Part shown: one piece after another, positions 1 to 64,000 of the stretch
How positions within the stretch are numbered: position 1 is the stretch's first letter
Layout of the letters: the number at the start of each line of letters is the position of its first letter
Origin: Muribaculaceae bacterium
GTDB lineage: Bacteria > Bacteroidota > Bacteroidia > Bacteroidales > Muribaculaceae
NCBI GenBank assembly: GCA_017548365.1
Contig: JAFZAC010000031.1
Coordinates: 5,248-69,247, forward strand
DNA length: 64,000 nucleotides
Direction: 5' to 3'
Notes under the pieces: model-generated
Told to the model about the DNA's origin: nothing
Database searches by the model: none
The model's input: only the letters and a program-made list of their open reading frames with translations
Made by a program: the position numbers and the translations under genes

Positions 1-2
1 CT

Positions 3-473
3 ACACCAAAACTAGACGATCTGGATTATCAAATCCTTAACATGCTTTCAAGCGATGCACGTAAACCTTACCTTGAGATAGCTCGCGAGTGCAATGTGTC
101 GGGTGCTGCTATTCACCAACGCATTCAAAAACTCAACGCGATGGGTGTTATTAAAGGGTCTATTTCGCTAATCAATCCTGTATCTGTAGGCTTTGAAACT
201 TGCGCTTATGTTGGTATTTTCCTCAACGACTCGTCAAAATTTGAAAGTGTCGTAAATCACTTGAAAGAACTGCCCGAAGTTGTTGAGTGTTATTTCACTA
301 CAGGAAAATATGACATGTTTGTGAAGTTGTATGCTCACAACAACGACCACTTGCTAAAGCTCATTCATGACAAGTTCCTGCAATTGGGTCTTGGCCGCAC
401 CGAGACACTGATAACTTTCAAGGAAGTGTTCAAACGTCAAATTCCCATTAAAAAGATTGAAAAAAAGAAATAA
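3..473 (+). CDS. asnC: Lrp/AsnC family transcriptional regulator (5' end runs off the window)
   Basis: The frame is open from base 3 (TPKLDDLDYQILNMLSSDARKPYLEIARECNVSGAAIHQRIQKL = AsnC HTH), with a C-terminal RAM domain (EVVECYFTTGKYD). The true start lies just upstream of the window. Confidence 0.85.
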   Translation, partial: TPKLDDLDYQILNMLSSDARKPYLEIARECNVSGAAIHQRIQKLNAMGVIKGSISLINPVSVGFETCAYVGIFLNDSSKFESVVNHLKELPEVVECYFTTGKYDMFVKLYAHNNDHLLKLIHDKFLQLGLGRTETLITFKEVFKRQIPIKKIEKKK

Positions 474-482
474 GCTTTTTAC

Positions 483-1256
483 ATGACAAGTTTACATGCT
501 ATTCTCGATCACGCTATGACAATGGCGCGAGCGGCAGGTGAAGTACAGCTCCAGCTTTTCAGGTCACAAGAACTGGAAATAGCAACCAAGCAAAATGACT
601 TTGATGTCGTTACTGCCGCCGACAAAGCCAGCGAAAAAATCATAGTTGAGAGCATTAACAAAAAATTTCCCGACCACTCGGTACTCACCGAGGAGTCGGG
701 ATTATCTTTGAAAGGAAATGGAGAGTGGGAATGGGTAATCGACCCACTTGACGGAACTACCAACTACAGCGCTGGACTGCCATGGTTCAACGTGTCAATA
801 GGCATCAAGCACAACGGTGAAACAATGGCGGGTGTAGTCTATGCTCCACGGCTAGGAGAGATGTTTGCCGCAACGCTCAATGGCGGAGCCACTCTCAACG
901 GCGCCCCCATAAAGCCAAGCCTCACCCCTACCCTGTCGAAGGCTGTAATATCCACTGGTTTCCCCTATGACAAAGCCACCAACCCCGACAACAACCTCGA
1001 CAACGTACAGCGAGTAATGCCTGTTATTAGAGGTTTGAGACGCATGGGATCGGCAGCTCTCGACATATGCTATGTGGCAGCTGGCTTCCTCGATGCCTAT
1101 TGGGAGCTGAACCTCCATGAGTGGGACGTGTGTGCAGCAATGCTTATAGCACACGAAGCAGGCGCCATAACTCATCGATTCAGGCCCGACCGCAACTGGT
1201 GCATAATAGCATCAAATGTGCCCCTAGCATCACAGCTCAAGGACATAATAATCTGA
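483..1256 (+). CDS. suhB: Inositol monophosphatase family protein
   Basis: Motifs VTAADKASE, TEES, WVIDPLDGTTNY, RRMGSAALDICYVAAG and WDVCAA. Confidence 0.85.
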   Translation: MTSLHAILDHAMTMARAAGEVQLQLFRSQELEIATKQNDFDVVTAADKASEKIIVESINKKFPDHSVLTEESGLSLKGNGEWEWVIDPLDGTTNYSAGLPWFNVSIGIKHNGETMAGVVYAPRLGEMFAATLNGGATLNGAPIKPSLTPTLSKAVISTGFPYDKATNPDNNLDNVQRVMPVIRGLRRMGSAALDICYVAAGFLDAYWELNLHEWDVCAAMLIAHEAGAITHRFRPDRNWCIIASNVPLASQLKDIII

Positions 1257-1294
1257 AGTAATTGTATTGAGATAAACTATAGAGTGTTCTATAA

Positions 1295-1975
1295 CTACGA
1301 CCCCAAGAGGATGTTGTAAATAAGAGTGATATCTCCAGCAGTGACAGAACCATCGCCGTCCTGGTCTCCATTGACAATACAGCTTGAATCGTTGTTGAGA
1401 AGGTAGTTGTAAAGCACTGTAATGTCGGCGCTGGTCACTGTTCCATCGCCGTCAACATCTCCCATAACAGGTGCTGCCAAGCTCTCAACTATGACTTCCC
1501 TAATTGATAGAGCACTATTAAGAGTGGCATCCTTGCATGATAATTGCAACTTGAACTGTGTGGCTTCAACATTGCACAAATCTATCTTCACCGAGAACGC
1601 CCTGTGCTCTTGTGCATCCTCAAATTTGTAGAATACGCTTGCCAATTCATTGTCATTTTCATCAATGAGGGTGAAAGTGGGCGAACCTTGTGTAGGATTA
1701 TAAGAGGACGTATTAATATTTGAATGTGTCTTCACGCTTACAGATATGGAATCGACACCCCCACTATTCATAAGAGGAGAAGTAAGAATATAATCCCCAT
1801 AAAGATTAATCTTATTCTGCATGATATTGCTACTTGACAAGGGCACTGTGGTTTTGCTATACACCCAACCGTCATAATGTGTATTGTCAAATTGAGCTAT
1901 CGTGTCAACAGTTTCGGCCTGTGAAATAAGAACTGAGGCCATTATAGCAATAAGTGTGAAGATATACTTTTTCAT
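1295..1975 (-). CDS. Secreted protein with C-terminal type I dockerin
   Basis: Signal peptide MKKYIFTLIAIMASVLISQA. It ends in two Ca-binding repeats, GDVDGDGTVTSADITVLYNYLL and GDQDGDGSVTAGDITLIYNILLG. Confidence 0.8.
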   Translation of the reverse strand: MKKYIFTLIAIMASVLISQAETVDTIAQFDNTHYDGWVYSKTTVPLSSSNIMQNKINLYGDYILTSPLMNSGGVDSISVSVKTHSNINTSSYNPTQGSPTFTLIDENDNELASVFYKFEDAQEHRAFSVKIDLCNVEATQFKLQLSCKDATLNSALSIREVIVESLAAPVMGDVDGDGTVTSADITVLYNYLLNNDSSCIVNGDQDGDGSVTAGDITLIYNILLGS

Positions 1976-2078
1976 AGTTGAAAGTTTATGATAGTTTAAA
2001 AGATATTTTCAATTGTGCAAAAATACCATTTCTCTAACAATTATGCAAATCATGTACTTATTTTTATTTTTTACTCAG

Positions 2079-2110
2079 TTTGTATATTTGGATTGTGTTG
2101 ATTACCTTTG
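2079..2110 (+). promoter_or_regulatory. Bacteroidetes sigma-A promoter for mltG
   Basis: TTTG (2079-2082), 20-nt spacer, TACCTTTG (2103-2110); matches TTTG-N19-21-TAnnTTTG. Confidence 0.65.
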
Positions 2111-2135
2111 CAAAAGTTTTTAATATCACAAGACA

Positions 2136-3206
2136 ATGGCAAAAACCACCAGAAAAAAAACTACCAAGAAGGCTAACACCAAGTTCATATTACCAAAGTG
2201 GGCGAAAATCACAGCTGTTGCAGTTATTGTCCTAATAGCAATCGGAGTAATATTTGCAGCACCATTTCTAACAACTAAAGCCGACAAGAAGGCTACACTC
2301 CTTTTGAAACGAGGCACGAGCAACAAAGAAGTTGCCGACTCCCTAGCAAGCTGTACCAGCAAGCATTTTGCCGACAAAGTAATGGAGCTTATCGAAATAA
2401 CTCATGGAGACTTGAGCAACCGTCATGGAGCATTCACCATCAAGGAGGGCGAGAGCGCCTTAAGCGTTGCCAACCATCTGCGCCGAGGCGACCCCGACGA
2501 AGTAAAAGTCACCATTAACAGCATACGCACCAAGGAAGATCTTGCCAAACGCCTTGCCAATCGTCTGATGATGAGCAAAGAGGATATGCTCAAAGCGCTC
2601 AACGATAAAGAACTATGTGCTAAATATGACAAGACTCCCGACAACATCACAGGCATCTTCCTGCCCGACACTTATCAGTTCCTATGGGACGTAGAGCCAG
2701 CCAAGCTCATTGAACACATGGCTAAATACAGTAACAATTTCTGGAATGGCGAAAGAAAAGAAAAGGCCGAGAAAATTGGTCTCACACCCGACGAAGTGGT
2801 AACACTTGCTTCAATAGTCGAGGGAGAGACCACCAAAGCCGATGAGAAAGGAAAAGTTGCACGTCTATACCTTAACCGACTGCAAAAACACATTAAACTT
2901 CAAGCCGACCCAACGGTGAAGTTTGCGCTTCAAAACTTTGCATTGCGTCGCATCACCTTCGAGGACTGCAGTGTTCAGTCGCCATGGAACACCTATTATG
3001 TGGAAGGTCTGCCACCAGGCCCCATCTGCATCCCCGATAAGGCTTCAATAGACGCTGTTCTCGATGCTCCCAAGCACAACTATATCTACATGTGCGCAAA
3101 GGAAGACTTCTCGGGATATCACAACTTTGCCGAAACGCTTGCCGAGCACGAAGCTTTTGCCGCCAAGTACCATCAGGCACTCCGCGAAAAAGGCATCAGG
3201 CGATAG
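2136..3206 (+). CDS. mltG: Endolytic murein transglycosylase MltG
   Basis: N-terminal TM helix; LASIVEGET, LQADPT, SPWNTY and GLPPGPI motifs of the YceG family. Confidence 0.93.
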   Translation: MAKTTRKKTTKKANTKFILPKWAKITAVAVIVLIAIGVIFAAPFLTTKADKKATLLLKRGTSNKEVADSLASCTSKHFADKVMELIEITHGDLSNRHGAFTIKEGESALSVANHLRRGDPDEVKVTINSIRTKEDLAKRLANRLMMSKEDMLKALNDKELCAKYDKTPDNITGIFLPDTYQFLWDVEPAKLIEHMAKYSNNFWNGERKEKAEKIGLTPDEVVTLASIVEGETTKADEKGKVARLYLNRLQKHIKLQADPTVKFALQNFALRRITFEDCSVQSPWNTYYVEGLPPGPICIPDKASIDAVLDAPKHNYIYMCAKEDFSGYHNFAETLAEHEAFAAKYHQALREKGIRR

Positions 3207-3209
3207 CCA

Positions 3210-3443
3210 TCAACAACTCGTATCGTCTCCAATTATTTGACGAGCCTTTTCCAAATCTCGCTCAAAAACCACCACCCTATAAGCTCCTTGTGGGAATCCC
3301 TGCAAGAGCGCATTGGCTGTGGCATCACCCATAACACCGGCAATAATACCGTTTTGTTCAAGGGCTCCTTTCACAATTTCGGCATCAACCTGGCTGTTAT
3401 ACTTTGACAGGGTAACAATATTGTCATCGTTTTCCATAATCAA
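3210..3443 (-). CDS. DUF2007 / putative signal-transducing small protein
   Basis: Y.S.VDAEIVKGALEQNGI pattern followed by the RVVVFERDLEKARQII pattern. Confidence 0.7.
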   Translation of the reverse strand: MIMENDDNIVTLSKYNSQVDAEIVKGALEQNGIIAGVMGDATANALLQGFPQGAYRVVVFERDLEKARQIIGDDTSC

Positions 3444-3448
3444 TAAAT

Positions 3449-3673
3449 TTAAGCATTATTATCGTCATCGCTCATCTCGGCGAGCACCTTCTTGAGTTCT
3501 TCGTCGGTGGCGGTAAGTTTTGCCTTGCACACCTTGAGAAGCTCCAGCGAGCGAGCGGTATACTGGCTCAGATTGTCAATGCTGCACTCAGGGCTCTGCA
3601 TTTTTTTTACTATCTCCTCAAGTTCGGTAATTGCTTGAGTATAGGTCATCTTGCTAATGTCTTGAACATCCAT
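3449..3673 (-). CDS. xseB: Exodeoxyribonuclease VII small subunit
   Basis: TYTQAITELEEIVKKMQ...SIDNL...RSLELLKVCKAKL; adjacent to xseA. Confidence 0.93.
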   Translation of the reverse strand: MDVQDISKMTYTQAITELEEIVKKMQSPECSIDNLSQYTARSLELLKVCKAKLTATDEELKKVLAEMSDDDNNA

Positions 3674-3690
3674 ATCTTATTATATCTTTT

Positions 3691-4983
3691 TTATTCTACA
3701 ACACTTATAACTTTACCGTCTTTCAACATTGTCTCAAGGCGGTCGCCACACTTGACATCTGTGGCACTGGTCACCACATGTCCATCAATGGTTGTGAGCG
3801 AATAACCGCGGTCAAGGATGTTCTGTGGCGAGAGGAGCTGAACTTTGTCGGCGAGTGCTGCAAGCCTCATCTTCTCACGTTCAAAACCGCTCGTCACAGC
3901 CAGCTTAATTGCCTGCTGTTTGTGCTGCAATCCTGTTCTTTCATTGCCAAGTCTTGACTTGAGGACCAATGGTATTGACTGTGCATAGTTTCCAAGCCTC
4001 AACCGGCTGGTCTCAACAAGCTTTTGAGCAGTTATGGGAATATAGTTGCCATAGTAGGCCAGCTGCTCCCTAGAGTGAGCCACGGCATCACGTGCACTTG
4101 TCACTACCAATGTTGCGAGCTCATTGAGCCTATCAAGCTGAGCAATGCCGCATTGCACAAGGAACTGAGCTGCGGCTGTGGGGGTCTTCACATGCAGTTT
4201 CGAAACCATATCAGGGATTGTTACATCGCGGTCATGCCCTATACCTGTAATCACCGGTAGCGGAAATTGTGCAATATTGGAACCAAGTTCATAATTGTCA
4301 AAAGAATTTAGGTCGGTAGTTGCTCCACCGCCACGAATTATCACCAAGCAGTCGAACATCTCTAGCACCGCGGCAATGCGGTCGAGAGCCGCAATCACCG
4401 ACGGCACAGTGTTCACACCTTGCATAACCGCTTCAAAGAGGCAAGTGTAGAATTTGAGCCCATAATCATTATTATGAAGTTGATTCATGAAGTCGCCATA
4501 GCCCGCGGCACCCCTTGCCGAGATAACCGCAATGCGCTGAGGGACAAGCGGCCAGCTTAGCTGCTTGTTCATATCGATAATGCCGTCCATAGTAAGCTTG
4601 GCTATTATCTCACGCCTGATGCGCTCCATATCGCCAAGTGTGTAGCGTGGATTGATATCGGTAATCACAGCCTTCAATCCAAACTGCTCATGGAAGGTGG
4701 CATTCACCTTGACCATTACGCCCATCGAGGTACTCAGATGACTGCCTGTTTCTCTCAGAAAAAAGTCGTTGAGTCGGGCAAAAGTGCTTGCCCAAATCAC
4801 TGCTCCCAACCTTGCTACAGTGGCACCCTCTTCATTTTTCTGAATCAGTTCAAGATAGCAATGTCCTCGCGAGACCCTTAGGTCGCTCGTTTCGGCAGTG
4901 ACCCAGCATCCTTGCACACTTGGGTCGTGCACAAGTTCCTTGATTTTAGAGTTATATTCCAGTAATGTTAACGAGTTCTCCAT
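3691..4983 (-). CDS. xseA: Exodeoxyribonuclease VII large subunit
   Basis: OB fold (RGHCYLELI), IIRGGG, TGIGHDRD, TPTAAA and RGYS motifs. Confidence 0.95.
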   Translation of the reverse strand: MENSLTLLEYNSKIKELVHDPSVQGCWVTAETSDLRVSRGHCYLELIQKNEEGATVARLGAVIWASTFARLNDFFLRETGSHLSTSMGVMVKVNATFHEQFGLKAVITDINPRYTLGDMERIRREIIAKLTMDGIIDMNKQLSWPLVPQRIAVISARGAAGYGDFMNQLHNNDYGLKFYTCLFEAVMQGVNTVPSVIAALDRIAAVLEMFDCLVIIRGGGATTDLNSFDNYELGSNIAQFPLPVITGIGHDRDVTIPDMVSKLHVKTPTAAAQFLVQCGIAQLDRLNELATLVVTSARDAVAHSREQLAYYGNYIPITAQKLVETSRLRLGNYAQSIPLVLKSRLGNERTGLQHKQQAIKLAVTSGFEREKMRLAALADKVQLLSPQNILDRGYSLTTIDGHVVTSATDVKCGDRLETMLKDGKVISVVE

Positions 4984-5006
4984 TATTAAGAAATCTCAAC
5001 TCTGCA

Positions 5007-5681
5007 TTATTTAGCCTTCTTGAACTTAGCTTTTTTGATGTCGTAGACAACCTTTTTTGTTACGATAGATGAATAGCGCGTGAAACTCTCTCCAAGGAAG
5101 AAATCCTCAAGATTGCACTGTGCTACAAGAGTGTTGCCTTCAAGCTTCATCTCTATCATGGCAAAGTAAACAGCGCTCTTAAGTTCTTCTCGTAATTGAT
5201 TTGACGCATTTGGCAAAATGAAATCGTCTACGGTGGGTGGAGTAAAGAACGCTGCTGTCTCGAGCTGCCTCCACTTGGTATCATAGAATGTGATGCGGCT
5301 GTCTTTATAAGGTGTTTCCACAGTCTCTATTACAACAACGACTGTGTCACGCGACGACTTGGGAAGCATCTTCATCTCTACAGTTCTTGCCGATGAAGTC
5401 GAGATGAGCATATAGTCATCAGTGAGCTTCAGCAAGTGTGTCTCGCTTGTCTCCAGGTCGTTGACTACATCTTTTTTATATTCTTTTCCATAATAGTTGA
5501 GCAGTTCATATCTTGTTGACAAGGATAAAGAGTTGAATAAATCACCTTTTTCCTCAAGAAAAAGCTTCGAGATGCCATCATAGGTAATAGGCTCTACAAC
5601 ATCTGAAACCGGCCCTGCTTTGACCATCATCGACAGCATCATAACTGCCGAAAGAATCAAGAATTTCAAATTACTTTTCAT
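5007..5681 (-). CDS. DUF3256-family exported protein
   Basis: Signal peptide; KLTDDYMLISTS, EMKMLP and SRITFYDTKW patterns typical of this Bacteroidetes family. Confidence 0.6.
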   Translation of the reverse strand: MKSNLKFLILSAVMMLSMMVKAGPVSDVVEPITYDGISKLFLEEKGDLFNSLSLSTRYELLNYYGKEYKKDVVNDLETSETHLLKLTDDYMLISTSSARTVEMKMLPKSSRDTVVVVIETVETPYKDSRITFYDTKWRQLETAAFFTPPTVDDFILPNASNQLREELKSAVYFAMIEMKLEGNTLVAQCNLEDFFLGESFTRYSSIVTKKVVYDIKKAKFKKAK

Positions 5682-6784
5682 AGACGTGTTATTGTGCCGT
5701 CGTCGGTAATATTTAGTTTGTTGTCTTTAAAATCGCTTAATGTCAGCTCTCTCATATCTTTTGGAACGGCATTAGTTGGATCGCGACGCGGACCCGTGAG
5801 GCTTCCCTGAAGGAAAGAGTGAATCTTGCCGTCAAGAAACTTACCATCAGGGCCAAGTCTTGCCACCAGCAGAGGTGCGTGACCGGTTTGGCCAGCGGTG
5901 CTCATTCCCATTGTTGCAAAGTTGCCCAAGCTGTAGGCAATGAGGTGGTCGTTATACAGTTCCATGCCTCGTGGCACGTGGGGTCCGTGTCCATAGACGA
6001 TGTCGGCTCCACTGTCGATGCACAGGTGCGCAAACTTGCGCACATCTCCCCTATCCATGCCATGGAAGTACTCGGTTCCATAGGGCACGTGACGCTTGGA
6101 TGTGCCCTCGGCGCCACCGTGGAAGCACACAATCACTATATCGCAGTCTTTGCGCAGCTGCTTGACGATGCGCGCTACTGTAACGGTGTCCTGAGTCTTT
6201 AGAGAATAATCCTCGTGTCCAAAAGCACAGAATCCATATTTCACCCCGTTAATCTCCTTAACGCTCGTCTCGCAGTCCTTAGTGCCTGCAACACCTATTC
6301 CAGCATCTTTCAACGTTTTGATTGTTGACTGAATGCCGGCATCATAAAAATCGAAGATATGGTTGTTGGCTATACCCATGAAGTCATAACCGGCATCTAC
6401 CATCAAATTGACAAATCGTGTGGGCATCATGAAGGAGAACGACAGTGGTCCTGGGCGCTTGCGTGTCGTGCCATTGTCGGCAAGCACTCCCTCAAGGTTT
6501 CCGCATGCCACATCGGCACTCTTCAATATCGAGTCACAATCACGAAACAGGTCTTTTCCATCGTTGGGCGGCATGCGTCGGGTGGGCTTTATCGACCCAA
6601 GCATCATGTCGCCGTTCATCGCTATTGTGACAGGATGGGAAATGCGGTGACGCACAGAATCCTGAGCTGTGGTATCGCTTTTCCCTACCGAAGAACTGTC
6701 CTTCATGGTTGTGTTGACACAACTTGAAAGCGCGACAATGGCAACGAATGCCATTACATTAACAAACTTCATTTTGATTGTCAT
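5678..6784 (-). CDS. CapA/PGA_cap metallophosphatase-fold lipoprotein (copy 1)
   Basis: Lipobox LSSC; GDMM, GNLEG, ANNH, FHGG, GHGPH and YSLGNF motifs. Confidence 0.85.
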   Translation of the reverse strand: MTIKMKFVNVMAFVAIVALSSCVNTTMKDSSSVGKSDTTAQDSVRHRISHPVTIAMNGDMMLGSIKPTRRMPPNDGKDLFRDCDSILKSADVACGNLEGVLADNGTTRKRPGPLSFSFMMPTRFVNLMVDAGYDFMGIANNHIFDFYDAGIQSTIKTLKDAGIGVAGTKDCETSVKEINGVKYGFCAFGHEDYSLKTQDTVTVARIVKQLRKDCDIVIVCFHGGAEGTSKRHVPYGTEYFHGMDRGDVRKFAHLCIDSGADIVYGHGPHVPRGMELYNDHLIAYSLGNFATMGMSTAGQTGHAPLLVARLGPDGKFLDGKIHSFLQGSLTGPRRDPTNAVPKDMRELTLSDFKDNKLNITDDGTITRL

Positions 6785-6795
6785 TAATTACTCTT

Positions 6796-7914
6796 CTACT
6801 TTTTAGTGATTGTACCGTCGTCGGCAATATTGAGCTGGTTATCCTTGATATCCTCCTGAGTGAGCATTCTTATCTCTTTCACCACTGCATTGCCGGCATC
6901 ACGGCGCGGACCCTTGTCGCGGTATTGTATGAACGAATGAATCTTGCCGTCAATAAACATTCCCTTGCCGTCGATGCGGGCGACAAGCACTGGAGCATAG
7001 GCGGTGGGACCATGAAGGCTCATGCCGCGAGGTGTAGCAAAATTACCCAGACTATAAGCGATGAGGTGCCCTTTGTAAAGCTCCATTGCACGGCACACGT
7101 GAGGACCGTGACCATAGACGATGTCGGCGCCATTGTCGATGCACAGGTGTGCAAACTGCCTCAAGTTGCCTCGGTCGGCGCCATAAAAATACTCTGTACC
7201 GTTGGGCAAATGCCTCTGCGACACTCCTTCGGCACCACCATGGAAACATACTATCACGATATCGCAATCCTTGCGCAACTGCTTGACGATGCGCTTGACA
7301 GTTGCAGTGTCTTGAGTCTTGAGGGAATACTCCTCATGTCCAAAAGCGCAAAAGCCATACTTCACACCGTTTATTTCCTTGACACTGGTCTCACATGCCT
7401 TGGTGCCTGCAACTCCAATATTATTATCCCTCAATGTCTTGATGGTAGACTCAATGCACACTGGATAAAAGTCATTGATATGGTTATTGGCGATACCCAA
7501 GAAATCATAGCCTGCATCAACAAGTAGCTTAACACTCTTGGTTGGCATCATAAACGAGAAGTTGAGTGGGCCTGGTGGCTTGCGAGTCTTGCCGCTGTCG
7601 GCAAGCACTCCCTCAAGGTTTCCACATGCCACATCGGCGCGTCTCAGAATATCGGCACAGTCTACAAAGATGTCTTTGCCATCGTTTGGGGGCATATTTC
7701 GCGTTGGAAGTATCGTGCCGGTCATGATATCTCCGTTCATTGCCAGTGTAACGGTATCGACAATGGGCTTTTTCTCCTTATCTTCGGATTTGGTTGTAGC
7801 TGTTGAGTCGTTGCCTTCAGCTCCCGAACCGCTGCTGCCATCTACGTTGCACGAAATGAGCGCCATCAACGCAGCCAATGCTATAATGTTGAAAACTCTC
7901 ATATTCATGCTCAC
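6796..7914 (-). CDS. CapA/PGA_cap metallophosphatase-fold lipoprotein (copy 2)
   Basis: Lipobox LISC, Ser/Gly/Thr-rich linker, same catalytic motifs as copy 1. Confidence 0.85.
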   Translation of the reverse strand: MSMNMRVFNIIALAALMALISCNVDGSSGSGAEGNDSTATTKSEDKEKKPIVDTVTLAMNGDIMTGTILPTRNMPPNDGKDIFVDCADILRRADVACGNLEGVLADSGKTRKPPGPLNFSFMMPTKSVKLLVDAGYDFLGIANNHINDFYPVCIESTIKTLRDNNIGVAGTKACETSVKEINGVKYGFCAFGHEEYSLKTQDTATVKRIVKQLRKDCDIVIVCFHGGAEGVSQRHLPNGTEYFYGADRGNLRQFAHLCIDNGADIVYGHGPHVCRAMELYKGHLIAYSLGNFATPRGMSLHGPTAYAPVLVARIDGKGMFIDGKIHSFIQYRDKGPRRDAGNAVVKEIRMLTQEDIKDNQLNIADDGTITKK

Positions 7915-8318
7915 TTACCAAGCCTCACACAGTAAACCCATGTGACATTGGAAAAATCGATATAAATCTGCAACACGTCATTCTTGTCCACCCTAAGTCG
8001 CAAATCACCTTTATCACCGTCCTGGTCAATGATTTTCATCTTTATTTGAGAGCCACCTTTCACATCATCCAATGCAGTGACATACTCGGTGATGCGATAG
8101 GTTTGAGTCTTGTTGCTGTAAATAATCACAACTTCCTTGTCAGTATCAATTTTCACATCAACATCACACTTTTGCCACTTGTTCCAAGGATTCCACTCGC
8201 CAGTAGACATATTCTTGGTGTGATAATTGTATTTATAAGCTTTATACCACAAAGCTTCGGCATTCAGCGATAAGCTAATGCTCAGAAGCAGCATCAATAT
8301 AAAAATCGTTTTTTTCAT
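7911..8318 (-). CDS. Exported hypothetical protein
   Basis: Signal peptide, beta-rich 135 aa; 4-nt overlap with the next gene suggests translational coupling. Confidence 0.65.
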   Translation of the reverse strand: MKKTIFILMLLLSISLSLNAEALWYKAYKYNYHTKNMSTGEWNPWNKWQKCDVDVKIDTDKEVVIIYSNKTQTYRITEYVTALDDVKGGSQIKMKIIDQDGDKGDLRLRVDKNDVLQIYIDFSNVTWVYCVRLGK

Positions 8319-8370
8319 AATCTCAAAAATTTATGTTTGTATCGAGTTAATTATTTAATCCTGTCTATTT

Positions 8371-9429
8371 TCACTTGCGTGTGATGATGCCGTCGTCGGC
8401 TATGTTCAGTTGATTGTCCTTAATGTCCTCCTCGGTAAGAGTCCTTATTTCCTTGACCACAACACCTGTAGTGTCGACACGGGGTCCTTTGTCGCGATAC
8501 TGGATGAAAGGATGAATCTTGCCATCAACGAATTCACCATTCATGTTCAACCTCACTGTGAGCAATGGAGCATAGGCTGTCTGCTCATGGAGTTTCATAC
8601 CTCGAGGTGTAGCAAAATTACCAAGGCTGTAAGCGATGAGATGGCCTTTGTAAAGCTCCATGGCACGACACACGTGAGGTCCGTGGCCATAGACGATGTC
8701 GGCGCCATTGTCGATGCACAAGTGTGCAAACTGTCGCAGGTTACCTCTATCGGCACCATAGAAATACTCTGTCCCGTTGGGCAGGTGACGTTCGGATATT
8801 CCTTCCGAGCCTCCGTGGAAGCACACAATCACGATGTCGCATTCCTTGCGCAGTTTCTGAACTATGCGTTTCACAGTGGGAGTATCTTGAGTGCGCAGTG
8901 TGTAGCTCTCGTGCCCAAAAGCGCAAAAGCCATATTTCACTCCGTTAATCACCTTGATGCTAGTCTCGCAGTCACTGGTTCCAGCAACACCTATTCCGTT
9001 GTCGGTGAGAGTCTTTATTGTAGATTGGATACAAACGGGATAAAAGTCGTTGATGTGATTGTTGGCAATGCCCATGAAGTCATAACCGGCATCCACAAGA
9101 AGATTCACACTCTTAGTGGGCATCATAAATGAGAAAGACAACTTTCCTGGGCGCTTGCGGGTCTTACCCTTGTCGGCAAGCACTCCCTCAAGGTTGCCAC
9201 ATGCCACGTCAACACTCCTTATTATCGAGTCGCAGTCAATGAAAATGTCGCGTCCGTCATTGGGTGGCATATCGCGAGAAGGCAAAATCGAACCGGTCAT
9301 TATATCGCCGTTCATCGAGATTGTGACAAATTCTGGCTTGCTTTGTTGTTCGACACTTTGCGCCAGAGCAAGGCTCGATACTGCAATTATCAGCACTATC
9401 GTGATGTAAAAACGTCTAAATATATTCAT
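8371..9429 (-). CDS. CapA/PGA_cap metallophosphatase-fold protein (copy 3, non-lipidated signal peptide)
   Basis: SPI-type signal (SSLALA/Q), same motif set, long stretches of protein identity with copy 2. Confidence 0.85.
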   Translation of the reverse strand: MNIFRRFYITIVLIIAVSSLALAQSVEQQSKPEFVTISMNGDIMTGSILPSRDMPPNDGRDIFIDCDSIIRSVDVACGNLEGVLADKGKTRKRPGKLSFSFMMPTKSVNLLVDAGYDFMGIANNHINDFYPVCIQSTIKTLTDNGIGVAGTSDCETSIKVINGVKYGFCAFGHESYTLRTQDTPTVKRIVQKLRKECDIVIVCFHGGSEGISERHLPNGTEYFYGADRGNLRQFAHLCIDNGADIVYGHGPHVCRAMELYKGHLIAYSLGNFATPRGMKLHEQTAYAPLLTVRLNMNGEFVDGKIHPFIQYRDKGPRVDTTGVVVKEIRTLTEEDIKDNQLNIADDGIITRK

Positions 9430-9438
9430 CGTTTTGAA

Positions 9439-10587
9439 TTACTTGTAAGCTCTTATATAAATGTCTCTTATATCATCGGCTGTGTACTCACGGGGAGCGT
9501 GAGACGGACTACCGCTCATGATAGCCTCGAAGCTCATGTCATCGACTGCCGCCATATAAGCATTACGATCAATGCCAAACTCGCTCATAGTGGGCACATC
9601 AAGTCGCTCAACGAGCTTCTCAACTTCCTCTACAAACTTCTCGCTGGCGTCGATCTCGTCAACCGCCTGAATGCGCAAGTAGGTAGCTATGCGCGACAGG
9701 TTATGTCGAGCCGCCATCTCCATGTCGCTCAAGCACACATTAAGGAGCATAGCATTAGACATTCCGTGGGGAACATGGAAACGTGCGCCAATGGGACGAC
9801 TCATGCCATGTATCAAGGTCACACTGCTGTTGTTGATGCAGATGCCGGCCTGCAAAGCAGCTATCGACATTTCTCGTCGAGCATTGAAATTGCTGCCGTC
9901 GCGGTAAGCTTGAGGCAAATATCGCATGATGCGCTTGATGGCACTCAAAGCCAATGCGTCGCTCAATGGCTGTGCATTTACCGAGATAAATGCCTCGATG
10001 GCATGTGTCAACGCATCAAGGCCTGTGGCAGCGGTCACTATCTTGGGACATCCGTTAGAGAAAGTGTAGTCGAGCATTGCCATCTTGGGCAACAGAGCGT
10101 TGCCTGTGAGAAGCATCTTAACGCCTGTTTTCTCGTCGGTGATAATGGTATATTTAGTAACTTCCGAACCTGAGCCTGCAGTTGTGGGAATGCAAATTAC
10201 TGGTGGCAGTTCGGCATCATCAATGCGCACGCCTTTATAGTCGGCAATCGAACCTTCTAGCACAGTCATCGCGGCGATGGCTTTTGCCGCATCGAGAGGA
10301 CTTCCTCCTCCCAGGCCGATTATAAAGTCGCAGCCATATTCCTGATAGGCTTTCACACCAGCCTCAATCATGCCGACTGTGGGTTCTCCCTCGATATTGG
10401 TAATCACGTTATATTTCACACGGTCGTTGTCGAGCGTGCGTTCCAGGCTTGCTATCATTGTAGAACGAGCAATATTGGGTCCTGTAACTATCAATGCGTG
10501 CTTTCCATAAAGGTTGAAAACGTTCTCGACCGAGGCAACAATATTGTCGCCCATCATTATCTTATCGGGGACTTTAAATTGGTACAT
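9439..10587 (-). CDS. Iron-containing alcohol dehydrogenase
   Basis: GGGSPLDAAK, PTTAGSGSEVT, GLDALTHAIE and HGMS...HVPHG motifs. Confidence 0.92.
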   Translation of the reverse strand: MYQFKVPDKIMMGDNIVASVENVFNLYGKHALIVTGPNIARSTMIASLERTLDNDRVKYNVITNIEGEPTVGMIEAGVKAYQEYGCDFIIGLGGGSPLDAAKAIAAMTVLEGSIADYKGVRIDDAELPPVICIPTTAGSGSEVTKYTIITDEKTGVKMLLTGNALLPKMAMLDYTFSNGCPKIVTAATGLDALTHAIEAFISVNAQPLSDALALSAIKRIMRYLPQAYRDGSNFNARREMSIAALQAGICINNSSVTLIHGMSRPIGARFHVPHGMSNAMLLNVCLSDMEMAARHNLSRIATYLRIQAVDEIDASEKFVEEVEKLVERLDVPTMSEFGIDRNAYMAAVDDMSFEAIMSGSPSHAPREYTADDIRDIYIRAYK

Positions 10588-10689
10588 AATACTCTGTTTT
10601 TAATAATTAGTGCAAAAATAAAGAAAATCTTTCACATTTCACTTAAGAATGAGAAAGATTTTGCCCTATAAATGTTTTTTATGGAAAAA

Positions 10690-11199
10690 TCAGTAGTTGG
10701 TGATAATATAGCCGCCATTGACGGTCGCGCGAACTTTATACACATTCAATCCCACTTTGTAATCAATGGCCATACCGCTCTTGGGGCCTCCGCCGCCCAG
10801 CAGGACATCATAGCGAGACTTGCACTTGTTGCAAACGGCATCGAAATTGTCGGGGTCAATCGACACTGTCACATCTGCGTTGTGCTCAACGGGGCATGCA
10901 AGGTCGTAGGCCAAAGGAGCGGCACCTCCAGTGCTCATGTCCTGCCCCATGAAAAGCAACACACCGCCAAAACCAGTGTAGGTGTTAACATTGTAAGGGA
11001 AATTAGATGGAATACCTTTAGCGCGGTTAAAGATACGGTACTCGCCCAGCGAGTGAACGCCATAGGTATTCCACTTGCCATATTCTCCCAGGTCAATTCG
11101 CACCGAATATCCCGGCAACGACTTATTGTTAATCTTGTCGCAACCCACAAGCAACCCGAAAGCCACTATCAGCAACATATATATCTTTATTCTCATCAT
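10690..11199 (-). CDS. Lipoprotein with Rieske-like (2Fe-2S/metal-binding) fold
   Basis: Lipobox LVGC; YDLACPVEH...CNKCKSRY pattern. Confidence 0.55.
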   Translation of the reverse strand: MMRIKIYMLLIVAFGLLVGCDKINNKSLPGYSVRIDLGEYGKWNTYGVHSLGEYRIFNRAKGIPSNFPYNVNTYTGFGGVLLFMGQDMSTGGAAPLAYDLACPVEHNADVTVSIDPDNFDAVCNKCKSRYDVLLGGGGPKSGMAIDYKVGLNVYKVRATVNGGYIITNY

Positions 11200-11303
11200 T
11201 CTATTAACGCATAATTCATTACAATATTATACATTAAACTATTATTCAAATAGATAAAAAACTCGATATAAGCATCGGCTTTGTCGAAAGATTTTGGGCT
11301 CAA

Positions 11304-11654
11304 TCACTGATTATTCAGTAATTGCCGGTGTGTTCTGGTATTAGCGACATACTTTTCTAGATACCAGTTCTTGAACTGATCGGCATCGGCAGGATAATAG
11401 CTCCAATGGTCTAATCTATTCCAAAGAATAGCCTTTAAACCAAGGGGAGTGCCATCTTCTTCATAAGGTAAAATGGATGGCAAATCATACTTCTCGGAAT
11501 AATAATCTAAACATTCTTGCGGAACAGGGCTATTCTCCAAGACCATCCTCACCCATGCTTCCTCATATCCCCACATAAGGTTGTCAATTTCTTCGGGTGG
11601 ATATTCCTCACCGTTGTAATAACGGCAGTCCAATATCAATTCTTCTCGTGTCAT
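11304..11654 (-). CDS. Small hypothetical protein (CRYYNGE / WGYE..WV type)
   Basis: The start was moved to MTREELILDCRYY (ATG 11654) because TATCTTTG (-7 box) lies just upstream; AT-rich. Confidence 0.6.
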   Translation of the reverse strand: MTREELILDCRYYNGEEYPPEEIDNLMWGYEEAWVRMVLENSPVPQECLDYYSEKYDLPSILPYEEDGTPLGLKAILWNRLDHWSYYPADADQFKNWYLEKYVANTRTHRQLLNNQ

Positions 11655-11840
11655 AACTGTTGCAAAGATACAACTTTTTACCCAATAATTATGATATAGT
11701 GAATGCGTTTGAGCCAAAAGCGGTGCATGTTGCCAACAAGATGTCGGTAAAATTCGAGAAAAATAAAGCAAATTAGCAGTTTGTCTGACTGTGCTTCTGA
11801 AAAAAATCGTAACTTTGCAGTCTGAAATACGTTATTAATC

Positions 11841-13202
11841 ATGAACAAACTTAATTTAAAATATGACGGCGGCGAGGAGTTTTCCAAGAAACTTTTTTTG
11901 GAGACTTACGGCTGCCAGATGAATGTTGCCGACAGCGAGGTGGTGGCAAGTGTGATGCAGATGGCTGGATATGGCACTACCGATAACCTCGATGCTGCCG
12001 ACGCTATCTTCATTAACACATGCAGCGTGCGCGACAATGCCGAGCAACGCATCTTCGCGCGCCTGAACACTCTCAACGCATTGCGTCGCAAGCGCCAGCG
12101 CCGACTCATAATAGGTATCATAGGCTGCATGGCCGAGCGCATGAAGGATGAACTCATCAATGAGCATGGCGTTGACCTCGTGGCTGGACCTGACAGCTAT
12201 CTTGAGCTCCCCAATCTCATCGCCACTGCCGAGACAGGCGAGAAGGCTATCAATGTAGAGCTCTCGACCACCGAGACCTACCGCGACATAATTCCAAAGC
12301 GACTGGGCAGCAGCCGCACAAGCGGCTTTATCTCGATAATGCGTGGATGCAACAATTTCTGCACCTACTGCATCGTGCCCTATACACGAGGACGCGAGCG
12401 CAGCCGCGAGCCGCAGAGCATCATCAACGAGCTCCACGACCTGCAAACCAAAGGATTCAAAGAGGTGACACTACTCGGCCAGAATGTAAATTCCTATCTT
12501 TTCAAAAGCGACAAAGGCGATGTGGATTTTGCCGCCTTGCTGGCAATGGTCGCCGAGGCGACTCCCGAGATGCGCGTGCGTTTCACAACTAGCAATCCAG
12601 AAGACTTGAGTGACGCCATCATCGACACCATGGCAAGCCATGCCAACATATGCAACCACATCCACCTGCCGGTACAGAGCGGCAGCAACAAGGTACTCAA
12701 GCTCATGAACCGCAAGTACACCCGCGAGTGGTATTTGGACCGCATAGCACGCATCCGTCAGGCGATGCCCGACTGCGGCATCTCGACCGACATGTTCACA
12801 GGTTTCCACGATGAGACCGAAGAGGACTTCCAGGAGACTCTAAGCCTGATGCGCGAAGTGGGCTTTGACTCGGCTTTCATGTTCAAATACAGCGAGCGTC
12901 CAGGAACTTTCGCTGCTAAACGCCTGCCCGACAACGTGCCTGAAGACGTGAAAATCGACCGCCTTAACCGTATGATAGCTCTGCAAAACGAACTCTCACT
13001 ATGCAGCAATCGTGCCGATGTTGGCAAGACCTTCGAAGTGCTTGTAGAAGGCTACAGCAAGCGCTCCAAGGACGATATGTTTGGCCGCACCCAGCAAAAC
13101 AAGGTTATTGTCTTCCCCGCTGGAGATGCCAAAGTGGGCAACCTAGTAATGTGCACAGTAGAGAGAGCCACAAGCGCAACGCTTATAGGAAATAGAAGGT
13201 GA
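11841..13202 (+). CDS. miaB: tRNA-2-methylthio-N6-dimethylallyladenosine synthase MiaB
   Basis: ETYGCQMN, NTCSVR, GCMAER, radical SAM CNNFCTYC and a C-terminal TRAM domain. Confidence 0.97.
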   Translation: MNKLNLKYDGGEEFSKKLFLETYGCQMNVADSEVVASVMQMAGYGTTDNLDAADAIFINTCSVRDNAEQRIFARLNTLNALRRKRQRRLIIGIIGCMAERMKDELINEHGVDLVAGPDSYLELPNLIATAETGEKAINVELSTTETYRDIIPKRLGSSRTSGFISIMRGCNNFCTYCIVPYTRGRERSREPQSIINELHDLQTKGFKEVTLLGQNVNSYLFKSDKGDVDFAALLAMVAEATPEMRVRFTTSNPEDLSDAIIDTMASHANICNHIHLPVQSGSNKVLKLMNRKYTREWYLDRIARIRQAMPDCGISTDMFTGFHDETEEDFQETLSLMREVGFDSAFMFKYSERPGTFAAKRLPDNVPEDVKIDRLNRMIALQNELSLCSNRADVGKTFEVLVEGYSKRSKDDMFGRTQQNKVIVFPAGDAKVGNLVMCTVERATSATLIGNRR

Positions 13203-13231
13203 GAGGGAAGAGTGAGAGGGAAGAGTGAGAG
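13199..13231 (+). repeat. Short purine-rich tandem repeat (GTGAGAGGGAAGA x2.5)
   Basis: gtgagagggaagagtgagagggaagagtgagag directly at the miaB stop. Confidence 0.6.
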
Positions 13232-13280
13232 ATTCTTTTTTCCTTTTATTCATTTTATTCCTTTCAACACTATAAAAAAC

Positions 13281-13314
13281 AAAGAGCCTCGACTATAAAT
13301 AGCTGAGACTCTTT
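13281..13314. terminator. Probable bidirectional terminator between miaB and tRNA-Met
   Basis: AAAGAGCCTC...GAGACTCTTT imperfect inverted repeat with A/T tails. Confidence 0.5.
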
Positions 13315-13321
13315 TATTTAG

Positions 13322-13393
13322 TGGCGGGGGCCGGATTCGAACCAACGACCTCTGGGTTATGAGCCCAACGAGCTACCACTGCTCCACCCCGCG
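13322..13393 (-). tRNA. tRNA-fMet (CAT), initiator type
   Basis: The reverse complement reads CGCGGGG...GGGCT-CAT-AACCC...GGTTCGAATCC...CCCCGCCA, with an unpaired C1 and three G-C pairs in the anticodon stem. CCA is not encoded. Confidence 0.95.
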
Positions 13394-13578
13394 ATTTGCG
13401 ACTGCAAAATTACTACTTTTTGCCGAAATGACAAAAAAATATGCGTGAATAAGGAATTTTTAAACAAGATTTAACAATTAGCATAAACTCACAATTCATA
13501 ACAAAGGCTGCACATCAACAAGATGAGTGCAGCCTCTGTATTGCTTTGTATCGTGCGGAATGATTCCGCACAAGATCC

Positions 13579-16005
13579 TTAGTCAAATGCTCCTTGCATG
13601 TTTTCGGCTTTGTGCGGTTCTTCTCGGCGAGTGGCCTGATTAGCTCCTGCTTGTGCAGCAGCTCCGCCTCCTGCAGCATTCTTCCTACCCGTTCCAACAC
13701 CAATCACATCGCTATTGCGAGGCGCAAGTCCCTTAGGACGCTCGCAATAATCGAAGTCGGAAGGAATGGGGAATTTCGCATCCCTATTATACTTAGGAAG
13801 TGCCGGATCATCAAGCACAAGTTTCATGTATCTACCCCAGATGGGCAGAGCCTGTGTGGCACCCACACCATTGTAGTGGATGTAACGCTCTTCACCACCA
13901 ACCCAAACACCGTTTACCAGCTGCGGAGTGAATCCCATGAACCAACCGTCCATATTATCATTGGTAGTACCTGTCTTACCACCCATTTCTATGGCTCCCA
14001 CATACCCTCTTGCAGCGGTACCGGTACCACTGGCAATAACATTCTTGAGCATGTCGACCATGCAGAAGCTTGAACGCTCGCTGAGTACCTCCTTTTGACG
14101 AGGCTTGAACTCAGCAATTTTGTTGCCATGGCTGTCGTAGATATACTTAACAAACAACGGGTCGCTTCTAATTCCCTTGTTGGCGAATACCGAATATCCA
14201 CTAACCTGCTGCTTCACCGAAATCTCGCAAGAGCCCAAACACAAAGGTGCCACAGTATCAAACTCGTTGGTCAATCCAAAGTTGTGCAGCATAGTGATGA
14301 GGTTGGTCACCTTGAGCAGGTCAACAAGACGCGCAGCACAGGTGTTGTTAGAACTAGTGATAGCCTGCTTAAGGGTGAGCATACCACCGCCACCACCACC
14401 ACGGGGGCTCCAACCATTGATGTTAACACGCGCATTGGAAATCTGGTCACAAGGATTGTAGCCACATTCCATAGCCAGCGAGTAAAGGTATGGCTTCATA
14501 GTAGAACCAATTTGACGTCTACCCACCGATACCATGTCATAGTTGAAGTGGTCAAAGTCGGGACCACCCACATAGGCCTTCACCTCGCCTGTGGTTGCAT
14601 CCATCGACATCATGCCGCAACGAAGTATGTTCTTTGCAAACTTGAGAGAATCAAGCGGCGAAATAAACATCTTGCTTTGCTTGGTCGAATCACCGTTAAT
14701 GGGATCGTAAATGTTTTTAAGATTCTGTTTGGTCTTGAAGTTGACCAATATTTCATCTTCACTCAATCCCTGAGCTTTGAGAGCACGATAACGAGACGAG
14801 TTGCGGATGGTATTCATGAGCAAACGCTCTTGCACCTTCTTGGGAAGTCCGCTGCTGGCATAAGGGTCACGTCCTGGCCTTGAGCAGAATCCACTTTGAA
14901 GCTTTTTCAAGTGCTCTTCTACCGCAGTCTCGGCATGCTTTTGCATTCGGCTGTCGATTGTGGTATAAATTTTCAGTCCGTCGGTGTAAATATTGTAAGG
15001 ACGTCCATCGGGCTTGTGGTTCTTGTTGCACCATCCATAGAGTGGATTGTCAACCCATTGAGTTGAGTCGTCATAGAACGCCTGCTTGTTCCACATGGGG
15101 TAGTCGGTATAAACAGGACGCTTTGCCATCATCATGCGCTTAACCTCCTCACGCAGATAGGGAGCAATGCCTCCTGCCTGAGTCACCACATGATAATTAG
15201 AGAGGTCGATATCAGTCTGCTTAGCTTTCTCGCAATCGGCCTGAGAGATATATCCAGCAGAAGCCATTTTATTGAGCACCAGGTTGCGACGGCTCTTGGC
15301 ACGCTCGGGATAACGACGCGGGTTATAGTAAGATGGGTTCTTACACATTCCCACCAGCAGAGCAGCTTCCTGCAGATTAAGGTCGCTGGGAGAGTTTTTG
15401 CCAAAATATACATAGGCAGCACTCTTGATACCCACAGCATTATTCAAGAAGTCAAACTGGTTGAAATACATCTGCATTATCTCATTCTTGGTGAAATAAC
15501 GCTCGAGCTTCATGGAGATTACCCACTCGATTGGCTTTTGAAGAGCACGTTCAAACAACGAGCTGGACTGAGGTGTGTAGAGCTGCTTGGCGAGCTGCTG
15601 AGTGATAGTACTACCACCACCAGCTTCTTTCTGGCCCATGATTATTCTCTTGACAATTGAACGCACAATAGCCGTAGCGTCAATACCCGAGTGGTCGTAA
15701 TACCTCTCGTCCTCGGTAGCAATGAGCGCGTGCTTCAAGCAAGAGGGAAGATCATCAAAATCAACATAATATCTATTTCCCTTGCTTTGGAAAATCTTAC
15801 CCATTTCTTGTCCGTCATCGGTATACATTGTGGAGGCAAAGTTATCGGTTGGATTCCTCAGCTCAGCCACAGGAGGCATATATCCAATGATTCCGTTATA
15901 AATAAGGAAAAAGACAAAAAATACAGCGATGAAGAACAGCGCTAGGCCTCGCCACAACCATTTAATTATCTTGTTGTTACGCGCTTCTCTATTATTATTT
16001 GCCAT
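13579..16005 (-). CDS. mrcA: Class A penicillin-binding protein 1A (transglycosylase/transpeptidase)
   Basis: GT51 motifs EDERY, GGSTITQQLAK and EIMQMYFN; transpeptidase STMK, SNN and KTG motifs. Confidence 0.92.
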   Translation of the reverse strand: MANNNREARNNKIIKWLWRGLALFFIAVFFVFFLIYNGIIGYMPPVAELRNPTDNFASTMYTDDGQEMGKIFQSKGNRYYVDFDDLPSCLKHALIATEDERYYDHSGIDATAIVRSIVKRIIMGQKEAGGGSTITQQLAKQLYTPQSSSLFERALQKPIEWVISMKLERYFTKNEIMQMYFNQFDFLNNAVGIKSAAYVYFGKNSPSDLNLQEAALLVGMCKNPSYYNPRRYPERAKSRRNLVLNKMASAGYISQADCEKAKQTDIDLSNYHVVTQAGGIAPYLREEVKRMMMAKRPVYTDYPMWNKQAFYDDSTQWVDNPLYGWCNKNHKPDGRPYNIYTDGLKIYTTIDSRMQKHAETAVEEHLKKLQSGFCSRPGRDPYASSGLPKKVQERLLMNTIRNSSRYRALKAQGLSEDEILVNFKTKQNLKNIYDPINGDSTKQSKMFISPLDSLKFAKNILRCGMMSMDATTGEVKAYVGGPDFDHFNYDMVSVGRRQIGSTMKPYLYSLAMECGYNPCDQISNARVNINGWSPRGGGGGGMLTLKQAITSSNNTCAARLVDLLKVTNLITMLHNFGLTNEFDTVAPLCLGSCEISVKQQVSGYSVFANKGIRSDPLFVKYIYDSHGNKIAEFKPRQKEVLSERSSFCMVDMLKNVIASGTGTAARGYVGAIEMGGKTGTTNDNMDGWFMGFTPQLVNGVWVGGEERYIHYNGVGATQALPIWGRYMKLVLDDPALPKYNRDAKFPIPSDFDYCERPKGLAPRNSDVIGVGTGRKNAAGGGAAAQAGANQATRREEPHKAENMQGAFD

Positions 16006-16181
16006 TGCTTTATGTTTTGTTTTTTGTTTCTTTTAATGATTATGAAAGCCGCCAGTGCGGAACAATTCAATCTGCAAAAATAGTAATAAAATTTGATTTC
16101 ACCGCATTTTTGACAAAAATACTCACAACTATAAAGAGGAATTATAGAACTTAAAAAGTTTTTAGCTGATGTTATAACAAG

Positions 16182-16213
16182 AAAACCGCAAGGCCTGAGA
16201 GTCTTGCGGTTTT
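16182..16213. terminator. Intrinsic terminator downstream of the fumarase gene
   Basis: AAAACCGCAAGGC-ctgaga-GTCTTGCGGTTTT hairpin. Confidence 0.75.
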
Positions 16214-16231
16214 TATTGTTATCTTGTGAAC

Positions 16232-17878
16232 TTATTTGCACATGGGGCAGCGAGGCTTGATTTGCTTGAAGAAGTCGTTGCCCTTGTCATCGACGAGAAT
16301 AAAAGCTGGGAAGTCTTCGACCTCAATTTTCCATATTGCCTCCATACCAAGTTCGGGATACTCGACGCACTCGATACTCTTGATATTGTTCTGAGCAAGT
16401 ATAGCTGCCGGTCCGCCGATGCTTCCCAAGTAGAAGCCGCCGTGCTTCTTACAAGCGTCGGTCACAGCTTGTGAACGGTTACCCTTGGCGAGCATGATAA
16501 GACTGCCGCCGTGATCTTGGAACTCATCAACATAGGGGTCCATGCGTCCTGCTGTGGTGGGGCCCATCGAGCCACATGCCATTCCTGCAGGAGTCTTGGC
16601 TGGTCCAGCATAGTAAATGGGATGATCCTTGAGATACTGAGGCATGCCCTCGCCTGCATCGAGACGCGCTTTAATCTTGGCATGAGCGATGTCGCGACCC
16701 ACGATGATGGTTCCGTTAAGGCTCAGACGTGTGCTTACTGGATATTGACTCAAAATCTTGCACACCTCGCTCATGGGCTGGTTGAGATCGATTTTCACTG
16801 CATCGCCCTCACCCGCCTCGCGAAGTTCGGCAGGAATCAACTCGCCAGGATTGTCGTCAAGTTTCTCAATCCAAATACCGTCTTTGTTGATTTTAGCCTT
16901 GATGTTGCGGTCGGCACTGCAGCTCACACCGAGTCCTATTGGGCAGGATGCGCCATGTCGTGGCAAGCGCACCACGCGCACATCGTGAGCGAGATATTTG
17001 CCGCCAAATTGAGCTCCAAGCCCTATGTTGTGAGCCTCCTCAAGCAGCTGCTTTTCGAGCTCGATGTCGCGGAACGCGCGACCTGTCTCGTCACCTGTGG
17101 TGGGCAACTCATCATAATAATGAGTAGAAGCCAGCTTCACGGTGAGCAGATTCTTCTCAGCACTTGTTCCGCCTATCACTATTGCAATGTGATAAGGAGG
17201 ACAGGCAGCTGTTCCCAGAGATTTCATTTTCTCCACCAGGAAGGGGATTAGGGTGCCGGGGTTCTGGATGCGAGCCTTGGTCTCTTGATAGAGATACGTT
17301 TTATTGGCGCTGCCGCCGCCCTTGGTCACGCACAAGAAATGGTATTCCATGCCCTCGGTAGCTTCGAGGTCTATTTGTGCAGGAAGGTTGCAGCGGGTGT
17401 TCACCTCGTCAAACATAGTGAGAGGTGCGTTCTGCGAATAGCGCAGGTTCTCCTCGGTGTAGGTCTTGAAGACACCGAGCGAGAGAGCCTCCTCATCACA
17501 GAATCCAGTCCACACTTGCTGGCCCTTCTCGCCATGGATGATAGCGGTGCCGGTGTCCTGACAAAGCGGGAGCTGTCCTTTCACCGAAGTCTCAGCATTG
17601 CGCAGGAAAGTGAGAGCAACATACTTGTCGTTCTCGCTAGCTTCGGGGTCATTGAGTATTTTGGCCACCTGCTCGTTGTGTGAGCGACGCAGCATGAACG
17701 ACACGTCGCGGAAGCAGGCATTGGCAAGCATAGTCAAAGCCTCGGGCTCTATTTTCAGGATTGGTTTGCCTTCAAACTCGCCCACGCTCACGTGGTCCTT
17801 AGTAAGAAGGTAGTACTCAGTTTTGTCGGGTCCCAATTGGAACATGGGAGCATACTTAAACTCTGGAGTGTTAGCCAT
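16232..17878 (-). CDS. fumA: Class I (Fe-S) fumarate hydratase
   Basis: [34 protein letters not shown] and LGSIGGPAA motifs. Confidence 0.95.
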
Positions 17879-18066
17879 AACAAAAAACAGTTATAATAGT
17901 TATTCTTTATTTCAACAATGCAAAGATAGTATTTTTTTGCATATAACACAAATCACAATGAATTAAGCTTCCAAAAGCATAACAATTTGCATTTTTCGTT
18001 TTTTACATTTATCTTTGCAAAAAGAAACAAATCGGAAAAACAATAACATAATAACACTTTATCACA

Positions 18067-18957
18067 ATGAAGAAAGCTTTACTATTACTAATGGGGGCAT
18101 GGGCATTGCTCACAAGCGCGCAGCAGGTGACTGTGACAAGCAGCACTACCCTGCTGCGAGGTGTGGAAGACGCCTTCTACCCCTGCCTGAACTCCGCTGG
18201 CGACAAGCTACTCTACAGTGATGTGGATGCTCACGGCCTGAAAATGCTCAACTTGACCACACAAGCCGTCACCATCATAAGCGACAAGAACGGTGCAGGC
18301 TTCAACGCCAAGTGGAGCAGCGACGGCAACGTGTACTATGTTACCAGCGCCATCAACCCAAGCGACCGTCTCGTGTATCGCACGGGAATGCGCTATGACA
18401 TGGAGCGCAAGATGAGCGATGTTGTTCTTGAGGCACAGCATGGAGCAGTCCATCTTGAGACTGGCACCCAGGGAATGGCGTTCAATGGCACTCATCGCAC
18501 CTTTTCAACAGCTCCAAACCGAGGACTGAGCGTCTACACAACCGGTTCGGAGGTTGTCCTGAACATCAACGGCAAAGAGAGTCGCTACACTCCCGTCGAG
18601 AGCTATGCCGGCTACTTGTGGGCTTCGGTGTCTCCCAAAGGCGACAAGGTGGCATTTTTCGCTGCCGGCAAGGGCATCATTGTAATAAATCTTGAAGGAA
18701 AAGTGCTAGCCGAACTCGGCAACTATGAGATGCCCTGCTGGTACAACAACGACTACATCGTGGCACAAAACGCCAGCGACGACGGTTATCAGTTCACATC
18801 CTCCCAGATACTATTGCTCAAGGCCGACGGTACGTTCCACCATGAGCTCACACCAAAGACCTCGATGACTATGCAACCCTCCTGCGGTGGCGGCAAGATA
18901 GTGTACACCACCATCGACGGAAAACTCACAATGATAACATTAGATATTAAAGAATAA
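18067..18957 (+). CDS. Exported TolB-like (PD40) beta-propeller protein
   Basis: Signal peptide; repeated blades (FYPCLNSAGDKLLYS, AKWSSDGNVYY, ASVSPKGDKVAFF). Confidence 0.6.
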   Translation: MKKALLLLMGAWALLTSAQQVTVTSSTTLLRGVEDAFYPCLNSAGDKLLYSDVDAHGLKMLNLTTQAVTIISDKNGAGFNAKWSSDGNVYYVTSAINPSDRLVYRTGMRYDMERKMSDVVLEAQHGAVHLETGTQGMAFNGTHRTFSTAPNRGLSVYTTGSEVVLNINGKESRYTPVESYAGYLWASVSPKGDKVAFFAAGKGIIVINLEGKVLAELGNYEMPCWYNNDYIVAQNASDDGYQFTSSQILLLKADGTFHHELTPKTSMTMQPSCGGGKIVYTTIDGKLTMITLDIKE

Positions 18958-18978
18958 CTGCAACACATTATATATATT

Positions 18979-21585
18979 ATGAAAAAGAGCATCTTTACCA
19001 TAACAATGATGATGGTTGCAGTAATGGCGACCAGCATAGCAAGGGCCCAGTACATGCCACACGTGTACATCAATCCTGGCCACGGCGGCCACACCAGCAA
19101 CGACCGCAACGTGGTTATATATCCGTTCGTTCAAGGCGACACAGCAGGTTACTGGGAGTCGAACTCCAACCTCAAGAAAGGCTTTGCACTAAGAAACTGC
19201 CTCAATTTGAAAGGCTACACAACCAGCATATCACGAGTGAGAAACGACGAGAGCGACGACTTGGCTCTATCGACCATCGTGGCCCTGTGCAATCAAAGTG
19301 GAGCCGACATCTTCTATTCCATACACAGCAACGCAACAGGTGTGCCGGCACGACGTAACCATATCTTGGGCCTTTACCGCGGTCCCACAGGTTCGCCAGT
19401 GGTTGCCAACAGTGATGTGCTAACACTGAAACTCATGCAACGCCTGCAAGTTAACCAGGCTGCAGTGTGGACCAGCAATTACCAGATTGCCGGCGACTTC
19501 ACCTTCTACCCCGACTGGAACAATGCCGGCCTTGGTGTGCTGCGTGGCAACAACGCAGTGTCGATGCTCAGCGAAGGCTCGTTCCATGATTATATTCCCG
19601 AGACCTACCGTTTGATGAACGACAATTATTGCTGGATGGAGGGTTGGAACTTCTCGCTCGGCGCCGACGACTACTTCGGCTACCAATTCTTTGGTAAAGG
19701 TTGTGTGGCAGGCAACATCCGTGACAACCGCATGCCCCGCATTATCAATGACTTTATCATGTTTGGCGACGACAACCGCGAACCGGTGAGCAATGCCACC
19801 GTCATCCTAATGGATATGAATGACGTGCCACTCGACACCTGCTACACCGACGACATGTACAACGGAATATATGCCTTTAAGATGCTTGATCCAGGCACAT
19901 ATAAGATTAAGGTGGAACAAGAACACTACTATGGTCAAACCAAAGAAGTCACAGTAGAGGCTAACCACTCGTCATACTGCAACTTCGACCTGGCACGAAT
20001 ACGTGAGACACCTCCAGAGGTCATCAACTACTCTCCTGTATGGAACGAGGGCGATGCACCGCTCAAGGCCAACACACCTGTGATTTTTGAGTTCAACTGG
20101 GACATGAATACCAACGTTACCGAGAATGCGTTCCACATCGAACCAGCCGTGGAAGGTCACTTCAGCTGGGAAGACAGTAACTACCGTATGATATTCGAGC
20201 CCAACGACGCCTACGACATCAACACCCTCTACACTGTTACTCTCGACACCACTGCCGAGCATGGCGGCGGCATGAAGCTGCAGGAGCCTTTCACCTTGCA
20301 ATTCAAGACCACCTACCGCAAGTATCTCGAGGTGATCGACATTTTCCCGCATGAGGGCGACCCAGTGCACTACAAGAGCGCCACCATTGAGCTTCGCACC
20401 GACTCGATGCTCAACAACAGCTACTATTACGACAAGATACTCCTTACAGACAAGGACGGCAATCTCTTGACGTATAACCGCCGCAACACCAAGACAGGCA
20501 AGAACACCGACCCATTCGGATTCATCCGCATACCTGTTGCCACTAACATGACGCCAGGCGAGGAATATACCCTCACCATCCTGAGTGAGATGAGCGACAC
20601 CGCAGGAATCCACCTGCCCGAGACCATCGTGCACAAGTTCACCGCTGTCGATGCCGGCGAGGAGAAACCTGATGCAACGGTTATTGAAGGATTCGAGGAC
20701 GCAAGCACATTCTCGATGGTAACAGCAACCGCCAACGGTCCCGAAAACACTCAGCTCAGCAACTCAACCGACAAGCTCTTCGGCAGTAAGTCGCTCCAAA
20801 TTAAATATCCATGTTCGCCTCAGGGTGGTCAATACGAATTTACCAGTCCAGCCATTTCTGAAGCTACAATAGCTGGTAACGAAGAACTCTCGTTGCACAT
20901 CTTTGGCGACATGAGCTATGTGGACATAAACATTATGCTCAATAGCACCGATAACACCGATCACCCAATTATAGATTTCGGCAAAATCGACTTCCATGGA
21001 TGGCGCTACGTCACTGGCAATGGCACACTTGATCCTAACAAGACCTACAAGATTGAATCAATATTTATAGGCAACGATCCCGAAAACCCCATTATGATAT
21101 CCAGCGCCACCATCAAACTCGACAACCTGCTCAAGAGCCAAAAGACTTCGGGAGTATATGGCGACGTGGATGGTGACGGAATAGTGTCGAGTGTCGACAT
21201 TACAGCACTCTACAACTACCTGCTCAATGGTGATGACACTTTCCTTAGCACCAGTGATATAGATGGTGATGGGATTGTTTCAAGTGTAGATATCACCATC
21301 ATCTACAACATACTGCTTGGAAACACCAGCAAAGCGCCAGAGACTGAACTTGAACCAACTACCAACACTACCGTCAAGGTAGGTCCAGTGCCTTCGAGTG
21401 ACTACATCGTTGCAAGCGCAGCCGGTTATATCCAGGGCGTAGAACTCTATGACCTGAACGGCAACCTGGTGGCACGCAACGGCGGCAATTACATGAATGT
21501 GGAAGGCCTTCGCAACGGGCACTATATATTAAAGGTGTACACTGGCGACACAGTCTCCTCACACCATGTGGCAGTGAAACACTGA
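18979..21585 (+). CDS. N-acetylmuramoyl-L-alanine amidase (Amidase_3) + carboxypeptidase-regulatory-like + Ig-like domains + dockerin + T9SS CTD
   Basis: VYINPGHGG / WESN / SIHSNA / LSEGSFHD zinc-amidase motifs; dockerin at 21160-21321; C-terminal VELYDLNGNLV...GHYILKV type A CTD. Confidence 0.85.
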   Translation: MKKSIFTITMMMVAVMATSIARAQYMPHVYINPGHGGHTSNDRNVVIYPFVQGDTAGYWESNSNLKKGFALRNCLNLKGYTTSISRVRNDESDDLALSTIVALCNQSGADIFYSIHSNATGVPARRNHILGLYRGPTGSPVVANSDVLTLKLMQRLQVNQAAVWTSNYQIAGDFTFYPDWNNAGLGVLRGNNAVSMLSEGSFHDYIPETYRLMNDNYCWMEGWNFSLGADDYFGYQFFGKGCVAGNIRDNRMPRIINDFIMFGDDNREPVSNATVILMDMNDVPLDTCYTDDMYNGIYAFKMLDPGTYKIKVEQEHYYGQTKEVTVEANHSSYCNFDLARIRETPPEVINYSPVWNEGDAPLKANTPVIFEFNWDMNTNVTENAFHIEPAVEGHFSWEDSNYRMIFEPNDAYDINTLYTVTLDTTAEHGGGMKLQEPFTLQFKTTYRKYLEVIDIFPHEGDPVHYKSATIELRTDSMLNNSYYYDKILLTDKDGNLLTYNRRNTKTGKNTDPFGFIRIPVATNMTPGEEYTLTILSEMSDTAGIHLPETIVHKFTAVDAGEEKPDATVIEGFEDASTFSMVTATANGPENTQLSNSTDKLFGSKSLQIKYPCSPQGGQYEFTSPAISEATIAGNEELSLHIFGDMSYVDINIMLNSTDNTDHPIIDFGKIDFHGWRYVTGNGTLDPNKTYKIESIFIGNDPENPIMISSATIKLDNLLKSQKTSGVYGDVDGDGIVSSVDITALYNYLLNGDDTFLSTSDIDGDGIVSSVDITIIYNILLGNTSKAPETELEPTTNTTVKVGPVPSSDYIVASAAGYIQGVELYDLNGNLVARNGGNYMNVEGLRNGHYILKVYTGDTVSSHHVAVKH

Positions 21586-21596
21586 TTTTAGTGAAG

Positions 21597-21682
21597 GGTA
21601 GAGAGTACAGAATAAAGAGTGGAGAGTTTTCACTTTCGCTTCTGAAATCTGACTTCTGACCGCTAAAATCTAACATCTAATC
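21597..21682 (+). repeat. Degenerate 7-nt periodic intergenic repeats
   Basis: GTAGAGA GTACAGA ATAAAGA GTGGAGA, then TTCTGAA ATCTGAC TTCTGAC CGCTAAA ATCTAAC ATCTAAT. Confidence 0.5.
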
Positions 21683-21861
21683 AGGCTGGGGGTATAGTTA
21701 AATAATTTAACCATACCTCTAGTCTTTAGTTAATAGGCGTTCTTTTATGTTAAACTTTGCATAAATATCATTAATTATAAAAAAATATTATAATTTTGCA
21801 CCCGAAAATCTATACAATCTGTTTTTTTACACTGTAACATTCATAATTACATCTACAATTA

Positions 21862-22731
21862 ATGAGCGCAAGTCAATTCGCTAAAGTAATTGCTGAGAGT
21901 TCGTCAACACACTCCGAGTGGAGTTTAATAGACGGCAACAATGTAGTGGCTCACGCCATGATTTCGGGAATCAACCCCTATTTCTTGACGCGTCGTGAGA
22001 TAAGTCATATAATCAGGCTCGAACTGCCACGCGAATTTTTCAAACGTCGCTGGGACAAGGTATTGTTCTATGGCGCAGGATGTTCAACACCCGAAAGAAA
22101 AAAGATAGTAGAACTATCGCTTGTTGCACAATTCAAGACCCCAGTAACTGTTGAGAGTGACCTTGTGGGAGCCGCTCACGGACTTCTCCAGCATGAGGCC
22201 GGCTTAGCCTGTATTCTTGGTACAGGATCCAATTCGTGCTTCTATGATGGAGAAAAAATTACCAAGAGTGTGACCGCCGGTGGTTTCATTTTGGGCGATG
22301 AGGGCAGTGGCTCATCGATGGGCCGCATCTTCCTGAGCGACGTTCTCAAGAACCTTGCTCCTCGTGAACTAATCGAGGAGTTCTATGCAGTTAACAAGAT
22401 TACAACATCGGATGTGATGGACTCGGTGTACAACAACCCACACGCCAACCACAACCTCCACAACTACTCATTCTTCCTTGCCGACCACCTCGACAACGAG
22501 TATGCCCGTGACTTGGTAACCAACGAGATTAAGCGATTCTTCGACCGCAATTTGTGTCAATATGAATACAAGGACTATCCCATCTGTTTCGTTGGCTCGA
22601 TAGCGACAAGATACAGCGAAATTCTGCTTCAGGTAGCTTACAGCTACAACATGAATGTTAAGAAAATCGTAAGCGAATCAATGCCCGGCTTGGTAGCCTA
22701 CCACTCAGTTGGGTTCAATGCCGTAAGATAA
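21862..22731 (+). CDS. BadF/BadG/BcrA/BcrD-family sugar-kinase-like protein with an atypical phosphate-1 loop
   Basis: FYGAGC, SDLVGAA, ILGTGSNS, GFILGDEGSG and FVGSIA motifs are shared with the 38969 kinase, but the N-terminal loop reads IAESSSTHSEW. Confidence 0.8.
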   Translation: MSASQFAKVIAESSSTHSEWSLIDGNNVVAHAMISGINPYFLTRREISHIIRLELPREFFKRRWDKVLFYGAGCSTPERKKIVELSLVAQFKTPVTVESDLVGAAHGLLQHEAGLACILGTGSNSCFYDGEKITKSVTAGGFILGDEGSGSSMGRIFLSDVLKNLAPRELIEEFYAVNKITTSDVMDSVYNNPHANHNLHNYSFFLADHLDNEYARDLVTNEIKRFFDRNLCQYEYKDYPICFVGSIATRYSEILLQVAYSYNMNVKKIVSESMPGLVAYHSVGFNAVR

Positions 22732-22769
22732 TCTTTAAGATAACAAACACAGCTATCTATAATCAACAC

Positions 22770-22807
22770 ATCCATCAAGAGCGTTAATATCAGCACTCTT
22801 GATGGAT
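22770..22807 (+). terminator. Hairpin after the kinase-like gene
   Basis: Perfect 12-bp IR ATCCATCAAGAG / CTCTTGATGGAT. Confidence 0.6.
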
Positions 22808-22941
22808 TTCATTTTATAGAAACGTCTTTTTTACAACGAGACAAGTAATTTCTTTTCAATAAACTCAATAATGCCATTAGTTTTGCATAATAAGTGTTAT
22901 TTTGCAACGTTATAAAACAAATACAAAAAAATGAATAAGCT

Positions 22942-23559
22942 ATGAACAGAACATTCACAATAATGATAATCGCCGCAATTGTCATGAGCGGAGCAACAAA
23001 AGTCAATGCCCAAGATTTCGATCCTAACGACGAGCCAAAAAATGAGTTGTCATTGGGCTACGGAGCAATCAATTCCTCTAACGTCCTCGACGTTTTTGTC
23101 GACGTTGTTAGCGCAGTATTCGGAGCGCGATATACCAATGAGAAATTCATAGGTCCATTCTCGGCCGAGTATTTCCGACATGTGAGTCCCCTAGTGGCAG
23201 TGGGAGGAATTGGCGTTTACAACTACCACAAGCAAGATGTGATTCAAAACGATGTGGTAACAGGGAAGCGTACCAGTAATTACTTCTCAATTATTCCAGC
23301 CGTGAAATTCAACTGGCTTCGCAAGCAAAACTGGGGATTGTACTCTAAGCTTGGCGCGGGTTACACTCATGGCCGTTATACCACCACCGGCAAAGATTCA
23401 AGCGGGGACTATACAGAGAGTATAAGCGACAATAATTTCTTCAATTTCCAAGTATCGCTTATTGGCGCCGAAGCCGGCAACCGCAATGTGCGAGGTTTTG
23501 CCGAACTGGGCTTTGGAGAGCAAGGCCTCATACATGGCGGAGTGAGATTCAGATTCTAA
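22942..23559 (+). CDS. Small outer-membrane beta-barrel protein
   Basis: Signal peptide, NELSLGYG start, amphipathic strands, C-terminal GGVRFRF. Confidence 0.75.
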   Translation: MNRTFTIMIIAAIVMSGATKVNAQDFDPNDEPKNELSLGYGAINSSNVLDVFVDVVSAVFGARYTNEKFIGPFSAEYFRHVSPLVAVGGIGVYNYHKQDVIQNDVVTGKRTSNYFSIIPAVKFNWLRKQNWGLYSKLGAGYTHGRYTTTGKDSSGDYTESISDNNFFNFQVSLIGAEAGNRNVRGFAELGFGEQGLIHGGVRFRF

Positions 23560-23885
23560 ACCCTAAAACTGATAACCCCAACATTCTCAAAAGATTTGTC
23601 TTATAAAGACGTAAAACAAAAACACTCAAGTAACAAGGAACGGAAAAGTAAAATTTTTCCGCTCCTTTTTTTGTAGAGAAGAGCCGCAATCAGGCAAAAT
23701 AACACCCCGACTACAATCATGTCTGAAATGAGGGACTCCTTGTTTTTTATGTATCTTTTTCTAAATTTTTGTTTATAATTTATAAATAAAATGCTTTTAA
23801 GAAAAATGAACACTTTTTTTATTTTTTATTTGAAATCTTTGTTGTAAATTTGTAAGCTTAAGTTTGTTGCAAAAAACTCATCATT

Positions 23886-26800
23886 ATGGCAAAATATAAG
23901 AAAATACTAATTGTGGCATTAACACTGATGGCATTACCAGTCATTCAGTTGCGTGCCCAAGAAAGCGAAGTAACCGCGACAGCCGAGAATACCGAAATCA
24001 CCGAGAGTGCAAAGCAAGCCATCCAGCAAATCATTGCTGCAAATCTTCCCGAAAATATGGGAATTGGCACGCTCAAAGCTCGCAACATTGACATTTCGGG
24101 CGATTCAATTAAGGTTGACCTTAGTGAGAACTTTGGAGATGTCCCCTTTACTACCGAGAGTATAGACAAACTGAAAAAAGACATCAAGTCGACCTTAGGT
24201 GAGGGATATGACGACCATAAGGTTTACCTCACAATAGCGGGCAACCCCATCGAGAACTATTTTTCGGAATTCGACAACAGCTACAAGCGCAAGCACAACA
24301 GCTTTGTGAGTCCTGTCGACGAGAACCGCAATTATAAGAAAGGGTTGAGCGGAAACATAGTTGCAGTGTGGCCCAGCCATGGGTGGTATTTTGAGCCCAA
24401 GCTCAACCGCTGGGAATGGCAGCGTGCGCGCATGTTCCAGACTGTTGAGGACATGTACACCCACAGCTATATGATACCCTATATCATTCCTATGCTCGAG
24501 AATGCAGGAGCCTATGTATGGGACGCCCGTGAGCGCGACACCCACAACTTTGGTGCCGTAGTCGACAACGATGGCGGCAATGCACAGAAAGGTTACAACG
24601 AGCATAATGGCAGCAAGAAATGGAAAGACGGCGAAGGCAACGGCTTTGCCTACAAGCGCGACAACTATCGTGACTTTGAAAACCCGTTTGACGAAGGCAC
24701 CTATCGTATGATAGAAGCTGAAAAAGACAAGAAAAAAGAAGCTACAGCATCATGGGATGTAGATATGCCCGAGGCTGGCACTTATGCAATATATGTGAGC
24801 TACAAATCGCTTCCCAACAGCGCTCACGACGCCACCTATACTATCAACTCGTTGAACGGCAGCCAGCAGTTCAAGGTTGACCAGTCGATGGCAGGCGGCG
24901 TTTGGGTTTACTTGGGCTCGTTTGAGCTCGCCAAAGGCATCAACAAGAACGTAGTGACTCTTAGCAACCACAGCTCTGACAAGAAAGCAGTCATTACAGC
25001 CGACGCCATCAAAGTAGGTGGCGGAAAAGGCAACATAGTTCGCCGTGTAGCACTTCCCACACCCGAGAACAAAGCCATTGCCGAGAAAAATGACGACTTG
25101 AAATATCTGGGCAAAGAAGGTATCAACTACCAGTATGTGGGCAGCGGCGAGCACCCATGGTTCCATCTAGGTTCACGTTACTTCCTCCAGTGGTCGGGAT
25201 TCCCTCATGAGGTTTATTCTACAAGCACTGGCGTCAACGACTATGTTGACGATTACCGCAGCCGCGGCGAATGGGTGAACTATCTTGCCGGCGGCAGTGA
25301 CGTATTGCCAAACAAGCCAGGCTTGAAGGTTCCCGTCGATGTTTCGTTCTGTCTCCACACCGATGCAGGCACTACAACCAACGACGACATCATTGGCACC
25401 CTTCTCATATACTGCACCACTAAGAATGGCAAACAATTTGGAAAATATGAAAACGGCACACCACGCGAACTCTCGCGCCAGTATGCCAACATAGTCTCGA
25501 CCGAAGTTGTCAACGATATTCGTGCCAAGTATGAGCCCAAGTGGACACGTCGCGGCATGTGGGATAAGAGCTACTACGAGGCACGCGTTCCTGAAGTCCC
25601 CGCTTTACTGATGGAGCTGCTTTCTCATCAAAATTTCGCCGACATGAAATATGGTCTCGACCCAGAATTCCGCTTTGATGTTAGCCGTTCGATTTATAAA
25701 GGCATTGTAAAATTCATCGCAAAACGCGACCACCGCGAGTGCGTCATCCAACCACTCCCTGTGAATTCATTCACCATCAACAAGCTCAGCGACAACTTCT
25801 TCATGCTCAACTGGGAGCCAACCCCCGATCCATTGTGCTCAAGCGCTGTAGCAAAAAAATATGTTGTATTGGAGAAAGTGGGCGCCAACGATGGCTTCAA
25901 GGAAATTGAAATCGTAGACGATCCTCACTACTCTATTCGCATCGACGACAACGAGATACACAGCTTCAAAATCATTGCTATGAACGAGGGCGGACGCAGT
26001 TTCCCCAGCGAGGCATTGTCGATAGGCGTTGCTAAGAACAGCAAAGGAACCGTAATGGTGGTCAACGATTTTACCCGTGTGAGCGGTCCCGACTGGTTCG
26101 ACAGTGGCAAAATGGCTGGATTCTATGACGAGAAGGACCACGGCGTGCCTTACATGGAGCAAATCAACTATCTGGGTTCACAGTTTGAGTTCCGCCGTAA
26201 TCTCGAGTGGCGCGATGACGACGCTCCAGGCTTTGGAGCCAGCCGCAGCAACCACGAGACCGAGAACATTGCCGGCAACACATTCAACTACCCATCTCTT
26301 CATGGTGCAGCAATAATGAATGCTGGATACTCATTTGTATCCACAAGCGTAAAAGCACTTGAGAATGGCGATGTAGACCTCACTGGCTATTGCGCTGTTG
26401 ACATGATTATGGGCAAACAAAAAGAGACTCCCACCGGACGAGGCGCGAAACCTTCTCGTTTCAAGGCGTTGACTCCCGGCATCATGAACGCATTGACCAA
26501 TTACACCCGCTATGGCGGCAATGTGCTGATGACAGGCGCCTATGTGGCCAGCGATATCTGGGACAAAGACAAACCTGCGTCAAATGAAGTGAACTTTGCA
26601 CAAAACGTAATGGGTTATACCTGGGTAGATGGCCGAGCCACCCTCCGGGGCGAGGTCTACAGCGTTCCCAGTGCTTTGAAGCTGAGTGACGGCATGAGCA
26701 ACCTGAAATTCTATAACACATTGAACAGCGAGTTCTATGCTGTTGAGTCGCCCGACGCAATCAAAGCCAGCGACAGCCATGGTGCGACAATCCTGCGATA

Positions 26801-26951
26801 CAGCGAGAACAATATACCTGCCGGTATAGCCTCAAGCCGCAATGGCTACAAAACTGTGGTTGTTGGTTTCCCCTTCGAGACCATCAAGAACGAGAACGAG
26901 CGCAACGAATTCATGAACCGTGTGCTCAACTTCTTCTCAAACGAGCAATAA
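23886..26951 (+). CDS. Amidase_3-like protein with inserted Golvesin/xanthan-lyase-C-like module and Fn3 (usually annotated xanthan lyase/Fn3 protein)
   Basis: Signal peptide; WPSHG, VEDMY, SFCLHTDAG and LMELLSHQN amidase-type ligands; an inserted WDVDMPEAGTYAIY...VWVYLGSF...ADAIK module; Fn3 LNWEPTPD...MNEGGRS. Confidence 0.7.
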   Translation: MAKYKKILIVALTLMALPVIQLRAQESEVTATAENTEITESAKQAIQQIIAANLPENMGIGTLKARNIDISGDSIKVDLSENFGDVPFTTESIDKLKKDIKSTLGEGYDDHKVYLTIAGNPIENYFSEFDNSYKRKHNSFVSPVDENRNYKKGLSGNIVAVWPSHGWYFEPKLNRWEWQRARMFQTVEDMYTHSYMIPYIIPMLENAGAYVWDARERDTHNFGAVVDNDGGNAQKGYNEHNGSKKWKDGEGNGFAYKRDNYRDFENPFDEGTYRMIEAEKDKKKEATASWDVDMPEAGTYAIYVSYKSLPNSAHDATYTINSLNGSQQFKVDQSMAGGVWVYLGSFELAKGINKNVVTLSNHSSDKKAVITADAIKVGGGKGNIVRRVALPTPENKAIAEKNDDLKYLGKEGINYQYVGSGEHPWFHLGSRYFLQWSGFPHEVYSTSTGVNDYVDDYRSRGEWVNYLAGGSDVLPNKPGLKVPVDVSFCLHTDAGTTTNDDIIGTLLIYCTTKNGKQFGKYENGTPRELSRQYANIVSTEVVNDIRAKYEPKWTRRGMWDKSYYEARVPEVPALLMELLSHQNFADMKYGLDPEFRFDVSRSIYKGIVKFIAKRDHRECVIQPLPVNSFTINKLSDNFFMLNWEPTPDPLCSSAVAKKYVVLEKVGANDGFKEIEIVDDPHYSIRIDDNEIHSFKIIAMNEGGRSFPSEALSIGVAKNSKGTVMVVNDFTRVSGPDWFDSGKMAGFYDEKDHGVPYMEQINYLGSQFEFRRNLEWRDDDAPGFGASRSNHETENIAGNTFNYPSLHGAAIMNAGYSFVSTSVKALENGDVDLTGYCAVDMIMGKQKETPTGRGAKPSRFKALTPGIMNALTNYTRYGGNVLMTGAYVASDIWDKDKPASNEVNFAQNVMGYTWVDGRATLRGEVYSVPSALKLSDGMSNLKFYNTLNSEFYAVESPDAIKASDSHGATILRYSENNIPAGIASSRNGYKTVVVGFPFETIKNENERNEFMNRVLNFFSNEQ

Positions 26952-26998
26952 TTTTTTTCTCTGCTGTTTGAATTATTAAGGACAAACCATCAGGTTAA

Positions 26999-28438
26999 AT
27001 GGAATCGAAATTTCGCATACCAATTGTCATTTGCGCCCAAGCTACCATCACAAGTTGTGACGGAGACTTGCCGCTTAAAGTGCTCTTTGACGAAGTGAAC
27101 CTCATGGGCTATGACAAGCATAACTCATGGGCTCATTCCTTGAAAGTTGTTGGTAGCGAAGAATCAAACTATGCGATTTACATTTTACAGCCAACCCACA
27201 TTGAGCTTGGTCATATGGCGTTGAGGCGCATGATGAAGGTTGCTCAAGACACTGACGCTACTATGGTATATTGTGACCATTTAAATCGCATGCCCAATGG
27301 CTCGCTCGTCAAGCACCCAGTTATTGACTGCCAGGAAGGCTCACTGCGCGACGATTTCGATTTTGGTCCTGTAGTCTTAATAAACAAAAATGCTCTCAGT
27401 AAAGCCTGTGGTGAAATATATAACGATTTTGAGGAATTACAATACTCTGGATTCTATGCCGTGAGACTGGCTTTGTCTAGATACGGAAAAATTGTTCACA
27501 TTCCTGAATATCTTTACACCTGCGATGCATCTGATTCACGCAGCAGCGGTGAACGCATCTTTGACTATCAACGTGAAGAAGAGACCGACAAACAGAAGGA
27601 AATGGAAGCTGTGTGCACTTGGCACTTAACAAAAATCGGCGCATTCCTAAATCCTGGGCAGTATAAAGACGTGGACCTTACTCAGGGCGAATTCCCTGTT
27701 GAGTGTTCTGTTATCATTCCTGTTTTAAACCGCGTGAACGTTATTAGTGATGCCATCAAAAGCGTGCTAGCCCAAGAGACACCGTTCAATTTTAACCTCA
27801 TCGTCATCGACAACCACTCAACCGATGGCACCACCGAAGCCATCGACGAGTTTGCCGGCGACCCGCGCCTCATCCACATCATTCCCGAGCGTTATGACTT
27901 GGGGATAGGCGGATGCTGGAACTTGGGCATCTACGACGAGCGTTGCGGACGCTTTGTCATTGGGCTTGACAGCGACGACCTCTTTGACAGCCCTTCGGCA
28001 ATCGACACAATGGTCAAAAAATTCTATGAAGACAATGCCGCAATGGTAGTTGGCAGCTATAAGATTGTTGACCACAATCTTCAAGAGGTTCTTCCTGGTA
28101 TTATCGCACATAGAGAATGGACACTAGAAAATGGCCGCAACAACCTGCTCAGGGTTAACGGCATTGGCGGTCCCCGCGCATTTTTTACACCTATCTACCG
28201 CGAGATATGTCTGCCATGCAGCAGTTATGGCGAAGACTACGGCATGGGACTGATGATTTCACGCAACTATCGTGTGGGTCGCGTTTGGGACGTTATGACA
28301 CTAGCCCGCCGTGGTGATGACAACACCGACTCCAACCTCTCCATCGAACAAGAAAACGCAAACAACTTCTATAAAGACCGACTTCGCTCATGGGAAGTTC
28401 AGGCGCGTATTGCACTTAACAAGAATAAAATTCAATAA
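26999..28438 (+). CDS. Two-domain glycosyltransferase family 2 (paralogue 1)
   Basis: N-terminal GSLRDDFDFG domain; C-terminal SVIIPVLNR, IDNHSTDGT, LDSDD and YGEDY motifs. Confidence 0.85.
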   Translation: MESKFRIPIVICAQATITSCDGDLPLKVLFDEVNLMGYDKHNSWAHSLKVVGSEESNYAIYILQPTHIELGHMALRRMMKVAQDTDATMVYCDHLNRMPNGSLVKHPVIDCQEGSLRDDFDFGPVVLINKNALSKACGEIYNDFEELQYSGFYAVRLALSRYGKIVHIPEYLYTCDASDSRSSGERIFDYQREEETDKQKEMEAVCTWHLTKIGAFLNPGQYKDVDLTQGEFPVECSVIIPVLNRVNVISDAIKSVLAQETPFNFNLIVIDNHSTDGTTEAIDEFAGDPRLIHIIPERYDLGIGGCWNLGIYDERCGRFVIGLDSDDLFDSPSAIDTMVKKFYEDNAAMVVGSYKIVDHNLQEVLPGIIAHREWTLENGRNNLLRVNGIGGPRAFFTPIYREICLPCSSYGEDYGMGLMISRNYRVGRVWDVMTLARRGDDNTDSNLSIEQENANNFYKDRLRSWEVQARIALNKNKIQ

Positions 28439-28455
28439 ATCAAAATATTACTCAA

Positions 28456-29940
28456 ATGACAAAGATTAATTGCTTTATCCCATTTGCCAATGCCGACCAG
28501 GCACAGGCTACAGTTGATGGATTGAAGGCCAATCCATTAGTAAACAAAATCTATTTGCTTGCCAATGATGAGGCCCAGGGCACTATCGACGGCTGCGAGA
28601 TGCTCAAGGTGAATAACCTCACATCGACCGCCACTATGAAGGCTATTGCCGAGCGCAGTGACGCATGCGTGACATTACTTTACACCAAGTATGTAACACT
28701 CAAGTTCGCGCCTTATGCCATTGAGCGTTTTGTAAAAATACTTGCCGACACTCAGAGCGGTATGGTTTATGCCGACCACTACAACGTTACCGACAAGGGC
28801 GCCGACAAAGCTCCAGTAATTGATTATCAGATGGGTTCTCTGCGCGATGATTTCGACTTTGGCTCAGTGCTGGTTTACTGTGGTGAGTGCTTCAAGAAAG
28901 CCGCTGCAGCAATGAAGGCCGACTATGAATTTGCCGGTCTCTACGACCATCGCCTCAAGCTGTCGCAATTCGCGACCATCACCCATATCAATGAGTTCCT
29001 TTATAGCGACGTAGAGCTTGACACTCGCAAGAGCGGCGAGAAGATTTTTGACTATGTTGATCCTCGCAACCGTGGTCGCCAAATTGAGATGGAGGCTGCC
29101 TGCACCGAGCATCTGAAGGAGATTGGCGGTTATTTGGCACCCACCAAGGTGGTTGACGGCAAAGAAGTACCAAACTTCAAGCACATTGAATTTGATCACG
29201 ACAAGTTTGAGGTTGAGGCAACAGTAATGATACCCGTGCGCAACCGCATCCGCACCATCCGCGACGCCATCAACAGCGTTCTTAATCAGAAGACCAATTT
29301 CAAGTTCAATCTCATGGTAGTTGACAACTTCTCGACCGACGGCACTCGCGAGGCCATCGCCGAATATGACGACCCACGCCTCATCCACATCATTGCCGAC
29401 TTCTACGACATGGGAATTGGCGGTTACTGGAATCTTGCCGCCCATCATGAGAAGGCTGGTAAGTTTGTAGTTCAGCTTGATAGCGACGATATGTACAAAG
29501 ACGAGAACACTTTGCAGACCATGGTTAACGCCTTCTACGAGCAAAACGTGGCAATGGTTGTCGGCACCTATCTGATGACCGACATCAACTGCAACCCCAT
29601 TCCTCCAGGCGTGATTGACCACAAAGAATGGACTCCAGAGAATGGCCGCAACAATGCTCTCCGCATCAACGGTCTTGGCGCTCCCCGCGCATTCTACACT
29701 CCCGTGCTTCGTGAGGTCATGCTACCCAACACCAGCTATGGTGAGGACTACGCACTTGGTCTGAACATTTCACGCACTTACCAGATAGGCCGCGTTTACG
29801 AGCCTGTTTATATGTGCCGTCGCTGGGACGACAACAGCGATGCCAACGTGGATGTTGTTAAGATGAACAATAACAACCTCTACAAAGACCGCATGCGCAC
29901 TTGGGAGCTTATGGCTCGCATCGCGCTTAACAAAAAATAA
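28456..29940 (+). CDS. Two-domain glycosyltransferase family 2 (paralogue 2)
   Basis: Same architecture: GSLRDDFDFG, VMIPVRNR, VDNFSTDGT, LDSDD and YGEDY. Confidence 0.88.
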   Translation: MTKINCFIPFANADQAQATVDGLKANPLVNKIYLLANDEAQGTIDGCEMLKVNNLTSTATMKAIAERSDACVTLLYTKYVTLKFAPYAIERFVKILADTQSGMVYADHYNVTDKGADKAPVIDYQMGSLRDDFDFGSVLVYCGECFKKAAAAMKADYEFAGLYDHRLKLSQFATITHINEFLYSDVELDTRKSGEKIFDYVDPRNRGRQIEMEAACTEHLKEIGGYLAPTKVVDGKEVPNFKHIEFDHDKFEVEATVMIPVRNRIRTIRDAINSVLNQKTNFKFNLMVVDNFSTDGTREAIAEYDDPRLIHIIADFYDMGIGGYWNLAAHHEKAGKFVVQLDSDDMYKDENTLQTMVNAFYEQNVAMVVGTYLMTDINCNPIPPGVIDHKEWTPENGRNNALRINGLGAPRAFYTPVLREVMLPNTSYGEDYALGLNISRTYQIGRVYEPVYMCRRWDDNSDANVDVVKMNNNNLYKDRMRTWELMARIALNKK

Positions 29941-29957
29941 AGAAACTTTCTTAATTC

Positions 29958-30938
29958 ATGAGCCGCCGTTACAACGAAGAAATAACCCAGTTGTGGGCAA
30001 GACAACACGCTGAGTGGGACACCGTAAGAAAGAATTACGGCAACCTCTATAATGCACTCACTCGCACCATAAAGGTGGGTGTAAATACGTTCGTTTTGCA
30101 ATACAACCCCGAGCGTTTACGTTCTTCGGCAGCAAACATTGACGCAAAAGCAATAAGTGAACGTCCCTGCTTCTTGTGTAACGAGAACCAGCCACCAGAG
30201 CAAGAAACTGTGATGTGGGAAGATAAATATAAGATACAGGTTAACCCCTACCCCATCTTCAAGCGCCACCTCACCATCTCGGCCGTAGAGCACACTCCTC
30301 AGTTAATCTCAGGCCGCTTTGGCGACATGATGCGTCTTGCTCGAGACCTAAAAGACTATGTGGTGTTTTACAATGGTCCTCATAGTGGAGCTTCGGCTCC
30401 CGACCACATGCACTTCCAGGCGGGGTTACGTGACGAGCTGCCCATATGCAGTGAACTACCTTGGCTAACGATGAGAGTAATCAACAGCGGCGCATGTTTT
30501 TTGAGCTACAATATCAGCTCGCTACGACCAGTGTTCTACATTGACACCTCCAGCTTAGAGGATGGCGAGAAATACTTATGTGAGCTGCTCAATTTCTTGC
30601 CACAGAAAGAAGGGCATGACGAACCAATGGTCAACATCTTGTGCTGGTATGATTACAACTCATGGAAGATAGCATTGTTTCCACGCAGCAAGCACCGTCC
30701 ATCGTGCTATGGCACCAATGATGACCAATTTATCATTAGCCCTGCATCGGTCGATTTGGGCGGCTTGATAGCCGTGGCTCGTGAAGAAGACTTTTATAGA
30801 CTTACCTTCCCTGATGTGACATCCATCTTATCAGATGTGTGTCTAAATGAAATTGAAGTAGCAAAAATTGCTGACAACTTAACCAACTATTACACTTTAA
30901 TAAAACTTACAAACTATGGCACAAGTTCCCCAAGTTAG
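29958..30938 (+). CDS. DUF4922 family, HIT/GalT-like HxHxQ nucleotidyltransferase/phosphorylase
   Basis: QYNPER, RPCFLC, NPYPI, HLTI, GASAPDHMHFQAG and HRPSCY motifs. Confidence 0.75.
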   Translation: MSRRYNEEITQLWARQHAEWDTVRKNYGNLYNALTRTIKVGVNTFVLQYNPERLRSSAANIDAKAISERPCFLCNENQPPEQETVMWEDKYKIQVNPYPIFKRHLTISAVEHTPQLISGRFGDMMRLARDLKDYVVFYNGPHSGASAPDHMHFQAGLRDELPICSELPWLTMRVINSGACFLSYNISSLRPVFYIDTSSLEDGEKYLCELLNFLPQKEGHDEPMVNILCWYDYNSWKIALFPRSKHRPSCYGTNDDQFIISPASVDLGGLIAVAREEDFYRLTFPDVTSILSDVCLNEIEVAKIADNLTNYYTLIKLTNYGTSSPS

Positions 30939-32241
30939 AGTGGGCATAATGTCCGAACCTATAGTTGAGTTTGAATTCAACGGCGACTATCGTGTAGACG
31001 GCGAGAAAGTGACCGGCAACCACTTGGCGCGCTGCGTCGATGGCATGGTAGAGTGGAATGGCAAGAAATATCACGACATTCTCTTTGAGCCCATCAATGT
31101 CGACACCGACTCGTTCACTCTTGAGAATGTGACGATTGGCGTGAGCTTTCATTGGAAGCGTAAGGAAAATCAGACCTTCCGTGGAGCTCTGCATCTCATA
31201 GTTGAGAACGACAGCATTACCACAATCAACATCCTTTCAGTTGAGGAATATCTGTTGAGTGTGATTTCGAGCGAAATGAGTGCTAATGCCTCACTTGAAC
31301 TGCTCAAAGCTCATGCAGTGATTTCACGTAGCTGGCTTTTAGCTCAAATCAAGAAAGATAATGTTGACGCAACATCCGATCCTGGATTGCATCAGGAATT
31401 TGAAGCAAGCAGCGAGACCGAAGAAATAAAATGGTGGGACCGCGATGACCATGTGAACTTTGACGTATGCGCCGACGATCACTGTCAGCGCTACCAAGGC
31501 ATCACACGTGCCTCGACCGAGGCTGTGCGACAAGCCATCGAAGCCACATGGGGACAAGTGTTGATGTATGGCGGTGAGCTTTGCGACGCACGCTTCTCAA
31601 AGTCATGCGGCGGTGTTTATGAGCAGTTTGAGAACTGCTGGCAAGATGACCCACACCCCTATCTGGTGGCACGTCGCGACGATGATGACGAGATGAATTT
31701 CCCCGACCTCACTCGCGAAGACAATGCCGCCGACTGGATTCTTTCATCACCTCACGCTCATTGCAACACCACCGACAAGGGAATCCTGTCACAGGTACTC
31801 AATGATTATGACCAGGAGACCACCGATTTCTACCGTTGGCGAGTGGAATACACGCAAGAAGAGCTCAGCCGCATCATCAAGGAGCGCACTGGCGACGACT
31901 ATGGCCACATCATCGACCTCGAGCCTGTGGCACGAGGCACCAGCGGACGACTTTACAAGCTGCGAATCGTGGGCGAGAAGATGACCAAGACTATTGGCAA
32001 GGAGCTTACCATTCGCTATGCACTGTCTCCTTCGTGCCTCTACAGCTCGGCTTTCATTGTTGAGAAAATCAATGAGAACAACGCGCAATATCCCGAGAAA
32101 TTTGTGCTTCGTGGTGCTGGATGGGGACATGGTGTTGGTCTTTGCCAGATAGGTGCCGCAGTGATGGGCGCCAAGGGCTACGACTACAACCAAATCCTGC
32201 TCCACTACTTCATCGACGCACAAATCGAGACAATATATTAA
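30916..32241 (+). CDS. SpoIID/LytB domain peptidoglycan lytic enzyme
   Basis: EEYLLSVISSEM, LKAHAVISRS, CADDHCQRYQG and GWGHGVGLCQIGA motifs. Confidence 0.9.
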   Translation: MAQVPQVRVGIMSEPIVEFEFNGDYRVDGEKVTGNHLARCVDGMVEWNGKKYHDILFEPINVDTDSFTLENVTIGVSFHWKRKENQTFRGALHLIVENDSITTINILSVEEYLLSVISSEMSANASLELLKAHAVISRSWLLAQIKKDNVDATSDPGLHQEFEASSETEEIKWWDRDDHVNFDVCADDHCQRYQGITRASTEAVRQAIEATWGQVLMYGGELCDARFSKSCGGVYEQFENCWQDDPHPYLVARRDDDDEMNFPDLTREDNAADWILSSPHAHCNTTDKGILSQVLNDYDQETTDFYRWRVEYTQEELSRIIKERTGDDYGHIIDLEPVARGTSGRLYKLRIVGEKMTKTIGKELTIRYALSPSCLYSSAFIVEKINENNAQYPEKFVLRGAGWGHGVGLCQIGAAVMGAKGYDYNQILLHYFIDAQIETIY

Positions 32242-32270
32242 GTAACGCCAATAACTAAAACACTATAACA

Positions 32271-33599
32271 ATGAATGCATTAACAAAATTCAAACAGTCA
32301 CCCTGGGCATGGATACCAACTCTTTATTTTATTGAGGGCATACCTTATTTCCTTGTTAATGAGATATCAGTAATCTTATTCAAGAAAATGGGTGTTCCCA
32401 ATGGCCAAATGGCACTCTTCACGAGTCTTATATATCTCCCTTGGGTAATCAAACCCTTGTGGAGTCCGTTTGTCGACATCATCAAGAAGAAACGCTGGTG
32501 GATTGTAATGATGCAGATGCTCATGGCAACAACCTTAATCCTGCTCACCGTCACCATGCCATCGCCTGGAGAAGAGATGATAAAAGCGGGCACTACGCCA
32601 ATGAGCATGTTTACCGTTACTCTTATCTTTTTCATCATCACAGCATTTGCCTCGTCAACACACGATATAGCTGCCGACGGTTTCTACATGCTGGCACTGA
32701 CACAGAAAAACCAGTCAGCTTTTGTAGGAGTTCGTTCCACGTTCTACCGACTTGCCAATATTTTTGGAAATGGCGTGCTGGTGTGGATTGCCGGATATCT
32801 TGAGACCAAGACTTCAATTCCCGCAGGATGGAAAATCACAATGGGAATAGCTTCGGCCATCATGTGCTTATTCTACATTTACCACCTATTCTTCATTCCT
32901 CGCCCCGACAGTGACCGTTCCTCACTTGAAGGATCTTTAAAAAACAACAGTTCACAAGTGATGAAAGAGTTTGGACGTACTATTGTGACCTATTTCAAGA
33001 AACCCGGTGTGTGGATTGCTATCATCTTCATGCTGCTTTATCGCTTGCCCGAGGCCTTCCTGCTCAAGATGTGTAAGCCTTTCATGCTCGACCCAATAGA
33101 CAAGGGTGGTCTATCGATGACAACACAAGACGTGGGTCAAGCTTACGGCATCATTGGTGTGGCTGCCCTTTTAGCTGGTGGTATTCTTGGCGGAATATTC
33201 TCATCAAAAGTTGGTCTAAAGAAAGCCATTTGGCTAATGGCCGGTTGCATGACACTGCCTTGCCTAACCTTTGTATATCTCTCAATGGCTCAGCCCACAA
33301 ACTACTTCATCATCTGCACCTGCATCGTGATTGAGCAGTTTGGTTATGGCTTTGGATTCACAGCCTATATGCTCTACATGATGTTCTTCTCGGAAGGCGA
33401 GTTCAAGACCTCACACTATGCCCTGTGTACGGCATTCATGTCGCTGAGTATGATGATTCCAGGCATGTTTGCTGGCTACATACAGGAGTCTATAGGCTAC
33501 TCGGCATTCTTCTGGATGGCATTTGCTTGCAGTATAGCAACAATTGCTGTAACCTTCCTTGCCGACCGCAAAATTGATCCAGAATACGGACTCAAATAA
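32271..33599 (+). CDS. ampG: AmpG-like MFS muropeptide permease
   Basis: LPWVIKPLWSPFVD, ASSTHDIAADGFY and HYALCTAF motifs; 12-TM pattern; cluster context. Confidence 0.82.
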   Translation: MNALTKFKQSPWAWIPTLYFIEGIPYFLVNEISVILFKKMGVPNGQMALFTSLIYLPWVIKPLWSPFVDIIKKKRWWIVMMQMLMATTLILLTVTMPSPGEEMIKAGTTPMSMFTVTLIFFIITAFASSTHDIAADGFYMLALTQKNQSAFVGVRSTFYRLANIFGNGVLVWIAGYLETKTSIPAGWKITMGIASAIMCLFYIYHLFFIPRPDSDRSSLEGSLKNNSSQVMKEFGRTIVTYFKKPGVWIAIIFMLLYRLPEAFLLKMCKPFMLDPIDKGGLSMTTQDVGQAYGIIGVAALLAGGILGGIFSSKVGLKKAIWLMAGCMTLPCLTFVYLSMAQPTNYFIICTCIVIEQFGYGFGFTAYMLYMMFFSEGEFKTSHYALCTAFMSLSMMIPGMFAGYIQESIGYSAFFWMAFACSIATIAVTFLADRKIDPEYGLK

Positions 33600-33623
33600 T
33601 TAACAATCAAACAACTGAAAATT

Positions 33624-34877
33624 ATGAAACGTCACATATTATTCATAACTTTAGCTATAGTGGCAATGGCAGCAAGTGCTGCTGTAAAACCAGGTATTGA
33701 GGTGCTGCGCGATAGAGGTTTTAAGGAACTACAAGGCAAGCGCGTGGGATTGGTGACAAACCCCAGTGGCATTGACAACAACCTCAAGTCAACAGTCGAC
33801 ATCCTCAACGAAGCACCTGGCGTGAAACTGGTAGCACTTTTCGGTCCTGAGCATGGAGTACGCGGCAATGCCCACGCAGGCGACAAAGTAGCCGACGATG
33901 TCGACCCTGCAACTGGCGTCAAGATGTATTCCCTATATGGCAAGACCCACGAGCCTACAACCGAAATGCTGAAGGACATTGATATTCTCATCTACGACAT
34001 CCAGGACATTGGCTGCCGCAGTTACACGTTCTATGCCACCATGGGAGTGTGCATGCAGGCCTGTGCCAAGCACAATAAAGAATTTATGGTCCTTGACCGC
34101 CCCAACCCCCTTGGAGGCAACAAGGTAGAAGGCAACCTTGTGGAAGAAGGCTATTTCTCGTTTGTGAGCAAGTATGCCATTCCTTACCTCTATGGTCTCA
34201 CTCCTGGCGAATTGGCGCAATATCTCAACGAAGAAGGCATCATTGGCAAGGAGTCAAAAACCGGCAAAAAGTGCAAGCTGACTGTCATCCCCATGGAAGG
34301 CTGGACTCGCGACATGAAGTTCCGCGACACCGGTATGCCCTGGGTACTCCCTTCTCCTCAGATTCCTGCTCCCGAGAACGCATTCTTCTATCCCGTGAGC
34401 GGCATCCTTGGCGAGTTGTATATCTTCAACACCGGCATTGGCTACACTTTGCCATTTGAATGTTTTGCCGCCTCTTGGATTGATGCTGAAGAGCTTGCAA
34501 AGAACATGAACGCACTGAATCTGCCAGGAATGCACTTCCGTCCCATCAACTACAAACCATTCTTTGCATTAAGCGTGGCAGTCGACAAGACATTGCAAGA
34601 GGTGCATGGTGTTCAGATTTATATCACCGACTTTGACAAGGCAAATCTTGTGCTCACTCAGTTCTACTTCCTTCAAGTGATTCACGAGATGTATCCCAAG
34701 AAGCAACTCTTTGAGCAGAATCCACAGCGCTATGCGATGTTTGACAAGGTGTGCGGCACAAAGGAAATTCGCGAGCGCTTCTGCAAACGCTATAAAGTAG
34801 AAGACATTATCGACTACTTCAATAAAGACACCGAAGCTTTTAAAGCAAAATCAAGCAAATATTACCTCTATGAGTAA
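33624..34877 (+). CDS. namZ: Exo-beta-N-acetylmuramidase NamZ (DUF1343)
   Basis: Signal peptide; VGLVTNPSG, LFGPEHG, YDIQDIGCRSYT, LDRPNP and PSPQIP motifs. Confidence 0.9.
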   Translation: MKRHILFITLAIVAMAASAAVKPGIEVLRDRGFKELQGKRVGLVTNPSGIDNNLKSTVDILNEAPGVKLVALFGPEHGVRGNAHAGDKVADDVDPATGVKMYSLYGKTHEPTTEMLKDIDILIYDIQDIGCRSYTFYATMGVCMQACAKHNKEFMVLDRPNPLGGNKVEGNLVEEGYFSFVSKYAIPYLYGLTPGELAQYLNEEGIIGKESKTGKKCKLTVIPMEGWTRDMKFRDTGMPWVLPSPQIPAPENAFFYPVSGILGELYIFNTGIGYTLPFECFAASWIDAEELAKNMNALNLPGMHFRPINYKPFFALSVAVDKTLQEVHGVQIYITDFDKANLVLTQFYFLQVIHEMYPKKQLFEQNPQRYAMFDKVCGTKEIRERFCKRYKVEDIIDYFNKDTEAFKAKSSKYYLYE

Positions 34878-34937
34878 TGTAGTTGAGCTGTAAAATAGTT
34901 GAGCAATTTATCATAACTCCTTTAATTCCTTTTTACT

Positions 34938-37727
34938 TTGGACGAGAAACATAAAAAATATCTCAAGCGCATTAGGGAGTTCATCCCTAAAGACCGCATC
35001 TATACCGACGACTTGCACTGCCTGGCGTGGGGCACTGATGCTGGCTTCTACCGCAACATTCCGCAAGTGGTGGTGCGCTCCAGCAACGAGCAGGAAGTAT
35101 CGAAACTGCTAAGCATTGCCAATGAGATGCAGCTTCCAGTAACATTCCGCGCTGCCGGCACAAGTTTGAGCGGACAGACCAACACCGACTCCATCCTCAT
35201 TGTGGCAGGCAAGAACTGGGAAAACTATGAGGTTGCTCCCGACGCCAGCTACATCAAGCTTCAGCCTGGAATTGTAGGCAGTGAAGTCGACAAGATTCTC
35301 GCCCGTCACAACCGCGCATTCACCCCCGACCCTGCCAGCAAGAACTCATCGATGGTGGGTGGCATCGTCATCAACAATGCCAGCGGCATGAGCTGTGGCA
35401 CACATGCCAACAGCGACCGTATGATGCTCTCTATGCGCATCGTCATGGCCGACGGCACCGTTCTCGACACTGGCGACAAGCGCAGTCGCGACAATTTCAG
35501 TTTATCTCATCCACAATTCATCAAGCGCATTGAAGAGATTCGCGACCGAGTAATGGCCGACGAGGAGCTTGTGGCACGCATTCGTCGCAAGTATTCCATC
35601 AAGAACGTAACAGGTCTCAATATTTCGCCGTTTGTACTCTACAACGACCCATTCGACATCATCACACATTTGATGGTTGGCAGTGAGGGAACTCTAGCAT
35701 TTGGCAGCGAGTTCACTATGAAGACTGGACATCTCTACCCCTGCCGCGCCAGCGCCATGCTATATTTCCAAGACATGCGTGAGTCGTGCGAAGCAGTGGT
35801 AGCTATGAAGAAAGGCCCTGTGCACTGCGCCGAGATTCTTGACAAAAAATCACTTGCAAGTGTGGATGACAATACTGGTGAAAATCTCACAGCAGTACTC
35901 ATTCAGACCTTTGCCGACAGTCAAGAAGAGCTGCAGAGCAATATCGACCAAATCATGTCGATTCTCGAGCCTTTCCACCTCTTTGTGCCAGCCAACTTTA
36001 CCGATGATCCAAAAGTATATGGCAAGTACTGGGCTATACGCTCAGGAATCTTCCCCAGTGTGGGCGGCACTCGTCCCCTTGGCACCACAGTACTTATCGA
36101 GGATGTGGCATTCCACATTGAGGATCTTCCCGAGGCCACTGTTGATTTGGCGCAGATGCTGATCGACTATGGTTATGACGACAGTTGCATCTACGGCCAC
36201 GCACTTGAGGGCAATTACCACTTCATAATTTCGCAGTCGTTTGACACAGATGAAGAAGTAAAGCGCTATGAAAACCTGATGCGCGCTGTAGTGAAGTTGG
36301 TTATCGACAAATATGACGGTTCGCTAAAGGCCGAGCATGGCACTGGCCGCAATATGGCTCCATTTGTCAAGAAAGAATGGGGCGAGAAGGCCTATCAAGT
36401 GATGCTTGACGTTAAGCAACTTTTCGATCCGAAAGGCATCCTCAACCCTGGTGTCATCTTCAACGACGACCCTGAATGCTTTATCAAGAACCTCAAGCCC
36501 ATGCCCTTAACCAATGACAACGTTAACAAATGCATTGAGTGCGGATTCTGTGAGGTGAACTGCGTGAGCAGCGGATTGACACTTTCATCACGCCAGCGCA
36601 TCATTGTTCAACGCGAGATATCTCGACTAAAAGCGACAGGCGAAGACCCTGAGCGATTGAAACGGCTTGAGAAGCAATATCAATACTACGGCGAGGCCAC
36701 TTGCGCCGCCGACGGACTATGCTCTACTTCTTGCCCAATGGGAATCAATGTGGGAGAGCTCACTCACGACCTGCGAGCTGAACAGCACGGCAAGGGCACT
36801 ATGGCACACAGTTTTGGAGATAGTGTAGCCCGCCATTTCGCCATAACCAAAGGGGCACTCAAGTCGCTGCTCTATGTTGCTGGAGCAGCTCACACCGTGC
36901 TTGGCGACAGTGGAGTGATTGCCTTGGGCAAAGCTCTGCACTCCATAGGAGCTCCATTATGGACTCCCTCCACACCTAATCCTCACAAGATGAAATCGCT
37001 TAACCAGCAAGAGAGCGACAAGAAGGTTGTGTACTTCCCCAGCTGCCTAAACCAGTCGCTGGGACGCGACAAGCATGGCGCAGAAGTCGACCTCGTCGAC
37101 AAGGTGGTATCCTTCCTCAACAAGGCTGGATGGCAAGTCATCTATCCCGAGAACATGAATAACTTGTGCTGCGGCATGATTTGGAACAGCAAGGGTATGC
37201 CCGACATAGCTCAGCAAAAGACTGATGAGCTCGAACAGGCACTGCTCAAAGCCAGCGATGACGGCAAACTGCCAGTGGTGTGCGACCAAAGTCCATGTCT
37301 GCATCATATGCGAAAGCACATGAAGCAAGTGAAACCGCTGGAACTCATGGAATTTATCCACGACCTTGTAGCTCAAGATTTGGATTTCACTCCGACCGAC
37401 GAACCCATTGCTCTGCATCTTACCTGCTCCACAAGGCTGATGAAAATTGACGACAAAATACTCGATCTTGCCAAGCGATGCTCCACCAACGTGCTGATTC
37501 CCGAAGGTGTGGGATGCTGTGGCTTTGCCGGTAACAAAGGATTCACCCATCCCGAGCTCAACGCCTATGCCTTGCGCAAACTGCGTCCTCAAATCGAGGC
37601 AGCAGGCATACATCGTGGTTTCAGCAATAGCCGCACTTGCGAGATAGGCCTCACCACCCACAGTGGTGTACCCTACCAATCTTTAATTTACCTTATCGAT
37701 GAAGTGACAACAAAAAAAGACAAATAA
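34938..37727 (+). CDS. FAD-binding, Fe-S-containing D-lactate dehydrogenase-like oxidoreductase (Dld-II type)
   Basis: TTG start; FAD-PCMH (FRAAGTSLSGQ, PDPAS), KAEHGTG, ferredoxin motifs CIECGFC and CAADGLCSTSCP, two CCG domains. Confidence 0.82.
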   Translation: MDEKHKKYLKRIREFIPKDRIYTDDLHCLAWGTDAGFYRNIPQVVVRSSNEQEVSKLLSIANEMQLPVTFRAAGTSLSGQTNTDSILIVAGKNWENYEVAPDASYIKLQPGIVGSEVDKILARHNRAFTPDPASKNSSMVGGIVINNASGMSCGTHANSDRMMLSMRIVMADGTVLDTGDKRSRDNFSLSHPQFIKRIEEIRDRVMADEELVARIRRKYSIKNVTGLNISPFVLYNDPFDIITHLMVGSEGTLAFGSEFTMKTGHLYPCRASAMLYFQDMRESCEAVVAMKKGPVHCAEILDKKSLASVDDNTGENLTAVLIQTFADSQEELQSNIDQIMSILEPFHLFVPANFTDDPKVYGKYWAIRSGIFPSVGGTRPLGTTVLIEDVAFHIEDLPEATVDLAQMLIDYGYDDSCIYGHALEGNYHFIISQSFDTDEEVKRYENLMRAVVKLVIDKYDGSLKAEHGTGRNMAPFVKKEWGEKAYQVMLDVKQLFDPKGILNPGVIFNDDPECFIKNLKPMPLTNDNVNKCIECGFCEVNCVSSGLTLSSRQRIIVQREISRLKATGEDPERLKRLEKQYQYYGEATCAADGLCSTSCPMGINVGELTHDLRAEQHGKGTMAHSFGDSVARHFAITKGALKSLLYVAGAAHTVLGDSGVIALGKALHSIGAPLWTPSTPNPHKMKSLNQQESDKKVVYFPSCLNQSLGRDKHGAEVDLVDKVVSFLNKAGWQVIYPENMNNLCCGMIWNSKGMPDIAQQKTDELEQALLKASDDGKLPVVCDQSPCLHHMRKHMKQVKPLELMEFIHDLVAQDLDFTPTDEPIALHLTCSTRLMKIDDKILDLAKRCSTNVLIPEGVGCCGFAGNKGFTHPELNAYALRKLRPQIEAAGIHRGFSNSRTCEIGLTTHSGVPYQSLIYLIDEVTTKKDK

Positions 37728-37729
37728 AT

Positions 37730-38887
37730 ATGGCAAATAACAACAAACGACTCCTCTCGCTCGACATACTGCGAGGAATAACGATAGCTGGCATGTTGCT
37801 AGTGAACAACCCTGGCACATGGAGCCACATCTATGCCCCGCTCGAGCATGCCGAGTGGATTGGACTGACACCCACCGATCTGGTGTTCCCGTTCTTCATG
37901 TTTGTGATGGGCGTGTCGATGTTCTTCTCGTTGCGAAAGTTTAACTTCAAGCTCAGCGGAAGCTTGATGCTCAAGATATGCCGTCGCACTATTATCCTAT
38001 TCCTTATTGGATGGGTTGTACAGTGGTTTGGAATGTGGTTGAGAGGACTTTACAATCCCGAATCACAGTTCTTTGCCGACATGTTTGGCAAGTTGCGCAT
38101 CCTGGGCGTGTTCCAACGCTTGGCACTTGTCTATTTCTTCGGCTCAATGATTGCCGTGCTGTTCAAGAGCAAGTTCATTCCATGGATAATAGGACTTATT
38201 CTCATTGTATATGCCTTCATCTTGGGATTTGGCAATGGCTATGAGTTCTCGCTCGACAATATTCTCTCGCGCATCGACTGTGCCGTGCTCGGTGAAAATC
38301 ACATGTATCACGAAGAGGCTTTTGGTCTGAAACTCGCTCTCGACCCCGAGGGAATACTCAGCACACTGCCTTGTATTGCCCATGTGCTCATAGGCTTCAT
38401 GGTGGGCAAATGCATTAACACTGTACACAACAACCGCGACCGCATAGTTGAGATTGCAGTGTGGGGAGCACTCATGCTGCTTGTGGGATGGCTGCTGCAA
38501 TACGGAATTCCATGCAGCAAGAAAGCTTGGACATCTAGTTATGTTCTTATCACTTGCGGTATGGCATCATGTATTCTTGCGATGCTCATATATGCTATCG
38601 ACATCAAGGGTCACAACCGCTGGTGCCGCTTCTTCCAGGCATTTGGAATCAACCCGCTTTTCTGCTATTTAGTGGGCACCATTTTTGCCATAGTGTTTGG
38701 CACACTTCGCTTCGGCACCAATGCCGAAGGCGACCCAATTACTATAAAATCACTCATTTTCGACGGCTGGAGTGCCGTCACCACTACCCCCGAGGCAGCA
38801 TCTTGCCTCTATGCCATCACCTTCGTGCTCATCACCTGGTGCTTTGGATATTTCCTATACAAGAAAAAAATATATATAAAGATATAG
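37730..38887 (+). CDS. HGSNAT/DUF5009-like polytopic membrane protein (position of murT in murT-murK-murQ operons)
   Basis: RLLSLDILRG, MLLVN, DLVFPFF, GVFQRLA, DPEGILS and KKAWTSSY motifs; ~11 TM helices. Confidence 0.75.
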   Translation: MANNNKRLLSLDILRGITIAGMLLVNNPGTWSHIYAPLEHAEWIGLTPTDLVFPFFMFVMGVSMFFSLRKFNFKLSGSLMLKICRRTIILFLIGWVVQWFGMWLRGLYNPESQFFADMFGKLRILGVFQRLALVYFFGSMIAVLFKSKFIPWIIGLILIVYAFILGFGNGYEFSLDNILSRIDCAVLGENHMYHEEAFGLKLALDPEGILSTLPCIAHVLIGFMVGKCINTVHNNRDRIVEIAVWGALMLLVGWLLQYGIPCSKKAWTSSYVLITCGMASCILAMLIYAIDIKGHNRWCRFFQAFGINPLFCYLVGTIFAIVFGTLRFGTNAEGDPITIKSLIFDGWSAVTTTPEAASCLYAITFVLITWCFGYFLYKKKIYIKI

Positions 38888-38968
38888 TTGACTAGACAAC
38901 AAAAATACATATCAACAATCCACAATCACGATTCTCGAATTCAATTTATAACTTAAAAATATTACATT

Positions 38969-39811
38969 ATGATTTTAATTGCTGACTGCGGCTCCACCAA
39001 GATTGACTGGTGTCTGCTTAACGGAAAAAAGAAAGTAGCGCAAATCTTCACTACCGGCATGAACGCTCTGCTCATGACCGAAGAGGAGATGGCCGAGTGC
39101 ATCATGACCGAACTCATGCCCAGCCTTCAAGGCTATGAGGTAACCGAGATTTTCTACTATGGTGCAGGAATCATTAATGATGAGATTAAAAATCAGGTAA
39201 TTAATGCGCTCAAGCGCAATATGCCAAACGTGACCAAAGTTGAGGTCGATAGCGACCTCCTGGCTGCTGCCAGAGCATTGTGCCAGTACGAGCCTGGAAT
39301 CGCATGCATTCTGGGCACCGGCAGCAACAGCTGCTATTACGACGGCGAAAAAGTCGTTGACAATGTTTCACCACTGGGCTATATTTTAGGTGATGAAGGT
39401 AGTGGTGCCGTTCTTGGCAAACTTCTTGTGGGCGATGTTCTCAAGAAGCAACTGCCAGAACATCTGTGCGAGAAGTTTCTCAAGGAGTACAACCTCGACC
39501 GCAACACCATTATCGACCGAGTGTATCGCAAACCAGCCGCCAACCGCTTCCTGGCGCAATTTGCTCCATTCCTGGAGCGCAATATCAATGAGCCTTCAAT
39601 ACGTGCCCTCGTTCTGCGTTCATTCACCGACTTCTTTGTTCGCAACGTGGCAAACTATCCTAAATACAAGGAACTTCCTTGCAATTTCGTAGGTTCAATC
39701 GCATTACTCCAGAAGGATGTACTTACCGAGGCTGCCAGCAAACTTGGCATCACAATTGGCAACATCATCCAAGCCCCAATGGAAGGACTTATAAAATATC
39801 ACTCTAAATAA
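38969..39811 (+). CDS. murK: N-acetylmuramic acid/N-acetylglucosamine kinase (BadF family)
   Basis: IADCGSTKIDW, FYYGAG, ILGTGSNS and LGDEGSG motifs; directly upstream of murQ. Confidence 0.75.
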   Translation: MILIADCGSTKIDWCLLNGKKKVAQIFTTGMNALLMTEEEMAECIMTELMPSLQGYEVTEIFYYGAGIINDEIKNQVINALKRNMPNVTKVEVDSDLLAAARALCQYEPGIACILGTGSNSCYYDGEKVVDNVSPLGYILGDEGSGAVLGKLLVGDVLKKQLPEHLCEKFLKEYNLDRNTIIDRVYRKPAANRFLAQFAPFLERNINEPSIRALVLRSFTDFFVRNVANYPKYKELPCNFVGSIALLQKDVLTEAASKLGITIGNIIQAPMEGLIKYHSK

Positions 39812-39874
39812 TGCACTATGCATTTGTGTCTAAAACTTAACACATTAAACTTATAACTTAACACTTACTAAGTT

Positions 39875-40696
39875 ATGGCATTTATTAAGATAAGCGAACA
39901 GCCCTCTCTCTACAACGACCTGGAGAAGAAGAGCGTGCATGAGCTCCTCACCGAGATCAACCAGGAAGACCACAAGGTCGCCGATGCTGTTCAAAAAGCT
40001 ATTCCTCAAATCGAAAAGCTTGTCACGGGCATCGTGGAGAGGATGAAGCGGGGAGGACGCATCTTCTACATGGGAGCCGGCACCAGTGGTAGGCTCGGTG
40101 TGCTCGATGCCAGCGAGATTCCTCCCACTTTTGGCATGGACCCAGGCTGGATCATTGGCTTGATTGCTGGTGGCGACTACGCCTTGCGCAACGCTGTGGA
40201 AAACGCCGAAGACGACGAGAAACAAGGATGGAAAGACTTGCAAGAGCACAACATCACTAGCAACGACACAGTGATTGGCATTGCGGCAAGCGGCACCACA
40301 CCTTATGTGATTGGCGCTTTGCGCGATGCTCGCGCTAATGGCTGTCTAACAGCTGCCATCACTAGCAACCCCGACGCCCCAATCAGCGAGGCCGCCGAAA
40401 TCCCCATCGAGATGATTGTTGGTCCTGAATATGTCACCGGCAGTAGCCGCATGAAGAGTGGCACGGGTCAAAAACTCATCTGCAATATGATTTCAACAAG
40501 TGTGATGATTCAGATGGGACGCGTGAAGGGCAACAAGATGGTGAACATGCAGCTCACCAACAAAAAACTCGTAGACCGCGGCACCCGCATGGTGGTCGAA
40601 GAGCTTAGGCTCTCTTACGATGAGGCCAAACGCCTGCTGCTCTTGCACGGCAGCGTTAAGAAAGCCTGCGATGCCTATCGCGGCATTACCGAATAA
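39875..40696 (+). CDS. murQ: N-acetylmuramic acid 6-phosphate etherase
   Basis: GAGTSGRLGVLDASE, AVENAED, ASGTTPY and GSSRMKSGT motifs. Confidence 0.96.
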   Translation: MAFIKISEQPSLYNDLEKKSVHELLTEINQEDHKVADAVQKAIPQIEKLVTGIVERMKRGGRIFYMGAGTSGRLGVLDASEIPPTFGMDPGWIIGLIAGGDYALRNAVENAEDDEKQGWKDLQEHNITSNDTVIGIAASGTTPYVIGALRDARANGCLTAAITSNPDAPISEAAEIPIEMIVGPEYVTGSSRMKSGTGQKLICNMISTSVMIQMGRVKGNKMVNMQLTNKKLVDRGTRMVVEELRLSYDEAKRLLLLHGSVKKACDAYRGITE

Positions 40697-40722
40697 CAAA
40701 ACATTAAAAAATTACCACAACT

Positions 40723-41394
40723 ATGAAACGTATCATTTTGACATTAATTGCTGTGGCAGCGGCTTGCATGGCGATTCAGGCACAACCACTCGAACGCACT
40801 GCGAACCAAGACAAGTACTATGTGCGTCGAGCTACACACTTCGACGACCTACCAGTATATCGCCACGACATCATCATGCTGGGCAATAGCCTAACCGATG
40901 GTGCCGAATGGAACGAGCTTTTCAACAATCCACACATAAAAAACCGTGGCATCATTGGCGATATCGTTCAAGGTCTCTATGAGCGCATGGAGCCAATTCT
41001 CAAGGGTAAGCCACGCAAAATCTTCATTCTGAGCGGTGTCAATGACGTTTCGCACGGCGTTGACGGCGACAGCATTGGACGAGCTATGGAGAAGCTAATC
41101 GTGCTAATCAAGAAGCGTTCGCCTAGGACTAAGATTTATCTCCAGTCGATGCTACCGTTCAACACCGACGTGCAGATGTGGAAACTGCTCGTTGGCCGTG
41201 AGCAAGTGGTCATTGACGGCAACCGCGCCATGGAGGAAGTTTGCAAGCGCCAAGGCGTGACGTGGATAAACCTCTACCCTCTCTTCGTTGACGAGAACGG
41301 CAAGCTGCGCGAGGACCTCACCAACGATGGTCTGCACTTGCTGGGACCAGGCTACCTGATATGGCGCGATGCCATAAAGAAATATATGAAGTAG
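40723..41394 (+). CDS. Exported SGNH/GDSL esterase
   Basis: Signal peptide; blocks GNSLT, NRGIIG, GVND and DGLH. Confidence 0.85.
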   Translation: MKRIILTLIAVAAACMAIQAQPLERTANQDKYYVRRATHFDDLPVYRHDIIMLGNSLTDGAEWNELFNNPHIKNRGIIGDIVQGLYERMEPILKGKPRKIFILSGVNDVSHGVDGDSIGRAMEKLIVLIKKRSPRTKIYLQSMLPFNTDVQMWKLLVGREQVVIDGNRAMEEVCKRQGVTWINLYPLFVDENGKLREDLTNDGLHLLGPGYLIWRDAIKKYMK

Positions 41395-41463
41395 CCCATA
41401 CTTTCTATAGCCAATCTTATATTAATTTTAAAAAGCAACATAACAAACATAAAACAAGAAACA

Positions 41464-42651
41464 ATGTCTAAGAAAATTACCGAAAAAGTGACTTGGGTGG
41501 GTAAAGTTGACTGGGAACTCACTCATTTCCATGGCGATGAATTATCGACCTTCAAGGGGTCAAGCTATAATTCCTATCTTATCAAAGACAAGAAGACGGT
41601 GCTTATCGACACTGTGTGGGGACCTTATGACCGTGAATTTGTGGCTCGCCTCAAGGAGATTGTGGACCTCAAGACCATCGACGCCATCATCATGCAGCAC
41701 AACGAGTGCGACCACAGCGGTGCGCTGCCCGAGCTGTTGCGCGAGATTCCCGATGTGCCCATCTACTGCACTGCCAAGGGAAAGGCAATAATTCAAGGCC
41801 ACTACCATCAGGACTGGAACTTCGTGACCGTAAAGACTGGCGACAAGCTCGAGATTGGCGGCTCTACACTCACCTTTATCGAGGCTCCCATGCTGCACTG
41901 GCCCGACACAATGTTCACCTATATGGACGGCGAGAACATCCTGTTCTCCAACGACGGCTTTGGACAGCACTACGCTACTGAGTCCCTCTACGACGACCGC
42001 GTTGACATGGCCGAGATGCTCTATGAGGCAAAGAAATACTATGCCAATATCCTCGCACCGTTCAGCATGATGGTGACACGCAAGCTCAACGAGATTCTCG
42101 CCATGAATCTGCCATTGAACCTTGTTTGTCCAAGCCATGGTGTGATTTGGCGCAAAAATATCAACCTCATTATTGAGAAATACCAACAATGGGCAGCCAA
42201 CTACCAGGAGAACAAGATTACTATCGTCTACGACACCATGTGGAACAGCACCCGCATCATGGCGCAAGAGATAGTACGTGGCATTCAGGAAGTTGACCCA
42301 GAAGTTGAGGTAAAGATTTACAATGCTGCTCATGAGGACAAGAACGATGTTCTCACCGAGATTTTCGCGTCAAAAGCTGTGCTTGTAGGCTCGCCAACCA
42401 TCAACAACGGTTTGGCTCACGCCGTTACAGGTTTGCTTGAGATGGCAAAGGGAATGAAACTCAAAAACAAGAAAGCTGCAGCTTTCGGAAGCTACGGATG
42501 GAGCGGCGAAGGTATTAAGCTTCTTAGCGGTCTGCTCAGTGGCTGTGGCTTTGAGCTTATTAACGACGGCATCCGCATCCAGTGGGTTCCCGACCAGGCT
42601 GCAATCGAGCAATGCCGCGAATATGGTCGCGAGCTCGCTAAGGCGCTGTGA
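41464..42651 (+). CDS. fprA: Flavodiiron protein (FprA/NorV-type O2/NO reductase)
   Basis: HNECDH, HWPD, SNDGFGQH and PSHG diiron ligands plus a flavodoxin domain (YDTMWNST, FGSYGWSG). Confidence 0.93.
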   Translation: MSKKITEKVTWVGKVDWELTHFHGDELSTFKGSSYNSYLIKDKKTVLIDTVWGPYDREFVARLKEIVDLKTIDAIIMQHNECDHSGALPELLREIPDVPIYCTAKGKAIIQGHYHQDWNFVTVKTGDKLEIGGSTLTFIEAPMLHWPDTMFTYMDGENILFSNDGFGQHYATESLYDDRVDMAEMLYEAKKYYANILAPFSMMVTRKLNEILAMNLPLNLVCPSHGVIWRKNINLIIEKYQQWAANYQENKITIVYDTMWNSTRIMAQEIVRGIQEVDPEVEVKIYNAAHEDKNDVLTEIFASKAVLVGSPTINNGLAHAVTGLLEMAKGMKLKNKKAAAFGSYGWSGEGIKLLSGLLSGCGFELINDGIRIQWVPDQAAIEQCREYGRELAKAL

Positions 42652-42679
42652 CTAAGCTAACTGAAAACGACATTAGTAT

Positions 42680-42724
42680 AAATGCTCTCGTTCATTGCCG
42701 TTAAGGTAAAGAACGAGAGTATTT
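42680..42724 (+). terminator. Terminator-like hairpin after fprA
   Basis: AAATGCTCTCGTTC...GAACGAGAGTATTT, 14 bp with one G-T pair. Confidence 0.6.
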
Positions 42725-42895
42725 CGTTGGTCATTATTAAATTCATTTATGAAGGGTTGGTTTATATAGATTACAGAGAATAATTTGGTTGAAAGGTTGT
42801 GAGGACATTTTTTTTGTCCATTTTTTGGAAATACCACAACATTTTTCTATTTTTACAAGCTGAAAAAGTTTTGTGACCAAAAAACTGCAAATACT

Positions 42896-44476
42896 ATGGA
42901 CTTGTTACTACCTAATAAAATAAACGGAAAGAAGGGCGAGATCCTGAGGGAGGCTCGACAGGTGACCATCATTGGTGCCAACGGTGCCGGAAAGACACGT
43001 TTCTGCAACAAGCTCGTGGAACAGTGTGGCGAGTTGGCGTTCCGCATTTCGGCATTGAGAGCGCTCTTTCCTGTAGAACATAAGGAACAGCAGTTTAAAG
43101 GCTCGATAAGCGAGCGCTTTGACAAACTCAACCAGAACATGCAGCAAGTTGTCAATACCGCCAAGAGCGAGTTTGACAAACTCACCTATGTGATGATGGT
43201 TGATGAGTTCCGCAGCTTGATGAATTTCAAGGCCCATCAATTGATGAAAGAGGACATGGAATTCCCCAAGACCAAGCTCGACAAGGTAGTGAAGATGTGG
43301 CAAGAGGTGTTCCCCAAGAACAAGATTCTGCGAGAGAACGGTAGACTGCTTTTCACCACCGAAGGCCAAAGCGACAAGTATTCGTCATTGCGCCTTAGCG
43401 ATGGTGAGAAAGCTGTGCTCTACTATCTTGGCGCCGTGCTTTATGCCATGGATGATGCCGTGATTTTTGTCGACGACCCCGAGACCTTCATCCATCCATC
43501 AATCATGCAGACCTTGTGGAACGTGATTGAGGAAATGCGTCCCGACTGCACTTTCGTCTACAGCACTCATGACGTGGATTTTGCCAACTCACGCATCGAC
43601 AACAAGTGCATTTGGGTCAAGGACTTCAACCCTGAGCAACTCACTTGGGACTATGAGGTACTGCAGTCGAGCAGTAACCTGAGCGACAACCTTTACATCG
43701 ACTTACTGGGCACTCGCAAACCTGTCCTCTTTGTCGAGGGCGACGAGGAACACAGCATCGACTCAAGGCTATATGCTCTGATATTTCCCGAGTATACCAT
43801 CAAGCCATTAGGTAGCTGCAACAAGGTGATTGAGAGCGTGCGCTCGTTTAACGGACTTGAAGGCCTTCACCATCTCGACAGCTGGGGTATCGTTGACCGT
43901 GACCGACGCGACGAGAAGGAGGTAGAATACCTGCGCAAGAAGAAAATTCTTGTACCCGAAGTTGCCGAGATTGAGAACATCCTCATGCTCGAGGGCGTGA
44001 TACGTGCCGTAGCTCGACATCGCCACAAGAACGAAGACGATGTTTTCAACAGCGCCAGCCGTTCAGTGATCAAGAATTTCGACAATGAGATAAAACAACA
44101 GGCGCTCATGCACACTCGCCACCGTGTAAAACACGACGTTGAGATGCGAGTCGACATGAAGTTCCGCAACATAGGCGCACTTGAGGATCACATGATAGAC
44201 CTCGTGAACGAGATTAACCCTCGCGGCATCTACGAGATGCTGTGTCGCGAGTTCCATGTCTATGTCCAAAAAAAGGATTACGCCAAGGTTCTCAAAGTCT
44301 ACAACCAGAAACTAATGCTCACCCAGAGCGGTGTAGCGGGGCTATGTGGTCTCAAGAGCCGCGAAGATTATGTGAAGACTGTGCTCAAAATACTGAAAGG
44401 CAACGGCCGTGACGCCAATGCCATACGCAAAGCCATCAAGGTTTGCTTCGGTCTAGAGGATACTGCAACCGATTAG
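42896..44476 (+). CDS. ABC-type AAA ATPase fused to a DUF4435/TOPRIM-like domain
   Basis: Walker A GANGAGKT, signature LSDGE, Walker B IFVDDPE, H-loop STHD; TOPRIM-like LFVEG...D and GIVDRD. Confidence 0.78.
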   Translation: MDLLLPNKINGKKGEILREARQVTIIGANGAGKTRFCNKLVEQCGELAFRISALRALFPVEHKEQQFKGSISERFDKLNQNMQQVVNTAKSEFDKLTYVMMVDEFRSLMNFKAHQLMKEDMEFPKTKLDKVVKMWQEVFPKNKILRENGRLLFTTEGQSDKYSSLRLSDGEKAVLYYLGAVLYAMDDAVIFVDDPETFIHPSIMQTLWNVIEEMRPDCTFVYSTHDVDFANSRIDNKCIWVKDFNPEQLTWDYEVLQSSSNLSDNLYIDLLGTRKPVLFVEGDEEHSIDSRLYALIFPEYTIKPLGSCNKVIESVRSFNGLEGLHHLDSWGIVDRDRRDEKEVEYLRKKKILVPEVAEIENILMLEGVIRAVARHRHKNEDDVFNSASRSVIKNFDNEIKQQALMHTRHRVKHDVEMRVDMKFRNIGALEDHMIDLVNEINPRGIYEMLCREFHVYVQKKDYAKVLKVYNQKLMLTQSGVAGLCGLKSREDYVKTVLKILKGNGRDANAIRKAIKVCFGLEDTATD

Positions 44477-44509
44477 TGTCGTTTTATTTATCACAAGAAC
44501 TAAAACAAA

Positions 44510-44536
44510 AGTGACCTGCATTTGATGCAAGTCACT
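44510..44536. terminator. Bidirectional terminator between convergent genes
   Basis: AGTGACCTGCA-tttga-TGCAAGTCACT. Confidence 0.6.
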
Positions 44537-44593
44537 CTTGTTATATACCCGTTTTTAAAAAACTTACTCGTATTACAGCATGTAGTGCATGTA

Positions 44594-45256
44594 TTATAAT
44601 TGTTCTGTTATAACATTCTTAGACTCTTTCTTGATGAGCTCTTCCTCATTACTCTTGAGCAACTTCTCGCTCTCGGCAATCATCTCCTCGGCAACTGTTG
44701 CTGCGGGATTAGCCTTGATAATGCGGCAAGCATTGCGATAGCGAACACGATAGTAGCTCTCGGTTGAATGACTCTCGGTAATACCACGACTACAAGATGC
44801 ATGGATAAATGAGAAGTCCTGTCCATTGCCGTCAACTGCTGTCACGATTCCCACATGGCCAATAGCAGGGCCACCACCACGACCAGCAAAGAAAACCAAG
44901 TCGCCTGGCTTGAGATTGCAGCGCTCTACTCTTTCACCATCTGCAAATTGAGCACGACCGGTGCGTGGAATTGAATAACCCATGTTTCTATAAACATAGC
45001 TTGTGAATCCCGAGCAGTCAAATCCCTTGGGAGAAGTGCCACCATAACGGTAAGGTACTCCACGGAAACGACGTGCAAAAGAAAGAAGATTGTTGATTTG
45101 AAGCTCTACATCGGCTTCGCTGTTTACAAGATTAGAGAGAGTGTTGTTTATGCTTTTTGATGGAGTGGGTTCAGGGTTTCCTGCATTTGCACTAAAAAGT
45201 GCCGCAGATGCAATAAATAATAATGTGTAAATAGTTGTTCTAAAAAATAACTTCAT
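44594..45256 (-). CDS. NlpC/P60 family cell-wall peptidase
   Basis: Signal peptide; PYRYGG, GFDCSG, PGDLVFF, GHVGI and FIHAS motifs. Confidence 0.92.
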   Translation of the reverse strand: MKLFFRTTIYTLLFIASAALFSANAGNPEPTPSKSINNTLSNLVNSEADVELQINNLLSFARRFRGVPYRYGGTSPKGFDCSGFTSYVYRNMGYSIPRTGRAQFADGERVERCNLKPGDLVFFAGRGGGPAIGHVGIVTAVDGNGQDFSFIHASCSRGITESHSTESYYRVRYRNACRIIKANPAATVAEEMIAESEKLLKSNEEELIKKESKNVITEQL

Positions 45257-45566
45257 ACTCTTTTTATTTGAGTTAATAATCCGACTTCAATGCGTGTAAC
45301 CAAATACACAATCTGAGCCGCTATTTGTTTTTGACATTGCAAAGGTAGGGAGATTGCCACAACTGGGCAACCTCCCTAAACGTTCTTAAACATTTACTTT
45401 TGTAAACGATTTTGAAACCCTATTTCTCTTACTCACCTTTGCCGCTAAGGGCAGAAGACGTTTTGTTTTTTAAACTTCGTTACGTCAAAAATGAAATAAA
45501 AAACATTTTTTAACTTAAAATGGCATCTCTTGACACCCCTAAAAGCGGTATTCCGCACATTAATTG

Positions 45567-45591
45567 CAGTCATCAAAAATATTGATGACTG
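45567..45591 (-). terminator. Hairpin directly after the creD stop
   Basis: Perfect 10-bp IR CAGTCATCAA / TTGATGACTG. Confidence 0.6.
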
Positions 45592-45595
45592 GTGT

Positions 45596-47140
45596 TTAGA
45601 CAACATCTTCAGTCTTGAGTTTCAGAGAATAGTACATTATTGCCGAGAGAACAACGAAGAGTCCTAAACTACCTGCCAGCAGGGCATAAGACTCAAGGTT
45701 GAGCAGCACGAAAATATAAGCATAGACAATAGTCAGCATTGCTCCAATAGCGAGTGCCATTTTCTTGCTTTTGAGTATGCCTAAGAGATATAGCGTAATC
45801 ATCACAATTGTCATAGCAGCTGCGATGAGATAGGCCCATCCAAATGCCATGTGCTCGCTTATTGACAGCAGCAATGAATAGAATAGCACAAGAGCCAGTC
45901 CCACCAGCAGATACTGGAAGACGTTAATGTAACGCTGCATCTTTATCTCAACAAAGAGCACAGCAATAAATGTGAGCACAATCACAAGGAAGGCATACTT
46001 GATAGCACGCTCAACCTTCTGGAAGCTGTCGACAGGTACCATCAACCCTACTTGCACTTGTGACTTGCCCAGGTCGTAGCTGCGGTCATCGATAAATGCT
46101 TGAGGATAGGTTCGGTTAATGCTGATAATATTCCACGACGCGGTAAAACCGTTATCGGTAACCTTGCGCTCATCAGGCAGGAAATTTCCTCCAAAGCTTG
46201 GTTTGGGACAATCTCCCTTTATATTTATATGTGTGGTCTCACCAATAGGAGTAAAATTGAGATTGTCACTACCCTTCAAATCAAGATGCATCTTGAAAGG
46301 AATGGTGTCGAGCGATGACATGGAACTGATGTCAAGGCTTGCCTTGGCTACTGGTCCACCATTCTTGTCGAACATGTCATCATAAGGAACAGCGGCTTCT
46401 TCAACTGCCATTTCTTCTGATGCGCCAATGCTCAAATCTACAGCATCGGCATCATCGACACTGGAGCTGTATTCATAGTCATCTTCCCCGTGAAGATTCC
46501 CATCCTTGCCGCCGTCGTTCACATCTATTGTGTTGCCGTTCAAGTCAAGAACCAACTTCTTCGAAATACCTCTCAGATCGGTGATTCCCACTTCAATGAA
46601 GGCTTTGTCGAGTTGCAGCATAGTTGAGTCTATCTCGCTTGGCAGCAACCCTTTGATGGCGAATGTTCCCGAGAAGTCTATGCCGGTATTATAAACCACT
46701 GTCTCATAGATGCTGCGGTAGAGAGTCTTACTCTTCACATCGGCATTTATGTCAAGCTTCTTGGGCAAGATATACACCATGTGACGCTGATCGTTCGAGT
46801 CTTTCTTATTCTTAGTAACATAAGGTATGGCAATTACCGGACCTGTAACATGCTGTGGCAGTCCCCATTTTTCAGAGATTTCTCGCTGAGCCTCTGCAGC
46901 AGTTGCCTGCCTGTCGCTACTCAACGAGTCAATCATTAAAGTGGGAATGAGCAACAGTAATGATAAGAGAACAATGAATCCAACCTTGAAACCCAAAGTG
47001 TGAGTAAACGGCTTTGAGCGTTTAGGTTTGGGGGCTGGGGGCTGAACTATTGGCACCCCGGGAGCCGAAGCCTGAGAAGGCTGCATAACGTTTTGCTGGG
47101 GGAATGGAGGCATGTCGCCTGGTGTGTTGAGTGTTTCCAT
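45596..47140 (-). CDS. creD: Inner membrane protein CreD
   Basis: GPVIAIPY, RSIYETVVY, GITDLRGI, ERAIKYA, YLLVGLAL and LLLSISEH motifs; C-terminal TM bundle. Confidence 0.9.
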   Translation of the reverse strand: METLNTPGDMPPFPQQNVMQPSQASAPGVPIVQPPAPKPKRSKPFTHTLGFKVGFIVLLSLLLLIPTLMIDSLSSDRQATAAEAQREISEKWGLPQHVTGPVIAIPYVTKNKKDSNDQRHMVYILPKKLDINADVKSKTLYRSIYETVVYNTGIDFSGTFAIKGLLPSEIDSTMLQLDKAFIEVGITDLRGISKKLVLDLNGNTIDVNDGGKDGNLHGEDDYEYSSSVDDADAVDLSIGASEEMAVEEAAVPYDDMFDKNGGPVAKASLDISSMSSLDTIPFKMHLDLKGSDNLNFTPIGETTHINIKGDCPKPSFGGNFLPDERKVTDNGFTASWNIISINRTYPQAFIDDRSYDLGKSQVQVGLMVPVDSFQKVERAIKYAFLVIVLTFIAVLFVEIKMQRYINVFQYLLVGLALVLFYSLLLSISEHMAFGWAYLIAAAMTIVMITLYLLGILKSKKMALAIGAMLTIVYAYIFVLLNLESYALLAGSLGLFVVLSAIMYYSLKLKTEDVV

Positions 47141-47369
47141 AATCTGATTATCTATAAAAGTTAGGTTTTTGACTTTAAAACGATAATTGCCAGTCTTTTA
47201 TTTTACTGCCATTAGTTAAGCTTGGTTAATGTGGCAAATACCTGGCTGATGCACTATTGTGACAATTCTAATTGCCACACATTGTTGTGATAAATATAGT
47301 ACAAACTGCTCGTCCCACCAATGAGAGAGCTTATCTTATCGAAATATAATTGGATTGCTTGCTGTACTG

Positions 47370-48893
47370 TTATAAGCGCTTGATATCGATGACAGCAGGA
47401 CCAAGGTTGTCGATGATGTCACTTGCTATGACGCTGCGCTCACCAACCTTGGCAGCAGCCAAGTCACCTGAATGTCCATGTATATACACGCCCATCCACA
47501 CACTGTCGTCGGGACTGAAACCCTGCGCTATCAATCCAGATATCACTCCCGTGAGCACATCGCCACTTCCGGCAGTCGCCATTCCAGGATTGCCGCTGCT
47601 ATTAATATAGACCTTTCCGTCAGGACGAACAATCATTGTGTAGTGCCCCTTGAGCACTATGGTGATATTGTAGGTCTTAGACGCATTGATAGCACGCTTG
47701 AAACGCTCCTCGTCGGTAGTTATATTCTTATTACAGAAGAGACGGTCAAACTCGCCTGTGTGAGGAGTGATAACCGAGCCCTTTGGAATGCTCCTGAGCA
47801 GCATAGGTCTTGCCGCGATGCCGTTAAGAGCGTCGGCATCAAGCAAACAAGGCTTGTTATAGTTCTTCAAAAAGTGGTCGAGAGCGTCGATAGTCTCATC
47901 GCTGGTACCCATGCCAGGACCCAGAGCTATCACGCTGCAACGGTGCTTCACGTTGATGCTTGTTGTGCATATATCACTGCTATCGGGCTCAAAAAGTGCC
48001 TCGGGGCAGGATGTCTGCATGATAGTGTTGGCACTTGCAGGACCATGAACCTTGACAAGTCCGGTGCCTATGCGCAGCGCACCCCTACACGCAAGGATTG
48101 CAGCACCCATCATGCCATAACTGCCAGCAATCAGGTATAGAGTGCCGTTGTCATATTTGTTGATAAACGGGTCAAGGTCTTGAAGCTTCTCTCGTACATC
48201 CTCTTTTTCTATAAGATAGTAGTCAGAAGGTGTGGATGCCACTGCTTGAGAATCTAAGTCAATGTCGAGCACAACACATTGCCCTATGAACTCGGCATTC
48301 TCGCTGAAGAAGAAAGACAATCGTTTCGCTCCAAATGTGAAGGTGAGGTCGGCACGTATTATATTGCGTCGGTCACTGCCTTCGTTCCACTCGCAGAACA
48401 ATCCCGAAGGCATGTCAATTGAAACAATGAAAGCATCGCTGTTGTTGATATACTGAACAAGCGAGGTGTAACCGCCCTTGAGTGGACTGTGAAGACCAGA
48501 GCCAAACAAGCCGTCAATAACCACGTCGTCGGCCCCCAACTCGGGAGGTGTGAAATTGTCGACAATCTCGGTGAAGTCGATATCGCCCATGTCCAACAGA
48601 CGCTGACGGTTGGCCTCACAACACTCACTCAGGTGAGACGACCGAATATTAAAAAGGAATACTTCGGGACGATAGCCCTGCTCATAGAGCATTCGAGCCA
48701 CTGCCAGTGCGTCACCTCCATTGTTGCCTGGTCCAGCAAAAATCACCATGCGCTTCGATGCGCGCCAGCGTGAGATTATCTCAAATGCCACAGCCGAAGC
48801 CGCCCTCTCCATAAGGTCGAGCTCTGAGATTCCCTCGGCAGCTATTGTCTCACGATCAATTTTTCTTATTGCCTCGTTGGTAAATATTTTCAT
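47370..48893 (-). CDS. nnr: Bifunctional NAD(P)H-hydrate epimerase/dehydratase
   Basis: LMERAA, GNNGGD, DGLFGSG, IDMPSG, GPGMG, DADAL, TPHTGEF and MATAGSGDVL motifs. Confidence 0.93.
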   Translation of the reverse strand: MKIFTNEAIRKIDRETIAAEGISELDLMERAASAVAFEIISRWRASKRMVIFAGPGNNGGDALAVARMLYEQGYRPEVFLFNIRSSHLSECCEANRQRLLDMGDIDFTEIVDNFTPPELGADDVVIDGLFGSGLHSPLKGGYTSLVQYINNSDAFIVSIDMPSGLFCEWNEGSDRRNIIRADLTFTFGAKRLSFFFSENAEFIGQCVVLDIDLDSQAVASTPSDYYLIEKEDVREKLQDLDPFINKYDNGTLYLIAGSYGMMGAAILACRGALRIGTGLVKVHGPASANTIMQTSCPEALFEPDSSDICTTSINVKHRCSVIALGPGMGTSDETIDALDHFLKNYNKPCLLDADALNGIAARPMLLRSIPKGSVITPHTGEFDRLFCNKNITTDEERFKRAINASKTYNITIVLKGHYTMIVRPDGKVYINSSGNPGMATAGSGDVLTGVISGLIAQGFSPDDSVWMGVYIHGHSGDLAAAKVGERSVIASDIIDNLGPAVIDIKRL

Positions 48894-49094
48894 TTCTGTA
48901 TTCTCGTTTTTACTGTTTCATTATACCTAACCCCCCGAAATGGTAGTATTTTCATCCATTCATCATCTGGGATTGGCGCCTCTTTTCATTTCAAACCACA
49001 AAGTTAGTGAAAATTCATTTTATTCCAACTAATATTTGAAAGAAAAATTTGTTTTTTTCCAAAAACGACCTCTTTTACATACTATCTCATAAAA

Positions 49095-49147
49095 CTTGCC
49101 CCTCACATTGCAATTCCTTCAGTGGAATGCTCTATGTGAAGGGCAAG
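49095..49147 (-). terminator. Long hairpin downstream of pepT
   Basis: CTTGCCCCTCACAT...ATGTGAAGGGCAAG enclosing GCAATTCC/GGAATGC. Confidence 0.55.
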
Positions 49148-49203
49148 AATCTTATATGACAGCTTTTCCTTATGAGATGATTGAAAAGCTGCTATTAATC
49201 CTT

Positions 49204-50433
49204 TTACTTCTCGGCAACAATCTTGCAAATCTCCACCACGGTCATCATGGCTTTCTCCATGGCTTGGATAGAGACATACTCATAGCGTCCGTGCATGTTC
49301 ATGCCACCGGCGAAGATGTTGGGGCATGGCAGATTCTTGAACGAGAGCTGAGCTCCGTCGGTGCCACCGCGAATGGGTTGCACTTTGGGCTTGACACCGG
49401 CACGCTCCATAGCCTGCTCAGCAGTCTCAATGATGTGCATAACTGGCTCAATCTTCTCGCGCATGTTGTAGTACTGGTCTTTGAGCTCTACAGTCGCGAT
49501 GTCACCATAGGTGCCGTTGATGAAGGCAACCACACGTTCCACCTCTTTCTTGCGAGCCTCAAAGCGATCGCGGTCGTGGTCGCGGATAATGTAGGTGAGC
49601 TTGCACTCCTCAACGGTGCCCTCGATGCCAACGATGTGGTAGAAACCCTCATATTTCTCGGTAGTGGCAGGAGTCTGGCTCTCGGGCAGCAGCGACATGA
49701 GCTTGTTACCAACGAGTATAGCGTTTATCATCTTGTTCTTTGCCATACCGGGATGCACATTCAGGCCCTTGATGGTAATCTTAGCGCTGGCAGCATTGAA
49801 GTTCTCATACTCGAGCTCGCCCTCGGCACCACCATCCATGGTGTAGGCCCATTCAGCACCAAACTTCTCAACATCAAACTTGTGAGCACCAAGGCCAATC
49901 TCCTCGTCGGGATTGAAACCAATGCGGATTTTGCCGTGCTTCACCTCGGGATGCTGCTGGAACCATTCAATAGCGGTCACAATCTCGGCGATACCGGCCT
50001 TGTCGTCGGCGCCCAGCAGTGTAGTGCCGTCGGTAACGATAAGGTCTTGGCCAATATGGTCGTCGAGCTCAGGGAACTGCACCGGGTCAAGCACGATGCC
50101 TTTCTCCTCGTTGAGGGTTATAGCGCCGCCAGCATATTTCTCAATGATGCGGGGCTTCACGTCCTTGCCGCTCATGTCGGGGGCAGTGTCCATGTGAGCG
50201 ATAAAGCCCAGTGTGGGTATAGGTTTGTCGGTGTTAGCGGGCAGAGTGGCATAGAGGTAGCCGTTGTCGTCAAGCTCAACCTCGCTCAATCCCATTTCCT
50301 CAAGGTCTTTCTTCAATTCCTTGGCAAAGACCATCTGTGTGGGGGTCGACGGGGTCACACCGGTATTCTCATCACTTGTGGTTTCAAACTTCACATACTT
50401 AATAAAACGATCAATTAATGGTGTCATAGTCAT
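49204..50433 (-). CDS. pepT: Peptidase T (tripeptide aminopeptidase)
   Basis: [32 protein letters not shown] and HGRYE motifs. Confidence 0.96.
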
Positions 50434-50686
50434 TTAGTTATTGTGTTAGAATATTTATCAAAAATATAGTCATACTTATTTTCTGCAAAAATACAACTAA
50501 ATACCGACAATACATCATTTTTTACTGAAAAAAAGTCGGTTAATATTGTGCCATCGTGAAAAGTTAAAGTAAAACTCATTCTGTTTCAAAGTTTTTTTGT
50601 ACCTTTGCCGTTTGTTATGGATTTGGCACAATTTTTGCTGCAATCTATTATCGTTTTATTAGAAAATCAAATACAAAATATTCAAT

Positions 50687-53600
50687 ATGTCATTTAATAG
50701 TTTTTTGAAATCAATCTTCGGCAACAAGAGTGAGCGTGACTTGAAGAAGCTCATGCCCATCGTGCGCAAGATTCAGGCGGTTTATCCCGAAATCGAGCAC
50801 TTGTCGAACGATGAACTGCGTGAACGCAGTGCCGCAATTAAAGCTGAGATTCAAGAGTATGTAAAACCACAGCGCGACGAGATTGCAGCCATTAAGGCCG
50901 AAATCGAGACTCTAGAGTATGAAGAGCGCGAGCCACTGTGGGGGAAAATTGACAAACTAGAGAAAGAAGTTCTCGACCGAATCGAAGACAAGCTCAACGA
51001 AGTTCTTCCAACGGTATTTGCTATCGTCAAGGAGACTGCAAAACGATTTACCGAGAACGAAGACATCGAAGTAACCGCTACCGACTTTGACCGCAAACTT
51101 GCAGCCGACGGACACGACTTCCTTGACATTGATGGCGACAAAGCCATATACCACAACACTTGGGAAGCCGGCGGTAATGAGATGACTTGGAACATGGTTC
51201 ACTATGACGTTCAGCTCATTGGTGGTTCGGTGCTCCATCAAGGTAAGATTGCCGAGATGGCAACTGGTGAGGGTAAGACCCTGGTGGCTACTCTGCCAGT
51301 ATTTCTTAACGCCTTATCGGGCTGCGGTGTGCATGTGGTTACCGTGAACGACTACCTCGCCAAACGTGACTCGGAGTGGATGGGTCCACTCTATATGTTC
51401 CACGGTTTGAGCGTGGCATGTATCGACAAGACCGAACCCAATAGCGACGAGCGCCGCAACGCCTACAATTGCGACATTACATTTGGTACCAACAGTGAGT
51501 TTGGCTTCGACTACCTGCGCGACAACATGGCAATGGCACCCGAAGACTGCGTTCAGCGTCCTCATCACTATGCTATTGTCGACGAGGTCGACTCGGTGCT
51601 TATCGATGACGCCCGTACTCCATTGATCATCTCTGGTCCTGTGCCTCGTGGCGAGGATCAGATGTTTGACGAATACAAGCCAAATGTTGAGCGTGTGTAC
51701 AATGCACAGCGCAGTCTCGTCACTCAGTTGCTGAGCGATGCCCGCCGCATGATGGCTAGCGACAACCCCGATGAGGTAAAAGAAGGCACATTGCTACTCT
51801 ACCGTGCATTCAAGGGTCTGCCCAAGTACAAGCCATTGATCAAATACCTCTCTCAAGAGGGTGTTAAGCAGGCTATGCTTAAAATCGAGGCTATTTACAT
51901 GCAGGACAACAGCCGCGAAATGCACGTAGTGACCGATCCTCTATACTTCATCATCGAAGAGCAGAACAACACCGTTGAGCTCACCGACAAGGGTATCGAC
52001 GTGCTCACTAAGGGCACCGACGACCCCAAGTTCTTCGTGCTTCCTGATATCGCCAGCGAACTCTCGGCAGTGACCAACGAACCGCTCAGCGAGGAGGAAA
52101 AGCTCGTCAAGAAAGACGAGTTACTGCAGAACTACTCGGTTAAAGCCGAGCGCGTTCACACTGTTACCCAGTTGCTCAAGGCCTACACCCTGTTCAACCG
52201 TGACGACGAGTACATCGTTGACGAGGAAGGCAAGGTGAAAATCGTTGACGAGCAGACGGGACGTATCATGGAAGGACGCCGTTACAGCGACGGTCTGCAC
52301 CAGGCAATCGAGGCCAAGGAAGGCGTGAAAGTGGAGGCTGCAACACAAACATTCGCCACTATCACCCTACAGAATTACTTCCGTATGTACCACAAGCTTG
52401 CTGGTATGACCGGTACCGCCATGACCGAGGCGGGTGAGTTCTGGGAGATCTACAAACTCGACGTTGTAAACATCCCAACCAACCGCCCTGTAATCCGCAA
52501 GGACAACCCCGACCGCGTGTTCAAGACCGAGAAGGAAAAGTTCAATGCCGTTATCGAAGAAATCGTGAGGATGCGCGACGCCGGACGTCCAACGCTGGTG
52601 GGTACTACAAGCGTGGAAATCTCAGAGCGCTTGAGCCGTCAGCTGAGCCTGCGACACATCGAGCACAACGTGCTTAATGCCAAGCTGCACCAAAAGGAGG
52701 CCGACATTGTGGCACAAGCCGGACGTCAGGTCAACGGCAAGGGTGTTGTGACCATCGCCACCAACATGGCAGGTCGTGGTACCGATATCAAGCTCTCTCC
52801 CGAGGTTAAGGAGGCAGGCGGTCTCGCCATCATCGGCACCGAGCGCCACGAGTCACGCCGCGTCGACAACCAGCTTCGTGGTCGTGCCGGACGTCAGGGA
52901 GACCCTGGTAGCTCTGTTTTCTTCGTTTCGTTTGAAGACAAGGTAATGCGCCTCTTCGCCAGCGAGCGAGTAGTTAAACTGCTCGACCGTCTGGGTCTGC
53001 ATGATGGAGAGATGATTGAGTCGCCCATGGTAACCAAGAGTATCGAGAACGCTCAAAAACGTGTTGAGGAGAACAACTTCGGTATCCGTAAGCACACCCT
53101 TGAGTATGACGATGTGATGAACGTTCAGCGTAACGTGATTTACACCCGCCGTCACCATGCGTTGATTGGAGAGCGCATCGGCACCGATATCATAAACACT
53201 ATCAACGATGCCGTTGAGGATATTGTCAACAAATATGGACCAAGCGAGTACGAAGACTTCAAGATAAATGTACTTTCCACATTTGCTATTGAGCCACCGT
53301 TTGACGAAGAAGACTATCGCAAGAACGACAACAACAAGAACTGCGAGAAACTCTCTGAAGCTGTGCTCACAGCATTCCGTCGCAAAACCGAACGTCTGTC
53401 GGAAGTTGCCAATCCTATCATCCAAAGAATTTGCAAGCAGCAGTTGGATGCAGGTGCTCCCGAGCCCGAGGGCAAGATGCGAGTGCCCATCACCGACGGC
53501 AAGCGCACCTATGGCATCGTCATCGACATGAAGGAGGCCTATGAGACTCAGAGCAAGTGCATCGCCAAGGCATGGCAGAAAGCAATCCTGCTGCTCTCTA

Positions 53601-54037
53601 TCGACGAGAGCTGGAAGGTGCATCTGCGCGAGCTTGACCAGTTGCGTCAGAGTGTACAGAACGCTAGCTACGAGCAAAAAGACCCATTGGTAATCTACAA
53701 GCTCGAATCGTTCGACCTCTTCAAGGTGATGCTCGGTGACATGAACAACAAGGCTATTTCGTCGCTCATGCGTGGTCAGATTCCTGTTCAGGATGAAAAC
53801 GACGTACAGCGTGCAAGCGATAACGAGCCTCGTCGTCGCCAGCGCTACAACGAGGGACGTGGCGATGCTGTAGCAGCAGCTGCAGCAGCCCAACGCCAAG
53901 CAGGTATGGGTGCAAGTCAAGCTGGACGCGGTCCTGTGGCACCCATCCGCAACGAGGGTCCCAAGATTGGTCGCAACGATCCATGTCCATGCGGCAGCGG
54001 CAAGAAATACAAGAACTGCCACGGCCGAGGACTTTAA
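50687..54037 (+). CDS. secA: Preprotein translocase subunit SecA
   Basis: [42 protein letters not shown] and the C-terminal [22 protein letters not shown]. Confidence 0.98.
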
Positions 54038-54064
54038 ATAATTAACAATGCATAATGGCATAAC

Positions 54065-54099
54065 AAAATCCCCTTGAGCGAAATGCTCAAGGGGATTTT
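54065..54099. terminator. Bidirectional terminator after secA
   Basis: Perfect 15-bp IR AAAATCCCCTTGAGC-gaaat-GCTCAAGGGGATTTT. Confidence 0.85.
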
Positions 54100-54121
54100 C
54101 AATCTAAAACCCATTTAAAAA

Positions 54122-54763
54122 TTATCGATAAATCTTCTTAGTGGTTTTGTTGCCTTGCTTCTCAATCACGATGCCAGGCTGAGGACCATTGAGCTTGCGT
54201 CCCTGCAAGTCATAGTACTCTACCGACATTGGGTTCACATCAATACCGTCTATTCCTGTCCAGGTTTGACGAGTATAAGGGAATGTGATAACAAGAAAAT
54301 AATCATCTTGATTATAGCTGCCGCTTGAAGGAACCTGCTCAGTAAAATGATAAGTCACTGTCACAGTTTGCTCATCTGAATCATTTTCTCTGTCAAGTCT
54401 TACTTCTGAATGAACAACAATATCATAGGCTGTCTTTCCAACAGTTATTGATGATGTTGTTCCAGGATTGGTCTGCTCTTGTGAATATTCGTTGCTGCAT
54501 GTTTGAGTAACCTCAAAATCTTCCTCAAAATGCTCTATAACGATATCGCAATAGAACCAATACTCGCTCAAATAAATGTTTTTCAAAGTCAAACGATAAT
54601 CAGTTCCAAATATCCTTGCAGCCTTCTCAAGAAGTTGTGAATTGTTATTATTGATATATGACTTAGGAATATTAATATAATCCGTATCATATTCACTTGC
54701 ATAGCTCAACAAAGAGCACACACTCATCATTACCACCAAAAAAGCATTTCTAAAAATTTTCAT
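54122..54763 (-). CDS. Exported hypothetical protein with a short T9SS-type C-terminal domain
   Basis: Start reassigned to MKIFRNAFLVV (signal peptide); C-terminus TGIDGI...EYYDLQGRKL...GIVIEKQGNKTTKKIYR; AT-rich. Confidence 0.7.
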   Translation of the reverse strand: MKIFRNAFLVVMMSVCSLLSYASEYDTDYINIPKSYINNNNSQLLEKAARIFGTDYRLTLKNIYLSEYWFYCDIVIEHFEEDFEVTQTCSNEYSQEQTNPGTTSSITVGKTAYDIVVHSEVRLDRENDSDEQTVTVTYHFTEQVPSSGSYNQDDYFLVITFPYTRQTWTGIDGIDVNPMSVEYYDLQGRKLNGPQPGIVIEKQGNKTTKKIYR

Positions 54764-54985
54764 AATCACATTACTATAAAAAATAAAGCCTACTCCCTTT
54801 TTAGCGTTTCGGCTGTCTCTATAAAATTGAAAAAAGTTACCTACCAAAATTGGACTGCAAAATTAGGTAGAGGTTTCATTAGGAGAGTAAAAAAAGTCAT
54901 AATTATTCTAAATATTTGTATGTAAACATTAAAATTTCGCTATTTGTGCAATTTTTCGCCCGAATTGACCATAATATCAAGAAAA

Positions 54986-55020
54986 AATTCCCCTTGAGCT
55001 TGAAACGCCCAAGGGGAATT
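54986..55020 (-). terminator. Terminator after the metallopeptidase gene; homologous to the secA terminator
   Basis: AATTCCCCTTGAGC-ttgaaac-GCCCAAGGGGAATT; its single mismatch is a G-U pair on the minus strand. Confidence 0.75.
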
Positions 55021-55067
55021 TATTCATAATGCACCATGCATTATTTCATCATGTTTAGCGCATTTTC

Positions 55068-55970
55068 TTAAAGTTGGCTATAGTCTTGTTGCATTGCGGT
55101 GTTGATACCGGCCTTTACATCACCAACTTGATATCCAGCTTTAAACCAGCGCATGCGTTGGTCACTGGTACCGTGAGTAAAACTCTCGGGCATCGCATAG
55201 CCTTGAGCCCTCTTCTGCAAGTAGTCGTCACCAATCTTTTGGGCACACTTGATTGCCTCTTCCAAGTCGCCATCACTCATCGATTTAAAGCGCTGGTTGT
55301 CGTAATGAGCCCAGCATCCTGCCAGATAGTCGGCAAGCAGCTCAATGCGCACGCTCTCCTTGTTGGCTTGGGCGCTGCCCTGGCCATAGCGAGCCATCTT
55401 GCTGTGAATCTGCTGGAGCACGCCTGTAAGGTATTCAACATGGTGTCCCACCTCGTGAGCAATCACATAGGCATAAGAGAAGTCGCCACCAGCACCCAAT
55501 TGCTGCTCCATACTAGAGAAGAACGACAAGTCAATATACAAACACTGGTCACCGCTGCAATAGAATGGTCCCATTGCTGCCTGACCTTGACCGCAAGCAG
55601 TACTTGTTGAACCTGTATAAAGCACCATCTTGGGATTCTTATATTCCCCAAGTCCCTGCTGCTCGAAAATCTGAGACCAAATGTCCTCGGTACCGCCCAA
55701 AACCTTCTTTGAGAACGATGCAAGTTCTTGCTCTTCCTGAGTAAACTCTACTGGCTGGCCATTATTGTCGGTGCTTTCCTGCATTGTGATTCCACCACCC
55801 ATCTGGCCCATCTGACCAAGGATGCTGCCTAAGTCACCACCGCCCATGAACATAGCAACCAGTGCTATAATAATACCCATGATGCCGCCACCAAGGCCGA
55901 ACTTTGTGCCACCGCTCATACCACGGCGATCTTCTACATTTGTACTCTCTCTACGTCCGTCTAAATCCAT
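55068..55970 (-). CDS. YpfJ-like neutral zinc metallopeptidase
   Basis: RRESTNVEDRR, MGPFYC, AYVIAHEVGHH, ELLADYLAG and FTHGTS motifs. Confidence 0.9.
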   Translation of the reverse strand: MDLDGRRESTNVEDRRGMSGGTKFGLGGGIMGIIIALVAMFMGGGDLGSILGQMGQMGGGITMQESTDNNGQPVEFTQEEQELASFSKKVLGGTEDIWSQIFEQQGLGEYKNPKMVLYTGSTSTACGQGQAAMGPFYCSGDQCLYIDLSFFSSMEQQLGAGGDFSYAYVIAHEVGHHVEYLTGVLQQIHSKMARYGQGSAQANKESVRIELLADYLAGCWAHYDNQRFKSMSDGDLEEAIKCAQKIGDDYLQKRAQGYAMPESFTHGTSDQRMRWFKAGYQVGDVKAGINTAMQQDYSQL

Positions 55971-56156
55971 AAGTATAATTTTTTAAGTTTATAATCAATT
56001 TCATTTAACTTGCAAAAATACCATTTTTTTAATAAAAAACAACCATTATCGCATTAAAATAATTATCACACAGCAAAAAAAAGACACCCAAATTGTTTTT
56101 TTTCGATTTTTTACAAAAAAACTAAGCAAAACGCTTGCCAGTTCAAAAAATAGTTG

Positions 56157-56164
56157 TACCTTTG
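56157..56164 (+). promoter_or_regulatory. -7 promoter box for tRNA-Lys
   Basis: TACCTTTG 34 nt upstream of the tRNA. Confidence 0.6.
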
Positions 56165-56197
56165 CAGTCGGAAATCAACAAAATGATTTCTTTTTTT

Positions 56198-56270
56198 GAC
56201 TCCGTGGCTCAGTTGGTAGAGCAACTGACTCTTAATCAGTGGGTCGAGGGTTCGAGCCCCTCCGGGGTCA
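56198..56270 (+). tRNA. tRNA-Lys (CTT)
   Basis: GACTCCG acceptor stem, ACTGA-CT-CTT-AA-TCAGT anticodon arm, GAGGG-TTCGAGC-CCCTC T arm; 73 nt. Confidence 0.96.
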
Positions 56271-56327
56271 CCTTAAAAGTCGGCTAGCAAGCTTTTAATC
56301 AGCATGTTAGCCGATTTTTATTTTCAA

Positions 56328-56351
56328 AAATCCCCATATAAATCCCCATAT
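56328..56351 (+). repeat. Perfect 12-bp tandem direct repeat (candidate integrase arm-type sites)
   Basis: AAATCCCCATAT x2, 58 nt downstream of the tRNA, after the hairpin CGGCTAGCA/TGTTAGCCG (56281-56313). Confidence 0.65.
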
Positions 56352-56592
56352 CTGAATAGAATAACTTCCCATGTTACTCAAAGCCAATCGCATTAACATT
56401 CTTTAACCGACATAAATGGTAATAAACTTTTGCACATTCTCACCGCGTTTTATACCAAATTATTTCAGATTAATCATGTTCTATTATGATGTGTTTTGTT
56501 AGTAACTTTTATTGGTCGAACTCGTTGTTGTTCAAAACTTATTGTAACTTTGCAATCAATTAGAAACAACCTCAAACTTTAGATTTATTTCT

Positions 56593-57474
56593 ATGAATTA
56601 CAATTCAACAAAACAGTACGGCGCGATGATTAAGGAAATGGCATCGCAAATAGCCCAAAGCAATAATATATATAATGTGTCGGCAAAGTTATATGAAGCG
56701 TATAATGAATCGCTTTATTTGATTTCACGATTATCATTTAAAGAATTGTATGATAATTATCCAAACAACCAAAAAGTCCTATCATTCGTTATTGATGAGT
56801 ATGTGATAGACGATAAAGTAAGAGAGGTCTTCCTTACAAAGCTTTTCCAAAATGATGATTTTGAGATAGAGTTCATAAAACGCGATATTGGAGGTGCCTA
56901 TAATTTTCTTTGTGCCACTCAAACCCTACTCCAGGCTATGGCAATAACAGCACACCCCATCCAGTACAAGGAAGGCCAGTTGACTACTGCATTAGAACAA
57001 GTCATCAAGCCAGTAATCGAGCCATCAATAAAGAACGCTGAGAATTTTGGTTTTGCATTCAACAGTCTAGCAGCGAAAGATGCACTGAAAGCCGCCGCAG
57101 AACAAACAGAACAAGTGAAAGCAGAAAAGACTAAAGAGCCTAAATCAAAATATAAAATTGAGAATGAGCAATTACTTTTGGATATTTACAAAATATTACA
57201 AGAACAGAAAATCATATCAAATGATGTGTCTTTCGTTCTTATAAATAAAATAGTTGCAAGCGGAAACGCAAGTATAATTAAGCCACTTAAGAAATGGGCA
57301 TTCTTCATTGCATTGTATTTCATGAAAGATAGCATAAGTAATAATACCAAAGAATGGGTTGCAGACATCACAAAATCACTTGGCATAAAACAAAATGCAC
57401 TAACACAAAACAAACCCACCTATGAAGAATTATATGAATTGTTAGAAGAAACTGTAGAAAAGAATCTCAAATAG
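56593..57474 (+). CDS. Hypothetical protein (position of NBU orf2-type genes)
   Basis: 293-aa AT-rich ORF with TAACTTTG upstream; no recognisable motif. Confidence 0.7.
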   Translation: MNYNSTKQYGAMIKEMASQIAQSNNIYNVSAKLYEAYNESLYLISRLSFKELYDNYPNNQKVLSFVIDEYVIDDKVREVFLTKLFQNDDFEIEFIKRDIGGAYNFLCATQTLLQAMAITAHPIQYKEGQLTTALEQVIKPVIEPSIKNAENFGFAFNSLAAKDALKAAAEQTEQVKAEKTKEPKSKYKIENEQLLLDIYKILQEQKIISNDVSFVLINKIVASGNASIIKPLKKWAFFIALYFMKDSISNNTKEWVADITKSLGIKQNALTQNKPTYEELYELLEETVEKNLK

Positions 57475-57478
57475 TATA

Positions 57479-57617
57479 TTTGCCATATTTTGCCATATTT
57501 GCCATAAAAAATATTTTACAACATGCAATGGCTATTACACTGAAATACAGGTAATAGTCATTGATTGTTTTTGATATTACTTTTGTTGTTTTTTTAAGTT
57601 TGCCATAAATTGCCATA
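57479..57617 (+). repeat. Five TTGCCATA direct repeats (3+2, 10-bp period) flanking a 13-bp inverted repeat
   Basis: TTTGCCATA at 57479, 57489, 57499 and 57599; TTGCCATA at 57610; IR CAATGGCTATTAC/GTAATAGTCATTG at 57526-57563. Confidence 0.8.
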
Positions 57618-57751
57618 AAAAGACGGCAGTAACTTTGCAATGTCCGAATGATGAAAGACTGACAAGGACAATTGTCGAGAGCTTGATTCTGAAGGTCACA
57701 AGTTAACGAGGTTTGTCCACCTCATTATTAACCTATAAAATCTAAGATCAC

Positions 57752-58066
57752 ATGAATAGGTATTTAGATTTATCTGAAATTATTGAAGCGAATCCTAACG
57801 TGATTCTTCAAATCAAAGGAGAAGACCTAAAAGAGTTTTCTAATCATCTTTTGCTTGGTACGCAGAGTATCGCCCACGAACAGGCCGAGTTGGCTGAGAA
57901 AGCCGACAAGTTGTTAACCGTAGAGGAAGCGGCCAAGATGCTGTCGGTGTCGAAGATGACACTGCACCGCTGGGACAAGAACGGCATTTTAAAGAAGGTA
58001 GAGATCGGCGGCAAGCGTCGCTACCGCTTGAGTGACATTGAGAAACTTGTTGGATGTAAAATGTAA
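57752..58066 (+). CDS. Helix-turn-helix excisionase-like protein
   Basis: LLTVEEAAKMLSVSKMTLHRWDKNGILKKVEIGGKRRYRLSDI (HTH_17/MerR-like). Confidence 0.88.
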   Translation: MNRYLDLSEIIEANPNVILQIKGEDLKEFSNHLLLGTQSIAHEQAELAEKADKLLTVEEAAKMLSVSKMTLHRWDKNGILKKVEIGGKRRYRLSDIEKLVGCKM

Positions 58067-58071
58067 AGAAC

Positions 58072-59343
58072 ATGGCAACTAACAACTCAAATCCTAATAA
58101 TGGTAAGCTCCGTCTCCATGACGAGGTGGGGCTTCCCATTGACGGCCTGCCTTTGCAGGTTCAGACGTTCATTAACGAGATTGCATCGAAATATAACTGC
58201 CCAAGGGAATTTCCAGTCGCTGCTGTAATCTCAGCAATTTCTACAGTAATTGGAAAACGCATAATGATTTATGATGGTTTTTATACTAATCCTTTAGAGA
58301 TTTGGCTTACTATAGTTGCTCCGAGTGGTTCTAACAAAACAGCTCCAGCTAAGGAAGTCTTTAAACCATTACGCGAGATCAACAACAGAAATGGCGAATT
58401 ATTTAAGAGAGAGTATGCGGCATGGAAAGCCGATAAAGACCGTGACGAGTCAAACCCTCCGCGCCTGAACCAGATAATTGTTGATGACCACACAGAAGAG
58501 TCACGGAATTCCATTCTGCAGTATAGCAAAACAGGCATCCTAGCCTACCAACCTGAAATTAAAGGGTTCTTTGATGACCTGAATCGTTATGTTAAAAGTG
58601 GCGCAATATCTAGGATTCTCAGGCTCTTTGATGGCGACAGTTTTGTTGTCAACCGTAAGGGGGAAGAAGAACCATTAATACTCAAGAATGCGTTCATGAA
58701 TATTTTTGGTGACATTCAGCCCGATCTTCTTCGTTCAACGTTTGGCAATGAACTATTTGTCTACAATGGCATGAATCAGCGTTTCTTGTTTGTATGGCCC
58801 GACAATTTTGAATTTCCCCCAAGAGAGATAATCCATCTTGACCAGGAGATACTCAATAAATGGGCTGCCAGTCTTATTCGTATCTATAATTATGAACATC
58901 TTGAAGGGACTATAAACATCACAGGGAAGTGTGAGCAAATGTATAAAGAATACTATGATTCCCCACAAGAAAAGAAGGCTACTAACTTCGATAACAGTTA
59001 CCTGATTTCAATCTATGGAAAACTTCAGATTCATGTAGAACGCCTGGCTGGCATAGTACACATGATGAGTTTGATTGAGAATTCATCATACACTTTCAAC
59101 ATATCGGAACAAGCCATGGATTATGCCATACGTTGCATGCGCTATTTTGAGCACACCGCCATAAAGGTGTATGAAAAGATATTTGACATCAATCAGCAGA
59201 AGACTGTTGTCATGCCCACCACTCTAGCAGGTTGGATTAGATTGTTCGCCGAAAACGTTCGCATTACCAACCAAAAGGCTTTCGCACATGGAATATCAAG
59301 AGATCCTGCTTATATTTCGAAAGCGCTAAACGGTAAAGTGTAG
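58072..59343 (+). CDS. DUF3987/YfjI-family P-loop protein (putative helicase)
   Basis: CPREFP, degenerate Walker A VAPSGSNKT, EIKGFF, GMNQRFLF and ERLAG motifs. Confidence 0.78.
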   Translation: MATNNSNPNNGKLRLHDEVGLPIDGLPLQVQTFINEIASKYNCPREFPVAAVISAISTVIGKRIMIYDGFYTNPLEIWLTIVAPSGSNKTAPAKEVFKPLREINNRNGELFKREYAAWKADKDRDESNPPRLNQIIVDDHTEESRNSILQYSKTGILAYQPEIKGFFDDLNRYVKSGAISRILRLFDGDSFVVNRKGEEEPLILKNAFMNIFGDIQPDLLRSTFGNELFVYNGMNQRFLFVWPDNFEFPPREIIHLDQEILNKWAASLIRIYNYEHLEGTINITGKCEQMYKEYYDSPQEKKATNFDNSYLISIYGKLQIHVERLAGIVHMMSLIENSSYTFNISEQAMDYAIRCMRYFEHTAIKVYEKIFDINQQKTVVMPTTLAGWIRLFAENVRITNQKAFAHGISRDPAYISKALNGKV

Positions 59344-59348
59344 TTTTA

Positions 59349-59587
59349 TGTCAATGTCAATGCCGAAATTGCCTTGCAATGCCCACCAATTGGGCTATTT
59401 GGACTCTTCTCGGCATTGACATACATAAAAAATAGCAACTGAGTATCAATAAGTTAAGTATCATATAAAAGTCAATATAATTGACAAATGTGCGGAAATA
59501 CTTATTCTTTAGATGTCAACATCGAAAAGCACCCTTAAGCCCTATCAGACAGAGAGATACCTATCATTTTCATGTTGACAATTGACA
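59349..59587. repeat. Cluster of TGTCAA/TTGACA boxes in nested inverted repeats
   Basis: Seven exact copies (59349, 59355, 59416, 59481, 59514, 59575, 59582); perfect 13-bp IR at 59354-59366/59410-59422. Confidence 0.75.
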
Positions 59588-59620
59588 TCGTTTTTATTTT
59601 TCATACAAAAAAGCAAAAAA

Positions 59621-64000: not shown

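Follow-up and report, generated by a model that had tools for sequence, protein, structure and literature searches.

The 64,000 nt of DNA analysed here (the window) probably carry, in its Muribaculaceae form, the MurNAc/muropeptide salvage system known from Tannerella forsythia, and this rumen bacterium most likely has no other source of MurNAc for its own cell wall. The main new result concerns the surrounding genome, which lacks murA, murB and glmS but keeps murC-G, mraY and an AmgK/MurU-like gene pair.

The locus occupies positions 18067-41394 (~23 kb) of the window, an interval filled by exactly 16 plus-strand ORFs, g1 to g16. The initial annotation had described 16 consecutive plus-strand genes with a set of named domains and no SusC/D pair among them, and both statements are borne out by the ORF list and the domain searches. 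Its gene list was right but omitted the FAD/Fe-S dehydrogenase g12, and it counted one kinase where two BadF-type kinases (g3 and g14) are encoded. Of 80 species-level genomes with NamZ identities of 61-95%, nearly all repeat the order from g5 to g16; it is this conserved gene order, and not the common orientation, that places the locus beyond chance.

The conserved core begins with g5 (23886..26951), a secreted protein of 1021 aa with an Amidase_3-type fold carrying an inserted Golvesin_C/CBM-like domain, followed by Fn3 and a C-terminal alpha/beta domain. Of the two Amidase_3 proteins named in the initial annotation, g2 is confirmed (38.8 bits, over the cut-off), whereas the match of g5 (22.8 bits) lies under the Pfam cut-off of 27 and the assignment leans on its fold: Foldseek gives a probability of 1.0 to the amidases 4RN7, 5EMI, 7RAG, 4LQ6 and AmiA/B/C, and 24 orthologs all retain residues H165, H491-x-D493 and E577. 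We propose g5 as an amidase that would strip peptides off glycan strands. The next genes encode two tandem paralogous cytoplasmic glycosyltransferases assigned to GT2 by domain matches (g6 and g7, 26999..29940; g7 is kept in all related loci), a cytoplasmic DUF4922 protein with faint similarity to GalT-like nucleotidyltransferases (g8, 29958..30938; 203.9 bits), and a putative lytic transglycosylase of the SpoIID/LytB type (g9, 30916..32241; TIGR02669 172 bits, cut-off 83). The g8 and g9 ORFs overlap by 23 nt, and both genes are conserved in related loci. No signal peptide was detected in the g9 sequence, so its role in an extracellular scheme is doubtful.

Transport and the later degradation steps are represented by the remaining genes. 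The polytopic AmpG-family MFS permease g10 (32271..33599) has TIGR00901 as its best match (183.9 bits, under the cut-off of 350); by analogy with T. forsythia AmpG (PMC7670621), it is proposed to import GlcNAc-MurNAc and GlcNAc-anhMurNAc disaccharides. NamZ of family GH171 is encoded by g11 (33624..34877; NamZ_N 286.7 and NamZ_C 127 bits) with a signal peptide, and its predicted exo-beta-N-acetylmuramidase activity draws on TfNamZ1 (bioRxiv 10.1101/2021.12.02.470905). In most related loci namZ and murT are separated by g12 (34938..37727), which one subclade lacks; it encodes a 929-aa FAD-oxidase/4Fe-4S/CCG fusion dehydrogenase with matches to LctD, glycolate oxidase and D-LDH. We take its architecture to be that of the Dld-II type FAD/Fe-S D-lactate dehydrogenase or YdiJ, since comparison of the domains shows the same single ~930-aa polypeptide with FAD_binding_4, FAD-oxidase_C, 4Fe-4S dicluster and CCG. 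Unlike those proteins, g12 sits inside a MurNAc operon, and we propose it as a D-lactate dehydrogenase for the lactyl group released by MurQ. The NagX/HGSNAT-like polytopic membrane protein g13 (37730..38887; NagX 127.6 bits, under the cut-off) has 9 TM-like segments and is conserved in related loci; its gene position and NagX-family similarity suggest, by homology, a MurT-like MurNAc permease, the MurT and NagF families having been linked (PMC13055268). The BadF-type kinase g14 (38969..39811) is an ortholog of the MurNAc 6-kinase MurK (296 bits to the T. forsythia protein, PDB 8OQW/8OW9), and g15 (39875..40696) codes for MurQ, a MurNAc-6-phosphate etherase (TIGR00274 317 bits, cut-off 302; NF003915 378 bits). 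The last gene, g16 (40723..41394), follows murQ in most related loci and encodes an SGNH O-acetylesterase with a signal peptide. Its nearest solved relative is a sialate O-acetylesterase and no peptidoglycan esterase: it matches 6NJC / 7PZG with 208 bits, over its full length in the case of the EstA-type enzymes of gut Bacteroidetes (PDB 6NJC), which are likewise secreted SGNH proteins. In contrast to these, g16 adjoins murQ and not sialic-acid genes, and it is proposed to free scavenged MurNAc or peptidoglycan of 6-O-acetyl groups, 6-O-acetyl-MurNAc being the presumed substrate.

In sequence and order, g3 and g5-g15 match the T. forsythia salvage operon, Tanf_08345-08385 plus K1058, as described in PMC5388701, PMC7670621, PMC10465942 and bioRxiv 10.1101/2021.12.02.470905. 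The shared order is K1058 kinase, 'xanthan lyase', gtf, gtf, lytB, ampG, namZ, murT, murK, murQ, where g5 is the positional counterpart of the 'xanthan lyase' Tanf_08345 and g6/g7 correspond to the gtf pair (PMC5388701). Synteny and the observed K1058 and MurK orthology thus agree with the T. forsythia-type arrangement recognized initially. The suggestion that it is an expanded version applies to the T9SS amidase (here with a dockerin) linked upstream, to the FAD/Fe-S dehydrogenase between namZ and murT, which is absent from the published operon descriptions, and to the SGNH esterase after murQ; it does not apply to the K1058 kinase, a MurK paralog that immediately precedes the cluster in T. 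forsythia as well (PMC10465942), or to the 'xanthan lyase', already the first gene of that operon (PMC5388701). The present locus also has a separate DUF4922 gene, placed after the gtf pair and before lytB.

Four genes precede the core. The first, g1 (18067..18957), encodes a secreted, beta-propeller-like protein of 296 aa with a signal-like N-terminus, a weak TolB-propeller match (22.8 bits) and no family assignment; homologs lie close by in just 2 related loci. Its stop is 21 nt from the start of g2, with which it probably shares a transcript. The 868-aa product of g2 (18979..21585) is an N-acetylmuramoyl-L-alanine amidase, surface-bound or secreted by its domains: Amidase_3 (residues ~1-340), CarboxypepD_reg, Big_5, a type I dockerin (Dockerin_1), which among g2 orthologs is restricted to the closest relatives, and a T9SS C-terminal sorting domain (TIGR04183 27.5 bits, cut-off 23). 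The SprA translocon is encoded in the genome, and in 14 genomes from 4 genera a g2 ortholog shares contig and strand with murQ and lies 14-32 kb upstream of it. The surface stage postulated earlier is supported, with the exported amidase as a conserved upstream companion. Since Amidase_3 enzymes often act in daughter-cell separation, and several g2 paralogs occur elsewhere in the genome (contigs C5, C31 and C41), g2 might serve as an autolysin when the cell itself divides, or as a weapon against other bacteria, and lie beside the salvage genes by coincidence. We consider this unlikely: export by the T9SS would place the enzyme outside the outer membrane and away from its own sacculus, and the linkage to murQ is kept in four genera. 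The kinase g3 (21862..22731) is a K1058 ortholog (334 bits; PDB 8OW7/8OQK) with homologs ahead of g5 in many of the related loci. By contrast, g4 (22942..23559), a small outer-membrane beta-barrel protein (OMP_b-brl matches weak, E 0.006-0.01; signal peptide; C-terminal Phe), has no homolog among the 80 related loci and is an orphan, not a conserved member of the locus; g17 is similarly unconserved in relatives.

From the predicted promoter boxes, the 16 genes probably form about four transcription units. TAnnTTTG boxes (Bacteroidetes -7) lie 27-71 nt before g1 (18010), g3 (21791), g4 and g5 (23845 and 23859), and none was found in the spacers of g5-g16. A single peptidoglycan-induced operon comprising the 16 genes, as the initial annotation implied, is very unlikely: the genes are co-oriented, the g5-g16 ORFs overlap or are 2-81 nt apart, and T. 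forsythia co-transcribes Tanf_08345-08385 (PMC5388701), but against it stand these boxes, gaps of 276, 210 and 326 nt ahead of g3, g4 and g5, a terminator-like 9-bp hairpin with a T-run after g4 (23641-23661), and the absence of g4 from all relatives.

The enzyme activities, transport, regulation and growth requirement of this system are predicted from sequence. In the proposed pathway, the T9SS-exported g2 and the secreted g5 would strip peptides from foreign peptidoglycan and the esterase g16 would take off O-acetyl groups; NamZ, possibly with LytB, would then free MurNAc and GlcNAc-(anh)MurNAc disaccharides, as suggested by homology to enzymes whose activity has been assayed in T. forsythia. 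AmpG would import the disaccharides and the MurT-like g13 the MurNAc. In an anabolic branch, the AmgK-like and MurU-like proteins, whose genes lie elsewhere in the genome, would yield UDP-MurNAc for MurC-F, MraY and MurG; in a catabolic branch, MurK and MurQ would yield GlcNAc-6-P, passed to NagA/NagB, and D-lactate, oxidised by g12. The Bacillus subtilis amiE-nagZ-namZ / murQRP system shares the logic of an amidase, then exo-glycosidases acting on peptide-free glycans, then MurQ. It differs in its uptake system, which is the PTS transporter MurP where the present locus has a MurT-like permease and an MFS of the AmpG family, in NagZ, which is absent from this locus, and in the prototrophy of B. 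subtilis.

The genome is a MAG of 44 contigs, 97.4% complete. An HMM search found neither MurA nor MurB in it, and tblastn queries with six MurA sequences from Bacteroidales and with MurA/MurB of E. coli did not find their genes; glmS is absent as well, whereas MurC, D, E, F, MraY, MurG, FtsW, FtsI and Ddl are present. The murB-murA site, midway along a 117-kb contig, is a clean 64-bp spacer (C39:86446-86509) where the relative RUG228 has 2.6 kb with murA and murB; the proof by empty site is limited to this genome. The check for auxotrophy suggested with the initial annotation thus found glmS, murA and murB missing, while glmU was uninformative because no Bacteroidales genome scores above the GlmU cut-off. 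NagA and NagB are encoded, and reverse NagB could cover the loss of GlmS. In Pseudomonas, AmgK and MurU form an anabolic MurNAc recycling bypass. As there, an APH-type kinase gene here directly precedes a gene for an NTP-transferase that matches MurU best among NCBIfam models (148.6 bits; contig C11, outside the window), but this kinase carries a fused RapZ domain at its C-terminus (APH + RapZ_C), and both proteins score under the NCBIfam equivalog cut-offs. MurA-positive Bacteroidales keep the MurU-like gene too, so the bypass needs it, but its presence is no specific mark of auxotrophy. The same combination, an AmgK/MurU-like bypass without murA or murB, is found in T. forsythia (PMC7670621).

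With murA, murB and glmS absent, salvage is most likely obligatory for the cell's own wall. This revises the view of the locus as a means of nutrient foraging: wall material would indeed have to be taken from other bacteria, but for building the cell's own wall, with catabolism as a second branch. A prototroph using the locus purely for foraging or for recycling its own wall, the absence of murA/murB reflecting a MAG gap, mis-binning or a substitute enzyme, has a low probability in our estimate. In its favour are the fragmented assembly, the full catabolic route (MurK/MurQ, NagA/NagB, g12) and the same locus in 30 MurA-positive genomes of the family; similar clusters are described in Bacteroides in the NamZ preprint (bioRxiv 10.1101/2021.12.02.470905), so the locus alone does not imply auxotrophy. 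Against it are the clean empty site and the joint loss of murA and murB in 21 of 24 congeners. Moreover, we know of no route to UDP-MurNAc beyond MurA/MurB except AmgK/MurU.

The family-wide pattern points the same way. MurA is absent in 124 of 301 family genomes, as against 3% order-wide (present in 390/401 genomes, 97%), and its inverse relation with MurQ is very strong: in raw counts that ignore kinship and rest almost entirely on MAGs, 118 genomes have MurQ without MurA, 6 have neither, 30 have both and 147 have MurA without MurQ. All 11 genera without MurA carry MurQ. The loss is patchy, the closest relative, RGIG3368, keeping MurA, and it is spread over many species of a rumen/gut commensal family, in contrast to the single oral pathogen T. 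forsythia. We found no publication reporting this MurNAc dependence in Muribaculaceae. Judged by the gene absences together with the MurA/MurQ counts, the locus most likely provides a MurNAc supply that a large, uncultured section of the family cannot do without, just as its counterpart does in T. forsythia. About 40% of the sampled Muribaculaceae species show the same murA/murB loss, which may help explain why many of them are uncultured.

The 16-gene locus at 18067-41394 is a variant of a known Tannerella forsythia-type system, and the loss of murA and murB in lineages across the Muribaculaceae is the part of the finding to pursue. ORF and domain analysis of the window revealed exactly 16 consecutive open reading frames in this interval (g1 to g16), all on the + strand, so that the co-orientation and the domains reported in the initial annotation were confirmed. 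The first four genes encode a secreted protein of no family (g1, 296 aa), a protein combining Amidase_3, CarboxypepD_reg, Big_5, type I dockerin and T9SS type A sorting domains (g2, 868 aa), a BadF-type kinase (g3, 289 aa), and a small outer-membrane beta-barrel (g4, 205 aa). They are followed by a protein with a Golvesin_C domain and a sub-threshold Amidase_3 match (g5, 1021 aa), two GT2 proteins (g6 and g7, 479 and 494 aa), a DUF4922 protein (g8, 326 aa), SpoIID/LytB (g9, 441 aa; 30916-32241, + strand), an AmpG-family MFS protein (g10, 442 aa), the GH171 protein NamZ with its NamZ_N and NamZ_C domains (g11, 417 aa), a protein with FAD-oxidase, 4Fe-4S and CCG domains (g12, 929 aa), a NagX/HGSNAT-like polytopic protein (g13, 385 aa), a second BadF-type kinase (g14, 280 aa), MurQ (g15, 273 aa; TIGR00274, 317 bits versus a cut-off of 302), and an SGNH protein (g16, 223 aa). 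Signals were predicted for g2, g5, g11 and g16, and g10 and g13 are polytopic; neither a signal nor a membrane segment was predicted for g3, g6-g9, g12, g14 and g15. The earlier gene list was right overall but counted one kinase instead of two and omitted the FAD/Fe-S dehydrogenase; of its two Amidase_3 proteins g2 stands, whereas g5 is not callable as an amidase on the Pfam score alone. As had been noted, a SusC/D pair is absent: none of the 16 proteins contains a TonB-dependent receptor or SusD domain, and the locus lacks the adjacent SusC and SusD that mark a PUL.

In T. forsythia, a co-transcribed operon contains Tanf_08345 (annotated as a "xanthan lyase"), gtf, gtf, lytB, ampG, ybbC/namZ1, murT, murK and murQ (PMC5388701; bioRxiv 10.1101/2021.12.02.470905), and the gene for K1058, a paralog of the kinase MurK, is located immediately upstream of the cluster (PMC10465942). 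The same order is found in the window, the best match of g14 is T. forsythia MurK (PDB 8OQW, 296 bits), and that of g3 is K1058 (PDB 8OW7, 334 bits). MurQ and a GH171 NamZ are both present, as expected of an operon of this type; g10 is matched best by the AmpG subfamily model (183.9 bits, under its cut-off of 350), and g13 is a candidate MurT by its place in the gene order. Judging by the orthology of g14 and g3 and the matching gene order, g3 and g5-g15 appear to be a gene-for-gene copy of the T. forsythia system, which bears out the gtf-lytB-ampG-namZ-murT-murK-murQ arrangement proposed earlier. The description of the locus as expanded holds for three extras: DUF4922 forms a gene of its own (g8), namZ and murT are set apart by the gene for the FAD/Fe-S dehydrogenase (g12), and that for the esterase (g16) comes after murQ. 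Much of the block already exists in T. forsythia.

The genome containing the locus is a 97.4% complete MAG of 3.0 Mb. HMM searches of the whole genome found neither MurA nor MurB, and tblastn with six Bacteroidales MurA sequences and with E. coli MurA, MurB and GlmS produced no match, whereas MurC, D, E, F, MraY, MurG, FtsW, FtsI and Ddl were all detected by tblastn in the same genome. In the congener RUG228, murA and murB fill 2.6 kb between two genes whose orthologs adjoin in the genome studied here, with just 64 bp between them (C39:86446-86509), in the interior of a 117-kb contig; because this empty site lies inside a contig, a gap in the assembly does not explain why murA and murB are missing. 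In its wall genes the organism resembles a T. forsythia-type auxotroph, with murA and murB gone and murC-F, mraY, murG and the PBPs kept, PBP1A being encoded within the window. The reliance on the walls of other bacteria that had been proposed as nutrient foraging is therefore retained in an altered sense: with murA and murB absent, foreign walls most likely serve not just as food but also to supply MurNAc that the organism cannot do without.

An AmgK/MurU bypass has been invoked for T. forsythia (PMC7670621). The present genome encodes a fusion of an APH-type kinase with a RapZ C-terminal domain, and the gene right after it specifies an NTP-transferase for which MurU is the best-matching model. 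The pair is a putative AmgK/MurU bypass to UDP-MurNAc; both proteins score under the equivalog cut-offs (148.6 bits versus 250 for the MurU-like protein, only ~32 bits for AmgK models), and the MurU-like gene also occurs in MurA-positive relatives. GlmM, NagA and NagB were found. GlmS is missing from this genome, as it is from 22 of 24 congeners, a loss defined by HMM and tblastn negatives only: the glmS flanks of the two congeners that keep the gene fall on different contigs of this genome, so there is no empty-site proof. Since NagB could offset the loss by working in reverse, as a biosynthetic enzyme, amino-sugar auxotrophy is not claimed. Missing GlmU was rejected as evidence of auxotrophy, because a canonical bifunctional GlmU above cut-off was found in none of 41 Bacteroidales genomes; the sole GlmU-like match in most of them is a 250-aa MurU-like NTP-transferase. 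Hence, among the genes tied to auxotrophy in the initial annotation, murA, murB and glmS are absent, glmM is present, and the absence of glmU is uninformative.

MurNAc auxotrophy may have been described before as unique to T. forsythia. Among 24 genomes of the same genus, 21 lack both MurA and MurB, and the other three carry both, encoded by adjacent genes. Across the family, MurA is missing in 124 of 301 genomes from 35 genera (77 of 218 in the high-quality subset), and in 11 of the 35 genera it is missing in all sampled members. In the order as a whole, it is present in 390 of 401 high-quality genomes representing ~140 families. The nine absences outside Muribaculaceae (G039, G405, G516, G520, G537, G615, G649, G654 and G677 of the order-wide survey) are scattered singletons from nine different families, several of them with MurA-keeping family- or genus-mates in the sample; one of the nine may be Tannerella, and the remaining ones could be further independent MurNAc auxotrophs. 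The loss goes together with the salvage pathway: MurQ is present in 118 and absent in 6 of the MurA-less family genomes, and present in 30 and absent in 147 of the MurA-positive ones (Fisher's test, 2e-46, without phylogenetic correction). At the genus level, all MurA-less genera have MurQ, and all MurQ-less genera have MurA. Genomes with the locus and without MurA include Candidatus Limisoma gallistercoris, Ca. L. faecipullorum, MGYG-HGUT-01242, MGYG-HGUT-04213, UMGS1126, HRGM_Genome_3953, MGBC103329, MGBC147098, UBA2751, UBA4262 and UBA4277.

The nearest relative, RGIG3368, still has MurA, which makes the disappearance of murA and murB a recent event that has affected the genus unevenly. A recent horizontal re-acquisition of murB-murA by the congeners that carry them was considered and rejected, since in an unrooted MurA tree the congener proteins form their own clade, not nested in another family, and the murB-murA adjacency is common to the genus and four other genera. 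The data fit a repeated loss of a two-gene murB-murA cassette with retention elsewhere, for which the unrooted tree is not decisive.

Scans for sigma-70 promoters and terminators produced no more hits than in shuffled sequence, and the evidence on transcription units was limited to intergenic sites and the Bacteroidetes -7 box TAnnTTTG. This box occurs 27-71 nt upstream of g1, g3, g4 and g5 and was not found in the g5-g16 spacers (2-81 nt), and downstream of g4 there is a hairpin of 9 bp with a T-run. From the placement of the boxes and the hairpin, the units [g1-g2], [g3], [g4] and [g5...g16] are expected. The next + strand gene, g17 (41464-42651), starts 69 nt past g16, is followed by a terminator-like hairpin at 42803-42819, and encodes a flavodiiron protein (NF008887, "anaerobic nitric oxide reductase flavorubredoxin" in NCBIfam; 657 bits, cut-off 635). 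It was rejected as a member of the locus and probably rides on the transcript as a local passenger, because it has no homolog in any of 80 related loci.

These 80 loci were collected by a NamZ scan and represent species-level genomes, nearly all of them Muribaculaceae MAGs, of ruminant, chicken, mouse, rabbit or human origin. The order g5-GT2-DUF4922-LytB-AmpG-NamZ-(g12)-MurT-MurK-MurQ-SGNH is retained in nearly all of them, with g12 missing from one subclade; a g3 homolog is located upstream of g5 in many, and no g4 homolog was found in any. In 14 genomes of four genera, an ortholog of the g2 amidase shares a contig and strand with murQ and is encoded 14-32 kb upstream of it. The candidate defence gene g18 (42896-44476, + strand), encoding an OLD-like ATPase with AAA_21 and DUF4435 domains, was also rejected as a member: its homologs (66% identity) occur just downstream of the locus in only three cases (L028, L030 and L031), on the opposite strand. 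Two wall enzymes flank the locus on the - strand, a class A PBP upstream (13579-16005) and a secreted NlpC/P60 endopeptidase downstream (44594-45256), homologs of the latter being located directly upstream of g5 in L068, L071 and L073.

The Amidase_3 match of g5 (22.8 bits versus a cut-off of 27) covers the C-terminal half of the profile only, and a PDB sequence search gave no match. The full-length fold search was dominated by Fn3 matches and was rerun on residues 140-625, for which the AlphaFold model (pLDDT 84) matches the Amidase_3 enzymes 4RN7, 5EMI, 7RAG, 4LQ6, AmiA, AmiB, AmiC, CwlV and LytH with Foldseek probability 1.0 and has target-normalised TM-scores of 0.4-0.54 to many amidases. 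This amidase-like fold is interrupted by a carbohydrate-binding domain of the xanthan-lyase type, and H165, H491-x-D493 and E577, amidase-like by motif resemblance, are unchanged in 24 orthologs. It is plausible from the model that g5 and the T. forsythia "xanthan lyase" are amidase-fold enzymes making peptide-free glycans, which would then serve as the substrate for NamZ; peptide-free glycans are the substrate of TfNamZ1 (bioRxiv 10.1101/2021.12.02.470905). The genes for GT2, GT2, DUF4922 and LytB form a tight block, cytoplasmic-looking by prediction, in which g9 overlaps the DUF4922 gene by 23 nt.

The proposed surface (T9SS) stage is supported: the type A sorting domain of g2 scores above its cut-off (TIGR04183, 27.5 bits versus 23), and the translocon protein SprA is encoded in the genome (1254 bits to 6H3I), as required of a T9SS cargo. 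The type I dockerin of g2 (21157-21321, residues ~727-780) is confined to the nearest relatives among g2 orthologs. Dockerins 48-78% identical to it occur in ~20 other large-protein ORFs of the genome (for example, C2:179950, C5:134051, C11:119563, C20:91297, C24:72063 and C38:81731), and the nearest relatives likewise have g2-like dockerins in many large proteins. The sequences suggest a cohesin-dockerin system in rumen Muribaculaceae. The esterase g16 (208 bits to solved sialate O-acetylesterases) has a fixed position after murQ, which suggests a role in MurNAc de-O-acetylation. In its FAD domain, g12 is similar to LctD, D-LDH and glycolate oxidase. D-lactate is a by-product of MurQ, and g12 would be a putative D-lactate dehydrogenase capturing the lactyl group that MurQ frees. 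Roles are thus proposed for genes unassigned in the T. forsythia operon or absent from it: the amidase-fold g5, the D-lactate dehydrogenase g12 and the O-acetylesterase g16.

In the cited papers, MurNAc auxotrophy is a trait that sets T. forsythia apart, and the searchable literature, which did not extend to subscription journals, contained no relevant report linking Muribaculaceae to MurNAc, murA/murB or auxotrophy. With ~40% of sampled species and 11 of 35 genera lacking MurA, we consider it rather probable, with moderate confidence, that MurNAc auxotrophy is a common Muribaculaceae lifestyle, in which the murB-murA cassette has been lost and the wall sugar of neighbours is obtained via the conserved locus. 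Many species of a dominant, largely uncultured gut family show gene losses like those of T. forsythia, and the MurA-less members include lineages from the gut of humans, mice, chickens and ruminants. Their predicted reliance on the wall turnover of neighbours bears on gut ecology and on the supply of immunoactive muropeptides. If such auxotrophy is indeed common, MurNAc or peptidoglycan in media could make many uncultured lineages culturable, and gut communities would depend structurally on cross-feeding with cell-wall material.

Follow-up and report, generated by a model that had tools for sequence, protein, structure and literature searches.

Tannerella forsythia is a MurNAc auxotroph, and its operon Tanf_08345-08385 encodes a 'xanthan lyase', two Gtf proteins, LytB, AmpG, NamZ1, MurT, MurK, and MurQ, with K1058 located upstream. 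This peptidoglycan (PG)-scavenging operon is co-transcribed (PMC5388701). NamZ1 releases GlcNAc-MurNAc, the Gtf genes are called 'function unknown', and LytB is described as a putative (periplasmic) lytic transglycosylase (bioRxiv 10.1101/2021.12.02.470905). AmpG imports both GlcNAc-MurNAc and GlcNAc-anhMurNAc (PMC7670621; bioRxiv 10.1101/2021.12.02.470905 citing Mayer 2020), AnmK is absent, and the onward route of the disaccharides is described as unknown (PMC7670621; bioRxiv 10.1101/2021.12.02.470905). The genes glmU, glmS, murA, and murB are also missing from T. forsythia (PMC5790795).

The window analyzed here is the whole stretch of 64,000 nucleotides from a Muribaculaceae bacterium. As shown in Table 1, it contains a PG-scavenging locus with exported amidases, AmpG, NamZ, an FAD/Fe-S protein, a MurT-like permease, MurK, MurQ, and a GDSL esterase. 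Its genes agree with those of Tanf_08345-08385 in order and content, and the 'Gtf' pair of that operon corresponds either to GT2A and GT2B or to GT2B and the DUF4922 protein. The Golvesin_C + Amidase_3 protein, which is encoded immediately 5' of GT2 in the majority of related loci, is the counterpart of the 'xanthan lyase' Tanf_08345, the MurT-like gene holds the same position as MurT, and orthologues of K1058 and MurK are present (E 5e-99 and 2e-87). The natural substrate of K1058 is probably other than MurNAc (PMC10465942). Two genes of the window go beyond the T. forsythia operon, one for a GDSL esterase and one for a D-lactate-dehydrogenase-like protein; the latter protein probably disposes of the D-lactate arising from MurQ.

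Table 1. Features of the peptidoglycan-scavenging locus, in window coordinates.
Feature	Coordinates	Strand	Properties
K1058-type ASKHA sugar kinase (MurK paralogue)	21862..22731	+	best PDB sequence matches T. forsythia K1058 (8OW7/8OQK), E 4.9e-99
Exported Golvesin_C + Amidase_3 protein	23886..26951	+	Pfam; signal-like hydrophobic N-terminal segment
GT2A	26999..28438	+	479 aa, intact ORF; PF00535 match 4.9e-22
GT2B	28456..29940	+	494 aa, intact ORF; PF00535 2.6e-20 on residues 256-386
DUF4922 protein	29958..30938	+	326 aa, intact ORF; PF16269 1.4e-60
SpoIID/LytB-like lytic transglycosylase (predicted cytoplasmic)	30916..32241	+	TIGR02669 1.8e-50, also PF08486
AmpG-family muropeptide/disaccharide permease	32271..33599	+	TIGR00901 4e-54; several hydrophobic TM-like segments
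NamZ (GH171) exo-beta-N-acetylmuramidase, exported	33624..34877	+	PF07075 9.9e-86, PF20732 1.4e-36; signal-like N-terminus
FAD-linked oxidase + Fe-S + CCG protein (D-lactate-dehydrogenase-like)	34938..37727	+	Pfam matches
MurT-like inner-membrane protein (NagX/DUF5009 type)	37730..38887	+	NF046061 6e-37; nine hydrophobic segments
MurK MurNAc 6-kinase	38969..39811	+	PDB sequence matches T. forsythia MurK (8OQW/8OW9), E 2e-87
MurQ MurNAc-6-phosphate etherase	39875..40696	+	SIS/GKRP Pfam; 75-98% identity among related loci
Exported GDSL esterase, final gene of the cluster	40723..41394	+	PF13472 1.3e-20; signal-like N-terminus

A sequence-only reading of this DNA had described two tandem paralogous two-domain GT2 proteins and a protein carrying GASAPDHMHFQ (residues 144-154 of the DUF4922 protein), and all three ORFs are as described. 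The 23-nt overlap that it gave for the DUF4922 gene and lytB follows from the start of the SpoIID/LytB-like ORF at 30916. GT2A, GT2B, the DUF4922 protein, and the SpoIID-like protein have no signal or transmembrane segment, in contrast to the exported amidases, NamZ, and the GDSL esterase. No flippase or exporter gene was found in the locus.

Among approximately 100 related loci, the core order is GT2B, DUF4922, the signal-less SpoIID/LytB-like gene, and then AmpG, whose adjacency is near-universal among the best ~80 genome loci. GT2B lies immediately 5' of DUF4922 in 77 of the 78 loci that have the upstream side present, and the two genes are adjacent in 23/29 short loci across the phylum. 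Fusions were also found. DUF4922 is fused to SpoIID in 6/100 loci, and GT2 to DUF4922 in 6 loci examined, with two-part ORFs of 781, 843, and 652 aa and single GT2-DUF4922-SpoIID ORFs of 1080, 1077, and 912 aa (loci L139, L140, and L143). Because GT2 and DUF4922 are kept adjacent and fused, a nucleotide-sugar intermediate shared by the two proteins, as suggested earlier, is the natural reading. The earlier grouping of GT2-GT2-DUF4922 as a unit has to be revised, as GT2A occurs in only 9/78 loci and 3/35 sampled genera, and its third partner is in fact the gene for the SpoIID-like protein without a signal, which the earlier reading had treated as a neighbor. Judged from sequence, the functional unit is the cytoplasmic trio of GT2B, DUF4922, and the SpoIID-like protein, with GT2A as an extra. 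This cassette is widespread in gut Bacteroidales beside a cell-wall-fragment importer, and it has been uncharacterized so far.

GT2A and GT2B are 49% identical across 434 residues, and in both proteins the PF00535 match is confined to the C-terminal half. The AlphaFold model of GT2B (pLDDT 86) has two GT-A-like domains, so that the label 'two-domain' is correct. The motifs DSDD and YGEDY of GT2B are invariant, and its best 120 database homologues are 80-96% identical. The C-terminal GT-A domain alone is always kept, the N-terminal domain being missing in the 912-aa fusion. GT2A has a truncated N-terminal domain in which the first beta-alpha-beta is lacking. The GT2A sequences form one clade (support 100/100) with long branches, and their dN is 0.15-0.24 compared to 0.03-0.04 for GT2B. 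On this basis, GT2A is a fast-evolving duplicate of GT2B with a single origin, found in a few Muribaculaceae genera.

The DUF4922 protein had been assigned to the GalT-type HIT enzymes, which agrees with its motifs and fold. CFLC (71-74) and HMHFQ (150-154) correspond to C52FLC55 and H164PHGQ168 of E. coli GalT, with which GxSxP is also shared, and both CFLC and HxHxQ are kept in 100/100 homologues. A Foldseek search with the AF2 model (pLDDT 92) placed the yeast Ap4A phosphorylase Apa2 at the top (E 6e-11, TM ~0.55), followed by GalT-like proteins, at a sequence identity to the fold matches of 10-19%; phmmer gave E 0.03 for Apa2. Plant GDP-L-galactose phosphorylase and GDPGP1 belong to the same Pfam family. 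The protein is therefore predicted to be a GalT/Ap4A-phosphorylase-type HIT enzyme acting as an NDP-sugar phosphorylase or nucleotidyl transferase. The SpoIID-like protein retains GHGVG and the stretch that aligns with the catalytic EM motif of SpoIID. A hydrophobic N-terminus is absent from it in 84/85 loci and present in 73/76 NamZ controls, and a cytoplasmic location is predicted.

No murA, murB, glmS, glmU, or AnmK gene was found in the genome, and murA and murB are missing genus-wide. The genome has two GH3 (NagZ-type) proteins, both with signal peptides. T. forsythia shows the same gene pattern, and the Muribaculaceae bacterium probably depends on the cassette because its own MurNAc synthesis is impossible. 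Elsewhere in the genome, an AmgK-like gene is immediately followed by an NTP-transferase gene. The known MurNAc shortcut thus appears complete, and the suggestion that DUF4922 is an alternative to AmgK/MurU is weakened, since a substitute for MurU is not needed.

We propose that the cassette, transcribed with AmpG, would be the missing intracellular leg of PG-disaccharide salvage, processing imported GlcNAc-(anh)MurNAc via NDP-GlcNAc by reverse glycosyl transfer and phosphorolysis. We give this reading a probability of approximately 0.35, where we infer each chemical step, which nucleotide is used, and which way the flux runs. The SpoIID-like enzyme would open the 1,6-anhydro ring of GlcNAc-anhMurNAc, in what amounts to the second lytic transglycosylase half-reaction run in reverse, water serving as acceptor. 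GT2B, running in reverse, would then transfer the beta-linked GlcNAc of GlcNAc-MurNAc to a nucleoside diphosphate to give NDP-alpha-GlcNAc and free MurNAc, and DUF4922 would phosphorolyse NDP-GlcNAc to GlcNAc-1-phosphate and regenerate the NDP. The net process would be phosphorolysis of the disaccharide without ATP, as carried out by other sugar phosphorylases of anaerobes. The MurNAc may enter wall synthesis through the AmgK-like/NTP-transferase pair or catabolism through MurK/MurQ. By the established stereochemistry of both families, an inverting GT-A enzyme reversed on a beta-GlcNAc glycoside would yield an alpha-NDP-sugar, the very anomer that a HIT phosphorylase turns into alpha-GlcNAc-1-P, which fits the scheme. 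The synteny and fusions, the predicted cytoplasmic location, the motifs and fold of DUF4922, and the lack of murA, murB, glmS, and glmU also speak for it.

There is a gap for such a route to fill because AnmK is absent from the sampled Bacteroidales (0/9) and both GH3 proteins here bear signals. AnmK occurs in ~90 genomes sampled from other orders of Bacteroidia, and DUF4922 in none of those. Across the phylum, AnmK was found in 30/67 DUF4922-positive compared to 240/334 DUF4922-negative genomes (Fisher p = 3e-5, uncorrected for phylogeny). The 30 genomes having both argue that the cassette is no strict replacement of AnmK, which counts against our proposal. The predicted association between SpoIID adjacency and AnmK absence appeared only as a trend (4/6 against 5/14, p = 0.34). 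Several other points also count against salvage. We know of no GT2 enzyme that physiologically runs in reverse, and if UDP is the carrier, a normal UDP-GlcNAc pool would drive the reaction against the proposed direction, so that an unusual nucleotide or tight channelling must be assumed. The N-terminal domain of GT2B has invariant residues whose role the proposal does not account for, and DUF4922 evolves 8-10 times faster than the neighbor genes in this clade, a pace not expected of a housekeeping step. Linkage to PG salvage, which the sequence-only reading had assumed, holds within Bacteroidales, where the GT2-DUF4922 pair is never apart from PG-salvage genes; in another class of the phylum, however, 10/20 loci carry the pair with no AmpG, NamZ, SpoIID, or MurQ gene within 10 kb, which again counts against salvage. 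A conventional cytoplasmic hydrolase, such as a GH20 or GH84 hexosaminidase, may cleave the disaccharide instead of the cassette.

The sequence-only reading, which is partly supported overall, had placed an anabolic, Leloir-like branch here. An anomeric kinase would supply GlcNAc-1-P or MurNAc-1-P, DUF4922 would convert it to UDP-GlcNAc or UDP-MurNAc as a GalT-type uridylyl transferase or a reverse phosphorylase, and the GT2s would work forward on a fragment-derived acceptor. We consider this branch, with both modes of DUF4922 taken together, unlikely. CFLC and HxHxQ are exactly the GalT motifs, the AmgK-like kinase could provide the sugar-1-phosphates, and the absence of glmU, glmS, murA, and murB, shared with T. 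forsythia (PMC5790795), calls for a non-canonical route to UDP-GlcNAc. However, the NTP-transferase gene directly 3' of the AmgK-like gene speaks against it, no acceptor or product is apparent for a forward reaction in a locus without flippase or exporter, and the fused cytoplasmic SpoIID domain is left without a role. Profiling against murA/murB loss, which the sequence-only reading had proposed, did give a result, in that the GT2 gene is kept in 61/62 murA-less compared to 77/89 murA-positive Muribaculaceae; these counts also favor the salvage proposal. The cassette is not specific to auxotrophs, however, as most murA-positive Bacteroidales carry it too, which, like the match to the DUF4922 family in the B. 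thetaiotaomicron control genome, speaks against the anabolic branch.

Direct harvest of nucleotide sugars, in which GT2B, with GT2A of other specificity, and UDP would split disaccharides into UDP-GlcNAc and/or UDP-MurNAc while DUF4922 only buffers UDP-HexNAc and HexNAc-1-P, shares all the evidence of the salvage proposal and is considered quite improbable. Both this genome and T. forsythia are without both routes to UDP-GlcNAc and UDP-MurNAc, and two GT2 copies occur in 10/151 family genomes, 9 of which are murA-less (p = 0.0015, uncorrected). However, only 3 genera, including a murA-positive one, have the duplication, and ten further murA-less genera have a single GT2, so that the association largely reflects a single clade; working against a normal UDP-GlcNAc pool is thermodynamically unfavorable, and the cassette is common in murA-bearing bacteria. 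It is very unlikely that GT2 and DUF4922 serve some glycan or small-molecule pathway unrelated to PG and only happen to lie beside PG genes in Bacteroidales, with the SpoIID-like protein exported non-classically: the pairs apart from PG genes in the other class and the resemblance of the GT2B fold to capsule polymerases favor it, but the fusions tie GT2, DUF4922, and SpoIID physically, AmpG is nearly always adjacent, the T. forsythia counterparts are co-transcribed with ampG (PMC5388701), and the locus has no export genes.

The salvage cassette can be compared with known systems. Unlike LytB as described in T. forsythia, the SpoIID-like protein here is signal-less, and its relatives have fusions to DUF4922 and GT2. 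It shares TIGR02669, PF08486, the EM-aligned region, and GHGVG with SpoIID of Bacillus and Clostridioides, a sporulation enzyme, but in 84/85 loci it carries neither a signal peptide nor a membrane anchor, it occurs fused to cytoplasmic enzymes, and its host does not sporulate. The DUF4922 protein shares motifs, fold, and Pfam family with HIT branch III (GalT, Apa2, and the GDP-L-galactose phosphorylases VTC2 and GDPGP1); none of the characterized members is paired with a GT2, whereas DUF4922 nearly always is, by the locus counts above. The E. coli K4 chondroitin polymerase K4CP and PmHS2 of Pasteurella have tandem GT-A domains like GT2B (~550 aligned columns); in Foldseek, they and LH3 matched the GT2B model across both domains, and a sequence profile matches the A2 domain of K4CP (3.6e-16). 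However, the overall TM is only 0.3-0.4, the N-terminal domain of GT2B has no canonical DxD (YADHY) and a variable nucleotide-binding strand, and the context here is catabolic or salvage, without capsule export machinery. The NagZ and AnmK route of E. coli and Pseudomonas (with MupP, AmgK, and MurU) acts on the same AmpG-delivered substrates, and the AmgK-like/NTP-transferase pair is found here too. Where that route has AnmK, this genome lacks it and both GH3 proteins bear signals; the proposed cassette would reach the same end via unrelated enzyme families and without ATP.

The three open reading frames of the sequence-only reading, two tandem paralogous glycosyltransferase genes (GT2A and GT2B) and a GalT/HIT-type gene (DUF4922), were recovered at the positions it gave, and the overlap between DUF4922 and the next gene, which encodes a SpoIID/LytB-like protein, was confirmed. 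The genes of the locus, listed in the following table, are all co-directional with intergenic gaps of 2-81 nt, and the MurK of the window matches that of Tannerella forsythia, a known MurNAc auxotroph with a counterpart operon, at an E value of 2e-87. Just beyond the operon, the pairing of AAA_21 and DUF4435 in one protein corresponds to an OLD/abortive-infection-like ATPase-nuclease architecture, and this protein may be a defence gene.

Genes of the locus and its flanks in the window
Feature	Positions	Size, match or context
Exported Amidase_3 protein	18979-21585	Ig-like domains, dockerin type I domain and T9SS C-terminal sorting domain
K1058-type kinase	21862-22731	upstream of the GT2 genes; match to T. 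forsythia K1058, E 5e-99
Golvesin_C/amidase protein, exported	23886-26951	upstream of GT2A
GT2A	26999-28438	479 aa
GT2B	28456-29940	494 aa
DUF4922	29958-30938	326 aa; Pfam DUF4922 at 1.4e-60; GASAPDHMHFQ at residues 144-154
SpoIID/LytB-family ORF	30916-32241	23-nt overlap with DUF4922; TIGR02669 at 1.8e-50
AmpG, NamZ, FAD/Fe-S D-lactate-dehydrogenase-like protein, MurT-like permease, MurK, MurQ, exported GDSL esterase		downstream genes
AAA_21 + DUF4435 protein	42896-44476	526 aa; just downstream of the operon, beside a flavodiiron-like gene

For the comparison of loci, 80 from species-level genomes and 20 from other classes of the phylum were used. Among the best approximately 80 loci, the Bacteroidales gene order of amidase-like, GT2B, DUF4922, SpoIID, AmpG, NamZ, (D-lactate dehydrogenase), MurT, MurK and MurQ is nearly universal. 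Of 78 loci, 77 have one GT2 gene immediately before DUF4922, and only nine of the 78 have a second GT2 gene, so that the unit of two GT2s and DUF4922 proposed earlier does not stand; the third core partner is the SpoIID-like gene. DUF4922 and SpoIID form a single ORF in six of the 100 loci. When six further loci picked for their long open frames were examined for fusions, GT2-DUF4922-SpoIID was one ORF in three of them, with 1080 aa in L139, 1077 aa in L140 and 912 aa in L143, and GT2-DUF4922 was one ORF in the other three, with 781, 843 and 652 aa. No signal peptide or membrane segment was found in GT2A, GT2B, DUF4922 or the SpoIID-like protein, while NamZ, the amidases and the esterase have one. 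The synteny, the fusions and the lack of an N-terminal signal indicate that the real trio consists of GT2B, DUF4922 and a cytoplasmic SpoIID-like protein (the cassette), followed by AmpG. Upstream of the cassette, the K1058 orthologue is kept in many loci. According to PMC10465942, MurNAc is probably not the natural substrate of K1058, which is a paralogue of MurK; the orthologue could be a member of the same pathway as the cassette.

In the SpoIID-like protein, VEEYLLSVISSEM aligns with the catalytic EM motif of SpoIID and GHGVG is present, so that, as judged from the sequence, the protein is predicted to carry the SpoIID/LytB lytic transglycosylase domain with its catalytic Glu region. SpoIID/LytB lytic transglycosylases are extracytoplasmic by virtue of a signal peptide or a membrane anchor, whereas a search of the window ORF for a hydrophobic N-terminus found none, and the upstream frame leaves no space for a longer start. 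A hydrophobic N-terminal segment is likewise missing in 84 of 85 SpoIID-like loci, and present in 73 of 76 NamZ controls.

The two GT2 proteins score 79.1 and 73.5 bits against PF00535 (gathering cut-off 23.3), in both cases over the C-terminal half only, and are 49% identical to each other. Within the C-terminal domain of GT2B, DSDD (342-345), as the DxD metal/nucleotide motif, and YGEDY (428-432), as the acidic catalytic region, are invariant across 27 sequences, and this domain can be superposed on SpsA, TarS, TarP and a Leptospira GT2, where TMt reaches up to 0.86. The domain scores of both proteins, and the DxD motif and modelled fold of GT2B, place them as predicted inverting glycosyltransferases of CAZy family GT2 with the GT-A fold. 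The AlphaFold model of GT2B (pLDDT 86) contains two GT-A domains, and it is similar over both domains to the tandem-GT-A glycosaminoglycan synthases K4CP and PmHS2 and to LH3. In these synthases, both GT-A domains are catalytically competent and carry a DxD of their own, whereas the N-terminal domain of GT2B has YADHY in place of the DxD and a poorly conserved first strand and helix. GT2A has a truncated form of this domain, and the natural fusion L143 (G637:C64:3176-5911) lacks it; we regard it as accessory. In the fusions L143, L144 and L139, where the GT2 N-terminal domain is shortened or missing, the match begins at residue 103, 121 or 195, which suggests that the N-terminal GT-A-like domain is dispensable for the core reaction.

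In the phylogenetic tree, all the upstream copies (GT2A) form one clade with 100/100 support and long branches, and GT2B groups with the single-copy GT2s of Muribaculaceae in a tight, slowly evolving clade. The dN values are 0.15-0.24 for GT2A against 0.03-0.04 for GT2B. The single long-branched clade, the rarity of a second GT2 and the dN values indicate that GT2A is a fast-evolving duplicate of single origin outside the core. An initial test showed murA to be absent from 10 of 10 two-GT2 genomes and from five of 11 single-GT2 genomes, where one of the 10, the genome of locus L003, was counted as two-GT2 although its locus is truncated upstream. When the family was sampled evenly, two GT2s turned up in no more than three genera, one of which has murA, and a single copy was seen in ten other genera that lack murA. 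Duplication of GT2 was therefore rejected as a marker of MurNAc auxotrophy, and its association with murA loss was taken to be mostly a clade effect.

The AlphaFold model of DUF4922 (pLDDT 92) was compared with solved structures using Foldseek, and the top match was the yeast Ap4A phosphorylase Apa2 (E 6e-11, TM 0.54-0.61), followed by the GalT-like At5g18200 (1.7e-4) and the human and E. coli GalT (2e-3 to 1e-2); the predicted model has the duplicated HIT-like half-barrel fold. HMHFQ (150-154), the HxHxQ nucleophile motif, aligns with H164-P-H166-G-Q168 of E. coli GalT, the GxSxP-HxHxQ motif being present in both proteins, and CFLC (71-74) is the same tetrapeptide as that at positions 52-55 of E. 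coli GalT, where these residues form a zinc-binding CxxC motif. The hhalign profile-profile alignment of the two proteins covers the HxHxQ region only and does not reach the CFLC region. The 100 DUF4922 homologues collected all have the two motifs, which, together with the Apa2 and GalT fold matches, bears out the earlier assignment of an HxHxQ HIT/GalT-type protein. The Pfam family also takes in plant and animal GDP-hexose phosphorylases. The fold match, the two motifs and the Pfam family point to an enzyme of the GalT branch (branch III) of the HIT superfamily. From its sequence and model, DUF4922 is predicted to exchange NMP between a sugar-1-phosphate and a partner that may be phosphate or a second sugar-1-phosphate, and the sequence cannot separate a phosphorylase from a transferase.

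DUF4922 diverges rapidly. Between the window and the related locus L004, the identity is 95% for GT2B, 91% for SpoIID, 93% for NamZ and 59% for DUF4922; between L002 and L004, it is 97% for GT2B, 94% for SpoIID and 53% for DUF4922. In the window's clade (the window, L002, L003 and L004), dN is 0.28-0.36 for DUF4922 and 0.15-0.24 for GT2A, and 0.02-0.06 for GT2B, SpoIID, NamZ, MurK and MurQ. DUF4922 and GT2A thus evolve 5-10 times faster than these neighbours, with the catalytic motifs of DUF4922 remaining invariant; this divergence may reflect relaxed constraint, a shift in specificity or allele replacement.

The distribution was determined in 401 genomes spread evenly over the phylum. DUF4922 was found in 74 of them, including five of nine Bacteroidales (the window's own genome counted) and many of other classes, and in none of the other orders of class Bacteroidia. 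Bacteroides thetaiotaomicron also has a DUF4922 gene. AnmK was found in 270 of the 401, including approximately 90 from these other Bacteroidia orders, and in none of the nine Bacteroidales, nor in the window's genome. Within Bacteroidia, the two genes are therefore complementary. Both occur together in 30 genomes, all outside this class, and the cassette was rejected as a strict replacement of AnmK on this ground; the adjacency of SpoIID is not significantly associated with the absence of AnmK. GT2B adjoins DUF4922 in 23 of 29 short loci across the phylum. In one other class, AmpG, NamZ, SpoIID and MurQ were not found within 10 kb of the pair in 10 of 20 loci, where a convergent group of regulators flanks it; in another family, NamZ and AmpG lie beside the pair in four loci, three of which also have SpoIID. 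The link with PG salvage is therefore tight in Bacteroidales and not universal. The sequence-only reading had stated that frequent occurrence of the trio away from PG-salvage genes would count against it, and its proposal holds in this respect for Bacteroidales and fails for half of the loci of that other class. One Muribaculaceae-type locus, nearly identical to L021, is in a record titled Wujia chipingensis (Lachnospiraceae, Bacillota; CAVKDU010000005.1), a contig that was probably mislabelled or mis-binned.

The window's genome is 97.4% complete, and neither murA nor murB was found in it. Searches by tblastn with the E. coli proteins gave no match for glmS or glmU; nagA and nagB are present. 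T. forsythia has the same absence of murA, murB, glmS and glmU (PMC5790795). In Bacteroidales, murA is present in 194 of 201 genomes. In an even sample of 151 Muribaculaceae genomes from 35 genera, murA was found in 89 and murB in 87 (62 and 64 genomes without), and the losses of the two genes share the same 12-14 genera. Profiling against these losses, as had been suggested earlier, showed that the window's whole genus (all seven genomes) lacks both genes. Their loss in so many genera suggests that MurNAc auxotrophy may be common in Muribaculaceae; the searchable literature yielded no paper linking this family to murA loss or MurNAc auxotrophy. Both GH3 (NagZ-type) proteins of the window's genome have signal peptides.

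In the sources on T. forsythia (bioRxiv 10.1101/2021.12.02.470905 citing Mayer 2020; PMC7670621), AmpG is described as the importer of GlcNAc-MurNAc and GlcNAc-anhMurNAc, and GlcNAc-anhMurNAc suffices as the only MurNAc source in the absence of AnmK, the later steps being described as unknown. The use of imported disaccharides without AnmK or cytoplasmic NagZ is stated there as an open question. Since AmpG imports GlcNAc-anhMurNAc and T. forsythia has no AnmK, two steps are missing, namely the removal of the beta-linked GlcNAc and the opening of the anhydro ring. The cassette, with three predicted cytoplasmic enzymes that are fused or adjacent to the importer, is the obvious candidate for these steps.

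In the most coherent reading, to which we assign a probability of about 0.35, the SpoIID-like enzyme would open the 1,6-anhydro ring, GT2B would run in reverse and transfer GlcNAc to a nucleoside diphosphate, and DUF4922 would phosphorolyse the resulting NDP-GlcNAc to GlcNAc-1-P, by which the NDP would be recycled. The stereochemistry would fit, from beta-glycoside through alpha-NDP-sugar to alpha-sugar-1-P, and the net reaction would resemble that of ordinary disaccharide phosphorylases. Going by the kinetics of VTC2/GDPGP1 and rough free energies, a dedicated phosphorylase of high affinity would keep the intermediate at a level so low that the reverse transfer could proceed. The broader claim, that the cassette handles AmpG-imported fragments via a nucleotide-sugar intermediate, is likely. 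Several points count against the proposed mechanism: to our knowledge, no GT2 has been recognised as working in reverse in vivo; if UDP were the carrier, the UDP-GlcNAc already in the cell would work against the reverse transfer; AnmK coexists with DUF4922 in the 30 genomes; and in the other class the pair is found apart from PG genes. An all-reverse relay from anhMurNAc and Pi to MurNAc-1-P via MurNAc-GlcNAc and NDP-MurNAc was also considered and was rejected because rough thermodynamics with textbook free energies put its intermediates at nanomolar levels. If the proposed chemistry is true, it would amount to a glycoside phosphorylase of a new type, made up of two enzymes and mediated by a nucleotide. 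The fusion proteins that occur in nature provide ready-made constructs for testing the cassette.

The anabolic, Leloir-like branch of the sequence-only reading, in which DUF4922 would offer an alternative to the AmgK/MurU shortcut, agrees with the full GalT motifs of this protein and with the absence of glmU from the genome. However, an AmgK-like gene (C11:257303-258775, on another contig of the genome) is followed directly by an NTP_transferase gene (PF00483, E 2.5e-24; C11:258775-259497), from which an AmgK/MurU route to UDP-MurNAc appears to be present, and a need for DUF4922 as a MurU substitute falls away. The cassette is, in addition, common in murA-positive bacteria, and such a branch leaves the fused SpoIID without a role, so that we consider it unlikely. 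The NTP_transferase match starts at the stop codon of the AmgK-like gene, and the tail of the AmgK-like kinase resembles the C-terminal half of RapZ (NF003828, 2.4e-31), which is an unusual combination for an AmgK/MurU bypass. A 232-aa nucleotidyltransferase on contig C23 was rejected as a MurU candidate because of its inositol-phosphate/lipid gene context.

Less probable still is a direct harvest, in which reversed GT2s would put the sugars of imported disaccharides straight onto NDP, giving UDP-GlcNAc and/or UDP-MurNAc with no ATP; DUF4922 would buffer the nucleotide-sugar and sugar-1-phosphate pools, and the cytoplasmic SpoIID would open anhydro-MurNAc. Bacteria without glmS, glmU, murA and murB may gain by this from the walls of other bacteria. 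If true, this would give cell-wall salvage a new logic, and it would be the first case of a GT2 that runs in reverse physiologically. An unrelated glycan pathway is improbable given the fusions.

Bacteroidales are dominant bacteria of the gut and rumen, and T. forsythia is a periodontal pathogen. Since roughly one in three of the sampled Muribaculaceae genera has lost murA and murB, reliance on wall sugars scavenged from outside may be common in this hard-to-culture family, a point of relevance to cultivation media and to gut cross-feeding.

No function for the cassette genes was found in the searchable literature, where DUF4922 comes up solely in work on the GDP-hexose phosphorylases of plants and animals, and the two Gtf genes of T. 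forsythia are termed 'function unknown' (bioRxiv 10.1101/2021.12.02.470905). In that bacterium, 'xanthan lyase, Gtf, Gtf, LytB, AmpG, NamZ1, MurT, MurK, MurQ' are co-transcribed (PMC5388701). The window locus is orthologous to this PG-scavenging operon, with the order amidase-like, GT2, (DUF4922), LytB, AmpG, NamZ, MurT, MurK and MurQ and with K1058 upstream, as seen in the synteny of the best approximately 80 genome loci and in the MurK and K1058 orthologues. The locus adds a new member to the published T. forsythia operon type, and the cassette within it is without a characterised counterpart.

Follow-up and report, generated by a model that had tools for sequence, protein, structure and literature searches.

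Why should the gene for a large flavin- and iron-sulphur-containing oxidoreductase lie inside a gene cluster for the import and breakdown of MurNAc? We met this arrangement in a rumen-type Muribaculaceae bacterium (assembly GCA_017548365.1), in a window of 64,000 nucleotides of contig JAFZAC010000031.1, by which we mean the whole stretch of DNA analysed. It is established in the literature that MurQ converts MurNAc-6-P into GlcNAc-6-P and D-lactate. We propose, with a probability of roughly 0.75, that the 929-aa product of the gene, here called dld, serves as a quinone-linked dehydrogenase whose dedicated substrate is the D-lactate that MurQ releases, a reading in which we infer both the substrate and the quinone acceptor.

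The putative dehydrogenase and its gene cluster

The preliminary description had placed a 929-aa FAD/4Fe-4S/CCG enzyme between namZ and a murT-like gene, 2 nt before the next start codon, and the analysis bears this out. Pfam assigns to the protein an FAD_binding_4 domain (PF01565, residues 42-178, 109.5 bits), an FAD-oxidase_C domain of the VAO/PCMH fold (PF02913, residues 270-506, 146.8 bits), a 4Fe-4S dicluster region (PF13183, PF12838 and PF13534, residues 529-604) and a CCG domain (PF02754, residues 825-903, 24.5 bits, cut-off 20.6). The motif search located CIECGFCEVNC at residue 532 and CAADGLCSTSCP at residue 589, pointing to two [4Fe-4S] clusters, and CCG motifs at residues 744 and 860, pointing to two CCG domains. 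No transmembrane helix was found in the product, and its own genome carries a single copy of the gene.

By aligning the protein with its relatives, we found that H421, H428, E466 and H467 coincide with the GHxxxGNxH and EHG motifs of mouse LDHD, LctD and glycolate oxidase. These residues we take, from the structures of LDHD and D2HGDH, to be a His-His-Glu metal site and a catalytic His. Two deposited LDHD chains differ solely by an Ala at the position aligned to H428. Across 100 homologues from all context classes, 100 positions are invariant, among them those of the metal site and every cysteine of the clusters. The best PDB match for the FAD domain is LctD (7QH2, E 1.5e-25), and alkyl-DHAP synthase matches the product weakly. 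Three more specific assignments were tried and rejected: YdiJ, a D-2-hydroxyglutarate dehydrogenase (NF049975, 126.2 bits over residues 3-508 only, cut-off 1350), the glycolate oxidase subunit GlcD (TIGR00387, 195 bits, cut-off 567.9) and GlpC, subunit C of the anaerobic glycerol-3-phosphate dehydrogenase (NF008369, 82.3 bits over residues 526-922, cut-off 278).

The neighbouring genes, collected in Table 1, all lie on one strand. The gap between namZ and dld is 60 nt; the dld stop codon TAA (37725-37727) is followed by the two letters AT and then by the ATG of the next gene, and from the first GT2 gene through the gene after murQ no gap exceeds 81 nt. We detected no Bacteroidetes -7 box (TAnnTTTG) in any intergenic gap, and no intergenic terminator-like site, on the + strand before position 42803, while scans of the cluster for sigma-70-type promoters and terminators gave hits at chance level only. 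We infer that dld is co-transcribed with namZ and with the murT-position gene, murK and murQ.

Table 1 Features of the MurNAc salvage cluster in the window
Feature	Coordinates	Strand	Evidence or remark
1021-aa ORF with Golvesin_C domain and weak Amidase_3; putative cluster member	23886..26951	+	47 nt upstream of first GT2
GT2 glycosyltransferase, first of tandem pair	26999..28438	+	PF00535, 79 bits
GT2 glycosyltransferase, copy kept in related loci	28456..29940	+	PF00535, 73.5 bits; tblastn across loci
DUF4922 protein; 3' end overlaps next gene by 23 nt	29958..30938	+	PF16269, 204 bits
SpoIID/LytB-type lytic transglycosylase, TfLytB counterpart	30916..32241	+	TIGR02669, 172 bits, cut-off 83
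AmpG-like MFS muropeptide/disaccharide permease	32271..33599	+	TIGR00901 best match, 184 bits, under cut-off of 350
NamZ exo-beta-N-acetylmuramidase (GH171)	33624..34877	+	NamZ_N 287 bits, NamZ_C 127 bits
dld, Dld-II / Fe-S D-iLDH-type oxidoreductase	34938..37727	+	929 aa, TTG start; Pfam and motifs
Polytopic membrane protein at murT position, HGSNAT/NagX/DUF5009-like; presumed MurNAc importer	37730..38887	+	
MurK, MurNAc 6-kinase	38969..39811	+	PDB 8OW9, E 7.6e-87, and 8OQW, E ~1e-87; better than K1058
MurQ, MurNAc-6-phosphate etherase	39875..40696	+	NF003915, 378 bits, cut-off 168; TIGR00274, 317 bits, cut-off 302
Secreted GDSL/SGNH esterase with signal peptide	40723..41394	+	After murQ in most related loci

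Could dld nevertheless fail to be functionally expressed with the operon, being uncoupled by its rare start codon or by an internal promoter or terminator? TTG is indeed an unusual start, and the 60-nt gap could in principle house a regulatory element. Yet the TTG falls at precisely the codon where homologues have their ATG (TTGGACGAG in the window, ATGGACGAC in a relative with 91% identity), and upstream of it the frame is open for only four codons, which together identify TTG as the real start. Given in addition the intact frame, the invariant positions among the homologues, the gaps free of -7 boxes and terminator-like sites, and a next start lying just beyond the dld stop, we regard such uncoupling as very improbable.

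The gene following dld was earlier called murT-like. Its position agrees with that name. By sequence, the product belongs with HGSNAT/NagX/DUF5009-like membrane proteins, and the T. forsythia protein Tf_MurT is described in papers as a sodium-symporter or MFS protein. Judging from gene position, the two may be orthologous. The esterase encoded 3' of murQ is possibly a peptidoglycan de-O-acetylase.

Association of dld with murQ

We next consider how far the pairing of dld and murQ extends beyond this genome. Among 151 Muribaculaceae genomes, with an orthologue defined by at least 57% identity, the dld orthologue and MurQ each occur in 80, and both occur together in 79 (Fisher p = 4e-41). In 72 of these 79, the two genes share contig and strand, with dld upstream of murQ at a gap of 1990-3328 bp; because the adjacency recurs so widely, it is neither a matter of chance nor peculiar to this genome. 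Seventy family genomes lack MurQ and also the dld orthologue, five of them holding only a paralogue of 34-35% identity, while one genome that is 99% complete (G054) has MurQ and no dld orthologue. This co-occurrence within the family is in part that of one operon inherited or lost as a whole.

At the level of the order (301 Bacteroidales genomes), MurQ is present in 28 of the 33 genomes that carry the enzyme and in 38 of the 268 that do not (p = 2e-16). Outside Muribaculaceae the co-localisation that had been suggested reappears in rearranged form, and the computational checks proposed in the preliminary description all turned out in its favour. dld is found with salvage genes as namZ-dld-murT-murK-murQ, as dld-murK-murQ, as namZ-dld alone or as dld-murT, and in divergent arrangements it faces either murK-murK-murQ or namZ-GT2-DUF4922-lytB-ampG. 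Mapping the salvage-linked label onto the dld protein tree takes a minimum of 8 changes; all 27 Muribaculaceae entries are linked, and they form a monophyletic clade. A recent transfer or insertion of dld is rejected, since its GC of 0.49-0.50 is similar to that of the neighbouring genes and the family clade is monophyletic. The wording of the preliminary description, that dld was inserted into the operon, holds relative to the T. forsythia cluster but not within Muribaculaceae, where the protein tree indicates an old and vertically inherited gene. In Muribaculaceae, as in some other Bacteroidales, dld has apparently become a constant part of the peptidoglycan-salvage operon.

In a phylum sample of 301 genomes, 40 further genomes carry a dld homologue. 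In the 26 of them with both positions listed, murQ was near dld in none (closest pair 135 kb apart), and for the remaining 14 the listing holds no murQ position. MurQ is so common in this sample (214/301) that co-occurrence is uninformative outside the order. T. forsythia and many other MurQ-bearing Bacteroidota have no linked dld.

Elsewhere, homologues stand in a lactate context. Lactate permease genes lie immediately upstream of the homologues in Marinifilum flexuosum (54% identity) and in a Prolixibacteraceae MAG (46%), and GntR/FCD and TRAP DctPQM genes lie upstream in two Oceanospirillaceae MAGs (46%). In at least 11 loci LctP is within 10 kb.

Free D-lactate occurs in rumen and gut contents. 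The enzyme might be a general respiratory D-lactate dehydrogenase, serving environmental or fermentation D-lactate or that from methylglyoxal detoxification, with no dedicated link to MurNAc. The availability of external D-lactate fits such a role, and so do the orthologues in Prevotella, Coprobacter, Marinifilum and Prolixibacteraceae, which are unlinked to murQ, the Prevotella-type ones included, and are often close to a lactate permease. Several observations argue against it: the enzyme is missing from all 70 MurQ-free family genomes, the position between namZ and murT with its 2-nt spacing is conserved, by the protein tree the linkage to salvage genes has originated or been rearranged no fewer than 8 times, and the window's own genome has no LctP-family lactate permease, which would still be compatible with lactate uptake through another carrier. 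We consider a general role unlikely.

A proposed route for the lactyl group of MurNAc

Under the reading that we prefer, a dehydrogenase dedicated to MurQ-derived D-lactate, periplasmic NamZ and LytB would trim glycan strands, and AmpG and the murT-position protein would import GlcNAc-MurNAc and MurNAc. MurK would phosphorylate MurNAc to MurNAc-6-P, and MurQ would split this by its established reaction. The 929-aa dehydrogenase would oxidise the resulting D-lactate to pyruvate in the cytoplasm, its electrons presumably being relayed from FAD by way of both [4Fe-4S] clusters and the CCG domains to menaquinone, with fumarate reductase next in the chain, while GlcNAc-6-P would proceed to fructose-6-P through NagA and NagB. 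The proposed route would thus recover the three-carbon lactyl group as pyruvate, which can give ATP via acetate, instead of losing it or accumulating it as D-lactate. The claim of a complete MurNAc catabolic route agrees with the gene content: besides MurK and MurQ, the genome encodes NagA, two Glucosamine_iso proteins (NagB-type), MenA and a b558-type Sdh/Frd anchor, that is, a fumarate-reductase anchor.

Might the substrate instead be some other 2-hydroxyacid (L-lactate, glycolate, D-2-hydroxyglutarate or D-malate), and a different need explain where the gene lies? The partial matches to the GlcD (195 bits) and YdiJ (126 bits) models lend this some weight, as does the C. jejuni Dld-II orthologue Cj1585c, which is reported to be an L-lactate dehydrogenase, so that stereospecificity is not uniform in the family. 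On the other hand, the GlcD, YdiJ and GlpC models all stay far under their cut-offs, D-lactate is the sole 2-hydroxyacid arising from the encoded pathway, homologues sit in lactate permease operons, and the residues of the active site do not vary from one context to another. A different substrate therefore seems improbable.

A more radical possibility is that in salvage-linked Bacteroidales the enzyme works directly on the lactyl ether in MurNAc or MurNAc-6-P, as an oxidative etherase that yields pyruvate in parallel to MurQ. Circumstantially, the VAO/PCMH fold includes ether-acting enzymes, the weakly matching alkyl-DHAP synthase among the PDB hits, and namZ-dld pairs exist with no adjacent murQ. 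However, MurQ almost always co-occurs with the enzyme, and the hydroxyacid metal site is fully conserved, the same as in homologues from lactate permease operons; we judge this chemistry extremely unlikely. More likely than an oxidative etherase is that MurNAc catabolism in these anaerobes is obligatorily tied to quinone/fumarate respiration, the removal of D-lactate needing dld.

A dehydrogenase dedicated to MurQ-derived D-lactate would supply a specific function for a large set of proteins that at present carry just the label FAD-binding oxidoreductase, both in Muribaculaceae and in further Bacteroidales of gut and rumen. It would also close the carbon and electron accounts of anaerobic MurNAc catabolism: the lactyl group holds three of MurNAc's eleven carbons, which would go to pyruvate, its electrons entering the menaquinone/fumarate chain. 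Ecologically, it would add weight to the picture of many Bacteroidales of the gut as consumers of other bacteria's cell walls. From an evolutionary standpoint, free-living relatives would couple this enzyme family to permeases, and gut lineages would couple it to a substrate source inside the cell. Since D-lactate harms ruminants, among other hosts, a pathway that never releases it from the cell would be of some applied interest.

Comparison with known systems

In architecture, the protein resembles the Dld-II / Fe-S D-iLDH enzymes: a single chain of ~930 aa in which an FAD-linked oxidase at the N-terminus is joined to a 4Fe-4S dicluster and to CCG domains at the C-terminus, NAD-independent by its build. 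The Fe-S part of the Dld-II / Fe-S D-iLDH definition, as quoted in PMC4117512, describes it. The likeness to the characterised members SO_1521, PP_4737 and HP1222 is one of architecture. Use of D-lactate is supported by Dld-II of Shewanella oneidensis (Pinchuk et al. 2009, as cited in PMC4117512) and by H. pylori HP1222; for P. putida KT2440, a multidomain NAD-independent D-LDH is on record (Jiang et al. 2017, as cited in PMC13411273). Homologues of 46-54% identity lie in permease/regulator operons resembling the Pseudomonas lldP-dld-II unit. In contrast, the window's dld has neither a lactate permease nor LldR beside it and is embedded in a peptidoglycan/MurNAc salvage cluster.

Two other systems share parts of this design. 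In LctBCD (Ldh-EtfAB), LctD works with EtfAB, NAD+ and ferredoxin, whereas the window's enzyme brings an Fe-S/CCG module of its own, and there are no etf genes in its vicinity. E. coli YdiJ has a similar fused FAD / Fe-S / CCG architecture, but the window's dld is not its orthologue.

That D-lactate derived from MurQ is oxidised by a D-lactate dehydrogenase has already been published as an idea for E. coli and for engineered C. glutamicum growing on MurNAc. There too MurQ releases D-lactate, which a quinone-dependent dehydrogenase can oxidise, but the enzyme is the classic Dld without Fe-S/CCG domains and its gene lies outside the MurNAc operon.

The closest counterpart of the cluster is the nine-gene peptidoglycan-salvage cluster of T. 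forsythia (Tanf_08345-08385), in which NamZ1 is followed directly by MurT with no dehydrogenase (bioRxiv version of the NamZ1/NamZ2 paper). Both clusters hold GT2, LytB, AmpG, NamZ, a membrane protein, MurK and MurQ in the same order on one strand, and the window's MurK and MurQ are clear orthologues of those of T. forsythia, whose MurK with MurNAc is PDB entry 8OW9. The T. forsythia cluster opens with a 'putative xanthan lyase', and the 1021-aa ORF holds the equivalent place in the window. Beyond these, the window has the 929-aa enzyme, the DUF4922 gene, a second GT2 and the trailing secreted GDSL esterase. We found no description of a link between dld and a MurNAc operon in the literature searched, in keeping with what the preliminary description had supposed; set beside the systems above, this link is a logical extension of known pathways.

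The dehydrogenase gene and its predicted operon

The gene for the 929-aa oxidoreductase (dld) sits in a run of peptidoglycan- and MurNAc-salvage genes that starts with two GT2 genes, ends with the GDSL esterase gene and has gaps of -23 to 81 nt. Its position and its matches to FAD_binding_4, FAD-oxidase_C, 4Fe-4S dicluster and CCG domains agree with the preliminary description, which placed a FAD/4Fe-4S/CCG enzyme between namZ and the gene in the murT position. The 2-nt gap to the next start codon can also be read directly, the TAA of dld (37725-37727) being followed by AT and then ATG. The kinase is closer to the solved Tannerella forsythia MurK structures than to the paralogous K1058.

Genes of the salvage run and its flanks
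Feature	Coordinates	Strand	Remark
1021-aa ORF	23886-26951		Golvesin_C domain, weak Amidase_3 match; 47 nt upstream of first GT2
GT2 glycosyltransferase	26999-28438	+	
GT2 glycosyltransferase	28456-29940	+	
DUF4922	29958-30938	+	
SpoIID/LytB	30916-32241	+	
AmpG-like MFS permease	32271-33599	+	
NamZ	33624-34877	+	
929-aa oxidoreductase (dld)	34938-37727	+	TTG start
Membrane protein (murT position)	37730-38887	+	
Kinase MurK	38969-39811	+	T. forsythia MurK structures, E ~1e-87
MurQ	39875-40696	+	above curated equivalog cut-offs
Secreted GDSL/SGNH esterase	40723-41394	+	starts 26 nt after murQ
Flavodiiron-type protein	41464-42651		ODP metallo-beta-lactamase + flavodoxin; 69 nt after esterase

Between the first GT2 and the flavodiiron gene, no intergenic gap holds a Bacteroidetes -7 box (TAnnTTTG), both matches in the region falling within genes, and the first terminator-like intergenic site on the + strand lies at 42803. 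At the sequence level, this pattern fits a single transcript carrying the salvage genes and dld. The TTG start of dld, which has only four open codons upstream, aligns exactly with the ATG of all inspected relatives and could lower translation of the dehydrogenase relative to its neighbours.

Several neighbours deserve comment. The pair of GT2 genes reflects a tandem duplication shared with the closest relatives alone (L022, L025, L028); most loci carry a single GT2 gene, with DUF4922 after it. At the murT position lies a gene whose homologues include human heparan-alpha-glucosaminide N-acetyltransferase (PDB 8VKJ, E 4e-22) and NagX/DUF5009. T. forsythia MurT is a sodium-symporter or MFS protein according to the papers; either they describe it loosely or the protein encoded here is another one. 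The esterase carries a clear signal peptide (MKRIILTLIAVAAACMAIQAQ), keeps its position directly after murQ in most related loci, and could be a candidate for removing MurNAc 6-O-acetyl groups that would otherwise block phosphorylation by MurK. The flavodiiron-esterase adjacency is not conserved, because the flavodiiron gene lies ~4.5 kb further away in the 91% identical relative L022.

Family and active site of the enzyme

CIECGFCEVNC, CAADGLCSTSCP and a pair of CCG motifs are present in the oxidoreductase, whose hydrophobic stretches are all too short to form a membrane helix. Identity with YdiJ (126 bits vs the curated cut-off of 1350), GlcD (195 vs 568) and GlpC (82 vs 278) was rejected. 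Its FAD domain most resembles LctD of the Acetobacterium lactate dehydrogenase, a glycolate oxidase and mouse LDHD, and alignment to LDHD pairs GHALEGNYHF with GHVGDGNFHC and AEHGTG with GEHGIG. H421, H428, E466 and H467 thereby coincide with what we take to be the metal-site and catalytic residues of D-2-hydroxyacid dehydrogenases. Like all cluster cysteines, they do not vary among 100 homologues drawn from every genomic context.

A lactate permease gene immediately precedes the homologue of Marinifilum flexuosum (54% identical) and that of a Prolixibacteraceae MAG (46%). In two Oceanospirillaceae MAGs (46%) the homologue comes after genes for a TRAP transporter and a divergent GntR/FCD regulator, matching the layout of the lldP-dld-II unit with D-LldR described in Pseudomonas. 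LctP is also encoded within 10 kb of the gene in many Prevotella-type loci. Taken together, these results place the enzyme in a family of proteins for lactate utilisation, of the Dld-II / Fe-S D-iLDH type. One paper (PMC4117512) quotes the definition of this type as a Dld-like enzyme with an extra C-terminal Fe-S domain, states that HP1222 is required for growth on D-lactate, and gives Cj1585c as a reported L-lactate enzyme, stereospecificity varying within the family.

A substrate other than D-lactate is improbable, since the genomic context holds no pointer to any; D-lactate is the only 2-hydroxyacid made by the pathway of this operon. Direct oxidative attack of the dehydrogenase on the lactyl ether, chemically conceivable for the fold, appears far less probable still: the permease-linked homologues have an unchanged hydroxyacid site, which leaves this idea unsupported.

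Linkage of dld to murQ across genomes

The closest named relative (91% identity) is a Muribaculaceae MAG of water-buffalo omasum, and further close relatives are likewise labelled Muribaculaceae. Among 151 genomes of this family, an orthologue (57-92% identical) occurs in 80, MurQ in 80 and both in 79 (Fisher's exact p = 4e-41). In the sole enzyme-only genome, an assembly 81% complete, the gene lies at the edge of a contig; MurQ alone occurs in one genome. The adjacency might have been unique to the present genome, yet it recurs in 72 of the 79 with both genes, where dld precedes murQ on the same contig and strand at a distance of 1990-3328 bp; in most of the remaining seven, one of the two lies close to the end of a contig. 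The 70 family genomes that lack MurQ have no orthologue either, five of them carrying just a 34-35% identical paralogue, so that in this family the enzyme is not retained where MurQ is missing.

In the order sample (301 genomes over ~145 GTDB families), a full-length homologue was found in 33 and MurQ in 66; MurQ accompanies the enzyme in 28/33 genomes vs 38/268 without it (p = 2e-16). We compared the neighbourhoods of 20 order-level and 80 named loci.

Arrangements of dld and salvage genes in other loci
Arrangement	Where found	Identity
namZ-dld-murT-murK-murQ	two further GTDB families; isolate Bacteroides reticulotermitis JCM 10512 (L034)	
dld-murK-murQ	G403, L087	
dld-murT-murK-murQ, upstream genes missing	L029, L030	
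dld divergent from murK-murK-murQ-GT2...	G442	
namZ-dld alone	G329, L062, L067, L077, L081	
dld divergent from namZ-GT2-DUF4922-lytB-ampG	G395	46%
dld-murT	G402	43%
murK-murQ...ampG...dld	L082, L085	

Salvage genes lie within ~10 kb in 48/88 loci with adequate flanks. A FastTree phylogeny of 100 proteins has 27 Muribaculaceae rows, each of them salvage-linked, and the label changes at least 8 times on well-supported branches, a number as low being reached in 0/500 shuffles. That dld and the salvage genes stay linked through rearrangements is good evidence that they are functionally tied. A general-purpose D-lactate dehydrogenase that merely happens to be located in the operon is an unlikely reading, given this repeated re-linkage, the loss of the enzyme wherever MurQ is lost, and the lack of an LctP-family permease in the window's genome (97% complete); LctP is recovered by the same search from the two controls, B. 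thetaiotaomicron and E. coli. The dld-murQ co-localisation, which the preliminary description suggested quantifying across Bacteroidota, recurs in Bacteroidales in several arrangements; outside that order, adjacency was seen in 0/26 genomes of the phylum sample with both positions listed, 14 more having no listed murQ position.

Bacteroidales-type copies (55-69% identical) also occur on contigs labelled [Ruminococcus] lactaris (L084, with a complete namZ-dld-murTKQ unit), 'planctomycete' (L061) and Thermoguttaceae (L079), which are probably mis-binned. The 34-35% identical full-length Dld-II-like proteins of the five MurQ-less family genomes (G009, G045, G087, G116, G137) are a separate paralogous clade, and ~985-aa proteins in the order sample, 30-32% identical over the FAD half only (G197, G204, G233, G266, G347, G356, G428), may be YdiJ-like enzymes.

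Proposed route and known systems

MurQ converts MurNAc-6-P to GlcNAc-6-P and D-lactate, and the dehydrogenase, encoded by a single-copy gene in the window's genome, would oxidise this D-lactate to pyruvate. For the GlcNAc-6-P branch, the genome encodes two Glucosamine_iso proteins and a NagA that passes its curated cut-off. It also encodes a b558-type succinate dehydrogenase/fumarate reductase anchor and MenA, and therefore a menaquinone-to-fumarate chain is available for electrons from the CCG domains. Electrons would pass from these domains to menaquinone and on to fumarate, a quinone being the likely acceptor by analogy with the family. Energy would come mainly via pyruvate (acetate formation); ion translocation at the redox step itself would not be required.

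The chemistry is known: D-lactate is released by MurQ and oxidised by respiratory dehydrogenases, an idea already used in engineered C. glutamicum. The preliminary description knew of no earlier account of the operon linkage; consistent with this, the literature searched, which included the T. forsythia papers and few subscription journals, yielded no account of a MurNAc/peptidoglycan-salvage operon that contains a dehydrogenase gene. The result assigns a clear and testable function to an abundant gut family rather than revealing a new kind of system.

The reference for comparison is the nine-gene T. forsythia cluster Tanf_08345-08385, comprising a putative xanthan lyase, two glycosyltransferases, LytB, AmpG, NamZ1, MurT, MurK and MurQ; the word 'lactate' is absent from the paper describing it. 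The 1021-aa ORF occupies the slot of the 'putative xanthan lyase', and DUF4922, present in the window, is not named in the published list, where one 'glycosyltransferase' may be the DUF4922 protein. The two clusters share a common backbone, but in T. forsythia MurT (08375) directly follows NamZ1 (08370), whereas the window adds the dehydrogenase between namZ and the gene in the murT position.
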